A stretch of DNA of 64,000 bases from Candidatus Omnitrophota bacterium (GTDB lineage: Bacteria; Omnitrophota; Gorgyraeia; Gorgyraeales; Gorgyraeaceae): the NCBI GenBank assembly GCA_030649895.1, contig JAUSEX010000031.1, positions 2,620 through 66,619 of the forward strand, read 5' to 3'. The translations under genes were made by a program, and so were the position numbers. Shown here piece after piece: positions 1 to 64,000 of this stretch (within the stretch, counting starts at the first letter, position 1; each line of letters begins with the position of its first letter). The notes under the pieces are model-generated. The model was not told the DNA's origin. It searched no databases and saw only the letters and a list, made by a program, of their open reading frames with translations.

Positions 1-58
1 AAAAGAAAGATTAAAAGTATTAGAGCAGAAAAATTAAAAAAGAAAGGAAACGTAACGC

Positions 59-685
59 ATGTTTGAACTTATACAGAAAAGCGGGGCAATAATATATCCC
101 ATTATACTGTGTTCTATAATAGCTCTTGGCATAATCCTGGAGAGGCTTTATTATCTTCGTAAAATAAAGATAGACGCAGTAGCTTTTATGAACAATATAG
201 AAGCCGCTCTGAAGCGCAATAAAATCGCAGAGGCGGTGAAGATATGTGAAGATACTCCTGGCCCTATAGCGCGTATAATAAAAGCAGGGTTGTTTAAGCA
301 CGATAGGCCCAGGCAGGAAATAAGAGAGGCGATAGAAGACGCAGGCCATCAGGAGGTGCCAAGGCTTGAAAAATATATTAAAATTTTAGCCACTATAGCT
401 CATATATCCCCGCTTCTCGGGCTTCTTGGAACCGTTGCTGGGATGGCAAAGGCCTTTCAGGTTATCCAGATGAAAACAATAGCCCTTAACCCTGTGAATA
501 CAGCTGATCTGGCAGGCGGGGTGTGGCAGGCGCTTTTGACTACAGCCGCAGGCCTTATTGTAGCGATACCTGCAATAGTGGCTTATCATTATCTGGTTAG
601 CAAGGTTCAGGATTTCGTGCTTGAAATGGAACGCAGCGCAACAGAGCTGATAAATATAATGTCACAGAGGGTAGAGGGGTATTAA
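59..685 (+). CDS. exbB: MotA/TolQ/ExbB-family proton channel
   Basis: 208 aa. Three predicted TM segments. Conserved C-terminal LGLLGTVAGM...TTAAGL motif of ExbB/TolQ. Followed directly by ExbD-like and TonB-like genes. Confidence 0.75.
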   Translation: MFELIQKSGAIIYPIILCSIIALGIILERLYYLRKIKIDAVAFMNNIEAALKRNKIAEAVKICEDTPGPIARIIKAGLFKHDRPRQEIREAIEDAGHQEVPRLEKYIKILATIAHISPLLGLLGTVAGMAKAFQVIQMKTIALNPVNTADLAGGVWQALLTTAAGLIVAIPAIVAYHYLVSKVQDFVLEMERSATELINIMSQRVEGY

Positions 686-1084
686 ATGAAATTTAAGCGC
701 AATATCTACATAGAAGACGCTCAACCGGATATGGTGCCTTTTGTAAACTGCGTTTTCCTGCTGTTAATGTTTTTTCTATTGACCTCAAATTTTATTTTTC
801 AATCAGGTATTAAGATAAGCCTTCCAAGGGTAGTGACAAGCGAGGTTTTACAAGAGAATACCGCTATAATCGTTATTACTCCTGATAACAGGTTTTATTT
901 AAATCAGACGCCCGTGACTTTAGTGGAGCTGAAAAGCAAGCTTGAAAAAATGTCCACCCTGGAGCCAATATTGATAAAGGCGGACAGAGACGTTACTTTA
1001 AACAAGGTAGTTAATATATGGGATTTTTGCAGGGGCATTGGCATAAAGCAGGTTAACATAGCCACCAATCAGGAGGTAGAGTAG
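686..1084 (+). CDS. exbD: ExbD/TolR biopolymer transport protein
   Basis: 132 aa. Single N-terminal TM (FVNCVFLLLMFFLLTS) plus periplasmic domain. Start abuts exbB stop, suggesting translational coupling. Confidence 0.7.
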   Translation: MKFKRNIYIEDAQPDMVPFVNCVFLLLMFFLLTSNFIFQSGIKISLPRVVTSEVLQENTAIIVITPDNRFYLNQTPVTLVELKSKLEKMSTLEPILIKADRDVTLNKVVNIWDFCRGIGIKQVNIATNQEVE

Positions 1085-1152
1085 TATCTTTATAACAAAA
1101 TAAAGTTGTAAGCTATAAGTCGTTCTTACAGCTTACAACTTACAGCTTAAAA

Positions 1153-1782
1153 ATGCAGTTACTTAAAGACCGCAATCTAAATAGCGCAATATTAATTTCA
1201 GTTTTATGGCATTTTTTATTGATAGCTTCAGTCAACCCGGTATTTAAAACCGGTCATATGATGGAGCATGATACTTCAATATCATTTCTTGGGAGCATTC
1301 TTGAGCGGGTTGTCCCGGGAGAAGAAAAGCCTCTTATGCCTGGTTATGTCCCAAAAGAAAATAAGATGTATAAATCAGGATTAGACGAAGCGGATTTTAT
1401 CAATATGCGTCCGGAAAAGATAGAGGTTCTTTATTTACCAGATATTCGAAGTTTTTTGAGTTTAAACGTGTTTCACAAAAAAGAAGCAGCCAGGGTTGAT
1501 TTTGCGGATTTTTTTATTAAAGGAGAAGCTAGGGACAGGGTGATTATGTATAAACCTGACCTTAATAAAGTTACGGTTTTGCCTTCGGATTTTAATTCAG
1601 ATTTCAGCGCGAATGTTAAATTTAAAATATCAAAAGAAGGGTTTGTTAAATATGTAGAATGCATTACATCAAGTGGTTTTCCTGAAATAGACCAGGCAGC
1701 TATAAGGTACATAAGGAAATGGCAGTTTGTTCCTAATCCAAAAGATGACCAGGAGGGGATTGTGCGGGTTAGTTTTAAATAA
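1153..1782 (+). CDS. TonB-family energy transducer (TonB C-terminal domain protein)
   Basis: 209 aa. N-terminal TM. C-terminal ~80 aa (KFKISKEGFVKYVECITSSGFPEIDQAAIRYIRKWQFVP) resembles the TonB_C fold. Position is after exbBD. Confidence 0.5.
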   Translation: MQLLKDRNLNSAILISVLWHFLLIASVNPVFKTGHMMEHDTSISFLGSILERVVPGEEKPLMPGYVPKENKMYKSGLDEADFINMRPEKIEVLYLPDIRSFLSLNVFHKKEAARVDFADFFIKGEARDRVIMYKPDLNKVTVLPSDFNSDFSANVKFKISKEGFVKYVECITSSGFPEIDQAAIRYIRKWQFVPNPKDDQEGIVRVSFK

Positions 1783-2036
1783 TGTTAAAGATAGAGTTTT
1801 CTGCCGCAATCGCATGGTATCTTATTTTAACAACGTGCCTTGTATTGCTGGTCCTTGTATTTGAAAATAGGAAAGGGCCGAAGCAGTTTTCTTCCGAAAA
1901 AAGTTTTTTATGGCAATGTTCTATATGTACTTACGTATATATAGATAGCAGGCATGCTAACATATCTCAGTGTTCGCGATGCGGGAGTTACAATAAAAAA
2001 GAAGAGGTAGAGAAAGGAGGAAGTGCTTATGCCTGA
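1782..2036 (+). CDS. hypothetical small membrane protein with CxxC...CxxC zinc-ribbon
   Basis: 84 aa. TM helix, then CSICTY...CSRCGS motif. Start overlaps the previous stop. Confidence 0.3.
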   Translation: MLKIEFSAAIAWYLILTTCLVLLVLVFENRKGPKQFSSEKSFLWQCSICTYVYIDSRHANISQCSRCGSYNKKEEVEKGGSAYA

Positions 2037-2298
2037 TGAAAAGATAGTAAATGAAGAAGAAAAGCTGCCTATAGCCCCGCCATTAAAAGTACTGGATTAC
2101 AGGACTATCAGCAGGGGTTTCGGGTGGTGGTCGGCAGTAGTCCTGGTTGAATCATGGGGCAATAAACGCCTATGTATGTATTTATGGCAGAAGTCAGATA
2201 ATGGCTGGAAAAGAAAGCAAAAATATACAATACATAGCCAGGAGCGTTGGCAGCTGATATCCGGAGCAGTTGAAAAATTAGTAGGAGAATTGCAATAA
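2023..2298 (+). CDS. hypothetical protein
   Basis: 91-aa ORF in the operon gap with a GGAGG-like RBS (gaaaggagga) upstream. No recognisable domain. Confidence 0.25.
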   Translation: MLMPDEKIVNEEEKLPIAPPLKVLDYRTISRGFGWWSAVVLVESWGNKRLCMYLWQKSDNGWKRKQKYTIHSQERWQLISGAVEKLVGELQ

Positions 2299-2396
2299 AG
2301 GCGAAGGCCGAGAATAGGCACGGCTCATAAAGACCTTTGTGACAATATTGCAGGACAGAGACTTTAGTCTGCCAAAAACAATGTTAAAGGTATAAT

Positions 2397-2759
2397 ATGA
2401 AAACACATAATAATAAAGGCATAGCTATTTTTATAACCTTAGCGCTATTATTTTTGCTGTCTTTAATCGTCACGGCAGTCTTGTTAACAGCGTATAATTA
2501 TGCCAATATAAGCGCAGGCCAGATAAACAGGCTGAAAGCCCTAAAACTTGCAGAATCAGGCGTTAACTACGCTTATTGGAAAATCAGGATTGGCAAAGAC
2601 GATGCAGGCGATGATATAACTTATCCGTGCACGTTGAATCCGGATCCGTCTAATCCATCTCTGGTTCCAGCCGGCTGGACTCTTAATGTAGATGTTACAA
2701 ACGATAACCCGCGCAGGATTCAATCGAGAGTTACATACCCTAAATCTGGGGCGCTATAA
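2397..2759 (+). CDS. PilX-like minor pilin / pilus assembly protein (PilX N-terminal domain)
   Basis: 120 aa. Hydrophobic N-terminal helix followed by ALKLAESGVNYAYW, which resembles the PilX_N signature. Confidence 0.5.
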   Translation: MKTHNNKGIAIFITLALLFLLSLIVTAVLLTAYNYANISAGQINRLKALKLAESGVNYAYWKIRIGKDDAGDDITYPCTLNPDPSNPSLVPAGWTLNVDVTNDNPRRIQSRVTYPKSGAL

Positions 2760-2905
2760 TTTTATAAGTATCTGTATTTAAATATGTTAAGGAAAAACAA
2801 CAGAAACTTGGATGTTTTTTCTTATTTTTTTTATTCTGCGATTATTTTTCCATAACTCATTTGTTTTAAATGAGTTGCTTCAGCCTTCAGCCTTCAGCTC
2901 GTTAC

Positions 2906-2934
2906 TTGACAAAGTAAGTTCTTTATGGTATATT
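2906..2934 (+). promoter_or_regulatory. sigma-70-like promoter (TTGACA-17-TATATT) upstream of the HTH gene
   Basis: TTGACA at 2906-2911, 17-nt spacer, TATATT at 2929-2934. Preceded by three tandem cttcagc heptamers and a hairpin (2850-2880). Confidence 0.5.
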
Positions 2935-2979
2935 TTGTTCCACCTATAAAATAGGTAAATCTATTAGGAGGTGTTATAG

Positions 2980-3162
2980 ATGTCAAGACTTATGGATACA
3001 GATGAATTAGCCAGATACCTCAAGCTGGAGAAGCAGACTATCTACAATTGGCTTCATCAAAAAAAGATTTCAGGCATAAAGGTAGGCCATGTCTGGAGAT
3101 TTGATAAGAAGTCAGTTGATGAATGGTTGAATTCTCAGATGGTAGAAGCTAAAGCTAAGTAG
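2980..3162 (+). CDS. helix-turn-helix DNA-binding protein (excisionase/MerR-like HTH_17 family)
   Basis: 60 aa. DELARYLKLEKQTIYNWLHQKKISGIKVGHVWRF is a classic Xis-type HTH. Has its own promoter and a downstream hairpin. Confidence 0.6.
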   Translation: MSRLMDTDELARYLKLEKQTIYNWLHQKKISGIKVGHVWRFDKKSVDEWLNSQMVEAKAK

Positions 3163-3185
3163 GAAACGGTTTAAAACCGTTTCCT
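3161..3185 (+). terminator. perfect hairpin (aggaaacggttt-aaa-accgtttcct) overlapping the stop of the HTH gene
   Basis: 11-bp stem. No strong U-tract follows, so it may be an attenuator or processing site rather than a full terminator. Confidence 0.4.
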
Positions 3186-3207
3186 ACAACGTAGTAAGGT
3201 TTTTATA

Positions 3208-4833
3208 ATGAATAAAAATATATTATCTATCATTAATCCTAAAAAGGTCGTTGGCTTGTATATCAGCCATGATACTGTAGACCTTGTTGTGCTTAAATCA
3301 AGCATTGGAGGCCCTAAGCTTATAAAGTTCGGTCAGGCGGCTATATATCCGGCGAAGGCTGAGCATGGCGGAGAAATTATACCCGAGGCTCAGGCATCCT
3401 GCTCTACTCTTTCTCAACCCTCTTCCGAAACGCCCAATAAAACTGGAACCAGAGAAGAGTATGTTATAAGAGCAATAAAAAAGGTTCTTTTGGAAAACGA
3501 CGAGAAGCCTGGAAATATAGTTACAGCTATTCCAAGCGAAGAGGCCATGGTCCGCTATTTTCAAATGCCTAAAATCCCGAAGCAAGAAAGAGCGGTTGCC
3601 GTTAATTTTGAAGCAAAACGATATATACCTTTTCGCGTGGAAGATGTTGTTTCTGATTTTCAAGTGTTACCAAGCAAGGCTGTGCAGAATGCGATGGATG
3701 TAGTGTTTGTGGCAGTTAAAAAAGATACCCTGGAACAGTATTTAAATATTTTTAATACAGCGGGGCTTAATCCTGTTATCATAGAATCCGCGCCTTTTAG
3801 TTTAATGAGGGCATTTAACGCAGCCCAGCAAATAGACCCCAAAGTCAATACCGCAATAGTTAGCGTAGACAGCAATGCCCTTAACATCAATATTCTCAGG
3901 AGCGGGGTACCGTACATAATAAGAGATATACCTATATTTGATATGGAAACCGAGGGCAAATCATTAGAGCCTATATTTGAAAAGATGCTGGCAGAGATAA
4001 AGCTATCTTTTGATTTTTATGAAAAACAATTTCCGAGCGAAGTTATAGATAAAATAATTATATACAGTAAATTGCCTCTGGAAAATTGGCATGAAATAGT
4101 AGGCAAAGAATTGCAGATACCCGTAGAGGTGGGGGACCCTTTAAGAGGAATAAAGATAGCATCAGGGGTTGTACCTGCGAGGGTAGCTATATGTTTCGGG
4201 ATAGCGCTCAGAGGCCTGGCAGAGCCTTTTATTGACATAAATCTAGGCAAAGAAAAACTGCTTGTTTATAAAAAGAAGGAGTTTTTCTTAAGGGTAATAC
4301 TTCTAGGGGCTTCTCTGGCCGTATTTTTATTGATAGTATTCAAGATTCTTGCAACAAGGGCTATGGTGCCTCTTATTAACGAATTAGATAAGACATTATC
4401 CGAAAGGCCGAAGGTGGAGGTGAATATAAAGAGTGATAATATAGCTGATCTCGAAAAAATAAAAAATGAGATGGAAGCAAAAAAAAATATCATGGAAGAT
4501 CTGATATCCAGCCGGACTTATTTGACTCCTAGGTTGCAGGATATTGTAAAAATAATGTCTAAGGATATGTGGCTCTCTGAAATAAGTTTTGAAGAGAAAA
4601 TAGATAAAAAAAATACTTCCAGGACTACCAGATTCCTTAATATAAGAGGTTATTGTATTACAAGCGATAAGATCGGCGAAAAAGCCGATAGCGTGAATAT
4701 CTTTCTGGGTAAACTAAAAGAATCAAAAGGCGTTAATAATGGAATGCCCAAGGCTGATATTATATCTGTTAAAAAGATGGATATGGAAGATAAAAAGGTT
4801 TCTAGTTTTGAAATAGTATTAACAGGGCCATGA
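3208..4833 (+). CDS. pilM: type IV pilus assembly protein PilM fused to PilN
   Basis: 541 aa. N-terminal ~340 aa is an actin-like ATPase fold (PilM). After INLGKEKLL (a PilN-like INLLP motif) comes a TM helix and a ~190-aa PilN-like periplasmic region. Confidence 0.8.
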   Translation: MNKNILSIINPKKVVGLYISHDTVDLVVLKSSIGGPKLIKFGQAAIYPAKAEHGGEIIPEAQASCSTLSQPSSETPNKTGTREEYVIRAIKKVLLENDEKPGNIVTAIPSEEAMVRYFQMPKIPKQERAVAVNFEAKRYIPFRVEDVVSDFQVLPSKAVQNAMDVVFVAVKKDTLEQYLNIFNTAGLNPVIIESAPFSLMRAFNAAQQIDPKVNTAIVSVDSNALNINILRSGVPYIIRDIPIFDMETEGKSLEPIFEKMLAEIKLSFDFYEKQFPSEVIDKIIIYSKLPLENWHEIVGKELQIPVEVGDPLRGIKIASGVVPARVAICFGIALRGLAEPFIDINLGKEKLLVYKKKEFFLRVILLGASLAVFLLIVFKILATRAMVPLINELDKTLSERPKVEVNIKSDNIADLEKIKNEMEAKKNIMEDLISSRTYLTPRLQDIVKIMSKDMWLSEISFEEKIDKKNTSRTTRFLNIRGYCITSDKIGEKADSVNIFLGKLKESKGVNNGMPKADIISVKKMDMEDKKVSSFEIVLTGP

Positions 4834-5390
4834 GCATGAAAACAAAAAAAATAGAAAAAAATACCGTTAATAAACTTTATATAGCTATGGCTGTTATTAT
4901 AGTCCTGACGCTAATCACAGGAATTCTTTTTATTTACACGCCTTTTGCAAGTAAAAATAAATCCCTGAGGGCCGATATATTAAAAGAAAGGGATAAAAAT
5001 GTTCTGATAGGCAGGATAAGGGCCCTGAGTAAATATATAAAGATATATGATAAAAAGATTCCAGAGGGCGGAAGCGTTTCATGGCTTTTAGGCGAGGTTT
5101 CAAATATTGCTTCAAGCGAACAAGTAGAGGTGTCTTCTATAAAGCCCGGGAATCCGGAAGGTTACGGGTTGTATACGAAACTATCTGTGGCAGTTGACTT
5201 AATTTCTACGTATAGTCAGCTTGGAAACTTTGTTTCCAGGATAGAATCTTCAGAAAAGTTTCTCAAGATAGAAAGTATTAATATAAAGAGGATGGATCTT
5301 GACGGGAAACCTGAAAAAAGTTCAGACAGATTTAAGGCATTTGACGTAAAGGTAAATATTGTTATAAGCACTATTGTGCAGAAGGAATAG
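4830..5390 (+). CDS. pilO: type IV pilus assembly protein PilO
   Basis: 186 aa. Single N-terminal TM plus coiled coil plus periplasmic domain. Position between pilMN and pilQ. 4-nt start/stop overlap. Confidence 0.6.
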   Translation: MSMKTKKIEKNTVNKLYIAMAVIIVLTLITGILFIYTPFASKNKSLRADILKERDKNVLIGRIRALSKYIKIYDKKIPEGGSVSWLLGEVSNIASSEQVEVSSIKPGNPEGYGLYTKLSVAVDLISTYSQLGNFVSRIESSEKFLKIESINIKRMDLDGKPEKSSDRFKAFDVKVNIVISTIVQKE

Positions 5391-5393
5391 TTT

Positions 5394-5882
5394 ATGGCAG
5401 AGACAACGCCCAAAAAACAGCATATCATAGAATATGTAGCAATAGGGGCGCTGGTTCTGGTGGCCCTTATTATAGGTATGTCCAGATTTAAAAAGGGAGA
5501 TGTCGATGATGAAGTTTTTTCAAGAAAGGAATTTACAAAGAAATGGAAAGAGGTGGAAATATTCGAAGCCAAGCTTCCAAAGAATGAAAAAACGGTAACT
5601 TTTACTCCGGAAGGAGAAATGCTCCCTTTTAAAAGCCCTTTTGATAATGTAGAGGAGAGCAGGCAAGCGGAGGGAGAAAATGTGGTTCTCCCTGAGATGA
5701 AATATCAGGGTATGATTTGGAAAAGCTCTCGGCCTCAGGCGATCATAAATAATAAGGTATATGATATAAAAGATATTATTAACGTAGATAAAGACGGAGA
5801 AGGTATCGAGGTCAAGGATATAAATAAAGACGGTATTCATTTAATATACAAAGGAAAGGAATTTATCGTAAGGCCGAAATAA
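5394..5882 (+). CDS. PilP-like pilus assembly protein (hypothetical)
   Basis: 162 aa. N-terminal TM. Assignment rests only on position between pilO and pilQ. Confidence 0.35.
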   Translation: MAETTPKKQHIIEYVAIGALVLVALIIGMSRFKKGDVDDEVFSRKEFTKKWKEVEIFEAKLPKNEKTVTFTPEGEMLPFKSPFDNVEESRQAEGENVVLPEMKYQGMIWKSSRPQAIINNKVYDIKDIINVDKDGEGIEVKDINKDGIHLIYKGKEFIVRPK

Positions 5883-5970
5883 CCGCGGAACTACGCAGAA
5901 ACTGGCTTTTGGTCAGACGCGGAACAGCGCTGAAACTTATATATAATTTCAGCGATAAATATGGGAGGTT

Positions 5971-7368
5971 ATGATGAAAGCAATCAGAGTAATTACCGCT
6001 ATTATATTTACTATTTTTAGTTCAGTTCCGTTTTCGTTTGCCGCTGATATGCACACTAAAGACATGTCCCCAGGTAAAATCAGCCTGATATCTATGGATT
6101 TTCAGGACGCAAACCTCAAGACGGTATTGAAGATTTTTTCCCAGCAGTCCGGACTTAATTTTATTGCCAGCCAGAATGTCCAGGAAAGGACTGTCACTGT
6201 TTATTTTGATAATGTCAAGATAGAAGACGCCCTGAATTATATAATGAATGCCAACAATCTGATTTACGAACAAGAATCAGGGTCCAATATATTCATAGTT
6301 AAAGAGACGGGAAAACCAGAGATAGAGACTATTACAAAAATATATGAATTAAAATATGCTCAATTGAGCGCGCCTGCTAAGTCTTCTGAAGGAGTATCTC
6401 AGGATGCAGAAATAGTTTCTATTATTCAGAACATACTTTCTTCGAATGGAAAAGTGGTGGCTGATAAGAGATCCAACAGCCTTATCATAAAAGATGTGCC
6501 AAGTCAATTCCCCATGGTAGAAGATTTATTGGCAAGATTGGATATAAGGACTCCTCAGGTAATGATAAAGGTAGAAATCCTGGAAACTACTACAAAGGCA
6601 GTAGAAAATCTTGGAATAAATTGGAGCGGCTCATTCGGGCAGTATGCGGGGCCTATCCATAATACTATATTTCCTATGAATAACTCTCTAGGGGAGAATA
6701 ATTCAAGCGGAGAAGGGATTTCAGCCACAGGCACTTTTAGTATGTCAGGCGTGACTGCTGTTATATCCGCATTGTTAAACAACACTGATACAAAGCTTCT
6801 CGCCAGGCCTCAAGTCATGGCTATGAATAATGAAACAGCGAAAATAGAGCTTTCTTCCAAAGAGAAATCCAATGTGACAAATCAAGCTCAAACTGTAAAT
6901 AGCGTGACTACTACAGGTAATACGTATGAGGAAAGCGATACAGGAGTTATCTTGGAAGTCACGCCGCAAATCAGTAAAGATGGTTATATTACAATGAATT
7001 TAAAGCCCAGTTTCGCTGAATTAGAGCTTTCCAGATTTACAGGCGCATATGATACCCATACAAGAGCTACAGAGACTACAGTTATGGTTAAAGACGGAGA
7101 AACGGTTGTTATCGGGGGCCTTATTAAATCTAAGCATGAAGGCGGCGTTAAAAAAGTGCCATTTTTTGGAGATATACCTATTTTAGGAGCTGCATTTCGT
7201 TATAAATCTAAAGATAATTCCGATAGAGAGCTTGTAATATTTATTACGCCTAATATTATTAAAGATACTTCGTATGCGCTTGGGAATATCTCCGAGAGAG
7301 AGCAGGAAAGGCCAAAGGCAATAAGAGAGAAAGAGGTTAATACGGTGTTGGATTTGTTTGGGGGATAA
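5971..7368 (+). CDS. pilQ: type IV pilus secretin PilQ
   Basis: 465 aa. Signal peptide, secretin-N domains. C-terminal secretin motif LLARPQVMAMNNETAKI...VVIGGLIKSKHEGGVKKVPFFGDIPILGAAFRYKS. Confidence 0.85.
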   Translation: MMKAIRVITAIIFTIFSSVPFSFAADMHTKDMSPGKISLISMDFQDANLKTVLKIFSQQSGLNFIASQNVQERTVTVYFDNVKIEDALNYIMNANNLIYEQESGSNIFIVKETGKPEIETITKIYELKYAQLSAPAKSSEGVSQDAEIVSIIQNILSSNGKVVADKRSNSLIIKDVPSQFPMVEDLLARLDIRTPQVMIKVEILETTTKAVENLGINWSGSFGQYAGPIHNTIFPMNNSLGENNSSGEGISATGTFSMSGVTAVISALLNNTDTKLLARPQVMAMNNETAKIELSSKEKSNVTNQAQTVNSVTTTGNTYEESDTGVILEVTPQISKDGYITMNLKPSFAELELSRFTGAYDTHTRATETTVMVKDGETVVIGGLIKSKHEGGVKKVPFFGDIPILGAAFRYKSKDNSDRELVIFITPNIIKDTSYALGNISEREQERPKAIREKEVNTVLDLFGG

Positions 7369-7392
7369 TTAAATAAACGGGTTACATGTAAG

Positions 7393-9102
7393 ATGAAAAA
7401 ATCCAGAGAAAAATTAGGTCATATGCTATTAAAGGAAGGCCTTATCACGGAAGAGCAGTTGGAAAAGGCTATTGATGTCCAGAAAAAAGAAGGGAAAAGA
7501 CTGGGAGAAACTTTAATAAACCTTGGGATTGTCACAGAAAAAGATATTGTGATCGCAATGGCAAAACAGCTGTCAATTCCCTATGCCTCTTACGCAAAAG
7601 GCCTTTTGAGGCCTGCAGAAAACCAGGATCTTGCAAAATTAGTGCCTGAAGATTATGCCCGCAGAAATATGCTTATTCCTATTTCCAGGCATGCGAATTC
7701 TCTCACAGTGGCCTTTATGGATCCATTGGACCTCATTACCATGGACAATTTAAAACGCATGACAAACTGCGATATAAATCCTATCATCGCCACTAGAACA
7801 GATCTTCAGCGATCTATAGATGAATTTTACGGGAGAGAGGATCTTTTAAAAGATGCTATTAGCGATTCATATGAATTAGAAGAGTTTAAACTGGAGAAAG
7901 ACGCGGAAGAAGATTTGAGCTTAGATGATCTTATTGCAAGGGCGGAAGAGGCGCCTGTTATAAAACTCGTAGATCTTATATTGATGCAGGCTATAAAAGA
8001 CAGGGTCAGCGATATACATATAGAACCTTTTAAAGATAAGATTAATATACGATATAGGATAGACGGAATCCTGTATGAGATACCTCCTCCGGCAAAGCAT
8101 CTATTGCCTGCAATAGTTTCCAGGATAAAGATACTTTCAAATCTGGATATAGCGGAACGCAGGCTTCCGCAGGATGGCGTATTTTTTGTAAAAGTAAATA
8201 ACAAGGGCATAGATATACGCGTATCGACTATTCCAGCTATATTTGGCGAGAAAGTAGTGCTCAGGATACTTGATAAATCTGCTACGCCTCTTAACCTGGG
8301 AGACCTTGGTTTTGATCCTGAAGAGCTTGAAAAATTTAGAAGGGCTATTAACAGTCCTCACGGCTTAGTTTTAATTACGGGCCCCACAGGGAGCGGCAAA
8401 ACCACAACCCTATATGCAGCGCTAAATGAAATAAAAAGTCCGCGTAAAAATATCTCAACAGTAGAAGACCCTGTAGAGTATAAACTAGAAGGCATAAACC
8501 AGGTTCAAATAAAACCTAGCATAGGTTTTACATTTGCAGGGGCGCTAAGGGCATTTTTGAGGCAAGACCCTGATATTATAATGGTAGGAGAGGTAAGGGA
8601 TCTGGAAACGGCTCAGATATGCATAAGGGCTTCTCTCACTGGGCATCTTGTTTTAAGCACTCTTCATACTAATGATGCGCCAAGCGCCATAGCCAGGCTG
8701 ATAGATATAGGCCTTGAGCCCTACCTGATAAGCTCTTCGTTGATTATGGTGGGGGCTCAAAGGCTCATCAGGAGGCTATGTCCGGAATGCAAGGAGGCTT
8801 ATGAGACAACGCCTGCGTTAATCAAGGACTTGGGCATAAAACAAGAGCTTTTGTATAAACCTAAGGGTTGCGATTATTGCAGCCATACTGGTTATAGGGG
8901 CAGGATAGCTATTTACGAAATGATATTAATAGATGATAAATTAAGAGAATTGATTTCAAGAGGGGCTTCGCTGGGAGAGATTAAAAATAGGATAAAAGAG
9001 CTTGGTTTAAAAACTCTTATTAAGAGCGGGCTGAAAAAAGCAGAAGAAGGCATGACAAGCGTTGAAGAGGTGCTTAGCGTAACGTTGGTTGCGGGAGAAT
9101 AA
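7393..9102 (+). CDS. pilB: type IV pilus assembly ATPase PilB (GspE family)
   Basis: 569 aa. N-terminal GSPII_E_N domain. Walker A GPTGSGKTTTL, Walker B, and a tetracysteine CPEC...CDYC motif. Confidence 0.9.
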   Translation: MKKSREKLGHMLLKEGLITEEQLEKAIDVQKKEGKRLGETLINLGIVTEKDIVIAMAKQLSIPYASYAKGLLRPAENQDLAKLVPEDYARRNMLIPISRHANSLTVAFMDPLDLITMDNLKRMTNCDINPIIATRTDLQRSIDEFYGREDLLKDAISDSYELEEFKLEKDAEEDLSLDDLIARAEEAPVIKLVDLILMQAIKDRVSDIHIEPFKDKINIRYRIDGILYEIPPPAKHLLPAIVSRIKILSNLDIAERRLPQDGVFFVKVNNKGIDIRVSTIPAIFGEKVVLRILDKSATPLNLGDLGFDPEELEKFRRAINSPHGLVLITGPTGSGKTTTLYAALNEIKSPRKNISTVEDPVEYKLEGINQVQIKPSIGFTFAGALRAFLRQDPDIIMVGEVRDLETAQICIRASLTGHLVLSTLHTNDAPSAIARLIDIGLEPYLISSSLIMVGAQRLIRRLCPECKEAYETTPALIKDLGIKQELLYKPKGCDYCSHTGYRGRIAIYEMILIDDKLRELISRGASLGEIKNRIKELGLKTLIKSGLKKAEEGMTSVEEVLSVTLVAGE

Positions 9103-9160
9103 CAATCAGCGTAAAATATATTCAATGAATAGCAAAGGAGCTGAAGGCGGAGGGTGAGAT

Positions 9161-10387
9161 ATGCCATTTTTCAGGTACATGGCCAGGGATAAGTCCGGTA
9201 AATTAATAGATGAAAGAGTGGAAATCAAGAGCGAAGAAGACCTGGTTAATAGTTTGCAGGCAAGGGGCCTTATAGTTATATCGATCGGGCCTGCTTCTGA
9301 AGTCAAGGTAAAGAAAAAGGGAGATATGAGGAAATATCACAAAGCAGTCAAGCCTCATGACCTTATAATGTTTTCAAGAGAACTGGCAACGCTTTTGGGC
9401 GCAGGCGTAACGCTCATAAAGAGTTTGGAGATATTATGCAAGCAGATAGAATCCCAGACTCTTCTCAAGACCGTAGAGCAGATAAAAAAAGATGTAGAAG
9501 GCGGTTATACTTTTCAAAGCGCTTTAAAAAAGCACGATAAGATATTTTCTAATTTCTGGATAAATCTGGTAGAAACAGGAGAGGCATCAGGCCACCTTCC
9601 TTTAAGCCTTGACCAAGTTGCTGCTTACCTGGAAGAGAATGCAGAATTGAAAAGAAAAATCATGTCAGCGCTCATGTATCCTCTTGTATTGGTGGTTGTG
9701 GCAACAGGCGCGATAGCGGTGTTTTTGATTAAGATAATTCCTGTATTTTCTGAGATATTTAAAGGTTTTGATGTGGAATTGCCGGTTCTTACGCAGATAG
9801 TTATTAGCGTAAGCAATATAGCGAGAAAATATTTTCTTGTTGTAATAGTAGCAGTCGTAGTGATAGTTGTTGTTATGAAAAAATATATATCTACTGATAA
9901 AGGGAGGTGGCAGTTTGACAGTATTATGATTAAGATACCTGTTGTAGGCCAGCTGATTCAGGAGATAGCTACGGAGCGGTTTGCAAGCGGCTTAGGCACG
10001 CTTATTAAAAGCGGGGTTCCTATATTACATGCGCTTGAAATATCCGAAAAAACAGCAGGTAATAAAATAATGGAAAAAGAGCTTAAGGAAGTCAGGATGG
10101 CTGTAAAAGAAGGCAAGGGAATGGGTAAGACCATGCAAAACAGCAGCTTGTTTTCTCCTCTTGTAATCCAAATGATAAGCGTAGGAGAAGAAATAGGAGA
10201 ATTGGGTAAAATGCTGGATAGGGTTTCCGTGTTTTATAAAGAAAGAGTGAATACATTTATTTCGAGGGTTACTACAATGTTTGAACCTATAATTCTAGTT
10301 TTCATGGGTATTGTAGTAGGCATTTTAGTGGTAGCGATGTTTATGCCTATATTCAGTTTGTCCAGCGCTGTAAAGGCGTCTGGTTAA
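9161..10387 (+). CDS. pilC: type IV pilus platform protein PilC (GspF family)
   Basis: 408 aa. Two GspF repeats and three TM segments. Confidence 0.85.
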   Translation: MPFFRYMARDKSGKLIDERVEIKSEEDLVNSLQARGLIVISIGPASEVKVKKKGDMRKYHKAVKPHDLIMFSRELATLLGAGVTLIKSLEILCKQIESQTLLKTVEQIKKDVEGGYTFQSALKKHDKIFSNFWINLVETGEASGHLPLSLDQVAAYLEENAELKRKIMSALMYPLVLVVVATGAIAVFLIKIIPVFSEIFKGFDVELPVLTQIVISVSNIARKYFLVVIVAVVVIVVVMKKYISTDKGRWQFDSIMIKIPVVGQLIQEIATERFASGLGTLIKSGVPILHALEISEKTAGNKIMEKELKEVRMAVKEGKGMGKTMQNSSLFSPLVIQMISVGEEIGELGKMLDRVSVFYKERVNTFISRVTTMFEPIILVFMGIVVGILVVAMFMPIFSLSSAVKASG

Positions 10388-10401
10388 TATAGATAATTTA
10401 T

Positions 10402-10429
10402 TTGACTTCTATTATTTATAATGTATAAT
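10402..10429 (+). promoter_or_regulatory. sigma-70-like promoter (TTGACT-16-TATAAT) for the first pilin gene
   Basis: TTGACT at 10402-10407, TATAAT at 10424-10429. A G-rich RBS (aaggggggaaaATG) follows. Confidence 0.45.
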
Positions 10430-10484
10430 TAAATAATAGAAAATGTAGCCTGATCGGGGCGAATATACAAAAAAAGGGGGGAAA

Positions 10485-10850
10485 ATGAATAAAAAAGGTT
10501 TTACGCTTGTAGAAGTGCTGATAGTTGTCATAATTATAGGTATCCTTTCTGCTATAGGTATACCTCAATTTGCGGCATCTATTGAAAAAGCAAAAGGCGG
10601 AGAAGCAAGGGCAGGCCTAGGCCACATTCAGACAGGTGAAAAAGTATATTTTGCTGAAAGCGAATATTATACAACCGTTTTAAGTGACCTTGATATAACT
10701 TTAAGTCAGCAATACTGGACTTTTACTATAGCTACGCTTAGTTCTACAACCTATACGGCAACTGCTACAAGGTCGGGCGGAACACATACCGGCGAGACTT
10801 TGACTATGGATCAGGCTGGAACAATTTCCGGAGACTGGGAATATAGATAG
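10485..10850 (+). CDS. pilA: type IV pilin (prepilin with N-terminal methylation motif)
   Basis: 121 aa. MNKKGFTLVEVLIVVIIIGIL is a class III signal peptide with G-F cleavage site and Glu5. No cysteines. Confidence 0.8.
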   Translation: MNKKGFTLVEVLIVVIIIGILSAIGIPQFAASIEKAKGGEARAGLGHIQTGEKVYFAESEYYTTVLSDLDITLSQQYWTFTIATLSSTTYTATATRSGGTHTGETLTMDQAGTISGDWEYR

Positions 10851-10916
10851 TTAGATCTTCTTTGTAGTATAATATTGCTTTAGGGCGACTACATAAATTA
10901 AAAAAGGAGAGCAAAG

Positions 10917-11342
10917 ATGCATAAAAAAGGGTTTACTCTTCTAGAGGTGCTTATAGTTGTTATAATTATAGGCATTCTTGCTGCTATAGCATTGCCGCAA
11001 TATACGGCAACTATAGAAAAAAGCAGGTCTGCTGAAGCAGCTTCAAATATTGGAGCTCTTAGGACAGCTGTAGATAGGTATTGGTATCAAAACAATGCTT
11101 CTGATCCTACGAATACTGACTTGGATAAGTTAGATATAGATAACCCGAATAACGTTATCGGTAAACTATACACTTATTCAATCTCATCCAATACCAGCAC
11201 TGCTTCTACAAGAACGTATACTATACTTGCTACACGCACTTCTTCTGGTGGAACTACCTATACAGTTCAATGGGTGCAGACAAATAATAATACAGGCAAC
11301 CTTTACAGAAGCGCTAATCTTGGCGGTCCTGTGGCGCCCTGA
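10917..11342 (+). CDS. type IV pilin paralog
   Basis: 141 aa. MHKKGFTLLEVLIVVIIIGILAAIALPQY. Own RBS aaaaggagagc. Confidence 0.8.
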   Translation: MHKKGFTLLEVLIVVIIIGILAAIALPQYTATIEKSRSAEAASNIGALRTAVDRYWYQNNASDPTNTDLDKLDIDNPNNVIGKLYTYSISSNTSTASTRTYTILATRTSSGGTTYTVQWVQTNNNTGNLYRSANLGGPVAP

Positions 11343-11374
11343 TACTATGTTGCGGCAGGCAATGTTTCATATGT

Positions 11375-11429
11375 AAAAAAAGGCTCTATGTTTTTGGAGT
11401 TTTTGATTGTCGTTATAATTAACGGGTAA
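11375..11429 (+). pseudogene. pilin gene remnant (N-terminal fragment KKGSMFLEFLIVVIING-stop)
   Basis: Translates to a degenerate copy of the pilin N-terminal methylation/hydrophobic motif followed by a stop. Lies in the intergenic gap between pilin 2 and pilin 3. Confidence 0.4.
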
Positions 11430-11573
11430 TAATTTTACATTGCTTGATACAGATAGCCCAAATGGTATAGTAAACAAAGTTTAAGTATTTTTTTCGGATA
11501 ACGAATATTAAGCGCTCAAAGAAAATATAGTTTTACAGCAACGCGGATAGGGAGTGCCGGTACGAGAAAATAT

Positions 11574-11990
11574 ATGTTATCCAAAAAACGTAAAGTTGCT
11601 TTTACTCTTACAGAAATATTGATAGTTGTTATTATTATTGGAATACTTGCCACGCTTGCCCTTCCTATGCTTGTCAAAACGCTTGAAAAGGCAAAGGTAG
11701 GAGAGGCGATGAGCAATTTGAATCTTATCAGGACAGGCCAGAAGATATATTTTTTAGAATGCAACCAATTTGCCCCAAGTATAGATAATTTGAATATAGA
11801 AAACCCAAATGATGCCTCGTCCCGTTATTTTTATTACGATCTAGACGCTACGGTACCTGTAGGAACTGATTTTAAGGCTAAGGCAACAAGAGGCGGAAGC
11901 GGGGCTACAGGTGCGTCTGAGCCTTATCAAGATGACGAATATTATATCCAAAAAGACGGCACTATTCACGGAAGATTTGCAAGTCCCTAA
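11574..11990 (+). CDS. type IV pilin / pseudopilin paralog
   Basis: 138 aa. KVAFTLTEILIVVIIIGILATLALP has Ala instead of Gly at the -1 cleavage position. Confidence 0.7.
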   Translation: MLSKKRKVAFTLTEILIVVIIIGILATLALPMLVKTLEKAKVGEAMSNLNLIRTGQKIYFLECNQFAPSIDNLNIENPNDASSRYFYYDLDATVPVGTDFKAKATRGGSGATGASEPYQDDEYYIQKDGTIHGRFASP

Positions 11991-11992
11991 AA

Positions 11993-12412
11993 ATGGCATT
12001 ATTCTCAGAAGAGTTACCCTCCTATCCTGAAATCACAAAGATATTGAGTAAGAGAGGCTTTACTCTAACAGAAGTGATTGTTTCTACGCTTGTTTTAGCA
12101 ATGCTCGCTGCGGGTGTAGCTAGCGCGTTTTGGGGCGCGCAACACTTGCTTAATCGCACAAGACATAGGACACAGGCATATAATTTTGCAGTAGAGGCCA
12201 TAGATAGATTGAGGAGTAATTATCAATATTCCTCGGATCCGGCTATGAATATAAGCAATGATCATGACCAGTCAGAGATAGATTCAGAGGGGATATTAAA
12301 AGGAGAGATTGCTGATCTTGGCGGGACGCTTAAATATGATATTGCAGAACTTCAGTCTAACGGGTATAAGCAGGTTAATATTAAGGTGCATTGGGATGAG
12401 CCGGCTTTTTAA
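11993..12412 (+). CDS. minor pilin-like protein (long leader, PilV/FimT-like)
   Basis: 139 aa. KRGFTLTEVIVSTLVLAMLAAGV sits after a ~21-aa leader. Confidence 0.55.
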   Translation: MALFSEELPSYPEITKILSKRGFTLTEVIVSTLVLAMLAAGVASAFWGAQHLLNRTRHRTQAYNFAVEAIDRLRSNYQYSSDPAMNISNDHDQSEIDSEGILKGEIADLGGTLKYDIAELQSNGYKQVNIKVHWDEPAF

Positions 12413-12929
12413 AAAGAAATCAGGTCTGACAATAGTGGAGCTGATGATGGCCACGCTCCTTATGAGCATGGTGTTTTTAGCGGTATCCAGTATTTATGTC
12501 GCAAGCCAGAGATTTTATCTTACTTCAAGCAATAAGGTCATCATAAGTAATGAGGTGCAGTATGCGATACAACATATATATAAATATACTATGATGGCTA
12601 TGGGAGATAAAAATACAGCCTCTTTTCAAATAACCGGCGCAACCCAGCTTGACATCAGCATAAATGATAGCAATCCTCTTACAAGCGCTAATTATAGCAG
12701 CGGAGTGGAAAATTATAGATACCGCTATGACGCTGTAACTAAAAAGATATTTTTTCAAGTTGGTTCCGGAGGAGAAGAAGATCTGATCCCGAAGGTGAAT
12801 GTTACCGAGGTTAATTTTACAAAAACAGAAAATACTCTGACAGGTTATATAAAAGCTTATTACACAGATCCTACTCAGATCCTTACTTTTTATTTTGGCT
12901 GTTATCCCCGCCTGGCAAGCTTCAATTGA
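12396..12929 (+). CDS. minor pilin-like protein (PilW-like)
   Basis: Start re-assigned to the ATG at 12396 (MSRLFKKKSGLTIVELMMATLL). The track ORF begins at 12309 inside the previous gene. 17-nt overlap with the upstream gene. Confidence 0.5.
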   Translation: MSRLFKKKSGLTIVELMMATLLMSMVFLAVSSIYVASQRFYLTSSNKVIISNEVQYAIQHIYKYTMMAMGDKNTASFQITGATQLDISINDSNPLTSANYSSGVENYRYRYDAVTKKIFFQVGSGGEEDLIPKVNVTEVNFTKTENTLTGYIKAYYTDPTQILTFYFGCYPRLASFN

Positions 12930-13125
12930 TGGTCTCTGCGCAGTATTTTACATTGTAAGCTAGCCTGTTTTTTTGGTCGGCCATTTGACACTGAAAAATT
13001 TTTCCGTCTACCATGATTTACAGCTTGTTTCGTTTTATTATATAGAAATATTTCAAATGTGCCTAAGACCTTGGCTTGTAGGCAGGCAATAAGATAAAGT
13101 TATTTCCAATGCAGCTTAAAAATGG

Positions 13126-13131
13126 TATAAT
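13126..13131 (+). promoter_or_regulatory. possible -10 box (TATAAT) of the tRNA-Ala cassette promoter
   Basis: ggTATAATt at 13124-13132. A weak -35 (ttccaa, 13104-13109) sits 16 nt upstream. Confidence 0.3.
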
Positions 13132-13232
13132 TAATACTTTAGAATATTATAAGGTCTTTCAGCGCCTACAATGTTTCTGTTCGTCATATTGTTTAGCGGT
13201 ACTTCAAGATCAAATTTTGCTTCGCAAAATTT

Positions 13233-13308
13233 GGGCCTGTAGCTCAGCTGGGAGAGCGCTTCGTTCGCAACGAAGAGGTCAGCGGTTCGATCCCGCTCAG
13301 GTCCACCA
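13233..13308 (+). tRNA. tRNA-Ala (anticodon CGC)
   Basis: Cloverleaf by eye: 7-bp acceptor with the G3:U70 Ala identity pair, D-arm GCTCAGCTGGGAGAGC, anticodon loop TTCGCAA, T-arm AGCGGTTCGATCCCGCT, encoded CCA. The track ORF 13109-13573 across it is spurious. Confidence 0.85.
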
Positions 13309-13524
13309 ATTCTGCGTCGAAGGCAGAATTAATCTTGAGCAAGTCAAAAATTCTACAAATAGGAGAATTTTTGACGAAGCGAAAGACCTTTGCGGATCTA
13401 TGAAAGGTCCTTCAGTAGCTAAAATGCGCGCTTTGCTCGCATTTTTGACGTTGCTTCAGAATAGAATTTGCTTTGCGAATTCTATTCTATCTCGCTCATG
13501 TTCACCAAAGCATAAGGAGATTTC

Positions 13525-14250
13525 ATGCGCTTTTACGTTCCCCCTGGCTCAATATTCCCGTCAAAAAAATTAATACAGATAAAAGATAAGACAGAAGTTC
13601 ATCATATTCGCGATGTCATGCGCCTTAAAAAATGGGATATTGTGGATATCTTTGATGGCGAAGGCAAGGAATTCTCATGTTTTATTGAAGAGGTGAAAAA
13701 AGAAGAAGTTATTATAAAAATCAAAGAAGAACTAACCCCTAAATCTGATACGCCCTTTAATGTCACTTTGTATCAGGCTGTTCCTAAAAAAACCAAAATG
13801 GATTTTATAGTGGAAAAGACTGTAGAATTAGGCGTGGGTCGGATAGTCCCCTTAATAACTGACAGGACAGTGCCTGATATGAAGGATTTTACTAAAAAAG
13901 TGGAAAGATGGAAAAGGATAGCTATGGCCAGCTCTAAGCAATGTGGCAGGCGTATTCTGCCTGTCATTTCAGATGTTACGGATTTTAAAAGCGCCTTAAT
14001 GGATTCAAAACAAAAAGATTTAGCAATTTTTGCCAGTCTGGATAAAGAAACTAAGTCTTTAAAGAATATATTAAGAGGAATAGCGCAGAAAAATATAGCG
14101 GTATTTATAGGTCCTGAAGGGGATTTTAGCCCAAGAGAGGTATCTATGGCTAAGGAAAGCGGATGTGATCTGTGTTCGCTGGGCAGACTTGTCCTTAAAT
14201 CAGAGACAGCGGCTATCTATATATTGTCATGCTTATCATATGAAGCGTAA
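13525..14250 (+). CDS. rsmE: 16S rRNA (uracil1498-N3)-methyltransferase RsmE
   Basis: 241 aa. N-terminal MRFYVP...HHIRDVMRLKKWDIVDIFDGEG PUA-like region plus C-terminal SPOUT domain. Confidence 0.8.
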   Translation: MRFYVPPGSIFPSKKLIQIKDKTEVHHIRDVMRLKKWDIVDIFDGEGKEFSCFIEEVKKEEVIIKIKEELTPKSDTPFNVTLYQAVPKKTKMDFIVEKTVELGVGRIVPLITDRTVPDMKDFTKKVERWKRIAMASSKQCGRRILPVISDVTDFKSALMDSKQKDLAIFASLDKETKSLKNILRGIAQKNIAVFIGPEGDFSPREVSMAKESGCDLCSLGRLVLKSETAAIYILSCLSYEA

Positions 14251-15940
14251 TAAAATAGTTACGGTGCTAAATAGAGATTGGATTATATTCTTTATTTTTT
14301 TAGCGGCCATTTCAATAAGAGTTCTTTATGTCTTCCAGATTTTACAGTTCCCGCTTACGGAATATTTTATTAAATCATATACTTTTGATCAGTATACTTA
14401 TAATACCAGCGCAATAAAAATCATGTCAGAAGGATGGATAGGCTCGCAGGTTTTTGCCAAAGAGCCACTTTATCCGTATTTTCTGGCGATTATATATAAA
14501 ATATTCGGATATAGCCATATTCCTGTATATATAATTCAAACAATCTTTACGTCGTTAGGCGCGCTGTTTTTATGCAGAATAGCGACTATTCTTTTTAATA
14601 AGCTGACGGGCTATATAACGGCGTTTATTTTCGCGTTCTATTCACTATCCATTTATTACGATGCGCTCCTTTTAAGAGAAAGCTTTATTGCATCATTAGG
14701 TATTTTCTTATTGTACATAATATTGAAAGCAGAAATTAAGAATAAGGCTGGTCCCTGGTTTTTAGCAGGCATAACGCTAGGCTTTCTGATGATAACGAGG
14801 CATAATATGTTATTTCCGTTTATATTGATTTATATATTTACGGCGAAGAAACCTTTTAGTCGGGCATTCAGATTCGCTTTGATATTTACCGCGGGTTTTT
14901 TTATAATAATCATGCCTGTATTAATAAGAAATTATGCTGTTTCCGGAGGTGAATATATAGGGATCTCAAAAGAGGTTAATGCATTTTGGGTAGGCAATAA
15001 TCCAACTGCGTCAGGCGTAGATGTGGATTGGTCTAAGGAGTATGAATACCTTAATAGTAAAGCAGGAGGAAATACGCTCAAAACAGCTGTTGTTTTTTTT
15101 GAAGAGATAAAAAAGAGACCGGATGCGTACATCAGGCTGTATCTCAGGAAGGCATGGATGTTCTTTAACGGATACGAAGCGCCTTCTAACACGAATTATT
15201 ATATTTACAGGGAAGAGTTTCCCACTGCATTGCGATGGCCGCTATTTAGTTTTCAATTTGTCTGCGCTCTTGGCATACTAGGCGTATTCTTGAGTCTATT
15301 TATGAAGCCTGCCAGGCCTTATATAGCATATATTTTTTTCTTAGTCCTTAGTGTCTCAGTCATATTATTCCATATTCAAGACAGGTTTAGACTGGTGGTC
15401 GTTCCATTTTTCATCATATTTGCCTCGTATTCAATTTATATTATCATACAGGGCATTAGAAACAGCGCATACCTGAAACCGGCTATTGGTATAATAATCT
15501 CGGTATTTCTATATATTCTCATAAGACCTGACCTTACATACGGAGGCTTCAGAACAGGGCAGAGTAAAATCAGGCCTAATGACAGGACCAATCTCGCGCT
15601 ATCCTATGTAAACGCTTATGAGAAAGAAAAGAGCAGCAATTTATTGAAACTTGCTTTCAGGCAGTGCAACCTGGCGCTAAAGGAAGCAAATAGTTTTTAT
15701 GTGCCATACCTCATAAAAGGCCGGGTATATTTTTTAGAAGGCAGATTAATAAGTTCAATAAATGAGTATAAAAAAGCCGTTATATACAATAATCGCAATC
15801 CATTTTTATATAATGAACTGGCAGGCGTCTATTATGCCAGAGGCGCTTATTGGAAATCTTTTTTATGCATAAAACGTGCATTACATCTTTATCCTGGGAA
15901 TAAAGGTTTTGAAAAAAATTTATCTCTAATACATTTATGA
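14240..15940 (+). CDS. GT-C membrane glycosyltransferase (GT39/ArnT/PMT_2-like) with C-terminal TPR repeats
   Basis: Start moved to the ATG at 14240 (MKRNKIVTV). The track ORF 14165 overlaps rsmE. About 11 TM helices with an EPLYPY loop motif and a TPR-like C-terminus. Confidence 0.65.
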   Translation: MKRNKIVTVLNRDWIIFFIFLAAISIRVLYVFQILQFPLTEYFIKSYTFDQYTYNTSAIKIMSEGWIGSQVFAKEPLYPYFLAIIYKIFGYSHIPVYIIQTIFTSLGALFLCRIATILFNKLTGYITAFIFAFYSLSIYYDALLLRESFIASLGIFLLYIILKAEIKNKAGPWFLAGITLGFLMITRHNMLFPFILIYIFTAKKPFSRAFRFALIFTAGFFIIIMPVLIRNYAVSGGEYIGISKEVNAFWVGNNPTASGVDVDWSKEYEYLNSKAGGNTLKTAVVFFEEIKKRPDAYIRLYLRKAWMFFNGYEAPSNTNYYIYREEFPTALRWPLFSFQFVCALGILGVFLSLFMKPARPYIAYIFFLVLSVSVILFHIQDRFRLVVVPFFIIFASYSIYIIIQGIRNSAYLKPAIGIIISVFLYILIRPDLTYGGFRTGQSKIRPNDRTNLALSYVNAYEKEKSSNLLKLAFRQCNLALKEANSFYVPYLIKGRVYFLEGRLISSINEYKKAVIYNNRNPFLYNELAGVYYARGAYWKSFLCIKRALHLYPGNKGFEKNLSLIHL

Positions 15941-17982
15941 AGATTATCGCTAGAACTCATATATTATTTATAGCGCTTATTATAGTAATAGTATTTTCTA
16001 GCTCCCTGAAGAATAATTTTGCGTGGGATGATAAGTTTTTGATAGTGAATAACCCTAATATAAAAGATTTAGCCTGCATACCAAAGATATTTAATAATCA
16101 ATTATATGAAGGCGACGGGATGCATAGTAATTTCTACAGGCCTATCCAGCTTCTTTCTTTCATGGCAGATTATCGTATATGGAAACTTAATCCATTTGGA
16201 TACCATCTTACAAGTTTATTGCTGCATATATTCAATTCAGCGTTGGTATATCTTATTGTATTTGCTATCAGTTTATCCCCATATATGGCTTTCATCACAG
16301 GTTCTTTGTTTGGAATCGCTCCTGCTATATCAGGCATTGTATTTTATATACCAGCAAGGTCTGATTTATTAATGGCTTTATTTTTATTTCTATCTGTGTG
16401 GTTTCTTATCAAATATAGACAGAAAGGTAAAGGCATGCTATATGTGTTATCCATCGTTTCATTCGTACTGTCGCTTTTATGCAAAGAAATGGCAATGATG
16501 TTGCCGTTGTTATTATTGTTAATAGAATTAAGCGCAGGTAGTGGTAACGATCGCCCCATGCCACGCTTTAAATATCTAGTGCCTTACCTGGCAATAGTAC
16601 TAACATATGCCTTACTCAGGGTCACTATATTTAATTTTGCAAAAGGGACTAACTTTATCATAGACTTAAGTTTTTCTGCTACTTTACCGTTATGGGTACG
16701 CCTTTTAACGGATTTTAAGATAATATTTTTATATATGAAGATATTAATATTGCCTTTTGGGCTGCATATGGAATGGTTTATAGAGCCTGTTAGAAATGTA
16801 TTTCATTCAGGCATATTGCCATACATAGCCGGGTTTATTCTTGTGATATTAGGCCTTAAAAAAATAGCCAGTAAAAATAAACTTGTTCTATTTGGTAGTT
16901 TGTGGTTTTTATTCGCATTATTGCCTGTTCTGAATATATATCCCATATCGGTACTTTTTGGAGAGGGCTGGCTTTATGTGCCATCAGTAGGCTTTTTTAT
17001 TGTTTTCAGCGCCATTTTTCAGGATATTATAAGGCTCAAGCTGGGAAAAATATTCAGTGGAATCTTAGTTGCGTTGTTCTTAGTTTATTATGCATTTTTT
17101 ACTATTTTTTACGGATCAGTATGGAAAGATTCCGTGAGCGTGTTTAGCAACGTATTGAAATACGAAAAAAATAGCCCTTTTATTTATCTTACCTATAACA
17201 ATCTAGGAATGGCATATTATGATAAAGGGGATTTTACAAGGTCTATCGAATATTGCAAGAAAAGCATATCTTTAAACCCGAAATATTTTGAAGCTTATAA
17301 TAACTTAGGCGTTGCTTATGTCGCTACAGGTAAAACCGTAAGAGCCATGGAATCTTTTAAAAAGGCTATTAGATTAAAAAAGGATTTTGTATCCAGTTAT
17401 TGTAATCTGGGCCATTTGTATGCTTTTATAGGTTTTGAAGATAAAGCTGTGGAGATTTTAAACGCAGCAATAAAGATAGACCCAAATTCTTACAGGGCAT
17501 ATTGCAATCTAGGGTATGTGTATACGGAGAAAGGCGACATGACTAAAGCAGAAGAGTTCTTTAAAAAAGCCAGCCAGCTAAGAGAAGGAGATTATGAGCT
17601 GCATTACTGTTTGGGCACCGTGTATATAAAAAATAAAAATTATAAGAAAGCCCTAGATGAATATAAAAAGGCATTGGGGCTTAGATTATGCGATTTTGAG
17701 ATTTATAATAAATTAGGTTTTGCTTATATAAAGAACGGCAGATTTAAAGAGGCCGAGGCCGCGTTCAGGCATTCATTGGCATTGAATAAAGAACAGAGTG
17801 AGCCGTATAATAATTTAGGTAATCTTTATGCTGTGTTTGGCTATTTTGGTTTAGCTATTCATGAGTATAGGGAGGCTTTAAAAGTGGGATCGGTAGATAA
17901 GAAAATAGTCGATAATATTAATAAAGCAAAATCCGGATGGAAGCGAGCGTTAACGAAGCATAAAGCGAAGAGTATAAAATAA
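15937..17982 (+). CDS. TMTC-like (DUF1736) GT-C O-mannosyltransferase-like membrane protein with TPR repeats
   Basis: 681 aa. N-terminal FAWDDKFLIVNNP...YRPIQLLSF motif characteristic of the DUF1736/TMTC family, multiple TM helices, and at least 7 C-terminal TPR repeats. Confidence 0.6.
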   Translation: MKIIARTHILFIALIIVIVFSSSLKNNFAWDDKFLIVNNPNIKDLACIPKIFNNQLYEGDGMHSNFYRPIQLLSFMADYRIWKLNPFGYHLTSLLLHIFNSALVYLIVFAISLSPYMAFITGSLFGIAPAISGIVFYIPARSDLLMALFLFLSVWFLIKYRQKGKGMLYVLSIVSFVLSLLCKEMAMMLPLLLLLIELSAGSGNDRPMPRFKYLVPYLAIVLTYALLRVTIFNFAKGTNFIIDLSFSATLPLWVRLLTDFKIIFLYMKILILPFGLHMEWFIEPVRNVFHSGILPYIAGFILVILGLKKIASKNKLVLFGSLWFLFALLPVLNIYPISVLFGEGWLYVPSVGFFIVFSAIFQDIIRLKLGKIFSGILVALFLVYYAFFTIFYGSVWKDSVSVFSNVLKYEKNSPFIYLTYNNLGMAYYDKGDFTRSIEYCKKSISLNPKYFEAYNNLGVAYVATGKTVRAMESFKKAIRLKKDFVSSYCNLGHLYAFIGFEDKAVEILNAAIKIDPNSYRAYCNLGYVYTEKGDMTKAEEFFKKASQLREGDYELHYCLGTVYIKNKNYKKALDEYKKALGLRLCDFEIYNKLGFAYIKNGRFKEAEAAFRHSLALNKEQSEPYNNLGNLYAVFGYFGLAIHEYREALKVGSVDKKIVDNINKAKSGWKRALTKHKAKSIK

Positions 17983-17986
17983 AGGC

Positions 17987-18958
17987 TTGAAAATGGAAAA
18001 ACCTTTTGTTTCGGTTGTAATACCAACTTTTAATTCTGCGTCAACGCTTAGCCTGACAATTAAGGCATGCCTAGATCAGGATTATCCTAAAGATAGATTT
18101 GAGATAATAGTCATAGACGATGGCTCATGCGATAATACGAAAGATGTTGTAGCGGAGTTTAGGATAAAGTATCTATATCAGAAGAAAAGTGGGCCTGCTT
18201 TAGCCAGGAATAATGGCTGGAGGAATTCAAAAGGCGACGCAATATGTTTTACTGATGCGGATTGTATACCTGACGGAGACTGGGTTTCAAAATTAGCCCA
18301 GCATTATAATATGAATGACGTAGGGGCCGTGGCAGGTAGTTATAGCGTGCATGGCTCACCTTATCTGCTGGATAAATTTGTTCATTATGAGATACAGGAT
18401 AGGCATTCAAGGATGCCTGAACATATAAGTTCTTTTGGCACTTATAATGTAATGATTAAAAGGGTTGTTCTTGAGGTTACGGGCGGATTTAATCCCGAGT
18501 ATTATAATGCAAGCGGAGAAGATACCGACCTTTCCTATAGGATAACAGGAGCAGGCTATAGGATATATTTTGCAAAGGATGCCTTTGTGAGCCATAAAAA
18601 CATATTAAGGCTCTGGAAGTATCTTTTTGTTCAGTTCAGGCATAGTTACTGGAGGATGAAACTTTACAGGGGAAATGCCCATATGATAGTTAAAGATAGA
18701 TATGGTTATTGGAAAGATTTTCTGGAAGCGTTACTGGTAATGACATTGATTAGTTCTTTGTTTTTTAATTTTGGTTATAGGGCCATGTTAATAGCTGCGC
18801 TTTTTTTGATTCAATTACCAGTAGTTTTTAAGATTTTTTTTCAAGGCAAGAGTATTTTGTATCTAAGTTTTTCGCTAGTTACTTTTATCCGCGCTTTTAT
18901 TCGCATTGTAGGAGGCATATTTGGGTTTATCAAGTTCTGGATTTTCCGCATGGGATGA
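17987..18958 (+). CDS. family 2 glycosyltransferase
   Basis: 323 aa. VVIPTFNSASTLSLTIKACLDQDY...IIVIDDGSCDNT (GT-A DxD context), DAD motif, C-terminal TM helices. Confidence 0.8.
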   Translation: MKMEKPFVSVVIPTFNSASTLSLTIKACLDQDYPKDRFEIIVIDDGSCDNTKDVVAEFRIKYLYQKKSGPALARNNGWRNSKGDAICFTDADCIPDGDWVSKLAQHYNMNDVGAVAGSYSVHGSPYLLDKFVHYEIQDRHSRMPEHISSFGTYNVMIKRVVLEVTGGFNPEYYNASGEDTDLSYRITGAGYRIYFAKDAFVSHKNILRLWKYLFVQFRHSYWRMKLYRGNAHMIVKDRYGYWKDFLEALLVMTLISSLFFNFGYRAMLIAALFLIQLPVVFKIFFQGKSILYLSFSLVTFIRAFIRIVGGIFGFIKFWIFRMG

Positions 18959-19571
18959 TTTCTGGAGAGCACGTGGAGCAGAAAAAGCTGTGTCATGGTC
19001 TAAAAAGCGCATAACAGGCATAGTTTCTCGCTATCTGAGGCCTGGTATGGATATATTGGACGCAGGGTGCGGCGCAGGATTTTTCTCCTCTTATTTTATA
19101 TCCCGCGACTGCAATGTCCATTCCCTGGACTATTCTGAGAAGGCTCTTAGTATTGCGAAGAACGCCACTGATAATAAATCCAGGATGTATATAAACGCTG
19201 ATATTCTTAAAACTGGCGCATTGGCAATGCTTGATATAAAATTTGATATAATATTTACTGATGGGCTGCTGGAGCATTATTCAATAGAAAATCAGGATGC
19301 GATTATACGCAATATGAAAAGCGTAAAAAAAGAGCAGGGCTATATTATAGATTTTGCGCCGAACAGGATTTCTCTTTGGAATATTATAAGGCCTTTTGTA
19401 ATGAATATAGAAGAGAGGCCTTTTACGATGAGCGAGTTTGTAAGCTTACATAAGAGGAATGGTTTGAGCGTTGTTGCTTCAGGAGGCATAAATGTGTTGC
19501 CGCTCAGGATTTCGCCGGAAAGATTGTTAGGCAGTTATTTTGGAATGCTATTTTATTGCATAGCGGCGTAA
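18921..19571 (+). CDS. class I SAM-dependent methyltransferase
   Basis: 216 aa. Motif I ILDAGCGAGFFS. Overlaps the GT2 gene by 38 nt, so the true start may be downstream. Confidence 0.65.
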   Translation: MGLSSSGFSAWDDFWRARGAEKAVSWSKKRITGIVSRYLRPGMDILDAGCGAGFFSSYFISRDCNVHSLDYSEKALSIAKNATDNKSRMYINADILKTGALAMLDIKFDIIFTDGLLEHYSIENQDAIIRNMKSVKKEQGYIIDFAPNRISLWNIIRPFVMNIEERPFTMSEFVSLHKRNGLSVVASGGINVLPLRISPERLLGSYFGMLFYCIAA

Positions 19572-19802
19572 TATTAATTTTTCTTCGGATCCGGCAGGCT
19601 GTTTGGCACTGAAAAGTTTCGTCGTCCACTACAGTTTACAGTTCGCAAATTTGGAGGAATTCCCTTGCCAAATACATGAACAATAAGTATGTGGAAAAGC
19701 AGACTCAGTCAGTTTCGCCATTTGCTCGTTGTAATCCCTTGCGGACTTTTGCCGAAACTTTTTTTGATGTGCCTCAGGCCCCAGCCCGAAGACAGGGCGA
19801 GC

Positions 19803-19858
19803 GGCCCTTCGACAGACTCAAGGTTTTTAGTCCCGAGTGAAGCCGAGAGGGCATTTTT
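19803..19858 (+). terminator. GC-rich stem followed by TTTTTT in the 5' leader of the B12-radical SAM gene (candidate attenuator/expression platform)
   Basis: ggcccttcg...cgagagggc stem, then attttttcg at 19853-19861. Sits ~45 nt upstream of the 19904 start. Confidence 0.35.
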
Positions 19859-19903
19859 TCGTAGGCTTGTTAGGCTAAGAATAAACTAGATAGTTAAAAT
19901 TAT

Positions 19904-21337
19904 ATGAAAATATTGTTTCTTAATCCATCTTATGGGAAAGGATTTTGTAAGACTGCACGCTGGTTTGCGAAGTCCAGGGCAAGGGAGCAACGGCACCCTG
20001 ATTATATCTGCGTAGCTATAGCTGTGCTTGAGGAAGGCGGTCATACATGTAAGTTTATAGATGGAGCAGCCAGGGATATGTCTTTTAAGGAAACAAGGCA
20101 AATATTTAAGGATTTTAAACCCGATATGGCTGTTATAAATGCGACAACGCCTTCTATAGATTCTGATTTAAGTTATGCAAAGATGTGCAAGGAAGAGGGT
20201 GATAATAAGGTTATTACTGTTATGATAGGCGCGCATGTCAGCGCTGAACCGGAAGGTACCTTAAAAAAAGGTAACGGATTTTTGGATATAGTTGCAAGAA
20301 GAGAGTATGACTGGACATTGAAAGATATTGCGGGTGGCAATGAGTTTTCAAGCGTTCAGGGAATATCTTATTGCAGGGAAGGCAATATAACCCATAATCC
20401 CGAGAGGCATTTTATCCGGGATCTTAATGAGTTGCCTTTTCCTGCATGGCGACATATAAATCCGCGCGATTACTATAGCCCTGCAAAAAGAAATCCGTTT
20501 CTTACCGTGATTACAGGGAGAGGATGCGAGGGCAGGTGCGTATTTTGCCTGTTTCCGCAGGTAATGTATGGCAGGCAATATAGGCACAGGAGCGCCGAGA
20601 GCGTCCTAGACGAGATAGAATATGACATAAGGTTTTTCCCTTCTTTGAAAGAAATAATGTTTGAGGATGACACCTTTACTTTTAGTAAATACAACAGCAG
20701 GCTGGAAAGTATATGCAAAGGTATTATAGATAGAGGTATAAAAATTTCATGGTGCTGCAACGCAAGGCCCGAGATACAGGATATTTTGCTTTTGAGACTC
20801 ATGAAAAAAGCAGGCTGCAGGATGATGTGCGTTGGTTTTGAATCAGGAGACGATGCCATATTAAAGAATCTGAAAAAAGATATTACTGCTGATAGAATGA
20901 GAAATTTTGCCGATCTCTCCAGAAACGCAGGCATTTCTGTGCACGGGTGTTTTGTTATAGGCGCTCCAGGCGAAACGCCTGATTCAGTTAATAGGACTAT
21001 AAAATTTGCCGCTAAGCTTCCTATAGATACGGTTCAATTCAGCGGATTGTGCGCTTATCCGGGAACAGAGTTTTATAATTGGTGCAAGGAGAACAGTTAT
21101 ATTGTTGCTAGAGACTGGAAAGAATGGGTGGATGAGAAGAAAGAGCAGAGGGCGATAATAGATTACCCGGCTCTTTCTTGTAGCGCTATGAATAAAGCCG
21201 TAGACAGGGCGCTTTACAATTTCTATCTTAGGCCTGGCTACATATTCTCGCAGATAATACATCCAAAGTCATTCCGCGACATCAAGGCCAGATTAAAAGG
21301 GCTTTCGAACTTTGCCGCTTACCGCTTAAGGAATTGA
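19904..21337 (+). CDS. B12-binding domain radical SAM protein (class B)
   Basis: 477 aa. N-terminal cobalamin-binding Rossmann-like domain, then CEGRCVFC (CxxxCxxC) and a TIM-barrel rSAM core. Paralogous to the N-terminal 470 aa of the 50923 gene. Confidence 0.85.
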   Translation: MKILFLNPSYGKGFCKTARWFAKSRAREQRHPDYICVAIAVLEEGGHTCKFIDGAARDMSFKETRQIFKDFKPDMAVINATTPSIDSDLSYAKMCKEEGDNKVITVMIGAHVSAEPEGTLKKGNGFLDIVARREYDWTLKDIAGGNEFSSVQGISYCREGNITHNPERHFIRDLNELPFPAWRHINPRDYYSPAKRNPFLTVITGRGCEGRCVFCLFPQVMYGRQYRHRSAESVLDEIEYDIRFFPSLKEIMFEDDTFTFSKYNSRLESICKGIIDRGIKISWCCNARPEIQDILLLRLMKKAGCRMMCVGFESGDDAILKNLKKDITADRMRNFADLSRNAGISVHGCFVIGAPGETPDSVNRTIKFAAKLPIDTVQFSGLCAYPGTEFYNWCKENSYIVARDWKEWVDEKKEQRAIIDYPALSCSAMNKAVDRALYNFYLRPGYIFSQIIHPKSFRDIKARLKGLSNFAAYRLRN

Positions 21338-21663
21338 AAATGAATAGTAAAAGCAGATTTTTTATTATTTTTAATATGGATGTGTTTTCTTTTCAGATTT
21401 ATTTACCTGGCGCGTTTTGTGCCTGGATTTAATGGTAATGAGGCGCTTTATGATATAAAAACTTATATCATAAAGCATGAGTCGTTTATATTGATGGGGT
21501 TTAATATACACAGGGCCTTTGATAGGCTATACGAGAACTTTGTTCTATTAGCTTATGGGTGTTAATATTTTTTTCATTAAGATTTCCAAGAATAAAGAGA
21601 ATACGAGTTTAAATAATTAGCATGTATTTTTGCTTATAAAACAGGCTGATCGGCAGATAAAAT

Positions 21664-22866
21664 ATGAGACTTGATATTATGAGGAAGATAGATTTTTGGG
21701 TAGGCACGCCGCTATGTTTTATTCTTTCTTTATTTAAGCGTAGAGGGGCGAGGTCCGCAAGGTTTAATAAAATATTATTCATAGAGTTGTCGGAGATGGG
21801 AAGCGCCATATTAGCGTACTCCGCCATCAAAAGAATAAAAGAAACTTTGCCTTGCGCCGAGTTATATTTCTGGGTGTTTGAAAGGAATAAAGAAAGCGTG
21901 CAGGTATGTGGCATAATACCAGAAAAGAATATTATTACGATGAATGATAAGACATTTTATTCCATTGTAAGAGATTCTGTCAGGAATATCTGTAGGATAC
22001 GGTCCGAAAAAATAGATGTAGTAATTGATATGGAGCTTTTTTCTAGGTTTACCGCAATATTAAGTTGTCTTAGCGGCGCAAAAACAAGAGCGGGTTTTTA
22101 TAGATTTTTTCAAGAAGGGCTTTTCAGGGGCTCCCTTTCTAATATAAGAGTGCAGTATAATCCCCATCTTCATATAAGTTCGAATTTTATGGCGCTTAGC
22201 GAATCTTTGTTGACAATGGAGCCGCATATGCCTTTTTATAAAGGAAGAATAGAAAGCGCGAAGATAAGATTGCCGGTATTTGAGCCGGATAAGGCGTCTA
22301 TGGGTAAAATAAGAGCCTTGCTTGATAGTAATTCTGGGATGCGCTTAACAGAGAATAGTAAAATAGTAGTTATCAATCCTTTTGGAGGAAACTTGCTGCC
22401 TATAAGGAGCTGGCCATTGGAAAATTATATGTTTCTGGCAGAAAGGCTTCTTATTCATGAAGATACTTTTGTAGTCATTATAGGCATTGAATCAGACAGT
22501 AAAGAAAAGAGTCGAATGCGCAGGATAGCAGGCCATGGAAGAGTTGCTGATATCACAGGCAAATTGTCTCTTGCGGATTTGTTAGCCCTTTTTTCCATGT
22601 CAGATATTTTTATAACCCATGACAGCGGGCCTGTCCATTTCGCAAGCCTTACAAAGGTTAATATGATAGTTTTGTTCGGGCCTGAAACTCCGATTTGTTA
22701 CGGCCCGCTAAAAAAAGACGTTGTTATGTTTTATTCCGGTTTTGCATGCAGCCCATGCCTGTCAGCTTATAATCACAGAAAGTCGCCCTGTAAGGACAAT
22801 AAATGTCTTAAGGCGATAAGCGTGGAAGATGTTTATAAAACCGCAGTAAGATTGATAGAAAAATAG
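21664..22866 (+). CDS. family 9 glycosyltransferase (ADP-heptose:LPS heptosyltransferase-like)
   Basis: 400 aa. Two Rossmann halves with VVINPFGG...SWPLENY and ITHDSGPVHFASL motifs typical of RfaF/WaaC-like GT9. Confidence 0.7.
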   Translation: MRLDIMRKIDFWVGTPLCFILSLFKRRGARSARFNKILFIELSEMGSAILAYSAIKRIKETLPCAELYFWVFERNKESVQVCGIIPEKNIITMNDKTFYSIVRDSVRNICRIRSEKIDVVIDMELFSRFTAILSCLSGAKTRAGFYRFFQEGLFRGSLSNIRVQYNPHLHISSNFMALSESLLTMEPHMPFYKGRIESAKIRLPVFEPDKASMGKIRALLDSNSGMRLTENSKIVVINPFGGNLLPIRSWPLENYMFLAERLLIHEDTFVVIIGIESDSKEKSRMRRIAGHGRVADITGKLSLADLLALFSMSDIFITHDSGPVHFASLTKVNMIVLFGPETPICYGPLKKDVVMFYSGFACSPCLSAYNHRKSPCKDNKCLKAISVEDVYKTAVRLIEK

Positions 22867-22889
22867 CGCTAAGAGGATAATCGGTAGTA

Positions 22890-24857
22890 ATGAAAAAAAT
22901 ACTTATTTTCTTTACATTCGCGGTTTTGGCATTGTTTTTAGTGCATCCTGTGCAGAATGGAGATACATGGATGCACCTTAAATCCGGCCAATTAATGATA
23001 GAAAGAATGCAAGTGCTTAGCATAGATGACTATTCATACACTATAGCCGGCAAGGAATGGCTAAATCACCAGTGGTTATCGCAGGTTATTTTCTATTTTG
23101 TGTATAAACTTTTTGGCGTCAATGGGCTTATATTCTTCTTAGCTATTGTAATATTTTTCGCGTTTATCTTATTATTTATAAATACATACAGAAGGAATAG
23201 TTGGTTATTGTCTGTTTTTCTAGTATTGTTAGTCATGTTATTTTCGCTAGAGCAATTTTTGATCCGGCCGCTCATATTTTCTTTATTTTTATTTTCACTT
23301 TTCATATTTATTTTACATAGATATAAGTACGTATGGCCTCCGGAAAAAGAGAAATATCTGTATGCGTTAATCCCGCTTCAGATTTTTTGGGTAAATTTAC
23401 ATGGCGCGGCTATAATGGGTATTTTTCTTGTATGGGCTTATATAGCCGGCGAATTTATAGATAACAATATAAGGCGCAATTTCAAAAACTATTTTTACAT
23501 AAGAAAGAGTAAATATAAAAAACTGCTATATGTTGGAATACTAGTGGTTGTTTCAGCCGGTCTTACCCCATACGGATATAGGGCAATTTTATTTCCTATA
23601 AATGAGTTAAAAGAAATGTATTTTTTAACTGAATGGGCACCTGCTTTACATAAGGATATTTTTCTTAATTTTGGCGCAATGCCATATTACCGGTTATTTC
23701 TTCTGATCAGTATATGTGTATTTATTTTTAGAATTAATCTTATTTCTTCAGCTAATATTATTATCTTCGGATCTCTTTTGTACCTTTCTTTAAGCGGGAA
23801 AAGGCATTTGCCATTATATGGCTTTGCAATAGCCCCGTGTATCAGCGAATATTTAAGAGGGATAGAGCTTAGAAAAGTGCCGTTATATATAAAAAAGTTT
23901 TTTATCGGTGCGTTATCCATAGCATTGGCTTTGTATTTGGTATTATTGGTTAAAGATATCATTACCGGAAGGTATTATGTGAGAAAAAAGATAGAATCGT
24001 GGGTTGGTTTAGGTAAGGTAGGGTATCCAGAGAAAGCGGTAGATTTTTTGTTGAAATCTGGATTAAAAGGAAATATGTTTAATGATTTTAGCAGTGGTTG
24101 CGACCTTATATGGGGATTGTATCCTGAAAAGAAGGTTTTTATAGACGGCAGAAATACTATTTATGGCAGTAAGTTTATAGAAGATAATTATGTAGGGCCT
24201 TTAATAGACACTTTTCTTTTCGAAAGAGTAGTCGATAAGTATAATATAACTTATGTTTTTTTGAACGACTATGTTTCTAATAATATAGAAAAAATTGTAC
24301 CTTATTTATATCATAGCGAGAATTGGAAATTGATTTTTTTTGATGACATGGCGTGCATATTTGTAAAAAATACAGAATCCAATTTTGAAATAATAAATAA
24401 ATACCATGTAGATCTGCGAGAGAAAAAAGAAGTTATCAAATTAAATAAATTCAAGTGGCAAATATTTTATCCTAAAGGTTATATAAATAGAGCTGCTTTC
24501 TATGAGAAAGCCGGCTTGCTAGATATGGCAATAGATACTCTCAGGGATACCCTTTTAATTGCGCCAGAAGCGGAAGACGGTTATTGTAATTTGGGCATTT
24601 TATATTTAAAAAAAGAAATGTGGCTAGATGCTGTTGAAGAATTCAAAAAGGCAATAAAGCTTAATAAAAAGAGTCTTACGGCGCATAATAATCTTGGGGC
24701 TGTATATATAAAATTAGGCAGATATAAAGATGCGATAGATCAATTCAAAAAGGTTTTATGGCTGAATCCATTATACGTAGAAGCTATATATAATATTAGA
24801 ATAGCTACGAGAGGTTATAAAAATCAAAAGCTTTTATATAAAAACACTGGGATGTAA
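22890..24857 (+). CDS. polytopic membrane protein with C-terminal TPR repeats (putative GT-C-like glycosyltransferase)
   Basis: 655 aa. About 12 TM helices, then TPR repeats (YCNLGILYLKKEMWLDAVEEFKKAIKLN...). Confidence 0.5.
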   Translation: MKKILIFFTFAVLALFLVHPVQNGDTWMHLKSGQLMIERMQVLSIDDYSYTIAGKEWLNHQWLSQVIFYFVYKLFGVNGLIFFLAIVIFFAFILLFINTYRRNSWLLSVFLVLLVMLFSLEQFLIRPLIFSLFLFSLFIFILHRYKYVWPPEKEKYLYALIPLQIFWVNLHGAAIMGIFLVWAYIAGEFIDNNIRRNFKNYFYIRKSKYKKLLYVGILVVVSAGLTPYGYRAILFPINELKEMYFLTEWAPALHKDIFLNFGAMPYYRLFLLISICVFIFRINLISSANIIIFGSLLYLSLSGKRHLPLYGFAIAPCISEYLRGIELRKVPLYIKKFFIGALSIALALYLVLLVKDIITGRYYVRKKIESWVGLGKVGYPEKAVDFLLKSGLKGNMFNDFSSGCDLIWGLYPEKKVFIDGRNTIYGSKFIEDNYVGPLIDTFLFERVVDKYNITYVFLNDYVSNNIEKIVPYLYHSENWKLIFFDDMACIFVKNTESNFEIINKYHVDLREKKEVIKLNKFKWQIFYPKGYINRAAFYEKAGLLDMAIDTLRDTLLIAPEAEDGYCNLGILYLKKEMWLDAVEEFKKAIKLNKKSLTAHNNLGAVYIKLGRYKDAIDQFKKVLWLNPLYVEAIYNIRIATRGYKNQKLLYKNTGM

Positions 24858-26100
24858 GGTTAACCAGTATGAGTCGCAGATGATCCGCGAGAATTTTCTG
24901 AAGGAGGGATATACTGAAGCCGGAAATAGCGACGAAGCTGACGTGTGCGTGGTCAACACCTGCACCGTTACCTCGACAAGTGATTCCAAGTCTTTAAAAT
25001 CAATCCGTTCCGGCTTAAGAAAAAAGGATAAATGCGTAGTCGCCACAGGGTGCATGATAAATGATAGAGACCTGGATTTAGCCAAACTTAAAGGGGTAGA
25101 TTTTATTATAAAGAACAAAGATAAATATAAAATCCCGAAAATTATTCAACAATCCCTTGAGCCTTCAGCCTTGAGCCCTCAGCCAAGCGGGTCTATCACG
25201 TGGTTCGAAGGCCATTCCAGGGCGTTCGTGAAGGTTCAGGACGGCTGCAACAATAGATGTTCTTATTGCAAGGTTAGTATTGTAAGAGGCAGGTCCAGGA
25301 GCAGGGCTTCCGAAGAAGTGTTTCGCGAATGCGAAACTTTAATAAAAAACGGCTATAAGGAAATAGTGCTTACGGGGATATGTCTCGGCGCTTATGGCAG
25401 GGATATTTCAAATAGCGTAGATCTTTCGAGATTAATAAAAGAACTATGCAGGATAAAAGGGGATTGGCGCATAAGACTTAGCTCCATAGAGCCCAAAGAC
25501 GTGGTAGACGGCCTTATCTCGCAGATGAGATCGGAAGATAAACTCTGTAAACATTTACATATCCCATTTCAGAGCGGGGATGATGATATATTAAAAAGAA
25601 TGAACAGGCCATATGCCGCAGGCGATTATATAGGCATTGTTAATAAATTGAGAAAAGCTATTCCTGATATCGCTATCTCTACGGATATAATGGTAGGGTT
25701 CCCGGGAGAAGAAGAAGCTAATTTTCAGAATACAATGACTTTTATTAAAGAGATAAGGCCTATGCGCTTGCATACTTTCGGATTTTCGAAAAGGATAGGC
25801 ACGCCTGCGCATAGCTACAAAGATAATGTGGCTAGCGCCATAAAAAAAAAGAGAGAGCACGCTCTTATGGATGCAGTTAAGGGTTTTACCAAAGAGTTTG
25901 AGGGGATGTTTATAGGTAAAATTGCAAGGGTTCTCGTTGAAGATAAAAGGGATAAAGATGATTTTCTACAAGGATATACAGACAGATATATAAAGGTACT
26001 CATAGATGGGCCAGATAGCGCGAAATCCTGCCTTTTAACTTGTCAGCTGACCTTGACAAATCAGAAAGCGTATGGTATACTTCTTTCATATTCGGATTAA
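24805..26100 (+). CDS. MiaB/RimO/MtaB-family radical SAM methylthiotransferase
   Basis: Has the MTTase N-domain (VVNTCTVTS), CNNRCSYC radical SAM motif and a C-terminal TRAM-like domain. The conserved N-terminus FYIKTLGCKVNQYESQ is encoded in-frame upstream of the first ATG (24880) with no ATG/GTG/TTG. The 5' boundary is given as the frame opening at 24805 and is uncertain. Confidence 0.75.
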   Translation, partial: LREVIKIKSFYIKTLGCKVNQYESQMIRENFLKEGYTEAGNSDEADVCVVNTCTVTSTSDSKSLKSIRSGLRKKDKCVVATGCMINDRDLDLAKLKGVDFIIKNKDKYKIPKIIQQSLEPSALSPQPSGSITWFEGHSRAFVKVQDGCNNRCSYCKVSIVRGRSRSRASEEVFRECETLIKNGYKEIVLTGICLGAYGRDISNSVDLSRLIKELCRIKGDWRIRLSSIEPKDVVDGLISQMRSEDKLCKHLHIPFQSGDDDILKRMNRPYAAGDYIGIVNKLRKAIPDIAISTDIMVGFPGEEEANFQNTMTFIKEIRPMRLHTFGFSKRIGTPAHSYKDNVASAIKKKREHALMDAVKGFTKEFEGMFIGKIARVLVEDKRDKDDFLQGYTDRYIKVLIDGPDSAKSCLLTCQLTLTNQKAYGILLSYSD

Positions 26101-26116
26101 TTCCTCAAACTAATTT

Positions 26117-26659
26117 ATGCCTCAAATAAAATTTAACTGGGTTGATATATTTTTCATAATTGTTTTATTTAGAACATGTTACATAAGTTTCAAAAATGGA
26201 CTTTTACCGGAATTTTTCAGGATTTCAGGTCTTTTTCTAGCGTTTGTTCTTTCGTTTAATAATTATATTCTGGCTAGCGATTTTCTTGCCAAGCACGCCA
26301 GATTGACAGGTCTAAAAGCAGAGGCAACAGGCTTCGTATTCATATTTTTAACAGTTCTACTGGTCTTTAAACTGCTGACTGTATTGGCAGTTAAACTTTT
26401 GGGCAATTCTGAAAACGTTTCCTTGGCCAACAAGATGGTAGGCCTGATGTTTGGATTAGCAAGAGGAATTCTTTTAACAGGGCTTTTTTACTTTTTGTAT
26501 ACCCACAGCCCTGTTGATTATTTTTATAAAAGCGCGAAAGAAAAATCTTTTTCAGCTCCGTACGCCTCGCTCGTGGCGCCTTTTGCGTATAAGACAGGGA
26601 TGAGTTTTTATCCCCTCGAGAAACACGAGACACCGCTCGTTAAACTATTAGGAAAATAA
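26117..26659 (+). CDS. cvpA: CvpA-family membrane protein
   Basis: 180 aa, four TM helices, N-terminal pattern typical of colicin V production protein family. Confidence 0.65.
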   Translation: MPQIKFNWVDIFFIIVLFRTCYISFKNGLLPEFFRISGLFLAFVLSFNNYILASDFLAKHARLTGLKAEATGFVFIFLTVLLVFKLLTVLAVKLLGNSENVSLANKMVGLMFGLARGILLTGLFYFLYTHSPVDYFYKSAKEKSFSAPYASLVAPFAYKTGMSFYPLEKHETPLVKLLGK

Positions 26660-26693
26660 AATTGGCGCGTGACGCCAATCACAGGAGGATGAA

Positions 26694-27653
26694 GTGAAAC
26701 TTATAGACATCTATAGGAGTGTAGTGTTTTTTGGAATGGAACAGGATCCCAGAGGCAAGGATAAAGTTAAGAAGGAGCTTTTAGGGGCAAAGAATGAATA
26801 CGAAAAATTGAGCGCCAAGGATAAAGAGTTTTATGATAAGGAAAGACTTGAGAACCCTTACAGCGACACAAGGATCCTTTTCGGTAAACATGACAGTGAA
26901 ATAAAAACGATCCTGGTAGGCGTGGATATGGAGGTAGGGGAGATAGTCCTTGCTGAAAGGCTAAAAGAAAAAGGCGAGAAAATAGATTTGGTAATGACTC
27001 ATCATCCCGAAGGCCTTGCCTTGGCGGGATTTTTTAATGTGATGTATATGCAAGCGGATATATTGAGCAAGATAGGCGTTCCTATAAATGTCGCAGAGTC
27101 TCTTATGTGCGACAGGATCAGGGAGGTTGAAAGAAGGGTCATGCCTGTGAATCACACCCGTGCCGTTGACGCGGCAAGGCTTTTGGATATTAATTTTATG
27201 AGCTGCCATACGCCGGCCGATAACCACGTCGCTACTTATCTGCAGGATTTGATGGATAAGAAAAAACCGGGCACGCTTGGCGATATTATTGATATATTAA
27301 GGGAGATACCTGAATATAATGCAGCAGCCAAAGAGAATGCCGGCCCCAAGATAACAAGAGGCGATAATTCGCGCAAGGCGGGCAAGATCTTTGTAGACAT
27401 GACGGGCGGCACGGAAGGCTCCAAGGATATATTCAAAAAGCTTTCAGAGGCGGGTATCTCCACTATTGTATGTATGCATCTTAGTGAAGAGCATTTTAAA
27501 AAAGCGCAGGAAGAGCATATGAATGTTGTAGTCGCAGGCCATATAGCGAGCGACAATGTAGGACTCAATATGATACTTGATGAGCTTGAGAAAAAGTCCA
27601 AGCTTAAGATATTGGCGTGTTCCGGGTTCAGGAGATTTACAAGGAAAAAATAA
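26694..27653 (+). CDS. Nif3-family dinuclear metal center protein
   Basis: GTG start after an AGGAGG RBS. DLVMTHHPEG motif and length of NIF3/YqfO. Upstream of dnaG, as in many genomes. Confidence 0.65.
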   Translation: MKLIDIYRSVVFFGMEQDPRGKDKVKKELLGAKNEYEKLSAKDKEFYDKERLENPYSDTRILFGKHDSEIKTILVGVDMEVGEIVLAERLKEKGEKIDLVMTHHPEGLALAGFFNVMYMQADILSKIGVPINVAESLMCDRIREVERRVMPVNHTRAVDAARLLDINFMSCHTPADNHVATYLQDLMDKKKPGTLGDIIDILREIPEYNAAAKENAGPKITRGDNSRKAGKIFVDMTGGTEGSKDIFKKLSEAGISTIVCMHLSEEHFKKAQEEHMNVVVAGHIASDNVGLNMILDELEKKSKLKILACSGFRRFTRKK

Positions 27654-29414
27654 ATGGGCAAGATACCGGAAAACATATTGAACGAGATACAGGATAGATG
27701 CGATATAGTAGAGGTGATTTCAAACTATATTTCGCTTAAGCCATCAGGTAGAAATTTTAAGGCGTGCTGCCCCTTTCATCATGAGAAAACGCCTTCTTTT
27801 GTCGTGAGCCCCGATAAGCAGATATATCATTGTTTTGGATGTAACTCAGGCGGAAACGTGTTTAATTTTATAAAAGAATATGAAAAAATGGATTTTATAG
27901 ACGCTGTAAAAATGCTGGCCGAAAAAACAGGCGTAAAGCTGCCTGAGTATAAAAGCCATGATGACCAGGACAGTTCTGTCGTAAGCACGCTGTATTCAAT
28001 CAACGACATTGCGGTGAATTATTACTCTAATTTTTTAGAGAAGGCCGGGTCATCTTCGGATGTGAAGCGGTATATAGTAAAAAGAGGCCTTGACGCAGTC
28101 GTGTTAAAAAAATTCAGGGTTGGTTATGCTGACTCTTCATGGAAAGCCCTTATAGATTATTTGTCCGGAAGGGGCGTTAAACAGGATATGATTCTCAAGG
28201 CGGGGTTGGTTACTAAAGGCAAAGACGGCGCTTATTATGATCTTTTCAGGAACAGGATTATTTTTCCGATATTTGACGCGAGGGACAAGGTTGTAGGTTT
28301 CGGCGCCAGGGTTATGGATGAAGCTATGCCAAAGTATATAAACTCTCCTGAAACAGCTATTTATAAAAAGGGTCTGCATTTGTATGGCCTTAATTTTGCA
28401 AAGGCTAATATAAAGGAAAAAAATTTTGCGATAATCACGGAAGGGTACCTGGACGTGATGACGTGCCATCAATATGGCGTTGCCAATTCAATAGCGTCTC
28501 TGGGAACCGCCCTTACGACAGAGCAGATAAGGCTTTTGAAGAGATACACCCACAATGTGGTTATGCTTTACGACGCTGATCAGGCAGGAGAAATGGCGTC
28601 ATTGAGAGGTTTGGATTTATTTTTAGAAGAAGGCATGAATGTAAAAATAGCTACTCTGGAAAAAGGCCATGACCCGGATAGTTTTTTAAGGAAGTTTGGC
28701 AGGGAAAAATTTGACACGGCGATAAATAAATCAAAGAGCCTTTTTACGTATAAGTTAGATATATTGAAAAATAAATTTGATAAGAGAGACCCCGAGTCAA
28801 AGGCGGAGATTATAAAAGAGATGCTTTCCACTATTTACAAGGTGAAGAATGCGATAGTAAAGGCGGAATATATAAGGCTTCTTTCTTACGAACTTTCAGT
28901 CAAAGAAGATGCTGTATGGGAAGAGCTAAAGAAGATAAAAGACAAAAGGCCGTCTGATTTTAATCGTTCCAAGCAGGACGTTAAGAGGCCTATCGAGATA
29001 TCCCCCGCTGAAAAGATATTGACGAGGCTGATGTTAGAAGATATTAATGTGGTTAAAATAGTAAAGGACGAACTTAAGCCGTCTGATTTCAGGAACCATG
29101 ATATTCGAAATATAGCTGAAGCGCTTTTTTTAATTGACACAGATGGCGGATTAATAGATGTAGGCAGGTTAATAAATTCAATGGAGAACAAAGTGCCTCA
29201 GAATGTCGTATCTTTTATAGTGAACGAGGAAGTGGATATAAAGGATAAAGAGAAAAACGTGTGTGACTGTATAATGTCCATAAAAAAGGAAAACAGGTCC
29301 AGGCTGTTAAAGGATATACAAAGCAGGCTGGATATAGCGCAGAAGAGCGGTTACGAGGAAGAAGAAAAGAGGCTTTTAGAGGAGTTTAATCAGATTATAA
29401 AGAAGGGGGTTTAG
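27654..29414 (+). CDS. dnaG: DNA primase DnaG
   Basis: 586 aa. Zinc ribbon [31 protein letters not shown] domain ([19 protein letters not shown]). Confidence 0.9.
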
Positions 29415-29416
29415 CT

Positions 29417-31027
29417 ATGAAAAAAGAAACGAAGGAGAAAAAGGCGCTGAATATCGAAGGCCAGCTAGATAAACTGGTGGCCATAGGCAGGAAAAAGGGA
29501 CATCTCACCTATGAAGAGATCAATGGTTTCCTTCCGGAAGACGTTGTTTCTCCCGAACAAATAGAGAAGGTCTTCGCTGTCCTGGAGAAGGAGAACATAG
29601 AGGTGGTTGACGCAGAAGAAGAATTAAAACCTGCGAACAAAGAAGAAGAGGCTGAAGAAGGCAAGCAGATATTTGATAAAGACAGGCGGATTGTAGCAGA
29701 ACCTGGCGAGGCGCGTGAGCCTGTAGTGGATATAGGCATAGAGGATCCCGTGAAGATGTATCTCAGGCAGATGGGTCAAATACCGCTTCTTTCCAGGCAG
29801 GATGAAATAAGACTTGCCCAGGAAATAGAAAAGGCGGAAGAGGATTACAAGAGGTCTATATTAAGTTCGCCTTTTGTAAAAGACGAAGTCCTTGCTCTTA
29901 GCAACAGGATCCTTTCCAGAAGCGTAAACATGGACGAGATTATAAAGGAAGACCCTAAGATAAAAACAGAAATTCTGATATTTAAAAAGATCACGAATCT
30001 AGTGCGCAGAATCAGGGCTGCCAGGAAAGGGTCTAATATCATGGAGTTGTGCCTGGAGTTTAATTTTTGCATTTCCATTGTAGATGATATGGCTAACGGT
30101 ATAAAGATGGCAATTTCCGAGATTGACGCCATTGACAAAGAGATGCAGAGGATGAGAAAGCGCAGGATAAAAGGCAGTATACAGAGTTTTGAGAAAAGAA
30201 AAAAGGACATAGAGTCCAGGTTTGGCAAAAAGATAGACGATATAAAGAAAGATTATGCGCTTATCAGAAAGAAGGCCTTGAGGTTTAATAGGGTTAAAAA
30301 GGCCATGGTAGAGGCGAATCTGAGGCTTGTTGTGAGCATTGCTAAGAAGTATACCAACAGGGGTCTTTCTTTTCTGGACTTGATCCAGGAAGGAAATATA
30401 GGCTTAATGAAGGCTGTTGAGAAATTTGAATACAGGCGCGGGTATAAGTTTTCTACGTATGCTACCTGGTGGATAAGGCAGGCGGTTACCCGCTCAATAG
30501 CTGATCAGGCCCGCACTATCAGGATACCTGTTCATATGACAGAGACTATCAATAAGCTTATAAGGGTTTCCAGGATCCTGGTTCAGGAAAATGGCAAGGA
30601 GCCTACGGCAGAAGAGATCGCTCATGAGATGAGGATGGGCGTTGAAAAGGTAAGAAGCATCCTTAAAATAGCTCAGGAGCCTATTTCTCTGCAGACTCCC
30701 ATAGGCGATGAAGGCGATACCAATTTCGGCGATTTTATAGAGGATAAAAGGGCTGTTTCTCCTGCGAATGCCACTGCTTATACTATCTTAAAAGAAGAGA
30801 TGGATAACATACTTAATACACTTACAGAAAGAGAAAAGAGGGTATTAAGGCTGAGGTTTGGAATAGGCGATGGTTATCCCAGGACGCTTGAAGAAGTTGG
30901 CAGCATATTCAATGTGACCAGGGAGAGGGTCAGGCAGATAGAGGCAAAGGCGCTGAGGAAACTAAGGCATCCTACGAGGTCCAGGAGGCTTAAGAATTTC
31001 CTTGAAATAGCTTTTAGCCAGGAGTAA
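29417..31027 (+). CDS. rpoD: RNA polymerase sigma factor RpoD (sigma-70)
   Basis: 536 aa. Regions 1.2-4.2, including [19 protein letters not shown] (region 2), [27 protein letters not shown], and a region 4 HTH. Confidence 0.92.
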
Positions 31028-31050
31028 GCCTTGCCGATAGTTAAGAAATA

Positions 31051-31085
31051 AAAGGGGCTGGATTTTATCCAGCCCCTTTTTCTTG
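31051..31085 (+). terminator. rho-independent terminator after rpoD
   Basis: aaaggggctggat-ttta-tccagcccctttttcttg. A second perfect 12-bp hairpin (atgaggggttcc-ggg-ggaacccctcat, 31100-31126) follows. Confidence 0.75.
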
Positions 31086-31144
31086 TTCGCTGAACCATAA
31101 TGAGGGGTTCCGGGGGAACCCCTCATGACGAAAGAGTTAAAATC

Positions 31145-31999
31145 ATGGTTAAAAAGTTTCTCATAGCTTTAATTATTTCCGGATTATTAGCGAAGCCTTG
31201 TTTTGCAGATTTCAGGTTTGCTGTTATAGGCGATACCAGGGGCGATAGCTCTAGCGGGATTAATGTCAAGGTAATGAAAGCTATTCTGGAAAAAATAAAA
31301 CAAGAGAAAGTGGATTTTATTATAGTCACGGGAGATATGATAACCGGATCTACGAAAACCAGCACCCATAGAAGCAGATTAAAAAAATGGAAAGACATTA
31401 TTGAAAGGTACAGGGTGCCTTTTTATGTAGGCGTTGGAAACCATGAGATAGAATCAGAGCTGTCTCAAAATATAGTGAAGTCAATTTTTGAAATGCCTGA
31501 AAACGGGCCACCTGATTTTAAAGAATTGGTATATTCTTTTGATCATAAAAATACCCACTTTATAATGCTTGATACGGAGATTTTTAATAGTTTTCATGTC
31601 TTAGGCAAAGTTCAGATGAAATGGCTCAGAGAAGATCTGAAAAAAAATCAGGAAAAACCCATTTTCGTATTTGGCCATGACCCAGCTTACCCTGTCTATA
31701 GTCACATAGGCAGTTCTCTGGATAAGGATCCGGCGCAAAGAAATGAACTATGGGCTGTATTAAAAAAATACAAGGTCGGTGCTTATATCTGCGGCCATGA
31801 GCATCTATTCAATAGGGGCATTCATGACGGCGTTTATCAGGTGATAACAGGAGGCGGAGGAGCTCATTTATCTGTCCCGAAAGAACAGGGTGGATTTTAT
31901 AATTTCATAATTATAGACGTGAAGGATGCCGGGGCAACTCTTGTTACCGTCAAAGATATAAACGGTTCCGTAAGAGATATTTTTAAGATTGCTCCGTGA
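31145..31999 (+). CDS. secreted calcineurin-like metallophosphoesterase
   Basis: Start moved to MVKKFLIALIIS (signal peptide). The track start 31100 lies inside the terminator hairpins. Motifs GDTRGD, GDMI, GNHE, GHEH. Confidence 0.7.
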   Translation: MVKKFLIALIISGLLAKPCFADFRFAVIGDTRGDSSSGINVKVMKAILEKIKQEKVDFIIVTGDMITGSTKTSTHRSRLKKWKDIIERYRVPFYVGVGNHEIESELSQNIVKSIFEMPENGPPDFKELVYSFDHKNTHFIMLDTEIFNSFHVLGKVQMKWLREDLKKNQEKPIFVFGHDPAYPVYSHIGSSLDKDPAQRNELWAVLKKYKVGAYICGHEHLFNRGIHDGVYQVITGGGGAHLSVPKEQGGFYNFIIIDVKDAGATLVTVKDINGSVRDIFKIAP

Positions 32000-32205
32000 T
32001 TTACTAAACATTTTTCAAGGAGTGTGTGCGAATCTGGATAATTATATTGCCTTCCGAAGAGATCTTTTCTTTATAATTCAAATTTTGTAATACTGTCAAT
32101 GTTAGGTAGCGCTACAATGAGCTCTTGCCAGCCCTGGCGCTTACGTAATATGTTACCTGACTCTTCAAATAGTACAGATTCATAGAATTTTACTCTTGTC
32201 ATAAT

Positions 32206-32234
32206 ATAATTCAGGTGGTATAATTTATGACTTA
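32206..32234 (+). promoter_or_regulatory. sigma-70-like promoter (TTGTCA-17-TATAAT) driving tRNA-Met
   Basis: TTGTCA at 32206-32211, TATAAT at 32229-32234. The tRNA starts 12 nt downstream. Confidence 0.6.
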
Positions 32235-32245
32235 CGGGCCCATAG

Positions 32246-32322
32246 CTCAGTTGGTTAGAGCACCTGACTCATAATCAGGTGGTCCAAGGTTCAAGTCCTT
32301 GTGGGCCCACCATGTTATTTTA
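32246..32322 (+). tRNA. tRNA-Met or tRNA-Ile2 (anticodon CAT)
   Basis: GGGCCCATAGCTCAGTTGGTTAGAGCACCTGACTCATAATCAGGTGGTCCAAGGTTCAAGTCCTTGTGGGCCCACCA. Anticodon loop CTCATAA, CCA encoded. An elongator-type anticodon stem cannot separate Met from lysidine-Ile. Confidence 0.85.
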
Positions 32323-32455
32323 CAATTTAAGATAGGGCTTTAAAAGGACTTGAAGTGAGTCCCGCTAGATGCGACAAATAGGAGCATCTGTTTAGCGGGA
32401 CGAGTGGCCGACCCTGAGCCCTTCGCTGTGTTCAGGATAAACTCCGCGAAGGGCG

Positions 32456-32476
32456 CCAAGTCCTTGTGGGCCCACC
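32456..32476 (+). repeat. direct duplicate of the 3' end of tRNA-Met (T-stem 3' strand + acceptor 3' strand)
   Basis: caagtccttgtgggcccacc (20 nt) is identical to 32303-32322. This is a partial tRNA 3' copy 134 nt downstream, like the att-site scar of a tRNA-targeting integrative element. Confidence 0.55.
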
Positions 32477-32582
32477 GATTTCGCTGAAAGCGAAATCGAT
32501 CTTGAGAATACGACCGAATAGAGAGTATTCGAAGGACCTAAAGGATTAGTAAGCTAGATAGAATAAAGAATAAGCAAGCGTA

Positions 32583-32661
32583 GGTCCTTCAGTGCCTATG
32601 ATCTTCCTTTTTGTAGGATTGTTTAACGGCGCTTCAGGATCCAAATTTGCTTTGCAAATTT
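32583..32661 (+). repeat. conserved ~80-nt tRNA leader element (second copy at 13153-13232)
   Basis: The two leaders (before tRNA-Val and tRNA-Ala) align at ~75-80% identity. Both begin GGTC(C/T)TTCAG and end with a perfect hairpin (caaatttgc-ttt-gcaaatttg) abutting the tRNA 5' end. Confidence 0.6.
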
Positions 32662-32737
32662 GGGCGATTAGCTCAGCTGGTTAGAGTGCTGCCTTCACAT
32701 GGCAGAGGTCACTGGTTCGAGCCCAGTATCGCCCACC
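32662..32737 (+). tRNA. tRNA-Val (anticodon CAC)
   Basis: GGGCGATTAGCTCAGCTGGTTAGAGTGCTGCCTTCACATGGCAGAGGTCACTGGTTCGAGCCCAGTATCGCCCACC. Anticodon loop TTCACAT. 3' CC encoded, followed by G. Confidence 0.85.
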
Positions 32738-32828
32738 GATTTCGCCGGAAACGAAATCGATCCTGAAAAAGCGACGAATAGGAGCTTCTGAAGGACCTGT
32801 TAAAATAGGCATAATATAAGGAGATCAT

Positions 32829-33563
32829 TTGGAGCAAAAACCGATTAAAGGGCAGATAGGACTATTGATAGAACTTCAGGCCTTGGATACCCAGATCTAT
32901 GCTTTTAACAGGGAAAAGGCATCTACGCCAGGTTATCTGAAAGCAATCGATGATATGCTTGAATCTAAGAAGGCAGGCATTAAGCAGGCGGAGGATAGCT
33001 TAAAAGGCGTCCAGCTGAAATTAAAAGAAAAAGAAGGGAGCCTTCAGCAGAAAGAAGATCAGATAAAAAAACTGCAAGGCCAGCTTTATACATTGAAGAC
33101 GAATAAAGAATATTCTACCATGCTTGCCGAGATAGAGGGTATTAAGGCGGATAATTCTCTGATAGAAGAAGATATTATTAAATTTATGGACGAGATAGAG
33201 TTTGCCAGGAAGAAGATATCGGAAGAGAAAGAGCTCTACAGGATTGAAGAGGCTAGATCTCAGAAGGATAAAGAGATTATTAATTTAAAGGCCAAAGATA
33301 TAGAGGCGGCCCTTTCAACGCTTAATGAAAAAAGAAACGTCATAGCCCCTAATATAGAAAAACAGGTGATATCCAAGTATGAGAAGACTCTGAAGAATAA
33401 AGACGGCCTTGCAATAGTGCCTGTTGAAAACGGTTCCTGCGGCGGGTGTCATATGGGCCTTCCTCCTCAGGTTATAAGCGATGTAAAATTAAGAGAGGAT
33501 ATAATTATCTGCGGCAGTTGCCTGAGGATACTTTATATGGAGGACAATGTCGAAATCAATTAA
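32829..33563 (+). CDS. COG1579-family zinc-ribbon coiled-coil protein
   Basis: 244 aa. Long coiled coil plus C-terminal CGGCHMGLPPQ...CGSC zinc ribbon. Typical partner gene of rnhA. Confidence 0.65.
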   Translation: MEQKPIKGQIGLLIELQALDTQIYAFNREKASTPGYLKAIDDMLESKKAGIKQAEDSLKGVQLKLKEKEGSLQQKEDQIKKLQGQLYTLKTNKEYSTMLAEIEGIKADNSLIEEDIIKFMDEIEFARKKISEEKELYRIEEARSQKDKEIINLKAKDIEAALSTLNEKRNVIAPNIEKQVISKYEKTLKNKDGLAIVPVENGSCGGCHMGLPPQVISDVKLREDIIICGSCLRILYMEDNVEIN

Positions 33564-33975
33564 TATATTTATAGACGGCGCATCAAGAGGAAATCCCGGG
33601 CCTTCGGGCATAGGCATAGTATTTTGCGACGATCAGGACAAGGTTGTTAAAAAGTTATTTAAATTTATAGGAAACGCTACCAATAATGTGGCGGAATACT
33701 CAGCGCTTATATACGCTATGCAGGAAGCGCTGATAGATAGATATGACGATGTAAAGGTAAAGTCCGACAGCGAATTGCTAACCAGGCAGCTGACAGGAGA
33801 ATATAAAGTAAAAAATGATAACCTCAGGCCTTATTACGATATGTTTCAGCATATTGCGAGAGGCTTCAATAAGATAGAAGTTATCTCTATAGCCAGAGAA
33901 ATAAATTCAATAGCAGATAAGCTTGCAAATAAAGCGATAGATTCCAGGTTTGACAGTTCTTTAAAAATAGAATAG
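33547..33975 (+). CDS. rnhA: ribonuclease HI
   Basis: 142 aa. IFIDGASRGNPGPSGIGIV (catalytic Asp), AEYSALIYAM (catalytic Glu), and the DS...D motif of the RNase H1 fold. Confidence 0.8.
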   Translation: MSKSINIFIDGASRGNPGPSGIGIVFCDDQDKVVKKLFKFIGNATNNVAEYSALIYAMQEALIDRYDDVKVKSDSELLTRQLTGEYKVKNDNLRPYYDMFQHIARGFNKIEVISIAREINSIADKLANKAIDSRFDSSLKIE

Positions 33976-34383
33976 GCGTAGGCTGGATGATCGCGTTGGC
34001 TTATAACCAGATAGCTGAAAGATCCTTCGGCGCTTTGCGCCTCAGGATCATCGGCATAAATTTTGGCACTAGGGCCGATGAGGAAAGTCCGGGCTCCAAA
34101 GGGCAGCGTAGCGGGTAACGCCCGTCGTCACGCCCCTTAAATATACGCGTGATAGGATAAGAGCCACAGAGACGAGTTCCGCTGTTAAAAATTCGGCGGA
34201 GGTGAAACGAGGTAATCTCTACGCGGAGCAAGGCCAAATAGGTCCGGCTGAAAGAGCTGCCCGCTCGTAATAGCTGGACGGGTAGGTTGCATGATTCCGG
34301 CAGCAATGCCGGGGCATAGATAGATGATCGTCGCAATCAGCGCTTGGCGCTGATTGACAGAACCCGGCTTACAGGCCTGCGCC
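33976..34383 (+). ncRNA. rnpB: RNase P RNA (bacterial type A)
   Basis: Contains the universally conserved P4 strands GAGGAAAGTCCGGGCTCC (34076-34093) and ACAGAACCCGGCTTA (34358-34372). GGGCAG.GTAACGCC and GGAGCAAGGCCAAATAGG blocks align to E. coli M1 RNA. The 5' GGCGTAGGCTG pairs with the 3' CAGGCCTGCGCC (P1). The antisense track ORF 34001-34336 is spurious. Confidence 0.9.
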
Positions 34384-34506
34384 TATATATTCTTCGAGCG
34401 AGGCCGAAGGCCGAGTCGAGAAGTCTGCACCGAGTTATGTTGAAGAGCTCTCGATTCGCGGAGTTTATCCTGAGCGAAGCGAAGGGCTCGCTCGAACACT
34501 ATTAAA

Positions 34507-35460
34507 ATGCGTAAAATAATAATTTTTTTAATGCTAATGTTAATATCCGCTACTCTTTACGCGGACACTGTTATTTTAAAAAACAGGACAAAGGTAAAGG
34601 GGCTTGTGGTAGATGAGTATGTTGACAGGATTGCCCTAAGCACTGCGGAAGGGGAAGAGCATATCCTGCGTAAAGACATAGACAGGGTAGAATACGATAC
34701 TCCTGAGCAGAATTTTATGCAGCTGGGGAGGGCATATGACGAAAAAGGCTGGTATGACAAGGCAGTTTTTTATTATAAAAAGGCCATGGATATAAACCCG
34801 GATTATAAAGAGGCCAGAGACGCTTATGTTGCGAGCCACGCAAAAATGTGGCGCGAAGAAGAAAAAAGGACAAAAAAAGACATAGATCTCCATAATATGG
34901 CCAAAGAATGGCAGGAGAGGAAAAGCAGGAAGGAGCCGGTTGTAGTTAAAAGCAAGAAAAATATTGTGAAGGAGAGCCTTGGTATTAGTTTAGTGGAACA
35001 TGAAGGCGTTTTCAGTATAAACGATGTGGTCGCGGGCTCAAGCGCGGCCAAGGCAGGTATCCAAAAAGGCGATTTTCTTGTAGGTATATGGGGAAGGCTT
35101 ATACGCTATAGCAAGCTCGAAGACATTCTGGGAGAGTTGATAGGGCCAAAATATTCCGAAGTGAAGATTCTCGCAGAAAGGAACATCCCTGTTCCAGTAG
35201 AAGCAGGGGTTAACACGTATAAGGAGTTAGGCGTGTCTCTTGGTTTTGAATATGAAGGCCTTTTGATAAAAGACATCGCTTCAGGCAAAAAAGGAGAGCT
35301 GTCAGGGCTCAAAAAAAGCGACCTTGTGATAGCCATCGATAAAAATATTACAAGATATCTCCCGCTGGATAGCGTCATTTCTCTGATAAATAACCCTAAA
35401 GGCGATAAAATAGTTTTTACGGTCAGAAGAAATATAAACTTGAGAAGAGAGGGGGAATAA
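34507..35460 (+). CDS. secreted TPR + tandem PDZ domain protein
   Basis: 317 aa. Signal peptide, one TPR-like repeat, two PDZ-like segments (GISLVEHEGVFSINDVVAGSSAAKAGIQKGDFLV; GVSLGFEYEGLLIKDIASGKKGELSGLKKSDLV). Confidence 0.6.
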   Translation: MRKIIIFLMLMLISATLYADTVILKNRTKVKGLVVDEYVDRIALSTAEGEEHILRKDIDRVEYDTPEQNFMQLGRAYDEKGWYDKAVFYYKKAMDINPDYKEARDAYVASHAKMWREEEKRTKKDIDLHNMAKEWQERKSRKEPVVVKSKKNIVKESLGISLVEHEGVFSINDVVAGSSAAKAGIQKGDFLVGIWGRLIRYSKLEDILGELIGPKYSEVKILAERNIPVPVEAGVNTYKELGVSLGFEYEGLLIKDIASGKKGELSGLKKSDLVIAIDKNITRYLPLDSVISLINNPKGDKIVFTVRRNINLRREGE

Positions 35461-36056
35461 TGCCAAGGCCTATTTTCAGAAGAAGAAAATATATAATACA
35501 AAAAGGCTTGCAGTTTCGTTACATAGGGTTGGTTTTTGGGCTAGCGCTTATAGCGTCAATAGTCACCGGCTGGACCGTGTTTGCGACAGGGTGGCATTTT
35601 CTCGGAGAAAAGCTTGCGAGCGTTTATCCCCAAGGGCGGCTGGTATACGTGCTCAGGGCTACAAATCTGGCTTTATTGCGCAATCTTTTATTGATATCGC
35701 CTCTGATTTTCATACTAGGGCTTTTATTTTCCCACAGGATAGCGGGGCCTGTTTACAGGATAAGCAAAACGCTTGAGGAAATTATAAAAGGAAATCTTGG
35801 CCTCAAGATAAAACTAAGAGAAGGCGATGAACTTGTGGACCTGGCTGATATGATAAATAGGCTTACGGAAAGTTTCAACAATACCGTGGTTATAGATAAA
35901 GATATAGCAATAAAAATAGAAAAGGACTTAGAAGAGATAAAAAAACTTCTCGCCGGACAGCCGTGCGATTATGCTAAAATAGAATTGCTGGTAAACTCTA
36001 TTCATGCGAAATCTAAAGAACTATCCTCATCATTCAGCAAGTGGACTGTTGCGTAA
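35460..36056 (+). CDS. membrane protein with HAMP-like domain
   Basis: 198 aa. Two TM helices flank a short loop, then an amphipathic HAMP-like segment (IAGPVYRISKTLEEIIKGNLGLKIKLREGDELVDLADMINRL). Confidence 0.4.
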   Translation: MPRPIFRRRKYIIQKGLQFRYIGLVFGLALIASIVTGWTVFATGWHFLGEKLASVYPQGRLVYVLRATNLALLRNLLLISPLIFILGLLFSHRIAGPVYRISKTLEEIIKGNLGLKIKLREGDELVDLADMINRLTESFNNTVVIDKDIAIKIEKDLEEIKKLLAGQPCDYAKIELLVNSIHAKSKELSSSFSKWTVA

Positions 36057-36115
36057 ATAATATTAAATAGACCAGCCTATGCGTTTAGCGGATGCTGTTG
36101 TAAGCAGGTGACGCT

Positions 36116-36144
36116 ATGTTGACAACAGGGTATTTTTTTGTTAA
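36116..36144 (+). promoter_or_regulatory. sigma-70-like promoter (TTGACA-17-TAAACT) upstream of the GT4 gene
   Basis: TTGACA at 36116-36121, TAAACT at 36139-36144. Start codon 15 nt downstream, so a short leader. Confidence 0.35.
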
Positions 36145-36158
36145 ACTAATAGATACTT

Positions 36159-37325
36159 ATGCGTATATGTCATGTGATAACAAAGCCTGAACTAGGCGGG
36201 GCGCAGCTTTCCACTCTAAATCTTATCTTGAACCTTCCAAAAGACAAATATCAGATATCTGTAATTACTTCTCCCCGGGGTATCTTAAACCCAGACTTTA
36301 AAAATCTAGAGAACAGTAAGGCCTATTTTTCGTCTTTTTTAATAAGGCAGTTAAATCCAATATTAGATATATTGGCATTAATACATATATATCTTATATA
36401 TAGATCTAATGAGTTTAAAATCATTCATACTCATAGTTCAAAGGCAGGGATTGTAGGAAGATGGGCGGCATTTATTTATAATATAACAATATTTGGCTCC
36501 AGGCTTAAGGCTGAAGGCTCTAGGGTTGTACATACAGTTCATGGGTGGCCTTTTAATGATTATCAGCCGTTTTTAGTAAAGAGATTTTATATTTTTCTTG
36601 AGAGGATCACGGCAACTTTCACTACAAAAATTATATGCGTTTCAAAAAAGGATATAGAAACAGGCTTAAAATATAAAATAGCGCCAAGAGATAAATTTGT
36701 CCTGATAAAATACGGGATACCGCTTGATCGGTTCAAGAATTCCAATGGCAACGGAGCGGATAAAAAGAGAGAATTGGGGGTTAATAATAATGACCCTGTT
36801 GTCGGGATGATTTCCTGCCTTAAGCCTCAGAAATCCCCAGTGGATTATGTCAGGGCGTGTATAACTGTTTACAGCAGAATGCCTAATGTGAATTTCCTAT
36901 TGATAGGAGACGGTGTTTTAAGAAACAGGTGCAAGTCAGAGCTTAAAGGGTCATCCCTGAACGGCAGGTTTATTTTTACTGGCTGGAGGAAGGATATTTC
37001 TGATATTCTGGATATTATTGACATAGTGGTCCTTACTAGCAAGTGGGAGGGCCTTCCTATTGCTATAATAGAGGCGCTTAGTAAGGGCAAGCCTGTAGTG
37101 GCAACTGATGCCGGCGGCATGCGGGAACTGGTTAAAGACGGGATCACTGGATATATTACCAGGCCGGGAGATTACAAGGATACAGCTGAGAGGATATTAA
37201 GTATTCTCGAAAATAGAGATTCTTTTTTGAAAATGCAAAGAGAGGCAGCGGAATCAATAGACGATTCATTTGATATTAATGCAATGGCAATCAATATGGA
37301 TAATCTATACAGGAGGCTGGCATGA
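36159..37325 (+). CDS. family 4 glycosyltransferase (GT-B)
   Basis: 388 aa. EGLPIAIIEALSKGKPVVATDAGGMRELV is the E-x7-E GT4 signature region. Confidence 0.8.
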   Translation: MRICHVITKPELGGAQLSTLNLILNLPKDKYQISVITSPRGILNPDFKNLENSKAYFSSFLIRQLNPILDILALIHIYLIYRSNEFKIIHTHSSKAGIVGRWAAFIYNITIFGSRLKAEGSRVVHTVHGWPFNDYQPFLVKRFYIFLERITATFTTKIICVSKKDIETGLKYKIAPRDKFVLIKYGIPLDRFKNSNGNGADKKRELGVNNNDPVVGMISCLKPQKSPVDYVRACITVYSRMPNVNFLLIGDGVLRNRCKSELKGSSLNGRFIFTGWRKDISDILDIIDIVVLTSKWEGLPIAIIEALSKGKPVVATDAGGMRELVKDGITGYITRPGDYKDTAERILSILENRDSFLKMQREAAESIDDSFDINAMAINMDNLYRRLA

Positions 37326-38314
37326 TTTTATTCTACACGGTATTGTGCTCTTTTATTTTAAGCCTTTTATTGGTCCCCATTACTATAAGAATAAGCGCCA
37401 GGTTCAATATATTAAAACCGGCGAAAGATAAGAATGGCAAACCTTGCATAGGAGGGGCGGGTATTTACATGGCGTTCCTCGCAGCGGTTTTAACCAGCCT
37501 GTTTTTCATTAAATTGCCTGCTGTGAAATTATCAGGGATTATATTGTCTTCTTCCGTGATATTGCTGCTCGGATTGATAGACGACATAAAAGATCTCAGG
37601 CCTATGCTTAAAATATCAGGAGAGTTGCTGGGCATAGGCGTTCTTATATTTTTTGGATTTTTTACTAAAATAGCATTTCTACCAGGATGGGCGAATATAT
37701 TAATCACAACGGCGTGGCTTTTATTTATAACTAACGCATTTAATCTGCTTGATATAATGGATGGCTTGACGTCAGGCCTGGTAATTATCGTATCTTTGAG
37801 TTTACTGATAGTAGCGTTTATAAATAAAGATATTTTTTCCTGCGTTATTCTCGCGGCTCTTATAGGAGCTCACGCAGGATTTTTAAGATATAATTATCCT
37901 CCCGCCAGTGTTTACATGGGAGATACGGGCAGCCTTTTTTCAGGATTTTTGCTGGCAATGGTAGCTATAAATATCAGCTACGCTCCCATAGAAAGACAGA
38001 TCGCGCTTTTTACGCCTATTTTAGCGATGAGCCTTCCTATCTACGATACATTGTTTCTAATAGTCATGCGTATTAAAAAGAAAAAGCCTATTTTTAACAA
38101 AACAAGAGACCATTTTGTATTAAGGCTTGTGACTATGGGGTGCAGCATAAAAAAAAGTATCTGGATAATGTATTTTTTCAGCGTATTACTGGCGCTATCA
38201 GTAATAATAGTCGCTTTCAGCAATAATTTGACAGGGTTTGTCATGCTGTTGGTTATCGGGCTGGCGTTTATTTTAATGGGGAAAAAAGTCGGGATGGTAA
38301 ATATAGACGATTAG
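37322..38314 (+). CDS. polyprenyl-phosphate sugar-1-phosphate transferase (WecA/MraY/TagO family)
   Basis: 330 aa, ~10 TM helices. NAFNLLDIMDGLTSG and MGDTGSLFSGFLLA motifs of the PNPT (GT4-MraY-like) superfamily. Initiating enzyme of an undecaprenyl-linked glycan. Confidence 0.85.
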   Translation: MILFYTVLCSFILSLLLVPITIRISARFNILKPAKDKNGKPCIGGAGIYMAFLAAVLTSLFFIKLPAVKLSGIILSSSVILLLGLIDDIKDLRPMLKISGELLGIGVLIFFGFFTKIAFLPGWANILITTAWLLFITNAFNLLDIMDGLTSGLVIIVSLSLLIVAFINKDIFSCVILAALIGAHAGFLRYNYPPASVYMGDTGSLFSGFLLAMVAINISYAPIERQIALFTPILAMSLPIYDTLFLIVMRIKKKKPIFNKTRDHFVLRLVTMGCSIKKSIWIMYFFSVLLALSVIIVAFSNNLTGFVMLLVIGLAFILMGKKVGMVNIDD

Positions 38315-38329
38315 TGTCTTAGAAAAAAT

Positions 38330-39655
38330 ATGAAAAATGAAGAAACTATAATATTAGGCGCGGGGCTTGCAGGCTTGAGCGCAGCATATCATCTGAAAAA
38401 AGGCTACGCATTATTTGAAAAAGACGGCGAGATAGGCGGTATGGCCAGGTCGGTACATAAAGACGGGTACACTTTCGATTACGACGGCCATCTTTTGCAT
38501 TTCAGAAATGAATATACGTTTAATCTTGTTTCAGAGCTTTTAAACGGGAATCTGGCGCCGCACAAACGCAATTCCTGGGTGTATTCAAAAGGTATTTTTA
38601 CCAGATATCCTTTTCAGGCAAATTTCTATGGCCTTCCGAATTCCGTAGTGAAAGATTGCCTGATGGGCCTTATCAAAGCCAGGGTTCTAAGTGCGTCGCA
38701 TTTAAATTCAAACGGGAGTTTTGAGAGCTGGATAATAAAAACGTTCGGGGAAGGCGTAGCAAATCACTTTATGAAGCCATATAACAAAAAATTTTGGACA
38801 GTTGATCTGAGAGAGTTGACGTGCGAGTGGCTGGATGGCTTTGTGCCTGTCCCGGATCTGGAGGATACTGTAACAGGCGCTATATCGGATAACACGAAGC
38901 CGTACGGTTACAACTCCAGATTCTGGTATCCTGTGAAAGGCGGGATATCTGAATTGGTGAAAGGATTTTCAGGAAAAATCAGAAGCGCGCATGTTAATAA
39001 AAAAGCCGTTACCATAGACCAGCGCAGGAAAGAAGTGGTTTTTGAGGACGCCACAATAAAGAAATTTAAAAATATGATAACTACTATACCATTGCCTGAG
39101 CTATCCGGACTTCTGGTAGATATGCCTTCGGAGGTGCAGCAGGCATTTTCAATGTTGAGGTGGACATCTATATATGTGTTAAATATAGGCATAAAAAGCG
39201 ATAATTTAACGGAAAGGCATTGGGTTTATTATCCCGAAGAAAATGTGATTTTCTACAGGGTAGGCTTTCCCACAAGTTTTTCAACGGATGCGGCGCCCGA
39301 GAACAGGATCTCTATCTATGCTGAGATAGCGTATTCAGATGTAAAGAAGATAGATAAATTTGAGGCGCTCCCCAAGGCTATCAGCGATCTTAAAACATGC
39401 GGTATTATTTCAGAAGAATCCGAAGTGGAAATATGCCTGCCGATGGATATCAAATACGGGTATGCGATTTATGATTCCAATAGAAGGCATGCTGTCCAGA
39501 TTATAAAAAATTATCTGGAAAGATTCGAAATATATACGATTGGAAGGTACGGGAGCTGGAAATATATGTCCATGGAGGACGTGATATTAGAGGGCAGGGC
39601 GCTGGCAGAAAAAATGAATTCATGCAATAAGTATAAGGTTGAGGCTAAGGCCTAG
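38330..39655 (+). CDS. FAD/NAD(P)-binding flavoprotein (UDP-galactopyranose mutase / amine-oxidase-like)
   Basis: 441 aa. N-terminal GxGxxG dinucleotide fold (IILGAGLAGLSAAYHL) and GGMARS...FDYDGHLLHF resembling Glf/HemY-like oxidoreductases. Confidence 0.5.
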   Translation: MKNEETIILGAGLAGLSAAYHLKKGYALFEKDGEIGGMARSVHKDGYTFDYDGHLLHFRNEYTFNLVSELLNGNLAPHKRNSWVYSKGIFTRYPFQANFYGLPNSVVKDCLMGLIKARVLSASHLNSNGSFESWIIKTFGEGVANHFMKPYNKKFWTVDLRELTCEWLDGFVPVPDLEDTVTGAISDNTKPYGYNSRFWYPVKGGISELVKGFSGKIRSAHVNKKAVTIDQRRKEVVFEDATIKKFKNMITTIPLPELSGLLVDMPSEVQQAFSMLRWTSIYVLNIGIKSDNLTERHWVYYPEENVIFYRVGFPTSFSTDAAPENRISIYAEIAYSDVKKIDKFEALPKAISDLKTCGIISEESEVEICLPMDIKYGYAIYDSNRRHAVQIIKNYLERFEIYTIGRYGSWKYMSMEDVILEGRALAEKMNSCNKYKVEAKA

Positions 39656-39663
39656 GTTAAGAT

Positions 39664-41511
39664 ATGGCTGTATATATTTTGGGAATCTCGTGTTTCTACC
39701 ATGATGCCGCAGCTGCGCTGATAAAAGACGGAGAGATTATAGCTGCGGCGCAGGAAGAGCGTTTTACGCGCAAGAAGCACGATTTTAATTTTCCGGAAAA
39801 CGCTATCAAGTATTGTCTGAGCGAAGCGTGTATAGAAACCAGGGATTTATCTTTCGTAGCCTTTTATGATAAACCTCTCTTAAAATTTGAAAGGATACTG
39901 CTGACATATTTTTCTTATGCCCCTATAGGTTTCAGGTCTTTTAATAAAGCAATACCTTTGTGGCTCAGGGACAGGCTGTGGATGTCCAGCCTTATTTCAG
40001 AAAATCTGAATTATCAGGGCAAGATTCTTTTTACAGAGCACCACGAATCGCATGCTTCATCCGCATTTTACCCATCGCCTTTTAAAGAAGCGGCTATTCT
40101 CACGATGGATGGCGTAGGAGAATGGGCCACTACAAGTTTTGGCGTAGGCAAGGACAATGATTTTGAATTATTGTATGAAATAAGATTTCCGCATTCTTTA
40201 GGGCTTTTATATTCCGCTTTTACTTATTACACAGGCTTTAAAGTCAATTCAGCTGAATATAAGGTCATGGGCCTTGCGCCTTATGGAGAGCCAAAATACG
40301 CAAATCTAATCTTAAAAGAACTTATAGATTTAAAAGAAGACGGTTCTTTTAAGCTTAATATGAAATATTTCAACTATTGCGCCGGTCTTACAATGACAAA
40401 TAAAAACTTTGACAAGCTGTTCAAACGGCCGCCCAGAAAACCTGAGACAAAAATTACGCAACTTGATATGGATCTTGCAAGGTCAGTCCAGGCTGTAACA
40501 GAAGAGGCTATGCTTAGAACCTGTAGGCATATTCATAAGTTAACCGGCCAGAAAAATCTTTGCCTTGCAGGGGGCGTTGCTTTGAACTGCGTTGCGAACG
40601 GAAAGATTTTAAAGGAAGGGCCTTTTGAGAATATCTGGATCCAGCCTTCAGCCGGAGACGCGGGAGGGGCGCTGGGGGCGGCGTTACGAATCTGGTATAA
40701 ATATTTAGGAAACAAGCGGAGCGCTGATGATATCCATGATTCACAGAAAGGCTCTTATCTCGGGCCTGAATATCAGGATAGTTATATAGAAAACTATCTG
40801 AAAACCAACAATATAGCATATTCTAAGTTAGGCAGACAGGAATTATCAAAAACTATAGCCGGTTATATTAGCAATGAAAAGGTTATAGGATGGTTTCAGG
40901 GAAGGATGGAATTCGGGCCCAGGGCCCTTGGGGCGCGCAGCATAATAGGAGACGCCAGATCGCCTGTCATGCAATCAAGGATGAATCTTAAGATAAAATT
41001 CAGGGAATCGTTCAGGCCGTTCGCTCCCAGCGTCCTGGCTGAAAAGGCAAAAGATTATTTTAATATAGACTGTGAAAGCCCGTATATGCTATTGGTAGCT
41101 GAAGTAGAAAAATCCCATATTTGCTTTCCGATCGCCGATCGGAAAACCATATCCGATCGGCGATCGGAAAAAGAGTTAGAAGGCTTTGACAGGTTGAAAA
41201 TTATACGATCTGATATACCGGCGGTGACTCACATAGACAATTCAGCCAGGCTACAGACGGTGTCGGAAGACACGCCTAATAAAGCTTATTACGAGCTTAT
41301 CATGGAATTATATAAAAATATCGGTTGCCCTGTGATAATAAACACATCTTTTAATGTAAGAGGGGAGCCTATAGTAGCCAGCCCCCAGGACGCTTACAGG
41401 TGTTTTATGCGGACTGAAATGGATTATCTGGTGATAGGGAGCTTTGTGATTGATAGAAAACAGCAGCCAAAAAAAGACCTGGAAGACAGGCAATATTTTG
41501 AATTGGATTGA
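39664..41511 (+). CDS. carbamoyltransferase (NodU/CmcH family)
   Basis: 615 aa. MAVYILGISCFYHDAAAALIKDGEIIAAAQEERFTRKKHD is the hallmark N-terminus. C-terminal YrdC-like transfer domain. Confidence 0.9.
   Translation: MAVYILGISCFYHDAAAALIKDGEIIAAAQEERFTRKKHDFNFPENAIKYCLSEACIETRDLSFVAFYDKPLLKFERILLTYFSYAPIGFRSFNKAIPLWLRDRLWMSSLISENLNYQGKILFTEHHESHASSAFYPSPFKEAAILTMDGVGEWATTSFGVGKDNDFELLYEIRFPHSLGLLYSAFTYYTGFKVNSAEYKVMGLAPYGEPKYANLILKELIDLKEDGSFKLNMKYFNYCAGLTMTNKNFDKLFKRPPRKPETKITQLDMDLARSVQAVTEEAMLRTCRHIHKLTGQKNLCLAGGVALNCVANGKILKEGPFENIWIQPSAGDAGGALGAALRIWYKYLGNKRSADDIHDSQKGSYLGPEYQDSYIENYLKTNNIAYSKLGRQELSKTIAGYISNEKVIGWFQGRMEFGPRALGARSIIGDARSPVMQSRMNLKIKFRESFRPFAPSVLAEKAKDYFNIDCESPYMLLVAEVEKSHICFPIADRKTISDRRSEKELEGFDRLKIIRSDIPAVTHIDNSARLQTVSEDTPNKAYYELIMELYKNIGCPVIINTSFNVRGEPIVASPQDAYRCFMRTEMDYLVIGSFVIDRKQQPKKDLEDRQYFELD
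41125..41171 (+). repeat. in-frame palindromic insert inside the carbamoyltransferase CDS
   Basis: ttccgatcgccgatcggaa-aaccatat-ccgatcggcgatcggaaaaa. Two nested palindromes encoding ...FPIADRKTISDRRSEK... in a region not typical of NodU cores. Confidence 0.4.
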
Positions 41512-41543
41512 TATCGCGGAACTTATACGGAAGAGATGAATGT

Positions 41544-41963
41544 ATGAAAAATAATATTGTTCGAGCGAGGCCCGAAGAGCAGAGTCGAGAACTGCGGAAA
41601 TTCGGGTTTAATATAGGTTTAGGTTTGAATATACTCGGATGCATAATGTTTTACAGGCGCAGGGAACATTTTATATGGCTTGCTGCTATCGGGTCCGCTG
41701 CCCTGGTTTCAGCTGTTTTATATCCGAAGGCCTTAAAGCCGCTAAAGAAGTTTTTAGACAAGCTGATTTTTATTATTGGCTGGCTCATGAGCGCGATAAG
41801 CATGTCGATAGTTTTTTATCTAATATTCACGCCAATAGCAATCTTGCTTAGAATTATTGGAAAAGACCTGCTTAATGAAAAAATGGATAAAAAAGCCGCT
41901 TCTTATTGGATCAAGAGAAAGGCAAGTATTTTTTCAGAAAAATCTTATGAACAGATGGGCTGA
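41544..41963 (+). CDS. small membrane protein, SxtJ-like (carbamoyltransferase-associated)
   Basis: Two TM helices. Gene order mirrors the sxtI-sxtJ arrangement; family assignment is from memory. An alternative TTG start at 41508 overlaps the upstream stop. Confidence 0.35.
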   Translation: MKNNIVRARPEEQSRELRKFGFNIGLGLNILGCIMFYRRREHFIWLAAIGSAALVSAVLYPKALKPLKKFLDKLIFIIGWLMSAISMSIVFYLIFTPIAILLRIIGKDLLNEKMDKKAASYWIKRKASIFSEKSYEQMG

Positions 41964-41977
41964 AGATAGGATGGAGA

Positions 41978-42760
41978 ATGAACTTAATAGTCAGATTTAA
42001 AAAAATAATAGCTGAAAGACAGATTATCAGGGGCATGGTAATAAAAAATTTAAAGAGCAAATATATCGGCTCTATATCAGGGATCTTGTGGGCTGTTATA
42101 AATCCTTTGTTGATTATGCTGGTGATCACCTTTGTTTTTAGCCAGATAATGAAGACAGATATAAAGCATTTTCCATTATTGGTGTTAAGCGCGCTTTTAC
42201 CTTGGAATTTTTTTAATAATTCTATAAATGAATCCGCAGCTTCGATCAGCAGCAATGTCGATGTGTTAAGGCAATTTGTGATGCTTAAAGAGACTATCCC
42301 TATAGCTACGGTAATAACTAATCTTATAACTTTTTTATTTGGTTTTATAATTGTCCTGCCGGTTTTTATTATGTTTAATACAGGCATTGTAAATTATCTT
42401 ATCTTGCTGCCTTTTGTAGTGGTGCTACATTTTATTTTTACATTAGGGATCTCCATGCTTCTTAGTATAATAAATGTTTATTTTAAAGACTTGCCTCAGT
42501 TATTGAATATTTTTTTAATGTTACTATTTTGGCTTACGCCTGTATTTTATTCCATAGATATGATACCTCAAAAATACCACTGGCTTATTATTGCCAATCC
42601 GAGCGCATGTTATATTATTATTTACAGGGCGCTATTATATCAGGGTTTTAGCGGCGGCATATCTATATGGTTACTTGCGATTGGATTTGCTTTGATCAGC
42701 ATAATAAGCGGGTATTTTTTATTTATGAAAAAAGAATCGGAAATCTTGAAATACGCGTAG
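41978..42760 (+). CDS. wzm: ABC-2 type polysaccharide exporter permease (Wzm/TagG-like)
   Basis: 260 aa, six TM helices, ABC-2 family pattern. Immediately upstream of the ATPase. Confidence 0.8.
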   Translation: MNLIVRFKKIIAERQIIRGMVIKNLKSKYIGSISGILWAVINPLLIMLVITFVFSQIMKTDIKHFPLLVLSALLPWNFFNNSINESAASISSNVDVLRQFVMLKETIPIATVITNLITFLFGFIIVLPVFIMFNTGIVNYLILLPFVVVLHFIFTLGISMLLSIINVYFKDLPQLLNIFLMLLFWLTPVFYSIDMIPQKYHWLIIANPSACYIIIYRALLYQGFSGGISIWLLAIGFALISIISGYFLFMKKESEILKYA

Positions 42761-42783
42761 ATAAAAACGATGGATTGAATATC

Positions 42784-45597
42784 ATGAGCATGATATCTTT
42801 AAAAGATGTTGGTTTAAAATATAAGGTAGAGTTTAAAGAAAACGGCAGGATTACAACCGAGGATTTTTTGGCGCTTAAGGATATAAATATAGAGATAGAA
42901 AAAGGGGAAATCGTAGGGATCATAGGTGAAAATGGGGCTGGGAAAACCACGTTACTTAAAATAATAGCCAGGATGCTGGCGCCTGATAAGGGTACAGTTG
43001 ATGTAAATGGCAAAGTCTCTATGCTTATGGAAATAGGGTCTGGTTTTCACAGGGAGCTTACAGGCAGAGAGAATATATATACTATTTCTTCATTATTTGG
43101 CTTTTCAAAAGCGGAGATAGAGGCGAAATATGGTGATATAGTGAAGTTTGCAGCTATAGGCAGGTTTATAAATGCGCCGGTAAAGATTTATTCTCAAGGC
43201 ATGTATATGCGCCTGGCTTTTGCTATAGCGATACATGTGAACCCCGATATCTTGCTGGTGGATGATATATTTGCGGTCGGAGATGTTTATGCGCAGCGTA
43301 AATGTATCAATAAAATGTTTGAACTTAAAGAGCAGGGCAAGACTATTATTTTTGTTAACCAGGATATAGAAATACTAAAAAGATTCTGCACAAAGGGTAT
43401 ATTCTTAAGGGAAGGCAGCGTTGTTAAGGAAGGACCTATAGATAAAATATGCGATTACTATATGGAATCAGTGGGTGAAAAAAAAGGAATTGCTATTTTG
43501 GAAAAAGGTTTATTAGGCGTAGTTTTTAATAATGGCAGACTTATTCTAAGGTGGAAGAACAACGCTATTACATGTGGTTTTGGCGGATATACTATGGTTT
43601 TAACTTCAGGCCGTCAATATCTGTCAAATACTGCTGACTGGGAAGTCCAAAAGTCTAAGACAGGCGATGAAATCATAGCCATAGGTAAATGGCCTGATAC
43701 CCCGCTTATTCAATGCTGGAAAATAGTTTTCTTAAGTGAGAGAGAATTTTCATGGGAAATAACGATGCAAATGTTTGAAAATATTGCTATAGAGAAATTT
43801 TCTGCAGATATTATATTTATAGAGGGATATAAAAAGTGGTTTACTTTGGACAGTGAAACTAGTTTCCCGGAGGCTTTTGTTCACGATGCAGAATGGGAAT
43901 ACAATCTAGTCAGTGATTCTGCCAATAAGCTAATCGGCTTAAAAGGCAATAATCAAATATCAGGCTTTTTACCCGTGGTAATTTTAGACAGGTCTAATGA
44001 TAATATGGAAATAAAATGTGAAGTTTGTAATACAGGCGCCGATATAGGAGGCAGGGCAGTCCGATATCAGTCTCTTTGTCAGAAGCCGGGATTTGATTAT
44101 ATCCAGGATAAATACAGGTGTTTCCTTAGCACGGTAAGAATATTTGAATCTGAAGAAGGCGAGGGTTTAAAAAATTATATTAGTTGTACAAAACAAATAA
44201 TAAGTGAATCCTACATTATACGCAAAGGCTTAATAAGCCTTTTTTGCAAGGATCATAAGGTTGAAATTTATTATCGAGATAAATTACTTACGAGCGGAAT
44301 AGGTTTAAATGTGAGATTTAAATGCCAAGATAAAAATTACAGCCCTCTTGATGGGCAATGGGTTATGCACAAAAAAAATAATGAAGAAATAGCAATAACT
44401 ATTTCTTGGGGCGGGAAATCGCCACTTATTCAAACATGGAAGCTGAAATTGCAGGATGATAATGTTGTAGCATGGGAAATAGAGATGGAGATTAATGAAA
44501 AGACAGTGATAAGAAATAAGGAAGTAGAGCTGACACTTAATGAAGAATATGAGAAATGGATAACTGAGAATGAAAGAGGAGATTTTAAAAAAGCAGAGAA
44601 ACAAGGCAGCACAGTGCTTTTAAATAAATATATAAATGAACATATCGGCGTAGAGGGCATATCTAAAGTGGATGGGTTAGTTTTGCCTGGTGTAATATTT
44701 AATTATAAAGACGCGGCCCCCAAGGTTTCTTACATTTCTAAAATAAAAGAAGGGATAATGGCTACAAAATTACGGTATACGGAAATAGACTGTAAGGATA
44801 ATTTTTATATTCCATCAGGAAGGTATGAATATTTTAAAGGCGAGATAAAAGTGATAGCTGATCAAGAAAAAAGCCAGGATTTGATAAATAAAAAATCGGC
44901 TATTGGTAAGAAGGAATCATTAAACAGAATAGAACTTGGCAGCGTGTCGTTAGTTTTTGATAACGGAAGAGGCAGGATTTTTTGGAACGGTACAGAATTG
45001 ACAAAAGGATTAGGGCTGTACGCGTCTATTTTTTTTAAAGACGTATGGCATGATTCCTCTCAGGCTTTTTGGGAGGTTAAAAAGTTAGACCAAAAAAGAT
45101 TATCGGCTGTTGGTTATTGGCCTTGGCTGCCACTGATACAGACTTGGAAGATTTGTTTAGAGGATGAAAATACTGTTGTGTGGGATATAAAAAAAGAAAT
45201 TTGGGATGATGTTATTTTAAAAAGAGAACAGGTAAATCTTATGCTTTCGGATAACTATAAGGCATGGTCTGCTCATAAACGAATTCATGGAAAGTTTCCC
45301 AGTACATTTAGCAAGCATAGTGGTATTTTTTGGGATAGACTGTGGTGTGGGGATACTACCTCTCCTATTAGAGTTGAAAAGCAGAGGATTGGAAATAGGA
45401 TTTTAGGTGGGCAGCTTTTACCAGCTGTTGCTCTTGATTGTTCAATAGATTGTCCTGCCCGCTATTTCATTATTGAAAATACGGATGATTTATTTGAAGC
45501 CCGGGTTCTACAGTGTGAATTTGATTCGAATCAGAAATGCGGCGTTAATAAAGATAGAGATAAATATTTTGAAGGGCGAATCAAGGTAAATATTTAA
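42784..45597 (+). CDS. wzt: ABC transporter ATP-binding protein (Wzt/TagH-like) with ~690-aa C-terminal extension made of three novel bipartite modules
   Basis: Start placed at ATG 42784 (MSMISLKDVGL) after the permease stop. Walker A GENGAGKTT, ABC signature YSQGMYMRLAFA, Walker B ILLVDDIFAVGD. The C-terminal repeats start near 43510, 44230 and 44940. Confidence 0.85.
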   Translation: MSMISLKDVGLKYKVEFKENGRITTEDFLALKDINIEIEKGEIVGIIGENGAGKTTLLKIIARMLAPDKGTVDVNGKVSMLMEIGSGFHRELTGRENIYTISSLFGFSKAEIEAKYGDIVKFAAIGRFINAPVKIYSQGMYMRLAFAIAIHVNPDILLVDDIFAVGDVYAQRKCINKMFELKEQGKTIIFVNQDIEILKRFCTKGIFLREGSVVKEGPIDKICDYYMESVGEKKGIAILEKGLLGVVFNNGRLILRWKNNAITCGFGGYTMVLTSGRQYLSNTADWEVQKSKTGDEIIAIGKWPDTPLIQCWKIVFLSEREFSWEITMQMFENIAIEKFSADIIFIEGYKKWFTLDSETSFPEAFVHDAEWEYNLVSDSANKLIGLKGNNQISGFLPVVILDRSNDNMEIKCEVCNTGADIGGRAVRYQSLCQKPGFDYIQDKYRCFLSTVRIFESEEGEGLKNYISCTKQIISESYIIRKGLISLFCKDHKVEIYYRDKLLTSGIGLNVRFKCQDKNYSPLDGQWVMHKKNNEEIAITISWGGKSPLIQTWKLKLQDDNVVAWEIEMEINEKTVIRNKEVELTLNEEYEKWITENERGDFKKAEKQGSTVLLNKYINEHIGVEGISKVDGLVLPGVIFNYKDAAPKVSYISKIKEGIMATKLRYTEIDCKDNFYIPSGRYEYFKGEIKVIADQEKSQDLINKKSAIGKKESLNRIELGSVSLVFDNGRGRIFWNGTELTKGLGLYASIFFKDVWHDSSQAFWEVKKLDQKRLSAVGYWPWLPLIQTWKICLEDENTVVWDIKKEIWDDVILKREQVNLMLSDNYKAWSAHKRIHGKFPSTFSKHSGIFWDRLWCGDTTSPIRVEKQRIGNRILGGQLLPAVALDCSIDCPARYFIIENTDDLFEARVLQCEFDSNQKCGVNKDRDKYFEGRIKVNI

Positions 45598-45621
45598 GAT
45601 TTATTTTATTAGATAGATAAA

Positions 45622-46656
45622 ATGGACATTAGCACGCAAAATATCAATGCAAATTTTAAAAGAAACGGATCAAATTCTATTTTTCCGAATTATTGCTGTT
45701 TTGTAATTACGCTTAAGTGTATAATGAAATGTAAAATGTGTCACATTTGGAGAGATAGTGGAAACATCTTAAACGAACTGACAATTCAAGAATGGAAAGA
45801 TGTTGTAAATTCTCTCAAGGGTTTTTTGGATACGAAATATGATATTATATTATCCGGCGGAGAGCCGCTTTTAAAGAAAGATATACTAGGTCTGGTAAGT
45901 TATATTGCAAAATCAGGGTACAGGGCATCTCTTGAAACAAACTCTTATCTTGTTGATGAAGAACTGGCCAGGGCAATCCAGGATTCAGGGTTGTGGAGAA
46001 TTTGTATTTCATTGGATAGCTTGGCTGAGGATACGCATGATTCATTAAGAGGAAGAAAAGGTTCGTATGGAAGGGTAATGAGAGGGATTGAATATTTAAA
46101 TAAGTTTTGTCCATCGGTCGGTATAAATATACAAACTACTATTATGGAGCAAAATTTAGATGAGCTTGCTAAGCTTGCTGAATGGGTAGCTAGTGATGAA
46201 CGATTAGATTATGTTTATTTCCAGGCAATAGTCCGTCCTTTTGGCACGCCTATGGATGAAAATTGGTTTAAAGGCGATCATTATGGGTTTTTATGGCCTA
46301 GCCATACAGATAAAGTAAATCTGGCTATAGAAGAGCTGATAAGAATTAAAGAAAATAATCCTAAAATTGCCAATACAGTTGCTCAGTTTAAGGCGTATAA
46401 GGCATATTTTAAAGACCCGGTTAACTTCGGTAATAACATAAAATGCACGATAGGTAACCGCGATATTAATATAAATCCATGCGGCGATGCATACCTTTGT
46501 TTTTCAAAAGATTCCATAGGCAATATAAAAAATAGAAGCATAGAAGAAATATGGTATTCAGAAAAGGCTGACAAGGTAAGAAATGAGATCATTGGCTGTA
46601 AAAAACATTGCCATTTTTTACTCAATTGTTCTTTTGAAAAGGGAGACTATTTTTAG
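45622..46656 (+). CDS. radical SAM protein with C-terminal Cys-rich (SPASM/twitch-like) domain, paralog 1 of 8
   Basis: 344 aa. YCCFVITLKCIMKCKMCHIW (CxxxCxxC), SGGEPLL glycine motif, C-terminal C-x12-C-x5-C...C-x3-C-x5-C (IGCKKHCHFLLNC). Confidence 0.8.
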   Translation: MDISTQNINANFKRNGSNSIFPNYCCFVITLKCIMKCKMCHIWRDSGNILNELTIQEWKDVVNSLKGFLDTKYDIILSGGEPLLKKDILGLVSYIAKSGYRASLETNSYLVDEELARAIQDSGLWRICISLDSLAEDTHDSLRGRKGSYGRVMRGIEYLNKFCPSVGINIQTTIMEQNLDELAKLAEWVASDERLDYVYFQAIVRPFGTPMDENWFKGDHYGFLWPSHTDKVNLAIEELIRIKENNPKIANTVAQFKAYKAYFKDPVNFGNNIKCTIGNRDININPCGDAYLCFSKDSIGNIKNRSIEEIWYSEKADKVRNEIIGCKKHCHFLLNCSFEKGDYF

Positions 46657-46679
46657 TAGATTTTTATCTAAAAATTATT

Positions 46680-47696
46680 ATGCAAGATAAGCCATTTAAT
46701 TTTTTAAAATCTCAAAGCAGCCTTTTAGATATACGAAAACCGGCATTTTGCTGTATAGGTATTTCTACAGGGTGCATTTTGAAATGCAAGATGTGTTCAG
46801 TGTGGAAAACCAAATATGTTGCTATGCCACAAGAACCTACTATGGATGAATGGTTTCGTTTTATCGAGCTTGCTGCCGGCTTAACGGAAAATTCTATCGA
46901 GATAAACGTTTCCGGAGGAGAGCCTTTATTAGATGAAAGAAATTTAGCGTTAGTTAAATTTAGCGCCAAAAAAGGACTTTCAACTTCTATGCCTACCAAC
47001 GGTTTTCTCATAGACAAAGAGATGGCTTATAAAATAGCAGATAGCGGACTAAGCGCGATAGGCATATCTTTGGATGGTATCAAAAAAGATACGCATGATT
47101 TTTTAAGAGGCGTAGAGGGATGCCATGACAAAGCAATGCAGGCGATTGACTATCTTGATAGATGCTGCGGAAATATAGGAATAGGAATTTTGACAACTAT
47201 ATCAGAGAAGAATATCGATGAAATTATTGAGCTAACCAGGTGGGCTAATGAAGACAATAGAATCGAAACTATTATTTTTCAGGCGGTAACTCAGCCATTT
47301 AATACTCCTTTTGACGATGAATGGCATGATAAAAGCGAATATAGTTTTCTCTGGCCGAAAGACATCAGAAAGACCCATGTCTTATTAGACGAGATAATAA
47401 AACTAAAAAAAATGGCGTATAAGATATCCAACACAGTTTCTCAATTGGAAACTTTTAAGAAGTATTTTGAAAACCCCTTGGGATTTATTAAAAAAGATGC
47501 GTGTAATGTGGATTTTTATATGAATATAAATCAATTTGGAGATGTATATATGTGTCCAAGAAAAAAAGCTGTAGGGAATATAAGAAAATGCACTCCAAAA
47601 GATATGTGGTATTCAGAAGGCGCAAATCAAATGAGAGAAGAAATAAAAAGCTGCAGAGTAAATTGTCATCATGTATTAAATTGTTGTTATGAATGA
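46680..47696 (+). CDS. radical SAM/SPASM-like protein, paralog 2
   Basis: 338 aa. FCCIGISTGCILKCKMCSVW, SGGEPLL, KSCRVNCHHVLNCCYE. Confidence 0.8.
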   Translation: MQDKPFNFLKSQSSLLDIRKPAFCCIGISTGCILKCKMCSVWKTKYVAMPQEPTMDEWFRFIELAAGLTENSIEINVSGGEPLLDERNLALVKFSAKKGLSTSMPTNGFLIDKEMAYKIADSGLSAIGISLDGIKKDTHDFLRGVEGCHDKAMQAIDYLDRCCGNIGIGILTTISEKNIDEIIELTRWANEDNRIETIIFQAVTQPFNTPFDDEWHDKSEYSFLWPKDIRKTHVLLDEIIKLKKMAYKISNTVSQLETFKKYFENPLGFIKKDACNVDFYMNINQFGDVYMCPRKKAVGNIRKCTPKDMWYSEGANQMREEIKSCRVNCHHVLNCCYE

Positions 47697-50600
47697 GGAT
47701 GGTGGTTATCGTATGAACAGCTGGACAGCAAAATTTAAGAATAAAATATATGCGTTCGAAAAGATATTCAAGCAAAAAAGGACAAGCTTTCGCACGATAT
47801 ATAATGGTACCTTAAGGCTCTTTCTGGATGAAAATAATAGGCTTAGGATATATTATAAAGACAATGAGCTTACAAAAGTCTCCGGTTTGAATACTAACAT
47901 ATTATCCGAAGCTAATTGGCATAGTTCGCTTGACTCTATAGTTAATAATATAGAAAAACTATCTTCTGAAGAGATGATTATCCATTTGAAGCATAGTCAG
48001 CTTCCTCTTGTGCAAGCTTGGCATCTGAAATGCAACTCAGAAGATACGCTTAGCTGGGAAGTAAATATGCATATAAAAAAACCGTTACGTATAGATTGTA
48101 TGAAAGCATCCTTGTTCTTATCCAAAGCTTATGAGGATTGGATAATTCCTGCCAAACAAGATACATTTCCTCCTTTTTCTGATTTTCAATGGAAAAGTAT
48201 GAATTCTTTTGAAGATAAAGCCGGCTTCATAGGCCTTGCTTCTTCCTTAGAAGAATTTCCTGGCATGTCTCTTAAAAGTTCTGATAACTCAAAAGCTTCA
48301 TTAATAATCCAAAATACCGATATAAATCTTTCTTCCCGTGTTCTTGAAATTCAATGCGAAGATAAAAAAGAATTCTACCAGCCCGGCACCTACTCTTTTC
48401 TTAAGGCCACAATACAGTTTTATCCTGATAAGAATGTTTTAAAAAATATTCTCAAAGAAATAAAGGAGCAGGAACAAAAGAAGCAGGACGAGCTAATGCT
48501 TCAAGAAGAAGAGCGCCTCAAAAAAGCCAAAGAGGAAGACCATAAGCTCCGCACCCTTCAAAGCGGCCCCTTTAGGCTCCATATAGACCAGCATAACAGG
48601 TTTCACCTCTATTATAAAGAACAAGAGCTTACCAAAGGAGTTGGTATTAATATGGGAATACTCTCTGAAGGTAATTGGTATGCTGCCTGTGATTCCAGAA
48701 TTGAAATAAAAAGGCCGTCTTCTAATAAGATGCTTGTACAGTTTATTTACAATAAGCTTCCTGTTATTTGCTCATGGCAGATAGATTTTAAGCCGGAAGG
48801 CGTGTTTACCTGGGTCATTGATATATCTTTTAAAGAATCTCTACGCATAGATCGAAGCAATGTTTCTTTATTCTTATCCAAATCTTACGATAATTGGATT
48901 GCTCCTCCTGAAGAAGGGAGTTTCAGCTCTTCATTCGGCCCAGGGTGGCAAAGGATGAATACTCACAAAGACAATGCTGAATTTACCGGATTATATTCTT
49001 CTTCAGAAGAATTTCCGGATGTGATTTGTAAAAGCTCAAAGGATTCAAAAGCTTCATTAATAATCCAAAATACCGATATAAATCTTTCTTCCCGTGTTCT
49101 TGAAATTCAATGCGAAGATAAAAAAGAATTCTACCAGCCCGGCACCTACCCTTTTCTTAAGGCCACAATACAGTTTTATCCTGATAAGAATGTTTTAAAA
49201 AATATTCTCAAAGAAATAAAGGAGCAGGAACGAAAGAAGCAGGAACAGGAACAAAAACGGCTTCAAGAATTAGAAAGGCTTAGACAGGAAGAAGAAAGGC
49301 TTAAGCAGGAACAGGAACAGAAGAAACAGGAAGAAAATCACAAACAGAATGAATTTAAAAAAATATACATGTTATTAAAAGAAGACGAAAAAGATTTTCC
49401 ATTAATCGAGGATAATGATGTGTATGTATATGGAGACTGCGAAGACTTGCATGACAAAATTGCTTCTCAACAAGGAAATTTTAATAATCTCATTTCAAGA
49501 ATAGAGACAGCCAAAAAAAAAGGTTTAAAGGTTAATATAAAAATAGGCGTATCGAAATTTAATTTTTTTAAGCTAGACACTATTATTCAATTTTATTCTA
49601 GATTGCTAAATAGCCGCATAGACCTGCGTTCTGTTTCTTTGAATTTTTTACCCGCAAAGAATATTTTTTATTATTTCGCCGAGTATATAAAACAATTAAA
49701 TATGCAGCTCGAATCGAGTAATATAGGGCTTTTCTTAAGAGACAAAGAGTTGCCCGGCCTTCTTTGGGCTATTTCTAGCCAAGCAGATCAATATAATGAG
49801 AAAGATTTATTGCGATTATTGGGAGTTATAACGGAGCACGCCTTTATTGGACCTCAAACTATCGTTCTAGATATTAATCATAGCTGTAATACTAATTGTA
49901 TACATTGTTGGATCCATACGCCAAAGCGTAAGGCCTCTCTACAGCTTAGTAATTTAAAGATGGACATCTCTTTATATAAAAATATTATTGATGATGCGGC
50001 AAATCTTTTATGTGACGAGATTATCATACAGGGAGATGGCGAGCCTCTTCTAGACGATAGATTTTTAGAAATGACCTGTTATGCGCGGGATAAGGGATTA
50101 AAAGTTTTATTTTTTACGAATGGCATACTTTTGGATAAAGAAAAAGCCGGTAGAATAATAGACTTGGAAGTAAACGAGATATTCTGCAGCCTTCCTGCAG
50201 GAACAGATAAGACTTATGCCTTGGTTAATCCGGGGCATTCAAAGGATACCTTTCATCATATAGCAGCGAATTTAAAAAATTTAAGCTTGATGAGAAAAAA
50301 ATCAGGAAAAAACAAACCATTATTACAAATGTCCCATGTTATCCATAACCTGAATTATCATGAGTTAGAAGAAATGGCTGAATTGGACGCTTATATAGGA
50401 GCGGATAAAACAAGATTTTATCTTGCCCGCTTAGATGAGAATATAGATTTTTTAAAATTAAGCCCTAGACATATTAAGATAATAAAAGAATCCCTAAAAA
50501 AGACAGCGCCCTATTTAAAAAGCAAGCACGTAGAATTACAAGACAATATATATTTTCAGCTAGAAAACTATAACTCTACAACAGGTTATTGGTCTAAAAA

Positions 50601-50910
50601 TGCGTTTTTAAAGTCTGGCTGTCCGGTGGGATGGTTTTTTTCTTTAATATTAGCCAAGGGTGAAGTAAGCATTTGCTGTCATTTGCGCGTTGTTGATCAT
50701 TTAAAACTCAAATCTTTTGAAGATATATGGAAATCTGAATCTTATAATAAATTCAGAAGTCAAGCCAAGTATTTAGCAAAAAACAAAAATATTGTTTTTA
50801 ACAATAATATGAAACTATATGATGAATTTTGCAATCATTGCGATACTCATCAGGTTATTTTAAGGATTTATGACTTGCTTCAAAAGTATAATCTGCATAA
50901 ATTTTTATAA
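47689..50910 (+). CDS. giant multidomain radical SAM/SPASM protein (2 novel bipartite modules + E/K/Q-rich coiled coil + rSAM core)
   Basis: 1073 aa. The N-terminal half has two copies of the Wzt-type module. A KEQEQKKQ.../RLQELERLRQEEERLKQEQEQKKQEE linker follows. The C-terminus carries CNTNCIHC (CxxxCxxC), GDGEPLL, and a Cys-rich tail (CPVGW...ICCH, CNHCD). Confidence 0.8.
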   Translation: MNEDGGYRMNSWTAKFKNKIYAFEKIFKQKRTSFRTIYNGTLRLFLDENNRLRIYYKDNELTKVSGLNTNILSEANWHSSLDSIVNNIEKLSSEEMIIHLKHSQLPLVQAWHLKCNSEDTLSWEVNMHIKKPLRIDCMKASLFLSKAYEDWIIPAKQDTFPPFSDFQWKSMNSFEDKAGFIGLASSLEEFPGMSLKSSDNSKASLIIQNTDINLSSRVLEIQCEDKKEFYQPGTYSFLKATIQFYPDKNVLKNILKEIKEQEQKKQDELMLQEEERLKKAKEEDHKLRTLQSGPFRLHIDQHNRFHLYYKEQELTKGVGINMGILSEGNWYAACDSRIEIKRPSSNKMLVQFIYNKLPVICSWQIDFKPEGVFTWVIDISFKESLRIDRSNVSLFLSKSYDNWIAPPEEGSFSSSFGPGWQRMNTHKDNAEFTGLYSSSEEFPDVICKSSKDSKASLIIQNTDINLSSRVLEIQCEDKKEFYQPGTYPFLKATIQFYPDKNVLKNILKEIKEQERKKQEQEQKRLQELERLRQEEERLKQEQEQKKQEENHKQNEFKKIYMLLKEDEKDFPLIEDNDVYVYGDCEDLHDKIASQQGNFNNLISRIETAKKKGLKVNIKIGVSKFNFFKLDTIIQFYSRLLNSRIDLRSVSLNFLPAKNIFYYFAEYIKQLNMQLESSNIGLFLRDKELPGLLWAISSQADQYNEKDLLRLLGVITEHAFIGPQTIVLDINHSCNTNCIHCWIHTPKRKASLQLSNLKMDISLYKNIIDDAANLLCDEIIIQGDGEPLLDDRFLEMTCYARDKGLKVLFFTNGILLDKEKAGRIIDLEVNEIFCSLPAGTDKTYALVNPGHSKDTFHHIAANLKNLSLMRKKSGKNKPLLQMSHVIHNLNYHELEEMAELDAYIGADKTRFYLARLDENIDFLKLSPRHIKIIKESLKKTAPYLKSKHVELQDNIYFQLENYNSTTGYWSKNAFLKSGCPVGWFFSLILAKGEVSICCHLRVVDHLKLKSFEDIWKSESYNKFRSQAKYLAKNKNIVFNNNMKLYDEFCNHCDTHQVILRIYDLLQKYNLHKFL
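48290..48477 (+). repeat. intragenic near-identical direct repeat, copy 1 (copy 2 at 49046-49233)
   Basis: The two 188-nt copies differ at 2 positions (756-bp period). Flanking module sequence has diverged to ~50% amino-acid identity. Confidence 0.85.
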
Positions 50911-50922
50911 AGGATTTTAGCT

Positions 50923-53115
50923 ATGAAAATAGTCCTTGCTAATTTGCCATGGAATAGTTTTGGAAAAGTAGGGGTTCGGGCAGGTTCGAGATGGCCGCAT
51001 TTAAAAGGCCGTACTGAAAAGCATTATTTACCTTTTCCTTTTTTCTTGGCGTATACGGCAGCTTTGCTTAAAGAAAATGATTTTGACGTGAAGTTGATTG
51101 ATGCTATTGCCGAGAAAAGATCGTATAAGGGGTTTTTGGGCGACATAAAAAAACTTAAGCCGCGCATCCTTATCTGCGAAACTTCAACGGTTACCTTGGA
51201 GCATGATATAAAATTTTTAGAAAAGATAAAGAAAGAGGTTTCGGGTATTTTTTTTGTAATTTGCGGCCCTGATATCAATATAAGGCAACCTGCTTTTCTT
51301 GAAAAATATAGATTTATAGACGCTGTCCTTGCCGGAGAATACGAATTTACAGTTCTTGACTTGGTCAGGTGCATCCGGGAAAATAAGGAGTTAAATAATA
51401 CGCCGGGCATTATATATCGCGATTCAAATAATGTTAAGGTTAATCCATTCCGCCCCCTGATTAACCTGGATAAATTGCCATGGCCATTGAGAAAAGGGCT
51501 GCCTATGGGCATGTATAATGATACGCCAGGGGATATGCCTATACCGTCAGCGCAAATGCTTGCCAGCCGCGGTTGCCCTTATAGATGCAAATTCTGTCTT
51601 TGGCCTCAAGTTATGTATCAAAGCAATAGTTACAGGGCCAGGGATATAATTGACGTGGTGGATGAAATGGAATATTTAATAAAAGAGATGCATTTTAAAT
51701 CAATATATTTTGATGACGATACTTTCAATGTGGGCAAGGGTCGGATGTTAAAGTTGTGCGATGAGATAAAAAAGCGGAAGCTGGATATTCCTTGGGCAAT
51801 AATGGCAAGGGCTGATTTGATGGATAGGGAAATTTTAGAAAAAATGAGAGAGACAGGATTATTTGCGGTTAAGTATGGAGTAGAATCTGCGTCACAAGAA
51901 CTTTTGGATAATATAAATAAGAATATGGATATTAAGAAAACAGAAGAAATTATAAGGCTTACAAAGAAGCTGGGCATTAAAACTCATTTGACGTTTACAT
52001 TCGGCCTTCCCGGCGAAACTAAAGAAACTATACGAAAAACAATAGATTTTGCGTTAAGATTAGACCCTGCTACTATCCAATTTTCCATAGCTACGCCTTT
52101 TCCAGGGACATCTTTTTATGAAGAGATGATGGCGAAAGGCCATATTATTTCCGAAAATTGGACAGAGTATGACGGGAATCATAAAAGCGTCATAGGTTTA
52201 CCTGATACCACAAAAAAAGACCTTGAATTTGCCATAAGGTCTGCTTATAAAGAGTGGGCTGTTCATTGTTCTAGAAGAAATACATTTAAGAAATTAGGTT
52301 ATTACCAGTTAATGTCAAAATCATTAAAGGTGCATGGAATTTTTATAACATTTTTTAAGATTATAAGATTTTTAACACGATATTTGTTTCTATATCTCAA
52401 AGAAAAAATATTTTTTAAAAAAGAGATAGAAAATAAGACAAAAGAAAATGGCCTTAAAATCGGCAGATTAATATTAATATTTAATGGCAACGGCCTGGTA
52501 TTGTATTGGGATGATATGCGGTTGACGAAAGGAGAAGGTTTCGCAAGTTTATTTAGTTTTCAAGGAAAATTATCGCAAAAACTTTTTAATCAATGTTGGA
52601 ATTTTGAAAGGGTAAATAATAATGAGCTGTTACTTACAAGGAGCCAAGATGGCGTTGGTATGGATGAGACATGGAGGCTGAAGATTATAGATGAAAAGCA
52701 GATTGATTGGGAGATAGAGATTAATTTAAAGAATGAAATTGAATTTAGCGCCAAAAAGGCCATGCTTATTTTGTCAAGCAGGTATCGTACGTGGATAGAT
52801 AGCTGGGGCGAAGGCAGGTTCTATCCTATGACAGATTATAGAAATGTAGAATTAAGAAATCCTAGCACCGGTTTTATAGGGTTAAGAGGGCGCAAAAAAC
52901 TAAAAGGCCAACTGCCAACTATCTTGCTGGAATTATCAGGAAATAATGGCAGCTATTTACCTTTTATCAAAAATGCCAAGTCGATTTTTGGCGCCAGGGT
53001 GCTTGAGGCGCAGATAAAAAACTTCAACGGGCATGGTGAAAAATATTTGCCTGGCGCATATAAATTATTTTCTGGAAGAATAAAGATTGTAGAAGAAGAT
53101 TTTAGCAAGAGATAA
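50923..53115 (+). CDS. B12-binding radical SAM protein fused to a C-terminal novel bipartite module
   Basis: 730 aa. N-terminal 470 aa is paralogous to the 19904 gene (CPYRCKFC). The C-terminal ~220 aa (from GRLILIFNGNGLVLYWDD...) matches the Wzt/giant-rSAM module. Confidence 0.85.
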   Translation: MKIVLANLPWNSFGKVGVRAGSRWPHLKGRTEKHYLPFPFFLAYTAALLKENDFDVKLIDAIAEKRSYKGFLGDIKKLKPRILICETSTVTLEHDIKFLEKIKKEVSGIFFVICGPDINIRQPAFLEKYRFIDAVLAGEYEFTVLDLVRCIRENKELNNTPGIIYRDSNNVKVNPFRPLINLDKLPWPLRKGLPMGMYNDTPGDMPIPSAQMLASRGCPYRCKFCLWPQVMYQSNSYRARDIIDVVDEMEYLIKEMHFKSIYFDDDTFNVGKGRMLKLCDEIKKRKLDIPWAIMARADLMDREILEKMRETGLFAVKYGVESASQELLDNINKNMDIKKTEEIIRLTKKLGIKTHLTFTFGLPGETKETIRKTIDFALRLDPATIQFSIATPFPGTSFYEEMMAKGHIISENWTEYDGNHKSVIGLPDTTKKDLEFAIRSAYKEWAVHCSRRNTFKKLGYYQLMSKSLKVHGIFITFFKIIRFLTRYLFLYLKEKIFFKKEIENKTKENGLKIGRLILIFNGNGLVLYWDDMRLTKGEGFASLFSFQGKLSQKLFNQCWNFERVNNNELLLTRSQDGVGMDETWRLKIIDEKQIDWEIEINLKNEIEFSAKKAMLILSSRYRTWIDSWGEGRFYPMTDYRNVELRNPSTGFIGLRGRKKLKGQLPTILLELSGNNGSYLPFIKNAKSIFGARVLEAQIKNFNGHGEKYLPGAYKLFSGRIKIVEEDFSKR

Positions 53116-53119
53116 TGAT

Positions 53120-54379
53120 ATGAAAAATATTTTCTATAATTGCACTAACGTTTTTAGAATTAAAAGGCTTTTTGGGAACTATATTGATACTATTAGTGTT
53201 TTTGACGGCTTATACGCATATAGAGGCCCTGGTTTCGCACAGATAGATTTAACGAACAACTGCAATAATGATTGCATAGGCTGTTGGTGTAATTCCCCTC
53301 TTTTGGAGGAAAAAAAGATTGATCCTGAGATAAAAAAACAAAGCCTTCCTTTCAAAAGGGTTATAAAGTTGATAGATGAGCTCTATAAAATGGGGGCTAG
53401 CCACATATATTATGCGGGTGGAGGAGAACCATTTATGCATCCTCAGATTATGGATATTCTCAGATATACAAAAAAGAAAGGGTTTACATGCTATGTTAAT
53501 ACGAATTTTACTTTAGTTGATGAAAAGGCCGTGAAAGAGTTAGTGGGTTTAAAAATAGATCATTTGACCGTGAGCGTTTGGGCAGGAACGCCGCAAGTTT
53601 ATTCTACCACTCACCCTAGTAAAAACGAAGATACGTTTTATAAAATAAAAGAAATGTTGAAGTTGCTAAATACGATTAAGCATAAATATCCTATAATAAA
53701 ACTTTATAATGTTATTTTCAATATGAACTATCATAGCATAGAAACAATGGTTGAGTTTGCTGCCCAAACTGGTTCGGAAACAGTAGAATTTACCGTTATA
53801 GATACGATACCAGGAAAAACGGATAAATTATTACTAAACGACAAAGAGGCGCGCAGTTTGCTTGATGACTGCGGAAGATTAAAGGAAAAATACGGAGATT
53901 TTAAAAATAATGTTCAATTGCTGGGATTTGAGCAATTTATGCGCAGGATTTCAAATATTGATGCTGTATCTGCGGAATATGATTCAAACATTATAGGGAA
54001 GATACCTTGCTATGCAGGGTGGGCATTTGTAAGGATATTAGCGGATGGCAATGTTAATTCATGCCTTAAGTCGCATAGATTTCCGGTTGGAAATATACTT
54101 GGCCAGGATTTTCGTAAGATTTGGAACGGTTCATTGCAGAGGCGTTTTAGGGAGAAAACAGCGGAGTTTAAACAAGGAGATTCTTTCTTTTCCTTGATCG
54201 GCAATGACCCTGATTCTAATATGGGTTGCTATAAAAGCTGTGATAATATAGGACATAACATGAATATGCACGGCAAATTTACTTCACTTAATAAATTAGA
54301 GAGAAATGCCTTAAAAGGCATAGCTAATATCATGAAAACCATAAGGAAAATCAAGGAGGCGGCAAATGGCAGAAACTAA
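53120..54379 (+). CDS. radical SAM/SPASM-domain protein
   Basis: 419 aa. CNNDCIGC (CxxxCxxC), AGGGEPFMH, and a C-terminal Cys cluster (CYAGW...CLKSH, CYKSCDNIGH). Confidence 0.8.
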   Translation: MKNIFYNCTNVFRIKRLFGNYIDTISVFDGLYAYRGPGFAQIDLTNNCNNDCIGCWCNSPLLEEKKIDPEIKKQSLPFKRVIKLIDELYKMGASHIYYAGGGEPFMHPQIMDILRYTKKKGFTCYVNTNFTLVDEKAVKELVGLKIDHLTVSVWAGTPQVYSTTHPSKNEDTFYKIKEMLKLLNTIKHKYPIIKLYNVIFNMNYHSIETMVEFAAQTGSETVEFTVIDTIPGKTDKLLLNDKEARSLLDDCGRLKEKYGDFKNNVQLLGFEQFMRRISNIDAVSAEYDSNIIGKIPCYAGWAFVRILADGNVNSCLKSHRFPVGNILGQDFRKIWNGSLQRRFREKTAEFKQGDSFFSLIGNDPDSNMGCYKSCDNIGHNMNMHGKFTSLNKLERNALKGIANIMKTIRKIKEAANGRN

Positions 54380-54537
54380 TTTACAAAAGTTTGTTAAACA
54401 TTGCAAGGCAGGCGGGTTATTTTATGCTATTAGTAGAGGCGTTAAATATGTAACTTGGCGCAATAAATGTAAAAAAATGGGTATAGACTGTGGAAAATTC
54501 AGCAGAGAAAGATAGCTGTATTAAAAAAAGGTGATTT

Positions 54538-55587
54538 TTGGAATATCTTAAAGAGTTGCTCGGGACTAAAAAATGTTTCGATAGAAAGATATTGGAATTT
54601 TCCTGTTTTGGCATAACTGATGATTGTATCTTAAAATGCAAGATGTGCCATAAATGGAAAGAGGATATATTTATTAAAAAAAAGGCAAAGATCCCCTCTT
54701 TGAAAGATTGGAAGAATTGCGTTAGTTCTATTAGGGGCATCACTGATGATTCTTTTCAGATAAACTTTGGCGGAGGAGAGCCATTTTTAAATAAAGATAT
54801 CTTGGAATTAGTCAGGTTCTGTAAATCAAAAAACTTTAAGACAAATATAGCTACTAATGGATATCTTATAGATCAAGAGATGGCTAAAAAGATAGCGGAT
54901 TCCGGATTGGACAGCGTTATCTTATCATTAGATAGTCTGGATGAAAATACGCATGATTATTTGAGAGGCGTAAAGGGTGTTTTTAGCAGAGTCATGGATG
55001 GCATGGCGCATCTCGATAAATATTGTAACGGTATTTATAAGGGCATATGCTGCGCGATATATGAAAAGAACTTAGATGGCATATTGAATCTTATGGAGTG
55101 GGTAGATAATGATTCCAGAATAAATTCCATTTATTTCATGGCTTGCATGCAGCCGAATAATACTCTGGTAGATCCGGGGTGGCATAAAAAAGATGAATTT
55201 AATTTTCTTTGGCCGAAAGATTCAAAAAAGATCTCTGGTGTAATAGACAAGCTTATAGAGCATAAAAAAAATAATTCCAAAATAACCAATCAAATTTGTC
55301 AATTAGAAGCATTTAAGTTATACTACCGGTGTCCGGAGAAATTTGTCAAGAATACAAAATGCAATATGGATAGAGCTGTTCATATCAGTTCTTGCGGCGA
55401 TATATTTCTTTGCTATAGATGGCCTTTATTAGGCAATATTCAGACAGATGATCTAGCCGAGGTCCTGGGCTCAGAAAAAGCCGGGCGTATAAAGCAAGAT
55501 ATAGCCGGCTGTAAAGATAACTGCCATTTTTTGCTTAATTGTTTTTTTAAAGATGAATATCCTTTTGAATCAGAAACCAAAAAATAA
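54538..55587 (+). CDS. radical SAM/SPASM-like protein, paralog 3
   Basis: 349 aa. FSCFGITDDCILKCKMCHKW, GGGEPFL, AGCKDNCHFLLNCFF. Confidence 0.8.
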   Translation: MEYLKELLGTKKCFDRKILEFSCFGITDDCILKCKMCHKWKEDIFIKKKAKIPSLKDWKNCVSSIRGITDDSFQINFGGGEPFLNKDILELVRFCKSKNFKTNIATNGYLIDQEMAKKIADSGLDSVILSLDSLDENTHDYLRGVKGVFSRVMDGMAHLDKYCNGIYKGICCAIYEKNLDGILNLMEWVDNDSRINSIYFMACMQPNNTLVDPGWHKKDEFNFLWPKDSKKISGVIDKLIEHKKNNSKITNQICQLEAFKLYYRCPEKFVKNTKCNMDRAVHISSCGDIFLCYRWPLLGNIQTDDLAEVLGSEKAGRIKQDIAGCKDNCHFLLNCFFKDEYPFESETKK

Positions 55588-55610
55588 ATTATATACGAAA
55601 GGAATTTTAA

Positions 55611-56669
55611 ATGAAAAGCAATGTTAAGAATAGCCTTACAAGGCAAGATGTGCCTGCGGTATTAAAACCAGGTTTTTGCTGTATAGGTATCGTTGATACG
55701 TGTATGTTAAAATGCCAGATGTGCCACAAATGGCAGGATGATCCTGGCACCATTGGTTTTTCTCAGCCTACTACTGACGAGTGGAAAATGTTTATCAGGC
55801 AGTTAAGAGACTTGGTGGATGAAGGGTTTGAGATTGATTTTGGAGGCGGGGAAGCTTTGATGAGAAATGATGTTTTGGATCTGGTATCTTATGCCAAGAG
55901 TTTAGGGTTTAGAAACGCCATAGCTTCAAATGGCTACCTTATTAATGAAGACATGGCAAAAAGGATAGTGGATTCCGGGTTAGACAGCATAGTTTTATCA
56001 TTAGACAGCTTAAAACCCGAGGTCCATGATCGAATGCGCGGTGTAAAAGGCGTTACAGAAAGGGTATTTAAGGCTATTGAATTCTTAAGAAAATATTCAA
56101 AAGATATACACATAGGGATATGCACGATAATAATGGAACAGAGCCTTGGCGGCATTATAGACTTGGCTGAATGGGTAAATACTAATAGGGACAAGATGAA
56201 CTCGATTCTTTTTATGGCTCCCATGCAGCAAAATAATACGCCTTTTGATCCTGGATGGTTCAAGAAAACAGAATATAATTTTATATGGCCAAAAGACAAT
56301 AAAAAAACCCAGAATGTCCTTGATGAGTTAATAAGACGCAGAAAATTGGGACATTGGATAGGCGATTCAGTGGTGCAATTAGAGGCTTTTAAAGCATATT
56401 TTGAAAACCCTGCCAGGTTTGTGAAAAAAAGCCCTTGCAATCTGGACAGGGCTATACATGCGAGTTCCATTGGTGATGTATTCTTTTGTTATCGTTACGG
56501 CCTTTTAGGCAATATAAAAAATGGGGATGATATAAGGGAAATATGGCATTCAGGATCAGCCGACAGGGTCAGGACTGATATTAAAAAATGCCAGCATAAT
56601 TGCCACTTTTTGCTTAACTGTTTTTTTGAAGGCGATTATCCCTTTACGGTAGGAGGAGAGGGGGGTTGA
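55611..56669 (+). CDS. radical SAM/SPASM-like protein, paralog 4
   Basis: 352 aa. FCCIGIVDTCMLKCQMCHKW, GGGEALM, KKCQHNCHFLLNCFF. Confidence 0.8.
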   Translation: MKSNVKNSLTRQDVPAVLKPGFCCIGIVDTCMLKCQMCHKWQDDPGTIGFSQPTTDEWKMFIRQLRDLVDEGFEIDFGGGEALMRNDVLDLVSYAKSLGFRNAIASNGYLINEDMAKRIVDSGLDSIVLSLDSLKPEVHDRMRGVKGVTERVFKAIEFLRKYSKDIHIGICTIIMEQSLGGIIDLAEWVNTNRDKMNSILFMAPMQQNNTPFDPGWFKKTEYNFIWPKDNKKTQNVLDELIRRRKLGHWIGDSVVQLEAFKAYFENPARFVKKSPCNLDRAIHASSIGDVFFCYRYGLLGNIKNGDDIREIWHSGSADRVRTDIKKCQHNCHFLLNCFFEGDYPFTVGGEGG

Positions 56670-56670
56670 A

Positions 56671-57717
56671 ATGCCTGATTCTTGCGAAGTAAGATCGGAG
56701 AAAGAAACTTTAAATGAAAAAAATGTTCTAAAACCCAGTTTTTGCTGTGTAGCTGCTACGGATTATTGTATGTTACGCTGCAAGATGTGCAATAAGTGGC
56801 ATGAACCTGCCCCAAAGAAAGAGGAGTTGCCTTCTTTGGATGAGTGGAAAAATTTTATAGCCGGTTTTAGAGAATTGGTAGACGAAGGTTTTGAAATGGA
56901 TTTTGGGGGAGGCGAGGCGTTATCGATGCCAGGCATATTGGATTTAGTAAAATTTGCAAAACTAAAAGGGTTTAGGACAACTATGGCTTCAAATGGGTAT
57001 CTTATTGATATGGATATGGCTAAGAGAATCGCAGATGCAGGATTAGATGCCGTAAGCTTGTCTTTAGATAGCTATAACCCTGAGGTTCACGATAAAATGA
57101 GGGGAGTTAAAGGCGTTCATCAGCAGGTAATGAATGCTATAGATAATTTGACAAAATATTCTCCGCAAACAAGAAAAGGCCTTTGCTGTATTATCATGAA
57201 CGAAAATTTGGATGAAATCCTCAATCTTGTTGATTGGGCAAATGGCAATAAAAAAGTAGACTGGATATATTTTATGGTAGTAGTCCAGCCTAATTATAGC
57301 GGGCCGTTGACAGATAACTGGGTGGATGAGTATCAATATCTCTGGCCTAAAGATAAATCAAAGGTGCTTGCTGTTCTAGACGAGCTTATAATGCGAAAGA
57401 AAAATGGCTCCAAGGTAAGCAATAGGGTAGAGCATCTCAGGGCATACAAGGCGTATTTTAACAATCCGCAGAAATTAGTAAATAAGGCCAGATGCATTGT
57501 TGGCGGCAAGGCAATAAGCGTTAATGCTTATGGCTTTGTCCAACTCTGTCTTTTTAAGGATTTTATAGGAAATATAAGGCAGAATGATATCAGGGAATTA
57601 TGGCGTTCTCAGGATGCAAATTTAATAAGAAAAAAAGTAGATGAGTGCAAGACAAATTGTCATTTGCTTCTTAATTGTTGTTATATAGAAGATGAACCGT
57701 CTCTCTATTCGGATTAA
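56671..57717 (+). CDS. radical SAM/SPASM-like protein, paralog 5
   Basis: 348 aa. FCCVAATDYCMLRCKMCNKW, GGGEALS, DECKTNCHLLLNCCY. Separated from paralog 4 by 1 nt. Confidence 0.8.
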   Translation: MPDSCEVRSEKETLNEKNVLKPSFCCVAATDYCMLRCKMCNKWHEPAPKKEELPSLDEWKNFIAGFRELVDEGFEMDFGGGEALSMPGILDLVKFAKLKGFRTTMASNGYLIDMDMAKRIADAGLDAVSLSLDSYNPEVHDKMRGVKGVHQQVMNAIDNLTKYSPQTRKGLCCIIMNENLDEILNLVDWANGNKKVDWIYFMVVVQPNYSGPLTDNWVDEYQYLWPKDKSKVLAVLDELIMRKKNGSKVSNRVEHLRAYKAYFNNPQKLVNKARCIVGGKAISVNAYGFVQLCLFKDFIGNIRQNDIRELWRSQDANLIRKKVDECKTNCHLLLNCCYIEDEPSLYSD

Positions 57718-57731
57718 ATATCCTTGACCAG

Positions 57732-58739
57732 ATGAACCAGGACTTTCTCGTTCGCAAGCCTAAATACTGCTGCTGGGTTCTTAATTATCGCTGTATGTTA
57801 AGATGCAAGATGTGCTACATCTGGAATATCAAAGACGATAAAAGCCAGGAAACTACCATGGAGGAGAAAAAGAAATTTGTCAAATCCTTGCGCGGCATGG
57901 TAGGCCCTGATTTTGAATTTCACTTATCAGGCGGGGAGCCTTTAATGACAGAGGGGGTTTTGGATTTAGTTAGTTTTATTGCTGATGAAGGATATAAGAC
58001 AAATATGGTTACAAATGGCTTTCTTATCGATGAAAAAATGGCAGAAGATGTTATGAATTCTAAACTGGGGAGCGTTACTATTTCATTAGATGGAATAAAT
58101 CCAGATACCCATGATTATATCCGAGGCGTAAATGGCAGCTATTCCAGGATAATGGAAGCTATCGAATATCTGGATAGGTCTAGAAAAGATAAAAGCCCGA
58201 AAATCTCCATGTTGACTGTTATAATGGAACGCAATTTAGATGAGCTGCTTGAGCTTGCAGAATGGGTTCAACAGGATAAGAGGTTAGAGATGATAAGCTT
58301 TCAGGCAATAAACCAGCCTTTTTGCGAAGATATGGATAAAGAATGGTTCAGAGAAAATAAAAATAGTTTTCTATGGCCTCAGGATAAAGCAAAAACCAGC
58401 TTTATTATGGAGAGGCTTAGAGAATTAAGGTTAAAAGGGAATAAAATAGGGAATCACCATAATCATTTTTTGCATTTCAGGGAATATTTTAAGGATCCGA
58501 ACACATTTTTAAAGAAGATAAAATGCAATCTTGGAGATTATGAGTTTCATGTTGATCCGTACGGGAAGATGTTTTTCTGCTCTTTTACAGATTCGATGGG
58601 AAATATAAAAAAAGATGATATAAATAAAATCTGGTATTCGCCGGAAACAAAAAAAATAAGGCAGGATGTGTATAATTGCCGCAGAAACTGCCATATAATG
58701 ATTAATTGTTTTTATGAAGATGAAGCCTGCATTACGTAA
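57732..58739 (+). CDS. radical SAM/SPASM-like protein, paralog 6
   Basis: 335 aa. YCCWVLNYRCMLRCKMCYIW, SGGEPLM, YNCRRNCHIMINCFY. Confidence 0.8.
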   Translation: MNQDFLVRKPKYCCWVLNYRCMLRCKMCYIWNIKDDKSQETTMEEKKKFVKSLRGMVGPDFEFHLSGGEPLMTEGVLDLVSFIADEGYKTNMVTNGFLIDEKMAEDVMNSKLGSVTISLDGINPDTHDYIRGVNGSYSRIMEAIEYLDRSRKDKSPKISMLTVIMERNLDELLELAEWVQQDKRLEMISFQAINQPFCEDMDKEWFRENKNSFLWPQDKAKTSFIMERLRELRLKGNKIGNHHNHFLHFREYFKDPNTFLKKIKCNLGDYEFHVDPYGKMFFCSFTDSMGNIKKDDINKIWYSPETKKIRQDVYNCRRNCHIMINCFYEDEACIT

Positions 58740-59982
58740 AACATTTTTTATAACAGTGCCAGCCGTATTGATTTTTCTCATCGTGCTGGAGTTATGCTTG
58801 AGGATGTGCGGGTATTTATATATACAGCGTCACAATCATGAAGCGCATACCAAAACAACGGAATTAAGTAAGGATAAACTCAGGATTCTTTGCTTGGGAG
58901 ATTCTTTTACTTTTGGCGTGGGGTCTAGTCCTGAAAACAATTATCCAAAGCAGTTAGAAAGAATATTGCAGGAAAATATCTCTGAGAAAATAAGCGTTAT
59001 TAATGGGGGCCGCCTTGCCAATACTTCATCGTTACTCTTAAAAAATTTACAAGAAAATATTAATAAATATTCTCCGTCTATCATAGTTGTAATGATAGGA
59101 ATGAATAATAGTTGGAACTTAGAAGGCAGCAGTTATTTTTTGTTAAATAGCAGCATAGGTTTACTGGAAAGACTGGAAAGAATGTCAAGCTCTTTCCGTA
59201 TATACAAATTATTAAAGATAGGATGGGTTAATTTTAAATATAAAATAGATGGAAATAAGAAAATAGCTTCTGCTAATAATTCGATTCGGAAAATAAAACC
59301 TGAATCATTAGAGTTATCCGCTATTGGCAATGAATTATTCTTAAAAGGGGAGTATATCCTGGCTATAGAGAAGTTGCAGGAGTCATTAAAAATAGATAAC
59401 AACAACTACGATGCGTATTTATTTTTAGCAGGTATGCGAAATACTCAGAAAGAATTTCAATTAGCTGAAAAAGAGATATGGCAAGCTATTAATTCGATAG
59501 ATGAATGGGACGATCATCTTATCTGCACAGTGCTTCTAGCCATCAATAGGCTTGGCGATAAGAAAGAAGCAGAATTAGTAAAACTGAAATCGTATTTTAA
59601 AAGTAAATATTATGGGAATAAAAAGAGCAGGCTACTTAAGATAATAGAGGCAGATTTAGATTTTTCAAAAAAAGAAACCATATCTAAAGTGCTGGAATAT
59701 GATTTGGAACGGATAGTTAGGTTGGCTAGGGAGAACAGAGTAACGCTTATTTTGCAGACTTATCCAAGGAGCATACTTGAGAATATTACTATAGAAACAA
59801 TAAGCCGAAAATATAATAGTTGCTTAGCAAACAACGAAATAATATTTAAAGAAAAGGCTCGAAGCGATTTTTTTGTTGCCGATGGCCATTGTAATGAGAA
59901 AGGATATGAATTAATTGCGGAAAATGTGTATGATATTTTGGTTAAAGAAGAAATGTTACCTAGAAAAAGAACAGGAGAATAG
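58714..59982 (+). CDS. membrane-anchored SGNH/GDSL-family hydrolase with TPR-like C-terminal region
   Basis: 422 aa. N-terminal TM, then GDSFTFGVG (GDS-x block I) and later SGNH blocks. Overlaps paralog 6 by 26 nt. Confidence 0.6.
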   Translation: MKMKPALRKTFFITVPAVLIFLIVLELCLRMCGYLYIQRHNHEAHTKTTELSKDKLRILCLGDSFTFGVGSSPENNYPKQLERILQENISEKISVINGGRLANTSSLLLKNLQENINKYSPSIIVVMIGMNNSWNLEGSSYFLLNSSIGLLERLERMSSSFRIYKLLKIGWVNFKYKIDGNKKIASANNSIRKIKPESLELSAIGNELFLKGEYILAIEKLQESLKIDNNNYDAYLFLAGMRNTQKEFQLAEKEIWQAINSIDEWDDHLICTVLLAINRLGDKKEAELVKLKSYFKSKYYGNKKSRLLKIIEADLDFSKKETISKVLEYDLERIVRLARENRVTLILQTYPRSILENITIETISRKYNSCLANNEIIFKEKARSDFFVADGHCNEKGYELIAENVYDILVKEEMLPRKRTGE

Positions 59983-59986
59983 AATA

Positions 59987-61045
59987 ATGGCAGATAAAAT
60001 AAAAGAGAATTTAAGCAAGACAATTGTTTTACCCGCATTTTGCCTTTTGGTTGTTTCTAAAATATGCAATTTTAGATGTAAGATGTGCAATATGTGGAAG
60101 AATAAAGAACGCGGTATAGACAGGAAAGAACTTACCATGGAAGAGATGAAAGGTTTTGTAGATGATTTGAAGAATGTTACTACAGAGCCTATCTTTATTC
60201 ATCTTATAGGAGGAGAGGCATTATTAAGAAAGGATTTAACGGAGATCGTATCTTATATAAAGAAAAGCGGCTTTAATAGCTCTATTACTACGAATGGATA
60301 TTATATTGATGATGAGATGGCGAAAAAGTTAGTTGAATCAGGGCTTAAAGGAATATTTCTTTCTCTGGACGGTTTTGAGGAAGATACCCATGATTATCTG
60401 CGAGGCGTTAAAGGCAGCTATAGGCGCGTGATGGATGCTATTGAATTATTGGATAAAAATAGGGGAGACGATAAGTTGAATAGGTTAAGTATCGGCATAA
60501 CTATGACGCTTATGGAGAAGAATTTGGACGAGGTGTTGGATTTGGCTGAATGGGCAAATAACAATGAAAAGATAAACGATTTATTTATTAATGCATGTTT
60601 GCAGCCATTTGACGCCGATGATCATGAAAGAGAATGGTTTAAAAATAGAAAGAATAGCGATGTCTGGCCGCAGGATATAGAAAAAGTTTGCGCTATCTTA
60701 GAAAAGTTGGCTTTGTTAAAGGAAAAGGGTTATAAGATTTGCAATCCTCCGAAACAACTGAGGCTGGTCAAGGAGTATTTTAAAAACCCCTATAGATTTA
60801 TACATGACAGTAAAATAAAATGCCCAAGGGGAGACTTGGCTCCGGAAATAAACGCTTATGGAGATATAAATATGTGTTTTTGTATGCCGCCTGTTGCAAA
60901 CATAAGAGAGAAGAAGTTTTCAGAGGTATGGTATTCCAGGGAAATGGAGGACGTAAGAAATGAAATAAATAAATGTAAGAAAGATTGCGATATAGCTGTA
61001 AATTGCTTCTATAAAATTGAAAATATAACCGATTATGTTAAATAA
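59987..61045 (+). CDS. radical SAM/SPASM-like protein, paralog 7
   Basis: Start moved to ATG 59987 (MADKIKENL) with an AGGAG RBS 9 nt upstream. The track start 59915 overlaps the SGNH gene. AFCLLVVSKICNFRCKMCNMW, IGGEALL, NKCKKDCDIAVNCFY. Confidence 0.8.
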   Translation: MADKIKENLSKTIVLPAFCLLVVSKICNFRCKMCNMWKNKERGIDRKELTMEEMKGFVDDLKNVTTEPIFIHLIGGEALLRKDLTEIVSYIKKSGFNSSITTNGYYIDDEMAKKLVESGLKGIFLSLDGFEEDTHDYLRGVKGSYRRVMDAIELLDKNRGDDKLNRLSIGITMTLMEKNLDEVLDLAEWANNNEKINDLFINACLQPFDADDHEREWFKNRKNSDVWPQDIEKVCAILEKLALLKEKGYKICNPPKQLRLVKEYFKNPYRFIHDSKIKCPRGDLAPEINAYGDINMCFCMPPVANIREKKFSEVWYSREMEDVRNEINKCKKDCDIAVNCFYKIENITDYVK

Positions 61046-62012
61046 GAGCCCAAAAACCTGTCTTCTGACTGTAACAAATAATTGTGTTTTGCGCTGCAAA
61101 ATGTGCCATCTATGGCAGCTTAATACCGCAGAAAATGAAGTTAATATAGATGACTGCAAAAGATTAATAGATTCTTTTAAGGGGTTTGGGCCAGAACCTG
61201 TAGAGGTGCATATTATTGGAGGAGAATCCTTGATTAAAAAAGGAGTATTAGACTTGATCTCGCATATAAGCAACAAAGGATCTAGGACTGTTATGACTTC
61301 ATGCGCATATACTATAGATGAAACAATGGCAAAGGCAATTGCCGGATCTGGTTTAAATATGTTAAATATATCCATAGATAGCTTAAACCCATTAGTTCAT
61401 AATTTTTTAAGAGGGCGAGATGATTCTTTTCAGCGCGCAATGAGCGCAATTGATTATCTGAGTAAGTATAAAGATAATAGACTGAGATTAGGTATCAACA
61501 CTGTTATTTCAGCAAAGAATTTAGATGATATAGTTGGATTAAGCGAGTGGACACTAGGTAATAAAAATCTGGATTCTATTTATTTTATGGCAGTAATGAG
61601 GCCTTTTGGCTCTAACCTGGACTGGCATTGGTTTAAAAAAGAGGAATATAAGGATCTCTGGCCTTTGGATTATTCTAAAGTTGAACTAGTATTAGATAAA
61701 CTCATTACTTTAAAAAACAAAGGCTCTAAGATAGGGAATCCTGCAAGTCAATTAGAGGTCTTTAAGACATATTTTAAAAATCCTTTCGATTTTATAAAAG
61801 TCAATAGGTGCAATGTTTCTGAGCAAGCCCTTAATATAAACGCATTAGGCGATGTTTATCTTTGTTTTTTTATGGAAAAATTGGGCAATATCAAAGAACA
61901 TAATGTGGCGCAGCTTTGGAATTCCGATAAGGCGCAAAAGATCCGCGCCCAGATGCGCTCCTGCAGGAATAATTGCGAATTAGTAGTGAATTGTTATTAT
62001 GAGGAAAAATAA
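61035..62012 (+). CDS. radical SAM/SPASM-like protein, paralog 8
   Basis: 325 aa. KTCLLTVTNNCVLRCKMCHLW, IGGESLI, RSCRNNCELVVNCYY. 11-nt overlap with paralog 7. Confidence 0.8.
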   Translation: MLNKSPKTCLLTVTNNCVLRCKMCHLWQLNTAENEVNIDDCKRLIDSFKGFGPEPVEVHIIGGESLIKKGVLDLISHISNKGSRTVMTSCAYTIDETMAKAIAGSGLNMLNISIDSLNPLVHNFLRGRDDSFQRAMSAIDYLSKYKDNRLRLGINTVISAKNLDDIVGLSEWTLGNKNLDSIYFMAVMRPFGSNLDWHWFKKEEYKDLWPLDYSKVELVLDKLITLKNKGSKIGNPASQLEVFKTYFKNPFDFIKVNRCNVSEQALNINALGDVYLCFFMEKLGNIKEHNVAQLWNSDKAQKIRAQMRSCRNNCELVVNCYYEEK

Positions 62013-63624
62013 TCGTAGAGATACTAATTTTATAGAGTCTAAAATGAGAAGAAGGAATTATTTATTTTTAATATTAATAATATTAAGTTTTCATGTCTTC
62101 CTAAACTATCAAGTATTGAAGAAAAGTAATATTATAAGAATGGATGATGAAGGAGGGACTATAATAGCAGGCTTGAATTGTTACAATATAATATTCTTGG
62201 ATCATAGCATTAAGCTTGTTAATAAATTAGGTTTTATTTTAGGCCTGCATGGTCAATGCCATCCTCGTTTTGTTGAACTCGCAGAAGCGCTTTCTTGGAA
62301 GGCGCTTAATTTATTTAAAATTTTAGACATAACTTCAATGATTTTAGTAGTTAATGCTATATTTTTTATTATTTTATTAGGCAGTGTATATGGAATTGGT
62401 TCAATAGTTTATAATAGAAATGTAGGCATATTATCTGCAGCGCTGGTTTCAATGTTTCCTTTGGTATTTGGACATTCAAGATTAGCTATGCGAGATTTTC
62501 CTTTGATGTGCATGGTTTCTCTGGGTTTTTATCTGCTTCTGAAGGCCGGTAAATTTAGTTCTAGTTTGTATAGCGTATTATCTGGCGTAGTGTTTGGTTT
62601 AGCGCAATTGACCAAAGAAACTGCTTTTATTTTTTTTCTTACCCCATTAATTTATTATTTTACTGGATCTTACTCGTTGGACAATAAAAAGAAGGTGTTG
62701 CGAAATTTTATTGTTACTTTGGCTTGTTTTTTAATTTTAACCGGAGTTGTATATTTCAGATTAGAAAATCTGCACGCGTTTAAAATATATTTTGGGAAAA
62801 CTTGTTATATCAGGAATTATCCCAATTTTTTTTATTATTTAAAAAATTTTATAGAAATTACAGGGCCATTTATTTTGATTATATCGTTGCCTTTGTTTGT
62901 TCAATACTTGGTTAACATTAAAAGAAGAGAGAAAATTCTATTTGTTTGGTTTATTATCCCGATTATATTGTTTAGCATTACCCCAAATAAAGCTATCAGA
63001 TTTCTTTTCCCCATATTGCCGGCTTTTGCCCTAATCGTAAGCAGCGAAATAGCCAATATTAATTTATCTAAAGAATTTAAAAAGGTATTTTATATTATGC
63101 TGATTTCAATCTCAATACTTCAATATGCGTTTTTCAATGCTGGAATTTTAGATACAAAATTTAAAAACCCGTATTTTGAAGCAGGCATCTTGTCTGTTAG
63201 AAAAGATAAATATTTGCCTGAATATATGAGATTATTGGATGTTTTTAAAAAAGAAGCAAAAAATAATAATGTCTCGGGAAATAAGAATGTAGTTTTTTTA
63301 TTCAATATTCGGGAGATCTATTGGCCGTTTTGGCTGGATACTTGGGTATATAAAATGCCTTTCAATGTATCTAATTCACTGCTGGTAGATGAGGTAGATG
63401 TGATTAATACCTACCATGTTGATTGGGATAAAGAAATTTTGAAAGCGGATTATATTGTTAATAAAACAGGCTTTAAAGAACGGCAAGATTATCGGAATCA
63501 TATTTTAGATGGGTTGGAAAAAGGTTTTATTAAATATAAAGATAGATTTGAATTAATCGCTGACATTAAGCTATTGTTTGATAACTCTGCGGTATACGTG
63601 TATAAAAAAGTTAGTCACAATTGA
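62002..63624 (+). CDS. GT-C membrane glycosyltransferase (GT39/ArnT/PMT_2-like)
   Basis: 541 aa, ~12 TM helices. MFPLVFGHSRLAMRDFPLMCMVSLGFYLL loop region resembles ArnT/PMT-family mannosyltransferases. Confidence 0.6.
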   Translation, partial: RKNNRRDTNFIESKMRRRNYLFLILIILSFHVFLNYQVLKKSNIIRMDDEGGTIIAGLNCYNIIFLDHSIKLVNKLGFILGLHGQCHPRFVELAEALSWKALNLFKILDITSMILVVNAIFFIILLGSVYGIGSIVYNRNVGILSAALVSMFPLVFGHSRLAMRDFPLMCMVSLGFYLLLKAGKFSSSLYSVLSGVVFGLAQLTKETAFIFFLTPLIYYFTGSYSLDNKKKVLRNFIVTLACFLILTGVVYFRLENLHAFKIYFGKTCYIRNYPNFFYYLKNFIEITGPFILIISLPLFVQYLVNIKRREKILFVWFIIPIILFSITPNKAIRFLFPILPAFALIVSSEIANINLSKEFKKVFYIMLISISILQYAFFNAGILDTKFKNPYFEAGILSVRKDKYLPEYMRLLDVFKKEAKNNNVSGNKNVVFLFNIREIYWPFWLDTWVYKMPFNVSNSLLVDEVDVINTYHVDWDKEILKADYIVNKTGFKERQDYRNHILDGLEKGFIKYKDRFELIADIKLLFDNSAVYVYKKVSHN

Positions 63625-63688
63625 GTAATTTCAGATTCTGTGACATTAAAGCTTTCAATTAAGATGCCTGGTTGAGATCGGAACCAAA

Positions 63689-64000
63689 CTTGAAAACAAA
63701 GAATCTAGTTATTTTAAGAGTTCTATTATTTATTTTATTAGTAGTAGGATTTTTAGCCTTGTGTGTTTTTGTAAAAAGACCTTTCCAAGAGCCTGAATTC
63801 AATGTTACAGAGAAAACCGACCTATCTTTAGATATTAAAATAAGCCAAGATGACATCTCTTCCTGCAGAGATTTTATTAAGAACAATGAGCGATACCGAA
63901 AGCCAATATCAAAGGCAAAATTTTCAAAGCAGATCAACGATGCTCAGGGCTATTTAAAAGCTCACCCTTCGGGTAAGATCGCTAAGGATTTAAGAAAAAC
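63689..64000 (+). CDS. partial hypothetical membrane protein (TTG start, runs off window end)
   Basis: Open frame with no ATG. LKTKNLVILRVLLFILLVVGFLALCVFV is TM-like. The minus-strand track ORF 63659-63937 overlaps it and is less plausible. Confidence 0.25.

What the first reader, a model, noticed from the sequence alone, without database searches (positions are those of the whole stretch)
43510..53115. Novel ~210-aa bipartite module shared by the Wzt ATPase C-terminus (3 copies), the 1073-aa radical SAM giant (2 copies) and the B12-radical SAM (1 copy)
By eye the six copies align over two sub-domains. Sub-domain A (~120 aa) has the pattern h.h.F.nG...h.Y......LT.G.Gh......W........P.hQ.W.h......W.h.h........h.h.LS..Y..W. 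Example stretches are LLGVVFNNGRLILRWKNN...PLIQCWKIVFLSEREFSWEITM (Wzt), LRLFLDENNRLRIYYKDNELTKVSG...LPLVQAWHLKCNSEDTLSWEVNM (giant rSAM) and GRLILIFNGNGLVLYWDDMRLTKGEG...DETWRLKIIDEKQIDWEIEI (B12-rSAM). Sub-domain B (~90 aa) carries GFIGL...LP.hhL...S...ARVLE.Q...G..Y..G.IKh. Wzt C-terminal domains normally read the chain-terminating modification of the polymer they export. Fusing the same module to radical SAM catalysts would deliver those catalysts to the same polymer. I do not recognise the module as the classical Wzt_C jelly-roll.
Basis: seen in the sequence. Interest (0 to 1): 0.85.

Follow-up and report, generated by a model that had tools for sequence, protein, structure and literature searches.

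The report
Shared sugar-binding-like domain on exporter and enzymes
Six copies of a previously unnamed 220-residue domain, with a fold typical of sugar-handling proteins, sit on a polymer-export ATPase and on two radical SAM enzymes in a gene cluster conserved across Omnitrophota, which suggests that exporter and tailoring enzymes use related domains to hold one cell-surface polymer.

Summary
Exactly six paralogous copies of a ~220-aa module lie in the window: three after the Wzt nucleotide-binding domain, two at the N-terminus of the 1073-aa radical SAM/SPASM protein, and one at the C-terminus of the B12-radical SAM protein. Pairwise BLASTP E-values are 1e-9 to 1e-28. Per-copy E-values against an HMM built from other genomes are 1e-53 to 1e-68.

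An exhaustive search found 617 representative proteins carrying it. Most are Wzt with 2-8 tandem copies. Others are radical SAM enzymes, GT-C glycosyltransferases and a secreted sulfatase-fold enzyme.

About 25 Omnitrophota loci keep the same order: Wzm, Wzt with modules, radical SAM array with modules.

The most likely role is a non-catalytic substrate-recognition domain for a lipid-linked glycan, shared by exporter and tailoring enzymes. This is inferred, not shown.

The copies are ancient, position-specific paralogues. Only some keep the full polar signature, so they need not bind the same thing.

The parts
41978..42760 (+). Wzm, ABC-2 type permease partner of Wzt
   Evidence: Pfam ABC2_membrane 2.6e-13. 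Homologues sit directly upstream of the module-bearing Wzt in 14 related loci.
42784..43485 (+). Wzt nucleotide-binding domain. The likely true start is ATG 42784, 24 nt after the wzm stop; the ORF as listed opens at 42667.
   Evidence: Pfam ABC_tran 7.6e-21. NCBIfam TagH/Wzt-type ATPases 1e-42 to 7e-60, all below the equivalog cut-offs. No TM-like segment in the protein.
43486..44154 (+). Module copy Wzt-1 (supersandwich domain, polar signature partly lost)
   Evidence: HMM domain E 3.2e-59. Orthologous to Wzt position 1 in other genomes at 38-47% identity. Signature E30->A, W47->Q, D49->L, D187->G.
44206..44865 (+). Module copy Wzt-2 (the copy that was modelled; most degenerate signature)
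44917..45591 (+). Module copy Wzt-3 (C-terminal copy, complete signature)
   Evidence: HMM E 2.1e-68. All 18 signature positions match the consensus. The last Wzt module keeps the polar signature best across genomes: 100% at most polar positions in 3-module Wzt proteins, less uniformly in 5-module ones.
45622..47696 (+). Two small radical SAM/SPASM paralogues (45622-46656 and 46680-47696)
   Evidence: Pfam Radical_SAM + SPASM. CxxxCxxC at aa 32-33, so there is no N-terminal recognition domain. No NCBIfam equivalog cut-off is reached.
47785..48432 (+). Module copy giant-1 (N-terminal on the 1073-aa radical SAM/SPASM protein, gene 47689-50910)
   Evidence: HMM E 2.7e-66. 13 of the 18 signature positions match the consensus; W55 is V and Q79 is kept.
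48544..49188 (+). Module copy giant-2
   Evidence: HMM E 5.3e-65. 53% identical to giant-1. Its 3' part is an 87% DNA repeat of giant-1.
49369..50910 (+). Catalytic radical SAM/SPASM part of the giant protein. It is preceded by Glu/Lys/Arg/Gln-rich linkers at 48433-48546 and 49189-49368.
   Evidence: Pfam Radical_SAM 5.7e-14 and SPASM 1.7e-8. CNTNCIHC at aa 733. Linker composition is 61% and 72% E+K+R+Q.
50923..52422 (+). B12-binding radical SAM catalytic part. It is HpnJ-like but below the family cut-off.
   Evidence: Pfam Radical_SAM 7.4e-23. B12-binding 29.3 bits against cut-off 32.1. NCBIfam HpnJ 266.6 bits against cut-off 577.6.
52441..53100 (+). Module copy B12-1 (C-terminal on the B12-radical SAM protein; polar signature degenerate)
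   Evidence: HMM E 6.7e-59. Orthologues are 38-59% identical. Signature E30->R, W47->L, D49->Q, S50->L, D187->K.
53120..62012 (+). Rest of the radical SAM array: the 419-aa rSAM/SPASM (53120-54379), six more ~340-aa paralogues (54538, 55611, 56671, 57732, 59915, 61035) and a GDSL/TPR gene (58714-59982)
   Evidence: Pfam. Paralogue identities are 34-52%. The same array follows the module-bearing genes in related loci.
36159..41963 (+). Upstream glycan-assembly genes: GT4 glycosyltransferase, WecA/MraY-type polyprenyl-phosphate sugar-phosphate transferase, FAD oxidoreductase, carbamoyltransferase, SxtJ-like
   Evidence: Pfam. Recurrence across the 38 loci: FAD oxidoreductase 12, glycosyltransferase 13, sugar-phosphate transferase 7, carbamoyltransferase 10. 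L008 is fully syntenic.

Best explanation
The six stretches are paralogous copies of one ~220-residue domain family that has no name in current sequence libraries. The family has the galactose-mutarotase-like beta-supersandwich fold and is found almost only in Candidatus Omnitrophota.

In these bacteria a tandem array of 2-9 copies takes the place of the jelly-roll carbohydrate-binding domain at the C-terminus of the Wzt ATPase. Further copies are fused to the tailoring enzymes of the same conserved locus. Here those are the N-terminus of a large radical SAM/SPASM enzyme and the C-terminus of a B12-radical SAM enzyme. Elsewhere they are GT-C glycosyltransferases and a secreted sulfatase-fold enzyme.

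The most likely mechanism is inferred, not shown. The domain is non-catalytic and recognises the substrate. It binds the polyprenol-linked glycan made by the upstream sugar-phosphate transferase and glycosyltransferases. On the radical SAM enzymes it would play the role that a leader-peptide recognition element plays in peptide-modifying radical SAM maturases, holding the polymer at the catalyst. On Wzt it would recruit the polymer to the Wzm channel and possibly license its export.

Copies that keep the full polar and aromatic signature (E30, W47, D49, S50, Q79, N185, D187, R193) are the likeliest ligand binders; in the window Wzt copy 3 keeps it in full and the two giant-rSAM copies keep most of it. 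Degenerate copies (Wzt 1 and 2, and the B12-rSAM copy) may be spacers or read something else.
For: Shown:
- The six copies are homologous.
- No hit in Pfam, NCBIfam or PDB sequences.
- AF2 model with pLDDT 90 and pTM 0.88.
- 617 representative proteins carry the module.
- Architectures of the best 150: 84 Wzt NBD + 2-8 modules, 8 giant rSAM, 5 B12-rSAM, 9 GT-C, 1 sulfatase-fold, 2 NBD+modules+rSAM, 1 B12+rSAM.
- 38 loci, mostly Omnitrophota, share the order Wzm, Wzt+modules, small rSAMs, giant rSAM+modules, B12-rSAM+module.
- L021 encodes NBD+5 modules+rSAM in one ORF.
- The sulfatase-fold fusion has an N-terminal signal anchor and lies in a glycan locus with GT1, GT2, GT4, CysD/N-like genes and rSAM/SPASM genes. 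The module therefore works outside the cytoplasm too. That suits a ligand that crosses the membrane better than docking to cytoplasmic Wzt.
- No His is conserved, and the conserved set is rich in Trp, Tyr, Phe, Arg, Asn and Asp.
- The full signature is kept best in the terminal Wzt module and in the catalyst-proximal enzyme modules.
- The small rSAMs have no N-terminal recognition domain.

Established knowledge: the Wzt C-terminal CBD binds the terminal cap of the polymer and is needed for export (PMC9445017).
Against: - No binding data exist, and the polymer is unknown.
- The supersandwich fold also occurs in proteins with no known sugar-binding role: YidC P1, the chloroplast NDH subunit PnsB2, and a PBCV-1 capsid protein. 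Fold alone does not prove glycan binding.
- I could not map the signature residues onto the model, because no coordinates were available. That they form one pocket is an assumption.
- Different positions are only 21-30% identical, and half of the window's copies lack signature residues.
- The periplasmic location of the GT-C fusions' modules is inferred from family knowledge. My crude TM counts (7-12) do not settle it.
- A conserved 49-aa ORF inside the radical SAM array leaves room for a peptide substrate.
Confidence: 0.55

Rival explanations
1. The modules are protein-protein assembly domains. Wzt displays an array of docking sites, and the enzyme-borne modules pair with them. This would build an exporter-enzyme supercomplex without touching the polymer.
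For: - Classical Wzt CBDs are obligate dimers (PMC9445017).
- Internal Wzt modules have lost the polar signature but keep the structural core.
- In 11 of 14 complete loci, the number of Wzt modules equals the number on the giant rSAM plus the number on the B12-rSAM: 3=2+1 or 5=3+2.
- NBD+modules+rSAM fusions exist.
Against: - The count relation rests on only two clades, so it amounts to two independent observations. It fails in L006 and L007 (3 vs 1+1), L024 (4 vs 3+2) and L031 (at least 9 vs 4+2).
- Modules also sit on a signal-anchored sulfatase-fold enzyme and on GT-C enzymes, whose large C-terminal domains are extracytoplasmic in characterised members. Those cannot dock to a cytoplasmic Wzt.
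- No specific similarity pairs a Wzt position with an enzyme module.
Confidence: 0.2
2. The module is itself an enzyme, for example a mutarotase, epimerase, lyase or glycosidase-like supersandwich acting on the polymer or its sugar precursors.
For: - Signature-complete modules keep E30, D49, D187 and R193.
Against: - No conserved His. The aldose 1-epimerase mechanism, to my knowledge, uses a His/Glu pair.
- The acidic residues are conserved in only 47-67% of 297 modules.
- Tandem arrays of 2-9 copies with degenerate members are typical of binding repeats, not catalysts.
- No sequence match to any enzyme family.
Confidence: 0.08
3. The locus modifies a peptide in a RiPP-like or cofactor-like pathway. 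The radical SAM/SPASM array would act on a small gene product, the ABC-2 transporter would export it, and the modules would bind that peptide or its carrier.
For: - Radical SAM/SPASM enzymes are most often peptide maturases, to my knowledge, and many of the best NCBIfam matches are peptide maturases.
- A 49-aa ORF at 54366-54515 is conserved at the same position in nine loci, with a ribosome-binding site.
Against: - The small ORF is absent from the second clade, which still has the modules on Wzt, the giant rSAM and the B12-rSAM.
- It is conserved along its whole length, without a variable core.
- No Pfam match other than Radical_SAM, SPASM and Fer4_12 (so no PqqD/RRE-type domain) in any radical SAM protein scanned.
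- Genes flanking the locus encode a polyprenyl-phosphate sugar-phosphate transferase, glycosyltransferases, a carbamoyltransferase and a GT-C enzyme.
- The fold is typical of sugar-handling proteins.
Confidence: 0.07

Closest known systems
Wzt C-terminal carbohydrate-binding domain
   Same: It is fused directly after the Wzt nucleotide-binding domain of a Wzm/Wzt exporter. Its presumed job is to recognise the polymer and recruit it for export.
   Different: - Different fold: a ~220-aa supersandwich against a ~150-aa jelly-roll.
- No sequence similarity.
- Present as 2-9 tandem copies instead of one.
- Also fused to tailoring enzymes, which to my knowledge is not described for Wzt_C.
Galactose-mutarotase-like supersandwich domains (aldose 1-epimerases; N-terminal domains of GH36-type, GH97, GH15, GH65, GH94 and GH149 enzymes; heparinase II/III C-domain)
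   Different: - 5-13% identity, with no profile match to any member family.
- No conserved catalytic His.
- New partners: an ABC ATPase, radical SAM enzymes and GT-C enzymes.
RiPP recognition element (PqqD-like domain) of radical SAM/SPASM peptide maturases
   Same: Same architecture logic: a substrate-recruiting domain fused N-terminally to a radical SAM/SPASM catalyst.
   Different: Unrelated fold. The presumed ligand is a glycan rather than a leader peptide. No Pfam match other than Radical_SAM, SPASM and Fer4_12 (so no PqqD-like domain) in any radical SAM protein scanned.
YidC periplasmic P1 domain
   Different: No established sugar-binding role and no sequence similarity. It is a reminder that the fold does not prove glycan binding.
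HpnJ (B12-radical SAM enzyme that, per PMC12324291, produces the hopanoid BHT cyclitol ether)
   Same: It is the best-scoring curated family for the catalytic part of the B12-radical SAM host protein. To my knowledge it acts on a sugar attached to a lipid.
   Different: The score of 266.6 is far below the 577.6 cut-off. No hopanoid genes are in the window. HpnJ has no supersandwich module.

Membership tests
Wzt_C carbohydrate-binding domain (PF14524) | Sequence match to the Wzt_C profile | tested here: not met
   No PF14524 hit at E<=1 on the full Wzt or at E<=10 on each copy. No hit either in five atypical module-bearing Wzt proteins.
Wzt_C carbohydrate-binding domain (PF14524) | Jelly-roll beta-sandwich fold forming a strand-swapped dimer | tested here: not met
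Wzt_C carbohydrate-binding domain (PF14524) | Located directly C-terminal to the Wzt NBD of a Wzm/Wzt pair | tested here: met
   NBD at aa 1-234 of the protein started at nt 42784, modules after it, and Wzm immediately upstream.
Wzt_C carbohydrate-binding domain (PF14524) | Binds the terminal cap of the exported glycan | not testable with these tools
   Needs purified protein and the native glycan.
Galactose mutarotase-like supersandwich superfamily | Beta-supersandwich fold | tested here: met
Galactose mutarotase-like supersandwich superfamily | Sequence membership in a named member family (for example Aldose_epim or the GH N-terminal domains) | tested here: not met
   No such Pfam family at E<=10 for any copy. 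Profile searches against PDB sequences gave 0 hits at E<=10.
Aldose 1-epimerase (enzyme) | Conserved catalytic His and Glu residues | tested here: inconclusive
   No His reaches 40% conservation in 297 modules. E30 is 67% conserved. No structure-based residue alignment was available to check equivalence.
CAZy carbohydrate-binding module | Demonstrated carbohydrate binding by the isolated module | not testable with these tools
   Only indirect evidence is available: fold, fusion partners and locus content.
Radical SAM/SPASM (host protein 47689-50910) | CxxxCxxC cluster motif plus SPASM domain | tested here: met
   CNTNCIHC at aa 733. Pfam Radical_SAM 53.1 bits and SPASM 35.1 bits, both above cut-off.
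HpnJ (TIGR03471) for host protein 50923-53115 | Score at or above the equivalog cut-off of 577.6 bits | tested here: not met
   266.6 bits. It is a class-B-type radical SAM protein, but Pfam B12-binding scores 29.3 against a cut-off of 32.1.

The most novel reading that the evidence does not exclude
Omnitrophota run a previously undescribed pathway. In this reading, a polyprenol-linked surface glycan is rebuilt by an assembly line of about ten radical SAM enzymes, doing chemistry such as C-H or C-C changes: epimerisation, C-methylation, deoxygenation, ring contraction or cross-linking. During this the polymer is held by a dedicated family of supersandwich reader domains. Related readers on Wzt then check the finished polymer and license its export. 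That would be the glycan counterpart of leader-peptide-guided RiPP maturation.
Probability: 0.3. Interest if true: 0.9.

Novelty: new variant of a known kind. Interest (0 to 1): 0.68.

Why it matters
Cap-reading by a C-terminal Wzt domain is the textbook way that ABC-transporter-dependent glycan export is gated. So far it is tied to one jelly-roll family.

This finding adds three things:
- A second, unrelated fold fills that slot, as long tandem arrays.
- The same domain family is shared with the tailoring enzymes of the locus.
- It gives a handle on a phylum-wide Omnitrophota locus that puts about eleven radical SAM genes next to a glycan exporter, whose product is unknown.

If the domain does bind the polymer, it can serve as a probe to pull the polymer out. 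It would also be the first example I know of a carbohydrate-type recognition domain guiding radical SAM enzymes.

It would further supply a new Pfam-type family of at least 617 representative sequences for annotating Omnitrophota genomes.

Tried and rejected
- **The search for homologous proteins** with the six-copy alignment and with the 52-sequence alignment returned nothing, although the exhaustive representative search found 617 proteins. The word-index tool is blind to this family, so no source names or annotations were obtained.
- **The search for related loci** with the module alignment failed because no stretch was conserved enough. I used an alignment of the giant rSAM instead. The taxonomic picture is therefore anchored on that enzyme, not on the module.
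- **The first AF2 run**, with six sequences, gave pLDDT 59.7 and an unreliable second half. It was replaced by the 52-sequence run.
- **The afdb50 fold library** was unavailable.
- **Literature searches** found no description: Wzt + radical SAM, mutarotase-like + Wzt, radical SAM + CBM, and Omnitrophota + radical SAM.
- **Chance or low-complexity similarity** is rejected by the E-values and by position-specific orthology.
- **Two sub-domains** is rejected by the single-domain fold match.
- **A hopanoid pathway**, considered because of the HpnJ-like hit, is rejected. The score is below the cut-off, and the scans of the window turned up no squalene-hopene cyclase or other hopanoid (Hpn) gene.
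- **An anaerobic sulfatase-maturating role** for the small rSAMs was considered. No such family appears among the best NCBIfam matches listed.
- **The module-count equality** (Wzt = giant + B12) was considered as evidence for pairwise docking. I judged it too weak, because it rests on two clades and has several exceptions.
Full report
**1. What is in the window.**

The region is one long same-strand operon-like block. In order, it encodes:
- a GT4 glycosyltransferase (36159-37325)
- a WecA/MraY-type polyprenyl-phosphate sugar-phosphate transferase (37322-38314)
- an FAD oxidoreductase (38330-39655)
- a carbamoyltransferase (39664-41511)
- an SxtJ-like protein (41508-41963)
- Wzm (41978-42760)
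- Wzt (ORF from 42667; the likely start is 42784; ends 45597)
- eleven radical SAM genes between 45622 and 62012, with one GDSL/TPR gene interposed at 58714-59982
- a GT-C (PMT_2) glycosyltransferase (61999-63624)

Among the radical SAM genes, Pfam sees only Radical_SAM and SPASM on the 1073-aa protein (residues 731-1051). On the 730-aa protein it sees only B12-binding and Radical_SAM (residues 42-377). On Wzt it sees only ABC_tran (residues 31-162). That leaves about 700, 560 and 230 residues unassigned. NCBIfam adds nothing on those stretches.

**2.

BLASTP among the three proteins gives several significant local alignments that tile the unassigned regions:
- Wzt vs giant rSAM: 4.5e-28 and 1.9e-24
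- Wzt vs B12-rSAM: 6e-14, 1e-12 and 9e-11
- giant vs B12-rSAM: 1e-18 and 1e-9

A MAFFT alignment of the six pieces shows 21-28% identity, and 53% between the two giant-rSAM copies. Eleven columns are invariant.

I built an HMM from 297 full-length modules taken only from other genomes. A six-frame scan of the whole window with it finds exactly six domains, with domain E-values of 2.5e-53 to 2.1e-68. The only other match is noise (E = 25).

**3. It is one domain, with a known fold and no known sequence family.**

No Pfam family is credible for any copy at E<=10. Profiles of 6 and of 52 sequences hit no PDB sequence at E<=10.

AlphaFold2 with only the six copies was poor in the second half (pLDDT 59.7). 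With 52 diverse family members it reached pLDDT 90.0 and pTM 0.88, all-beta.

In these matches 166-206 of 228 residues align, at 5-13% identity. Foldseek agrees. No Wzt CBD is listed by either method.

**4. The family outside the window.**

An exhaustive HMM search of 1.84 billion cluster representatives found 617 proteins at E<=1e-3, and 272 at E<=1e-30.

| Architecture among the best 150 | Count |
|---|---|
| Wzt-type NBD followed by 2-8 modules | 84 |
| Modules only (many may be fragments) | 40 |
| GT-C (PMT_2/ArnT-like) with 2-4 C-terminal modules | 9 |
| 1-3 N-terminal modules + giant-type rSAM/SPASM | 8 |
| B12-rSAM with modules | 5 |
| NBD + modules + rSAM in one chain | 2 |
| B12-rSAM + module + rSAM/SPASM + module | 1 |
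| Sulfatase-fold enzyme with C-terminal modules | 1 |

None of five atypical Wzt proteins has a Wzt_C domain.

The sulfatase-fold protein has an N-terminal signal anchor. It lies in a locus with two rSAM/SPASM genes, GT4, GT1 and GT2 genes, CysD/CysN-like genes, another sulfatase-fold gene and a phosphodiesterase-family gene.

**5. Conserved locus and taxonomy.**

A scan of one genome per species with an alignment of giant-rSAM orthologues returned 38 loci. Nearly all come from MAGs labelled Candidatus Omnitrophota. A few are labelled Planctomycetia or Patescibacteria but share the same synteny. That the window itself is from Omnitrophota is inferred from this: 45-65% protein identity and full synteny with L008.

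Two clades share the order Wzm, Wzt+modules, small rSAM/SPASM paralogues, giant rSAM+modules, B12-rSAM+module:
- Clade A (the window, L001, L003, L004, L008) has 3, 2 and 1 modules.
- L006 and L007 have 3, 1 and 1.
- Clade B (L016, L018, L023, L025, L026, L036) has 5, 3 and 2. There the B12-rSAM is fused to the 419-aa-type rSAM, with a second module at its end.

L021 encodes NBD + 5 modules + giant-type catalytic domain as one 1856-aa ORF. Distant homologues of the giant rSAM in contigs labelled Deltaproteobacteria, Woesearchaeota, Methanosarcinales or Planctomycetota, and in some Omnitrophota and Patescibacteria contigs, lack modules (L028-L030, L032-L035, L037, L038).

Several neighbours recur across the 38 loci: the FAD oxidoreductase just upstream of Wzm (12 loci), the glycosyltransferase (13), the sugar-phosphate transferase (7), the carbamoyltransferase (10) and the GDSL/TPR protein (12).

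**6. The copies are old, position-specific paralogues.**

Each window copy is most similar to the copy at the same position in other genomes (37-59% identity). It is only 21-31% identical to other positions.

Across 297 modules the conserved set is E30, T32, G36, W47, D49, S50, W55, P76, Q79, W81, W93, Y118, W121, G128, F130, P164, N185, D187, R193 and F213 (numbering of Wzt copy 2). No His is conserved.

The structural aromatics are kept nearly everywhere. The polar set (E30, W47, D49, S50, Q79, N185, D187, R193) is kept best in three places: the last Wzt module, the catalyst-proximal giant-rSAM modules, and both modules of the clade-B B12 fusion. It is eroded in Wzt positions 1 and 2 and in the single B12 module of clade A.

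In the window, Wzt-3 has all 18 signature residues and giant-1 and giant-2 have 13 and 12. Wzt-1, Wzt-2 and B12-1 lack four to six each.

This pattern is what a ligand site kept in some repeats and lost in others would look like. I could not check that these residues are neighbours in space.

**7. Mechanism.**

The established paradigm is this. [quoted passage not shown]

My best explanation is that the supersandwich array is a second, unrelated solution to that task, and that the same domain family was recruited to bring tailoring enzymes to the polymer. The support is as follows:
- The fold is typical of sugar-handling proteins.
- The domain occupies the CBD slot in Wzt.
- It is fused to four kinds of catalyst: radical SAM, B12-radical SAM, GT-C and sulfatase-fold. 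The last two are typical glycan or lipid-linked-glycan enzymes.
- It occurs on both sides of the membrane.
- Rosetta-stone fusions link exporter and radical SAM enzyme.
- The surrounding genes are glycan-assembly genes.
- The radical SAM proteins have no recognition element of the peptide type. Their cluster motif starts at residues 32-48 in the small paralogues.

Every functional step beyond homology, fold and synteny is inference.

**8. Rivals.**

*(a) Protein-protein scaffold.* This is attractive because of the degenerate internal copies and because the Wzt copy number equals the sum of copies on the two enzymes in 11 of 14 complete loci. That amounts to two independent clades with several exceptions. 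Extracytoplasmic fusions also cannot dock to Wzt.

*(b) Catalytic supersandwich.* This is possible in principle but poorly supported.

*(c) Peptide pathway.* A 49-aa ORF (54366-54515) is conserved at the same spot in all nine clade-A loci that cover the gap and has no known family. It is missing from clade B, so it cannot be the common ligand.

**9. Novelty.**

I found no paper describing the domain or the locus. The fold is known and the functional slot on Wzt is known. Three things are new:
- the sequence family
- its use as long tandem arrays
- its sharing between an exporter and radical SAM, GT-C and sulfatase-fold enzymes in a phylum-wide locus of unknown product

I rate it a new variant of a known kind, with a substantial chance that the underlying pathway is new chemistry.

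Noticed in passing
window 54366-54515 (+): A conserved 49-aa ORF (MAETNLQKFVKHCKAGGLFYAISRGVKYVTWRNKCKKMGIDCGKFSRER) lies between the 419-aa rSAM/SPASM gene and the next small rSAM. It is present at the same position, with an RBS visible in several loci, in nine clade-A loci (55-65% identity, HMM E about 1e-30). It is absent from clade B. It has no Pfam or NCBIfam family. It is basic and aromatic-rich, with one conserved Cys.
   Followed up: partly
window 48190-48488 and 48946-49244: A 299-nt direct repeat at 87% identity covers the 3' part of the two giant-rSAM modules and the start of the following linkers. The 5' parts are much more diverged. Giant-1 is closer to position 2 than to position 1 of other genomes, which suggests partial gene conversion.
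   Followed up: partly
window 48433-48546 and 49189-49368: Glu/Lys/Arg/Gln-rich linkers (61% and 72% E+K+R+Q) follow each giant-rSAM module. Their composition resembles single alpha-helix (ER/K) spacers, which would hold the modules at a set distance from the catalytic domain.
   Followed up: no
window 52330-52398 (B12-rSAM aa 470-492): A hydrophobic, basic helix (GIFITFFKIIRFLTRYLFL) sits between the B12-rSAM catalytic part and its module. A comparable segment occurs at the same place in four of the five orthologues checked; the hydropathy peak of the fifth (L001) lies elsewhere. The 19-residue hydropathy reaches 2.05 in L003. It could be an in-plane membrane anchor or a true TM segment. If it is a TM segment, this module would lie outside the cytoplasm.
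   Followed up: partly
window and loci L001-L036: The number of Wzt modules equals the sum of modules on the giant rSAM and the B12-rSAM in 11 of 14 complete loci (3=2+1 or 5=3+2). Exceptions are L006 and L007 (3 vs 2) and L024 (4 vs 5). In L031 the Wzt gene is cut at the contig edge (at least 9 vs 6). This is unexplained.
   Followed up: partly
L021 3516-9083 (= P0013); P0086: Single ORFs encode Wzt NBD + 5 (or 2) modules + a giant-type radical SAM/SPASM catalytic domain. This is a direct exporter-enzyme fusion. I did not check whether it could be an assembly artefact.
   Followed up: no
window 49420-49638 (giant rSAM aa 578-650): Upstream of the true radical SAM core, a stretch matches only the middle of other radical SAM profiles (HxsC, HpnH and ScmE at model positions ~108-198). 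It may be a remnant of a second, degenerate radical SAM barrel.
   Followed up: no
L035 10190-24555: A contig labelled Methanosarcinales archaeon carries about 13 consecutive small rSAM/SPASM paralogues after a module-less giant-type rSAM. It may be a mis-binned contig or an independent expansion of the same enzyme array.
   Followed up: no
L039 5082-11171: The GT-C + 3-module protein P0007 lies next to a B12-radical SAM gene, two CobD/CbiB genes and a FecCD/periplasmic-binding-protein/ABC importer set. This looks like local supply of cobalamin for the B12-dependent enzyme.
   Followed up: no
window 1-35000: Other content, all on the + strand with positive GC skew throughout:
- type IV pilus / T2SS genes (PilM-like 3208, secretin 5971, ATPase 7393, platform protein 9161)
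- a second GT-C gene with TPR proteins (14165-17982)
- another B12-radical SAM gene (19904)
- a GT9 heptosyltransferase-like gene (21664)
- a MiaB-like gene (24880)
- rpoD-like sigma-70 (29417)
- tRNA-Ala, tRNA-Met and tRNA-Val
- RNase P RNA (33975-34387)
   Followed up: partly

What the first reader, a model, noticed from the sequence alone, without database searches (positions are those of the whole stretch)
45622..62012. Eight tandem paralogous ~340-aa radical SAM enzymes with extra conserved Cys pair and C-terminal Cys cluster; no precursor peptide detected
All eight share the core [FY]CC(x7)C-x-L-[KR]-C-[KQ]-M-C-x-x-W (Cx3Cx2C preceded by a conserved CC). They also share a [SG]GGE[PAS]L motif, an NGYLID(D/E)EMAK..ADSGLD..S.SLDS......HD..RGVKG block, and a C-terminal C-x12-C-x5-C...C-x3-C-x4-5-NC[FCY][FY] tail consistent with SPASM/twitch auxiliary Fe-S clusters. 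SPASM rSAMs usually modify peptides (RiPPs, anSME) or occasionally sugars (BtrN). The intergenic gaps are 1-24 nt apart from the 158-nt gap at 54380-54537, whose longest ORF is 12 aa. No precursor peptides are encoded, so the glycan context (Wzm/Wzt, WecA) seems more likely than a RiPP pathway. Eight diverged copies (~35-50% identity by eye) suggest iterative or position-specific modifications, or a substrate-diversifying family.
Basis: partly seen in the sequence, partly recalled or inferred. Interest (0 to 1): 0.8.

Follow-up and report, generated by a model that had tools for sequence, protein, structure and literature searches.

The report
Radical SAM array in glycan-export operon
Eight related iron-sulfur "radical SAM" enzymes, part of a set of eleven, share one operon with a sugar-polymer export pump in an uncultured Omnitrophota bacterium, and sugar-binding domains shared by the pump and two neighbouring radical enzymes suggest the set edits a cell-surface glycan by chemistry not yet described.

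Summary
The eight paralogs are real. They are 325-352 aa radical SAM enzymes with a shortened SPASM/twitch-like C-terminal domain, and they are 34-52% identical to each other. They are not strictly tandem: they form three blocks (A-B, C-F, G-H) separated by three other radical SAM genes and an SGNH gene. The whole stretch is one tight operon: GT4, WecA-like, FAD enzyme, carbamoyltransferase, Wzm, Wzt, 11 rSAMs, GT-C. The window comes from a Candidatus Omnitrophota MAG, and the same locus recurs across that phylum. Orthologs of C-D-E-F-G-H keep their order at 60-90% identity, followed by a variable tail of extra paralogs. A new ~230-aa domain with a galactose-mutarotase-like sugar-binding fold occurs three times on Wzt, twice on one rSAM and once on the B12-rSAM. 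Elsewhere it is fused to GT-C glycosyltransferases. The closest structures are sugar-modifying rSAMs (BlsE, BtrN), and no paralog has an RRE domain. The claim of "no ORF in the 158-nt gap" is wrong. A conserved, clearly coding 49-aa basic protein sits there, always immediately upstream of paralog C. It is absent from many loci that keep D-H, so it is unlikely to be the common substrate. The chemistry is unknown and no description was found in the literature searched.

The parts
36159..37325 (+). GT4-family glycosyltransferase. First gene of the operon. The 102-nt gap upstream holds TTGACA-17-TAAACT.
   Evidence: Pfam Glycos_transf_1 and Glyco_transf_4; gap sequence
37322..38314 (+). WecA/MraY-family polyprenyl-phosphate sugar-1-phosphate transferase (primes the lipid carrier)
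   Evidence: Pfam Glycos_transf_4, 111 bits. NCBIfam WecA 64 bits, below cutoff. The same gene lies upstream of Wzm in L001.
38330..39655 (+). FAD/NAD-binding amine-oxidase-fold protein (PRK07208 family; weak similarity to UDP-galactopyranose mutase and protoporphyrinogen oxidase)
   Evidence: conserved next to WecA in L001
39664..41511 (+). NodU/CmcH-type carbamoyltransferase
   Evidence: Pfam Carbam_trans_N and Carbam_trans_C, 337 and 233 bits
41508..41963 (+). SxtJ-like small membrane protein that accompanies carbamoyltransferases
   Evidence: Pfam SxtJ, 37 bits
41978..42760 (+). Wzm-type ABC-2 permease
   Evidence: Pfam ABC2_membrane. Best NCBIfam hit is the galactan exporter Wzm/RfbD.
42784..45597 (+). 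Wzt-type ATPase followed by three tandem copies of the ~230-aa domain X (about 43477-44166, 44197-44871, 44902-45594)
   Evidence: ABC_tran. Best NBD matches are TagH at 207 bits and Wzt/RfbE at 148 bits. BLASTP of the extension against the 1073-aa protein gives E 4e-29 and 2e-25. Domain X HMM finds 3 domains.
45622..46656 (+). Paralog A (344 aa) rSAM/SPASM; MDO8602984.1
46680..47696 (+). Paralog B (338 aa) rSAM/SPASM
47689..50910 (+). 1073-aa fusion: two domain X copies, K/E/Q-rich linkers, a ~160-aa unknown region, and a second-family rSAM/SPASM ('rS2' type)
   Evidence: Internal 299-nt repeat at 87% identity.
50923..53115 (+). B12-binding rSAM (best match HpnJ, 267 bits, below cutoff) with a C-terminal domain X; MDO8602987.1
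53120..54379 (+). 419-aa rSAM/SPASM of the rS2 family; paralog of the C-terminal part of the 1073-aa protein (26% identity, E 1e-39)
54366..54515 (+).
54538..55587 (+). Paralog C (349 aa). Its orthogroup strictly co-occurs with the small ORF.
55611..56669 (+). Paralog D (352 aa); orthologs in 17/17 loci
56671..57717 (+). Paralog E (348 aa). Orthologs are 70-94% identical in 17 genome loci. AF2 model pLDDT 89. MDO8602992.1.
57732..58739 (+). Paralog F (335 aa); orthologs in 17/17 loci
58714..59982 (+). Membrane-anchored SGNH/GDSL hydrolase or acyl-esterase with TPR. It keeps its place between F and G in the loci where it was detected (L002, L003, L004, L006, L015, L016, L020).
   Evidence: Pfam Lipase_GDSL_2; hydrophobic N-terminus; synteny
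59987..61045 (+). Paralog G (352 aa)
61035..62012 (+). Paralog H (325 aa)
61999..63624 (+). GT-C fold (PMT_2/ArnT-like) polyprenyl-phosphate-sugar-dependent glycosyltransferase
   Evidence: Pfam PMT_2 and Glyco_transf_22. In other metagenomes this enzyme class is fused to domain X.

Best explanation
The eight genes encode cytoplasmic radical SAM enzymes of one uncharacterised, essentially Omnitrophota-specific family. Each has an rSAM core with a shortened SPASM/twitch-like Fe-S domain and no peptide-recognition domain. Together with three further rSAMs they tailor a polyprenyl-diphosphate-linked glycan.

Proposed pathway: the glycan is started by the WecA-like enzyme and built by GT4. It is possibly carbamoylated, then exported by Wzm/Wzt. 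On the outer face it is finished by the SGNH enzyme and the GT-C transferase.

Domain X is a galactose-mutarotase-fold sugar-binding module. It is carried by the exporter and by two of the rSAMs, and it holds the same glycan for editing and for export. Each paralog abstracts a hydrogen atom from a different sugar position or residue. The outcome could be epimerisation, oxidation, deoxygenation, decarboxylation or C-C/ring chemistry, but which of these is unknown. This explains why each paralog has its own orthologs in a fixed gene order plus a lineage-variable tail.

Shown: the family assignment, operon structure, phylum-wide synteny, shared domain X and its fold, and the absence of an RRE. 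Inferred: the substrate, the cellular side on which each step occurs, and the reaction types.
For: - rSAM and SPASM Pfam hits occur in all eight paralogs. The invariant Cys/GGE pattern holds across 81 homologs.
- There is one operon, with gaps of -26 to +24 nt.
- Neighbours are GT4, WecA-like, carbamoyltransferase, Wzm, Wzt, SGNH and GT-C. A heptosyltransferase-family GT9 lies downstream on the same organism's contig.
- Domain X occurs 3x on Wzt, 2x on the 1073-aa rSAM and 1x on the B12-rSAM.
- An exhaustive search finds only 616 cluster representatives carrying X. Among 35 sampled, the partners are ABC_tran 11, Radical_SAM 9, PMT_2 GT-C 5 and sulfatase 1.
- One metagenomic protein (P0207) fuses an A-H-type domain (393 bits) directly to X.
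- The same architecture, Wzm - Wzt(X2-7) - rSAM array, is present in every locus that has upstream coverage.
- Orthologs of C-D-E-F-G-H are 60-90% identical and keep their order, against at most 54% to the next paralog.
- Orthogroup-specific residues lie on beta-strand ends around the cluster and on the twitch hairpin.
- The only PDB sequence hit to the C-terminal domain is the sugar dehydrogenase BtrN.
- The neighbouring B12-rSAM is closest to HpnJ, which is proposed to contract a glucosamine ring (PMC9204698).
- CX3CX2C begins at residues 17-33, so there is no room for an N-terminal RRE.
Against: - There is no biochemical evidence and the substrate is inferred from context only.
- The eight paralogs themselves carry no domain X in this window. 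Only their neighbours do, and the single FAM-X fusion comes from another metagenome.
- The locus has few glycosyltransferases and no nucleotide-sugar genes, so the glycan backbone is undefined.
- A conserved 49-aa ORF lies immediately upstream of paralog C and could be a peptide substrate.
Confidence: 0.55

Rival explanations
1. The enzymes act on soluble sugar precursors, not on the assembled lipid-linked glycan. Under this view the rSAMs form a multi-step pathway that converts a nucleotide-sugar, nucleoside-sugar or cyclitol into an exotic monomer, as BlsE, BtrN, DesII and AprD4 do in antibiotic pathways. The monomer is then transferred to the lipid carrier and exported.
For: The best structural and sequence relatives, BlsE and BtrN, act on small soluble sugar derivatives (PMC3715490). 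The locus has no conventional nucleotide-sugar modification genes, so something else must create the monomer's chemistry. Aldose-1-epimerase-like folds bind monosaccharides.
Against: Domain X is multimerised on the exporter (3 copies here, 2-7 elsewhere) and also occurs on GT-C enzymes. This fits a polymer or lipid-linked ligand seen on both sides of the membrane. Eight to thirteen sequential radical steps on one monomer would be without precedent. The variable tail of paralogs looks more like serotype-style decoration.
Confidence: 0.15
2. A RiPP-like pathway. The conserved 49-aa protein (54366-54515) is a precursor peptide that paralog C, the 419-aa rSAM, and perhaps other paralogs cross-link or otherwise modify. 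The ABC transporter then exports the peptide or a glycopeptide.
Against: It is absent from at least 9 loci that keep D-E-F-G(-H). No RRE/PqqD domain or protein was found, and the paralogs have at most 32 residues before the cluster motif. The ORF is conserved evenly along its length (55-76%) with no evident leader/core split, and no protease was found in the cluster genes scanned. In L017 its first ~25 residues (aligned positions 5-29) form the N-terminus of a domain-X rSAM enzyme, so it behaves as an enzyme module. No NCBIfam RiPP-maturase model reaches its cutoff. The transporter is of the Wzm/Wzt/TagH type, not a peptide exporter.
Confidence: 0.12
3. Lipid tailoring. The rSAMs modify the polyprenyl carrier or a membrane lipid (cyclisation, cross-linking or methylation, as with Tes/GDGT-MAS, GrsA/B, HpnR or the proposed ladderane enzymes). 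The ABC-2 transporter moves the lipid.
Against: All of these hits are far below family cutoffs. The locus has no fatty-acid, isoprenoid or squalene genes. Domain X has a carbohydrate-binding fold and partners with glycosyltransferases. HpnJ itself acts on the sugar head group.
Confidence: 0.08
4. Protein or cofactor maturases (anSME-type sulfatase maturation, AhbD/NirJ-type tetrapyrrole chemistry, or metalloenzyme maturation) that merely happen to sit next to glycan genes.
Against: Scores are 4-6 fold below the equivalog cutoffs, and anSME models are not among the top 25 hits for any paralog. No sulfatase, heme or d1 genes were found among the ORFs of this window that were scanned (most of those of 120 aa or more). 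The tight, phylum-wide operon linkage to Wzm/Wzt argues against coincidence.
Confidence: 0.04

Closest known systems
BlsE, cytosylglucuronate decarboxylase (blasticidin S pathway; PDB 7vob)
   Different: Identity is only 17%. The NCBIfam BlsE model scores 57 bits against a cutoff of 400, and was listed for paralog C only. BlsE acts on a soluble nucleoside sugar in an antibiotic cluster. It does not sit in a Wzm/Wzt operon and is not part of a paralog array.
BtrN, twitch-domain 2-deoxy-scyllo-inosamine dehydrogenase (PDB 4m7s/4m7t)
   Same: It is the only solved protein whose sequence matches the C-terminal Fe-S domain profile (E 0.004). C275, C293 and C336 align with the BtrN auxiliary-cluster ligands C169, C188 and C235. 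Its substrate is a carbohydrate.
SPASM peptide/protein maturases (anSME, SkfB, CteB, SuiB, PqqE)
   Different: The paralogs have no N-terminal RRE, and the CX2C pair of the 7-Cys SPASM motif is missing. No equivalog cutoff is reached. There is no sulfatase, and no peptide is present in all loci.
ABC-transporter-dependent O-antigen / glycopolymer export (Wzm-Wzt with a C-terminal carbohydrate-binding module, e.g. E. coli O9a; TagGH). Comparison from established knowledge.
   Same: There is an ABC-2 permease plus an ATPase whose C-terminal extension is positioned to recognise the cargo. A WecA-family priming enzyme and GTs are in the same operon.
   Different: The extension consists of 3 (elsewhere 2-7) tandem ~230-aa supersandwich domains. 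The canonical form, as I recall it and not tested here, is a single small beta-sandwich CBM. The same domain is also fused to rSAM enzymes and GT-C transferases. To my knowledge, no described Wzm/Wzt pathway contains radical SAM tailoring enzymes, let alone 11.
HpnJ (B12-dependent rSAM of hopanoid side-chain biosynthesis). Relevant to the neighbouring 730-aa gene.
   Same: It is the best NCBIfam match for the B12-rSAM (267 bits, residues 12-449). HpnJ is proposed to rearrange a lipid-linked glucosamine ring (PMC9204698).
   Different: The score is below the 578-bit cutoff. No hopanoid genes are nearby. The gene carries an extra C-terminal domain X.
Families of post-assembly polymer-editing enzymes (alginate C5-epimerases AlgE1-7; rSAM epimerases PoyD and AviX12). 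Analogy from memory, not tested.
   Same: The concept is the same: several paralogous enzymes, or one radical enzyme, edit residues of an already assembled polymer or oligosaccharide.
   Different: No sequence relationship was tested or is claimed. This is a lead for the mechanism only.

Membership tests
Radical SAM superfamily (PF04055) | CX3CX2C motif binding the SAM-cleaving [4Fe-4S] cluster | tested here: met
   C33/C37/C40 are invariant in the 8 paralogs and in 81 homologs.
Radical SAM superfamily (PF04055) | Pfam score above the gathering threshold, and a GGE SAM-binding motif | tested here: met
   Scores are 72-93 bits against a cutoff of 29.5. G80-G81-E82 are invariant. The AF2 model shows alternating beta/alpha elements.
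SPASM domain (PF13186 / TIGR04085) | Pfam SPASM score above the gathering threshold | tested here: met
   Scores are 23.1-43.2 bits against a cutoff of 21.5 in all eight.
SPASM domain (PF13186 / TIGR04085) | Full seven-Cys motif CX9-15GX4C...CX2CX5CX3C...C for two auxiliary clusters (motif recalled from the literature) | tested here: not met
   Only five invariant Cys are present: C-x12-G-x4-C...C-x3-C-x5-C. The CX2C pair is absent.
Twitch-domain rSAM (BtrN/MoaA type) | Abridged SPASM domain binding one auxiliary cluster | tested here: inconclusive
   The C-terminal profile hits only BtrN (E 0.004), with 3 of 4 ligand Cys aligned. NCBIfam N_Twi_rSAM scores 44-54 bits against a cutoff of 170. 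The number of clusters needs Fe/S analysis or EPR.
RiPP rSAM/SPASM maturases (sacti-/ranthipeptide, streptide, PQQ, mycofactocin types) | RRE/PqqD-like peptide-recognition domain, fused or encoded alongside | tested here: not met
   The cluster motif starts at residues 17-33. The AF2 N-terminus is disordered up to about residue 15 and the first barrel strand starts at residue 24. No PqqD/RRE Pfam hit occurs in any scanned cluster gene.
RiPP rSAM/SPASM maturases (sacti-/ranthipeptide, streptide, PQQ, mycofactocin types) | Co-encoded precursor peptide | tested here: inconclusive
   A conserved 49-aa ORF lies upstream of paralog C in 9/9 loci that have C. It is missing from at least 9 loci that keep D-H, and it is fused to an enzyme in L017.
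RiPP rSAM/SPASM maturases (sacti-/ranthipeptide, streptide, PQQ, mycofactocin types) | Score above the cutoff of a curated maturase model | tested here: not met
   WgkB, StsB, AlbA, SkfB, PqqE, MftC and ScmE/F score 44-84 bits against cutoffs of 265-850.
Anaerobic sulfatase-maturating enzyme (anSME) | Curated HMM assignment plus a cognate sulfatase nearby | tested here: not met
AhbD / NirJ tetrapyrrole rSAMs | Equivalog score and a heme/d1 gene context | tested here: not met
   The best scores are 81-116 bits against cutoffs of 500-650. No tetrapyrrole genes are in the operon.
BlsE family (TIGR04466) | Equivalog score | tested here: not met
ABC-transporter-dependent (Wzm/Wzt) glycan assembly locus | ABC-2 permease plus an ATPase with a C-terminal cargo-binding extension | tested here: met
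   ABC2_membrane and ABC_tran are present. The best NCBIfam hits are Wzm/RfbD and TagH / Wzt-RfbE, all below equivalog cutoffs. The extension is 3 copies of domain X with a carbohydrate-binding fold. Actual binding was not tested.
ABC-transporter-dependent (Wzm/Wzt) glycan assembly locus | Polyprenyl-phosphate priming transferase and glycosyltransferases in the same operon | tested here: met
   Glycos_transf_4 (WecA/MraY family), a GT4 and a GT-C are present. The WecA-like gene is also conserved in L001.
ABC-transporter-dependent (Wzm/Wzt) glycan assembly locus | Chain-terminating modification recognised by the exporter | not testable with these tools
   The carbamoyltransferase is a candidate capping enzyme. 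There is no way here to test this.

The most novel reading that the evidence does not exclude
Omnitrophota, a phylum of mostly ultra-small uncultured bacteria, make their surface polymer by radical editing. A simple lipid-linked glycan is rewritten in the cytoplasm by a conserved assembly line of 10-16 dedicated radical SAM enzymes, with a core D-E-F-G(-H) set plus lineage-variable extras. The enzymes are docked through a new sugar-binding domain that the exporter also uses. In one clade a 49-aa basic protein serves as an additional component, either as a docking subunit or as a peptide that becomes part of the product. This would be a glycan counterpart of heavily rSAM-edited RiPPs such as the polytheonamides, and a new class of glycan chemistry (C-C links, carbocycles or epimer patterns that conventional sugar enzymes cannot make).
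Probability: 0.3. Interest if true: 0.9.

Novelty: new variant of a known kind. Interest (0 to 1): 0.72.

Why it matters
Radical SAM enzymes are known to tailor peptides, cofactors, lipids and small sugar antibiotics. A Wzm/Wzt surface-glycan pathway built around an ordered array of ten or more of them has, as far as the searches here show, not been described. If the inference is right, three things follow. It defines a new enzyme family, and a new carbohydrate-binding domain that physically links tailoring to export. It predicts unusual chemistry in the envelope of a widespread uncultured phylum. It also supplies a set of about 8-13 diverged but clearly orthologous enzymes that could be compared to learn how rSAM/twitch scaffolds select different C-H bonds on sugars. 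In addition, it warns that automated genome mining may mislabel such loci as RiPP or 'ladderane' clusters.

Tried and rejected
- The search for related loci with the 8-paralog alignment failed because no stretch was conserved enough. It was repeated with paralog E alone.
- The search for homologous proteins with the domain-X alignment returned nothing, a limit of the word index. It was replaced by the exhaustive representative search.
- An exact look-up of the GT-C product failed, probably because the called start differs. Paralog H was used instead.
- Promoter and terminator scans of 45000-64000 were at chance level: 80 against 75 expected, and 16 against 12.
- Rfam found nothing in 36000-64000, so the 158-nt gap is not a known RNA element. 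It is coding.
- A by-eye resemblance between the small ORF and the N-terminus of the 1073-aa protein, and the linker of the B12-rSAM, was not supported by the HMM (scores below 0). Only the L017 enzyme N-terminus matched.
- A double-glycine leader reading of the small ORF (GG at residues 16-17) was considered and rejected. The hydrophobic positions do not fit the consensus, and there is no C39 peptidase. The only C39-family hit nearby falls on the TPR portion of a downstream protein.
- Assignment to AhbD/NirJ/GeoRSP, anSME and the RiPP maturase equivalogs was rejected because the scores are far below cutoffs.
- Literature searches (Omnitrophota + radical SAM; rSAM/SPASM + undecaprenyl/glycan; Omnitrophota + LPS/O-antigen) found no description of this locus.

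Full report
**1. The observation**

The region 45622-62012 contains eight ORFs of 325-352 aa:
- A 45622-46656
- B 46680-47696
- C 54538-55587
- D 55611-56669
- E 56671-57717
- F 57732-58739
- G 59987-61045
- H 61035-62012

All eight hit Pfam Radical_SAM (72-93 bits) and SPASM (23-43 bits, cutoff 21.5). A MAFFT alignment shows invariant C33/C37/C40 (CX3CX2C), GGE, and five C-terminal Cys: C275-x12-G-x4-C293...C326-x3-C330-x5-C336. The same columns stay invariant when 73 database homologs are added, and C26 is near-invariant. Pairwise BLASTP identities are 34-52%, highest for C/D (52%) and D/E (49%).

- The genes are not a tandem run. They form three blocks separated by four genes: a 1073-aa protein ending in an rSAM/SPASM domain, a 730-aa B12-binding rSAM, a 419-aa rSAM/SPASM, and a 422-aa membrane-anchored SGNH/TPR protein. 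The region thus holds eleven rSAM genes.
- The 'conserved CC' is present in 5 of 8 paralogs, and 'C-x12-C-x5-C' in 2 of 8.
- The claim that the 158-nt gap contains no ORF longer than 12 aa is wrong (see section 5).

**2. Where it comes from and how general it is**

Paralog A is identical to MDO8602984.1 and E to MDO8602992.1. Both are 'radical SAM protein [Candidatus Omnitrophota bacterium]' on a 73,335-bp MAG contig.

A profile search found 454 proteins with E <= 1e-10 among the word-index candidates. The best 120 score 459-584 bits and are almost all unnamed or labelled Omnitrophota. No NCBIfam model claims the family. The best hits (AhbD, NirJ, GeoRSP) reach 80-116 bits against cutoffs of 400-650. 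The best PDB sequence matches (SkfB, CteB, GDGT-MAS, MoaA, BlsE) cover only the core domain, at 52-72 bits.

A scan of one genome per species with paralog E returned 17 loci. Most (11 of 17) are labelled Omnitrophota MAGs or SAGs, and E orthologs in them are 70-94% identical.

My own HMM and BLAST analysis of these loci gave three results:
- There are 8-13 family members per locus.
- Orthologs of C, D, E, F, G and H lie in that order at 60-90% identity. Identity to the second-best window paralog stays at or below 54%.
- At a 55% clustering threshold, D, E and F are in 17/17 loci, G in 13, and C and H in 7 each. They are followed by a variable tail of further orthogroups. A and B are singletons in this sample, although P0020 is 82% identical to A.

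The duplications are therefore old, and each core paralog is individually maintained. Some loci carry two-domain fusions of about 700 aa.

**3. The operon**

Gaps between genes from 36159 to 63624 range from -26 to +24 nt, apart from the 158-nt stretch discussed below. A 102-nt gap with TTGACA-17-TAAACT precedes 36159.

The gene order is: GT4 glycosyltransferase, WecA/MraY-family phosphotransferase, FAD amine-oxidase-fold protein, NodU-type carbamoyltransferase, SxtJ-like protein, ABC-2 permease (Wzm), ABC ATPase (Wzt; NBD best matches TagH at 207 bits and Wzt/RfbE at 148 bits), the rSAM region, and a GT-C (PMT_2/ArnT-like) transferase.

On a second contig from the same organism the operon continues with GDSL/TPR proteins, a heptosyltransferase-family GT9 and another rSAM.

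Every related locus with enough upstream sequence shows the same layout: Wzm, then Wzt, then [rSAM-X] [B12-rSAM-X] [419-aa-type rSAM], then the family array, with SGNH and extra B12-rSAM genes interspersed.

**4. A shared sugar-binding domain links exporter and radical enzymes**

The Wzt protein is about 940 aa. Its C-terminal ~700 aa are three tandem copies of a ~230-aa domain, called X here. The same domain occurs twice at the N-terminus of the 1073-aa rSAM/SPASM and once at the C-terminus of the B12-rSAM (BLASTP E 4e-29, 2e-25, 1e-21).

- Pfam has no model for it.
- An AF2 model built from the six window copies is all-beta with pLDDT 83.
- Its invariant residues are mostly aromatic.
- An exhaustive HMMER search of 1.84 billion cluster representatives finds only 616 proteins (E <= 1e-3), typically with 2-8 copies.
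- In a sample of 35, the fusion partners are ABC_tran (11), Radical_SAM (9; 7 with SPASM, 2 with B12), PMT_2 GT-C transferases (5) and one sulfatase.
- One protein (P0207) fuses an A-H-type enzyme (393 bits) directly to X.
- In related loci Wzt carries 2-7 copies.

In the Wzm/Wzt pathways I know, the C-terminal module of Wzt recognises the lipid-linked glycan to be exported. Finding the same module on the exporter, on cytoplasmic radical enzymes and on GT-C transferases is the strongest available argument that all of them handle the same glycan.

**5. The overlooked small gene**

An ATG at 54366, 14 nt before the stop of the 419-aa rSAM gene, opens a 49-aa ORF ending at 54515: MAETNLQKFVKHCKAGGLFYAISRGVKYVTWRNKCKKMGIDCGKFSRER.

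Evidence that it is a real gene:
- tblastn finds it at the same position in six genome loci at 55-72% identity.
- Two further metagenomic contigs show the same placement.
- Pairwise nucleotide differences fall 191/156/469 on codon positions 1/2/3, and every copy has a strong Shine-Dalgarno sequence.
- The database holds 28 clusters of 40-57 aa, all stand-alone 'hypothetical proteins' of Omnitrophota. This includes the window's own annotated copy, Q7O04_03975.
- It has no Pfam match.

- For: its size, its position between two rSAM/SPASM genes, and its many aromatic-x-basic motifs.
- Against: it occurs only in loci that have the paralog-C orthogroup (9/9). It is absent from at least nine loci that keep D-E-F-G(-H).
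- Against: it is conserved evenly along its length.
- Against: there is no RRE or protease.
- Against: in L017, which lacks the free ORF, its first ~25 residues (aligned positions 5-29) form the N-terminus of the X-fused rSAM enzyme (MNNYQKFKEYLSYGGFYYALWRGIKYF). This is how a docking or membrane-interface element behaves, not a substrate.

I keep the RiPP-type reading as a minority rival for the rS2-sORF-C sub-module.

**6. What the enzymes resemble**

A profile of the C-terminal domain alone matches only one solved protein, BtrN, the twitch-domain aminocyclitol dehydrogenase (E 0.004). Three of BtrN's four auxiliary-cluster Cys align.

Relative to the seven-Cys SPASM motif (recalled from the literature), the CX2C pair is missing. 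The domain is therefore best described as an abridged SPASM or twitch-like module with five invariant Cys. The number of clusters cannot be decided here.

The cluster motif starts at residues 17-33, and the model is disordered only over residues 1-15. There is no N-terminal peptide-recognition domain.

Residues conserved within each orthogroup but different between them map to E residues 28, 29, 31, 42, 172, 198, 200, 283 and 294. These lie on strand ends around the rSAM cluster and on the twitch hairpin. That is where substrate-contacting residues of TIM-barrel rSAMs usually lie (inference).

The neighbouring B12-rSAM is closest to HpnJ (267 bits, below cutoff). HpnJ is proposed to contract a lipid-linked glucosamine ring (PMC9204698).

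**7. Interpretation**

Most likely (about 0.55): the eight paralogs are cytoplasmic radical tailoring enzymes for a polyprenyl-PP-linked glycan. That glycan is held by domain X, exported by Wzm/Wzt, and finished outside the membrane by SGNH and GT-C enzymes. Each paralog attacks a different C-H position or residue.

The reaction types remain inference. Candidates are epimerisation, dehydrogenation, deoxygenation, decarboxylation and ring or C-C chemistry.

The rivals are action on soluble sugar precursors (0.15), a RiPP-like role centred on the 49-aa ORF (0.12), lipid tailoring (0.08) and protein or cofactor maturation (0.04). The evidence for and against each is given in the rival entries.

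**8. Novelty**

The superfamily and the export pathway are known. The following appear undescribed in the literature searched:
- the enzyme family;
- its ordered 8-13-member arrays;
- the domain-X link between exporter and radical enzymes;
- the associated small protein.

One survey reports 'ladderane-like' BGC calls in Omnitrophota (PMC9902471). These could be automated labels for loci like this one, but I did not verify that.

Noticed in passing
window 54366-54515 (+): A conserved 49-aa, very basic (net charge about +9), aromatic-rich small protein overlaps the end of the 419-aa rSAM gene. It has a coding signature and a strong SD. 28 homolog clusters exist, all in Omnitrophota. It always sits immediately upstream of paralog C.
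   Followed up: yes
window 43477-45594, 47764-49188, 52423-53112: A new ~230-aa all-beta domain (no Pfam model) with a galactose-mutarotase-like fold, present as six copies in three proteins. Only 616 cluster representatives carry it in a 1.84-billion-protein library.
   Followed up: yes
window 48190-48488 and 48946-49244: A 299-nt direct repeat (87% identity, with a long identical protein stretch SKASLIIQNTDINLSSRVLEIQCEDKKEFYQPGTY...KNILKEIKEQE) lies inside the two domain-X copies of the 1073-aa gene. This suggests recent gene conversion or partial duplication. Assembly collapse was not excluded.
   Followed up: partly
window 49200-49800 (aa ~500-715 of the 1073-aa protein): K/E/Q-rich low-complexity linkers are followed by a ~160-aa region with no family match, between domain X and the rSAM core. 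Its function is unknown, and whether it is RRE-like was not tested.
   Followed up: no
window 14165-22866: A second glycan-related patch: GT-C (PMT_2) 14165-15940, TPR protein 15937-17982, GT2 17987-18958, another B12-binding rSAM 19904-21337, and a GT9 heptosyltransferase-family gene 21664-22866.
   Followed up: partly
window 3208-10387: A type IV pilus / type II secretion-like gene set (PilM-like, secretin, PilB/T2SSE ATPase, PilC/T2SSF), followed by several 120-200-aa ORFs that may be pilins.
   Followed up: no
window 27654-31027 and 33547-33975: Housekeeping dnaG and rpoD lie just upstream of the glycan operon. There is also a stand-alone RNase H / RVT_3-type gene.
   Followed up: no
P0207 (metagenomic protein, 819 aa): An alternating fusion: ...family rSAM fragment - domain X - full family rSAM (393 bits) - domain X fragment. 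This is the only case seen where an A-H-type enzyme is covalently joined to domain X.
   Followed up: partly
one of the 35 domain-X proteins sampled in alignment A3: A domain-X protein fused to a sulfatase (Pfam Sulfatase E 3e-55, plus Phosphodiest and SGSH_C). This hints that the bound glycan may be sulfated in some lineages. Which protein it is, and its genomic context, were not examined.
   Followed up: no
L017:4841-7096: An X-fused rSAM whose N-terminus (MNNYQKFKEYLSYGGFYYALWRGIKYF) is homologous to the first half of the 49-aa small protein. A weaker second copy of the motif follows the X domain (aa 346-364).
   Followed up: partly
L019:7397-8443 and L019:10365-10700 (same organism, downstream of the window): Two ORFs (348 aa and 111 aa) inside the continued operon have no significant Pfam match; the 348-aa ORF also has no NCBIfam match.
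   Followed up: no
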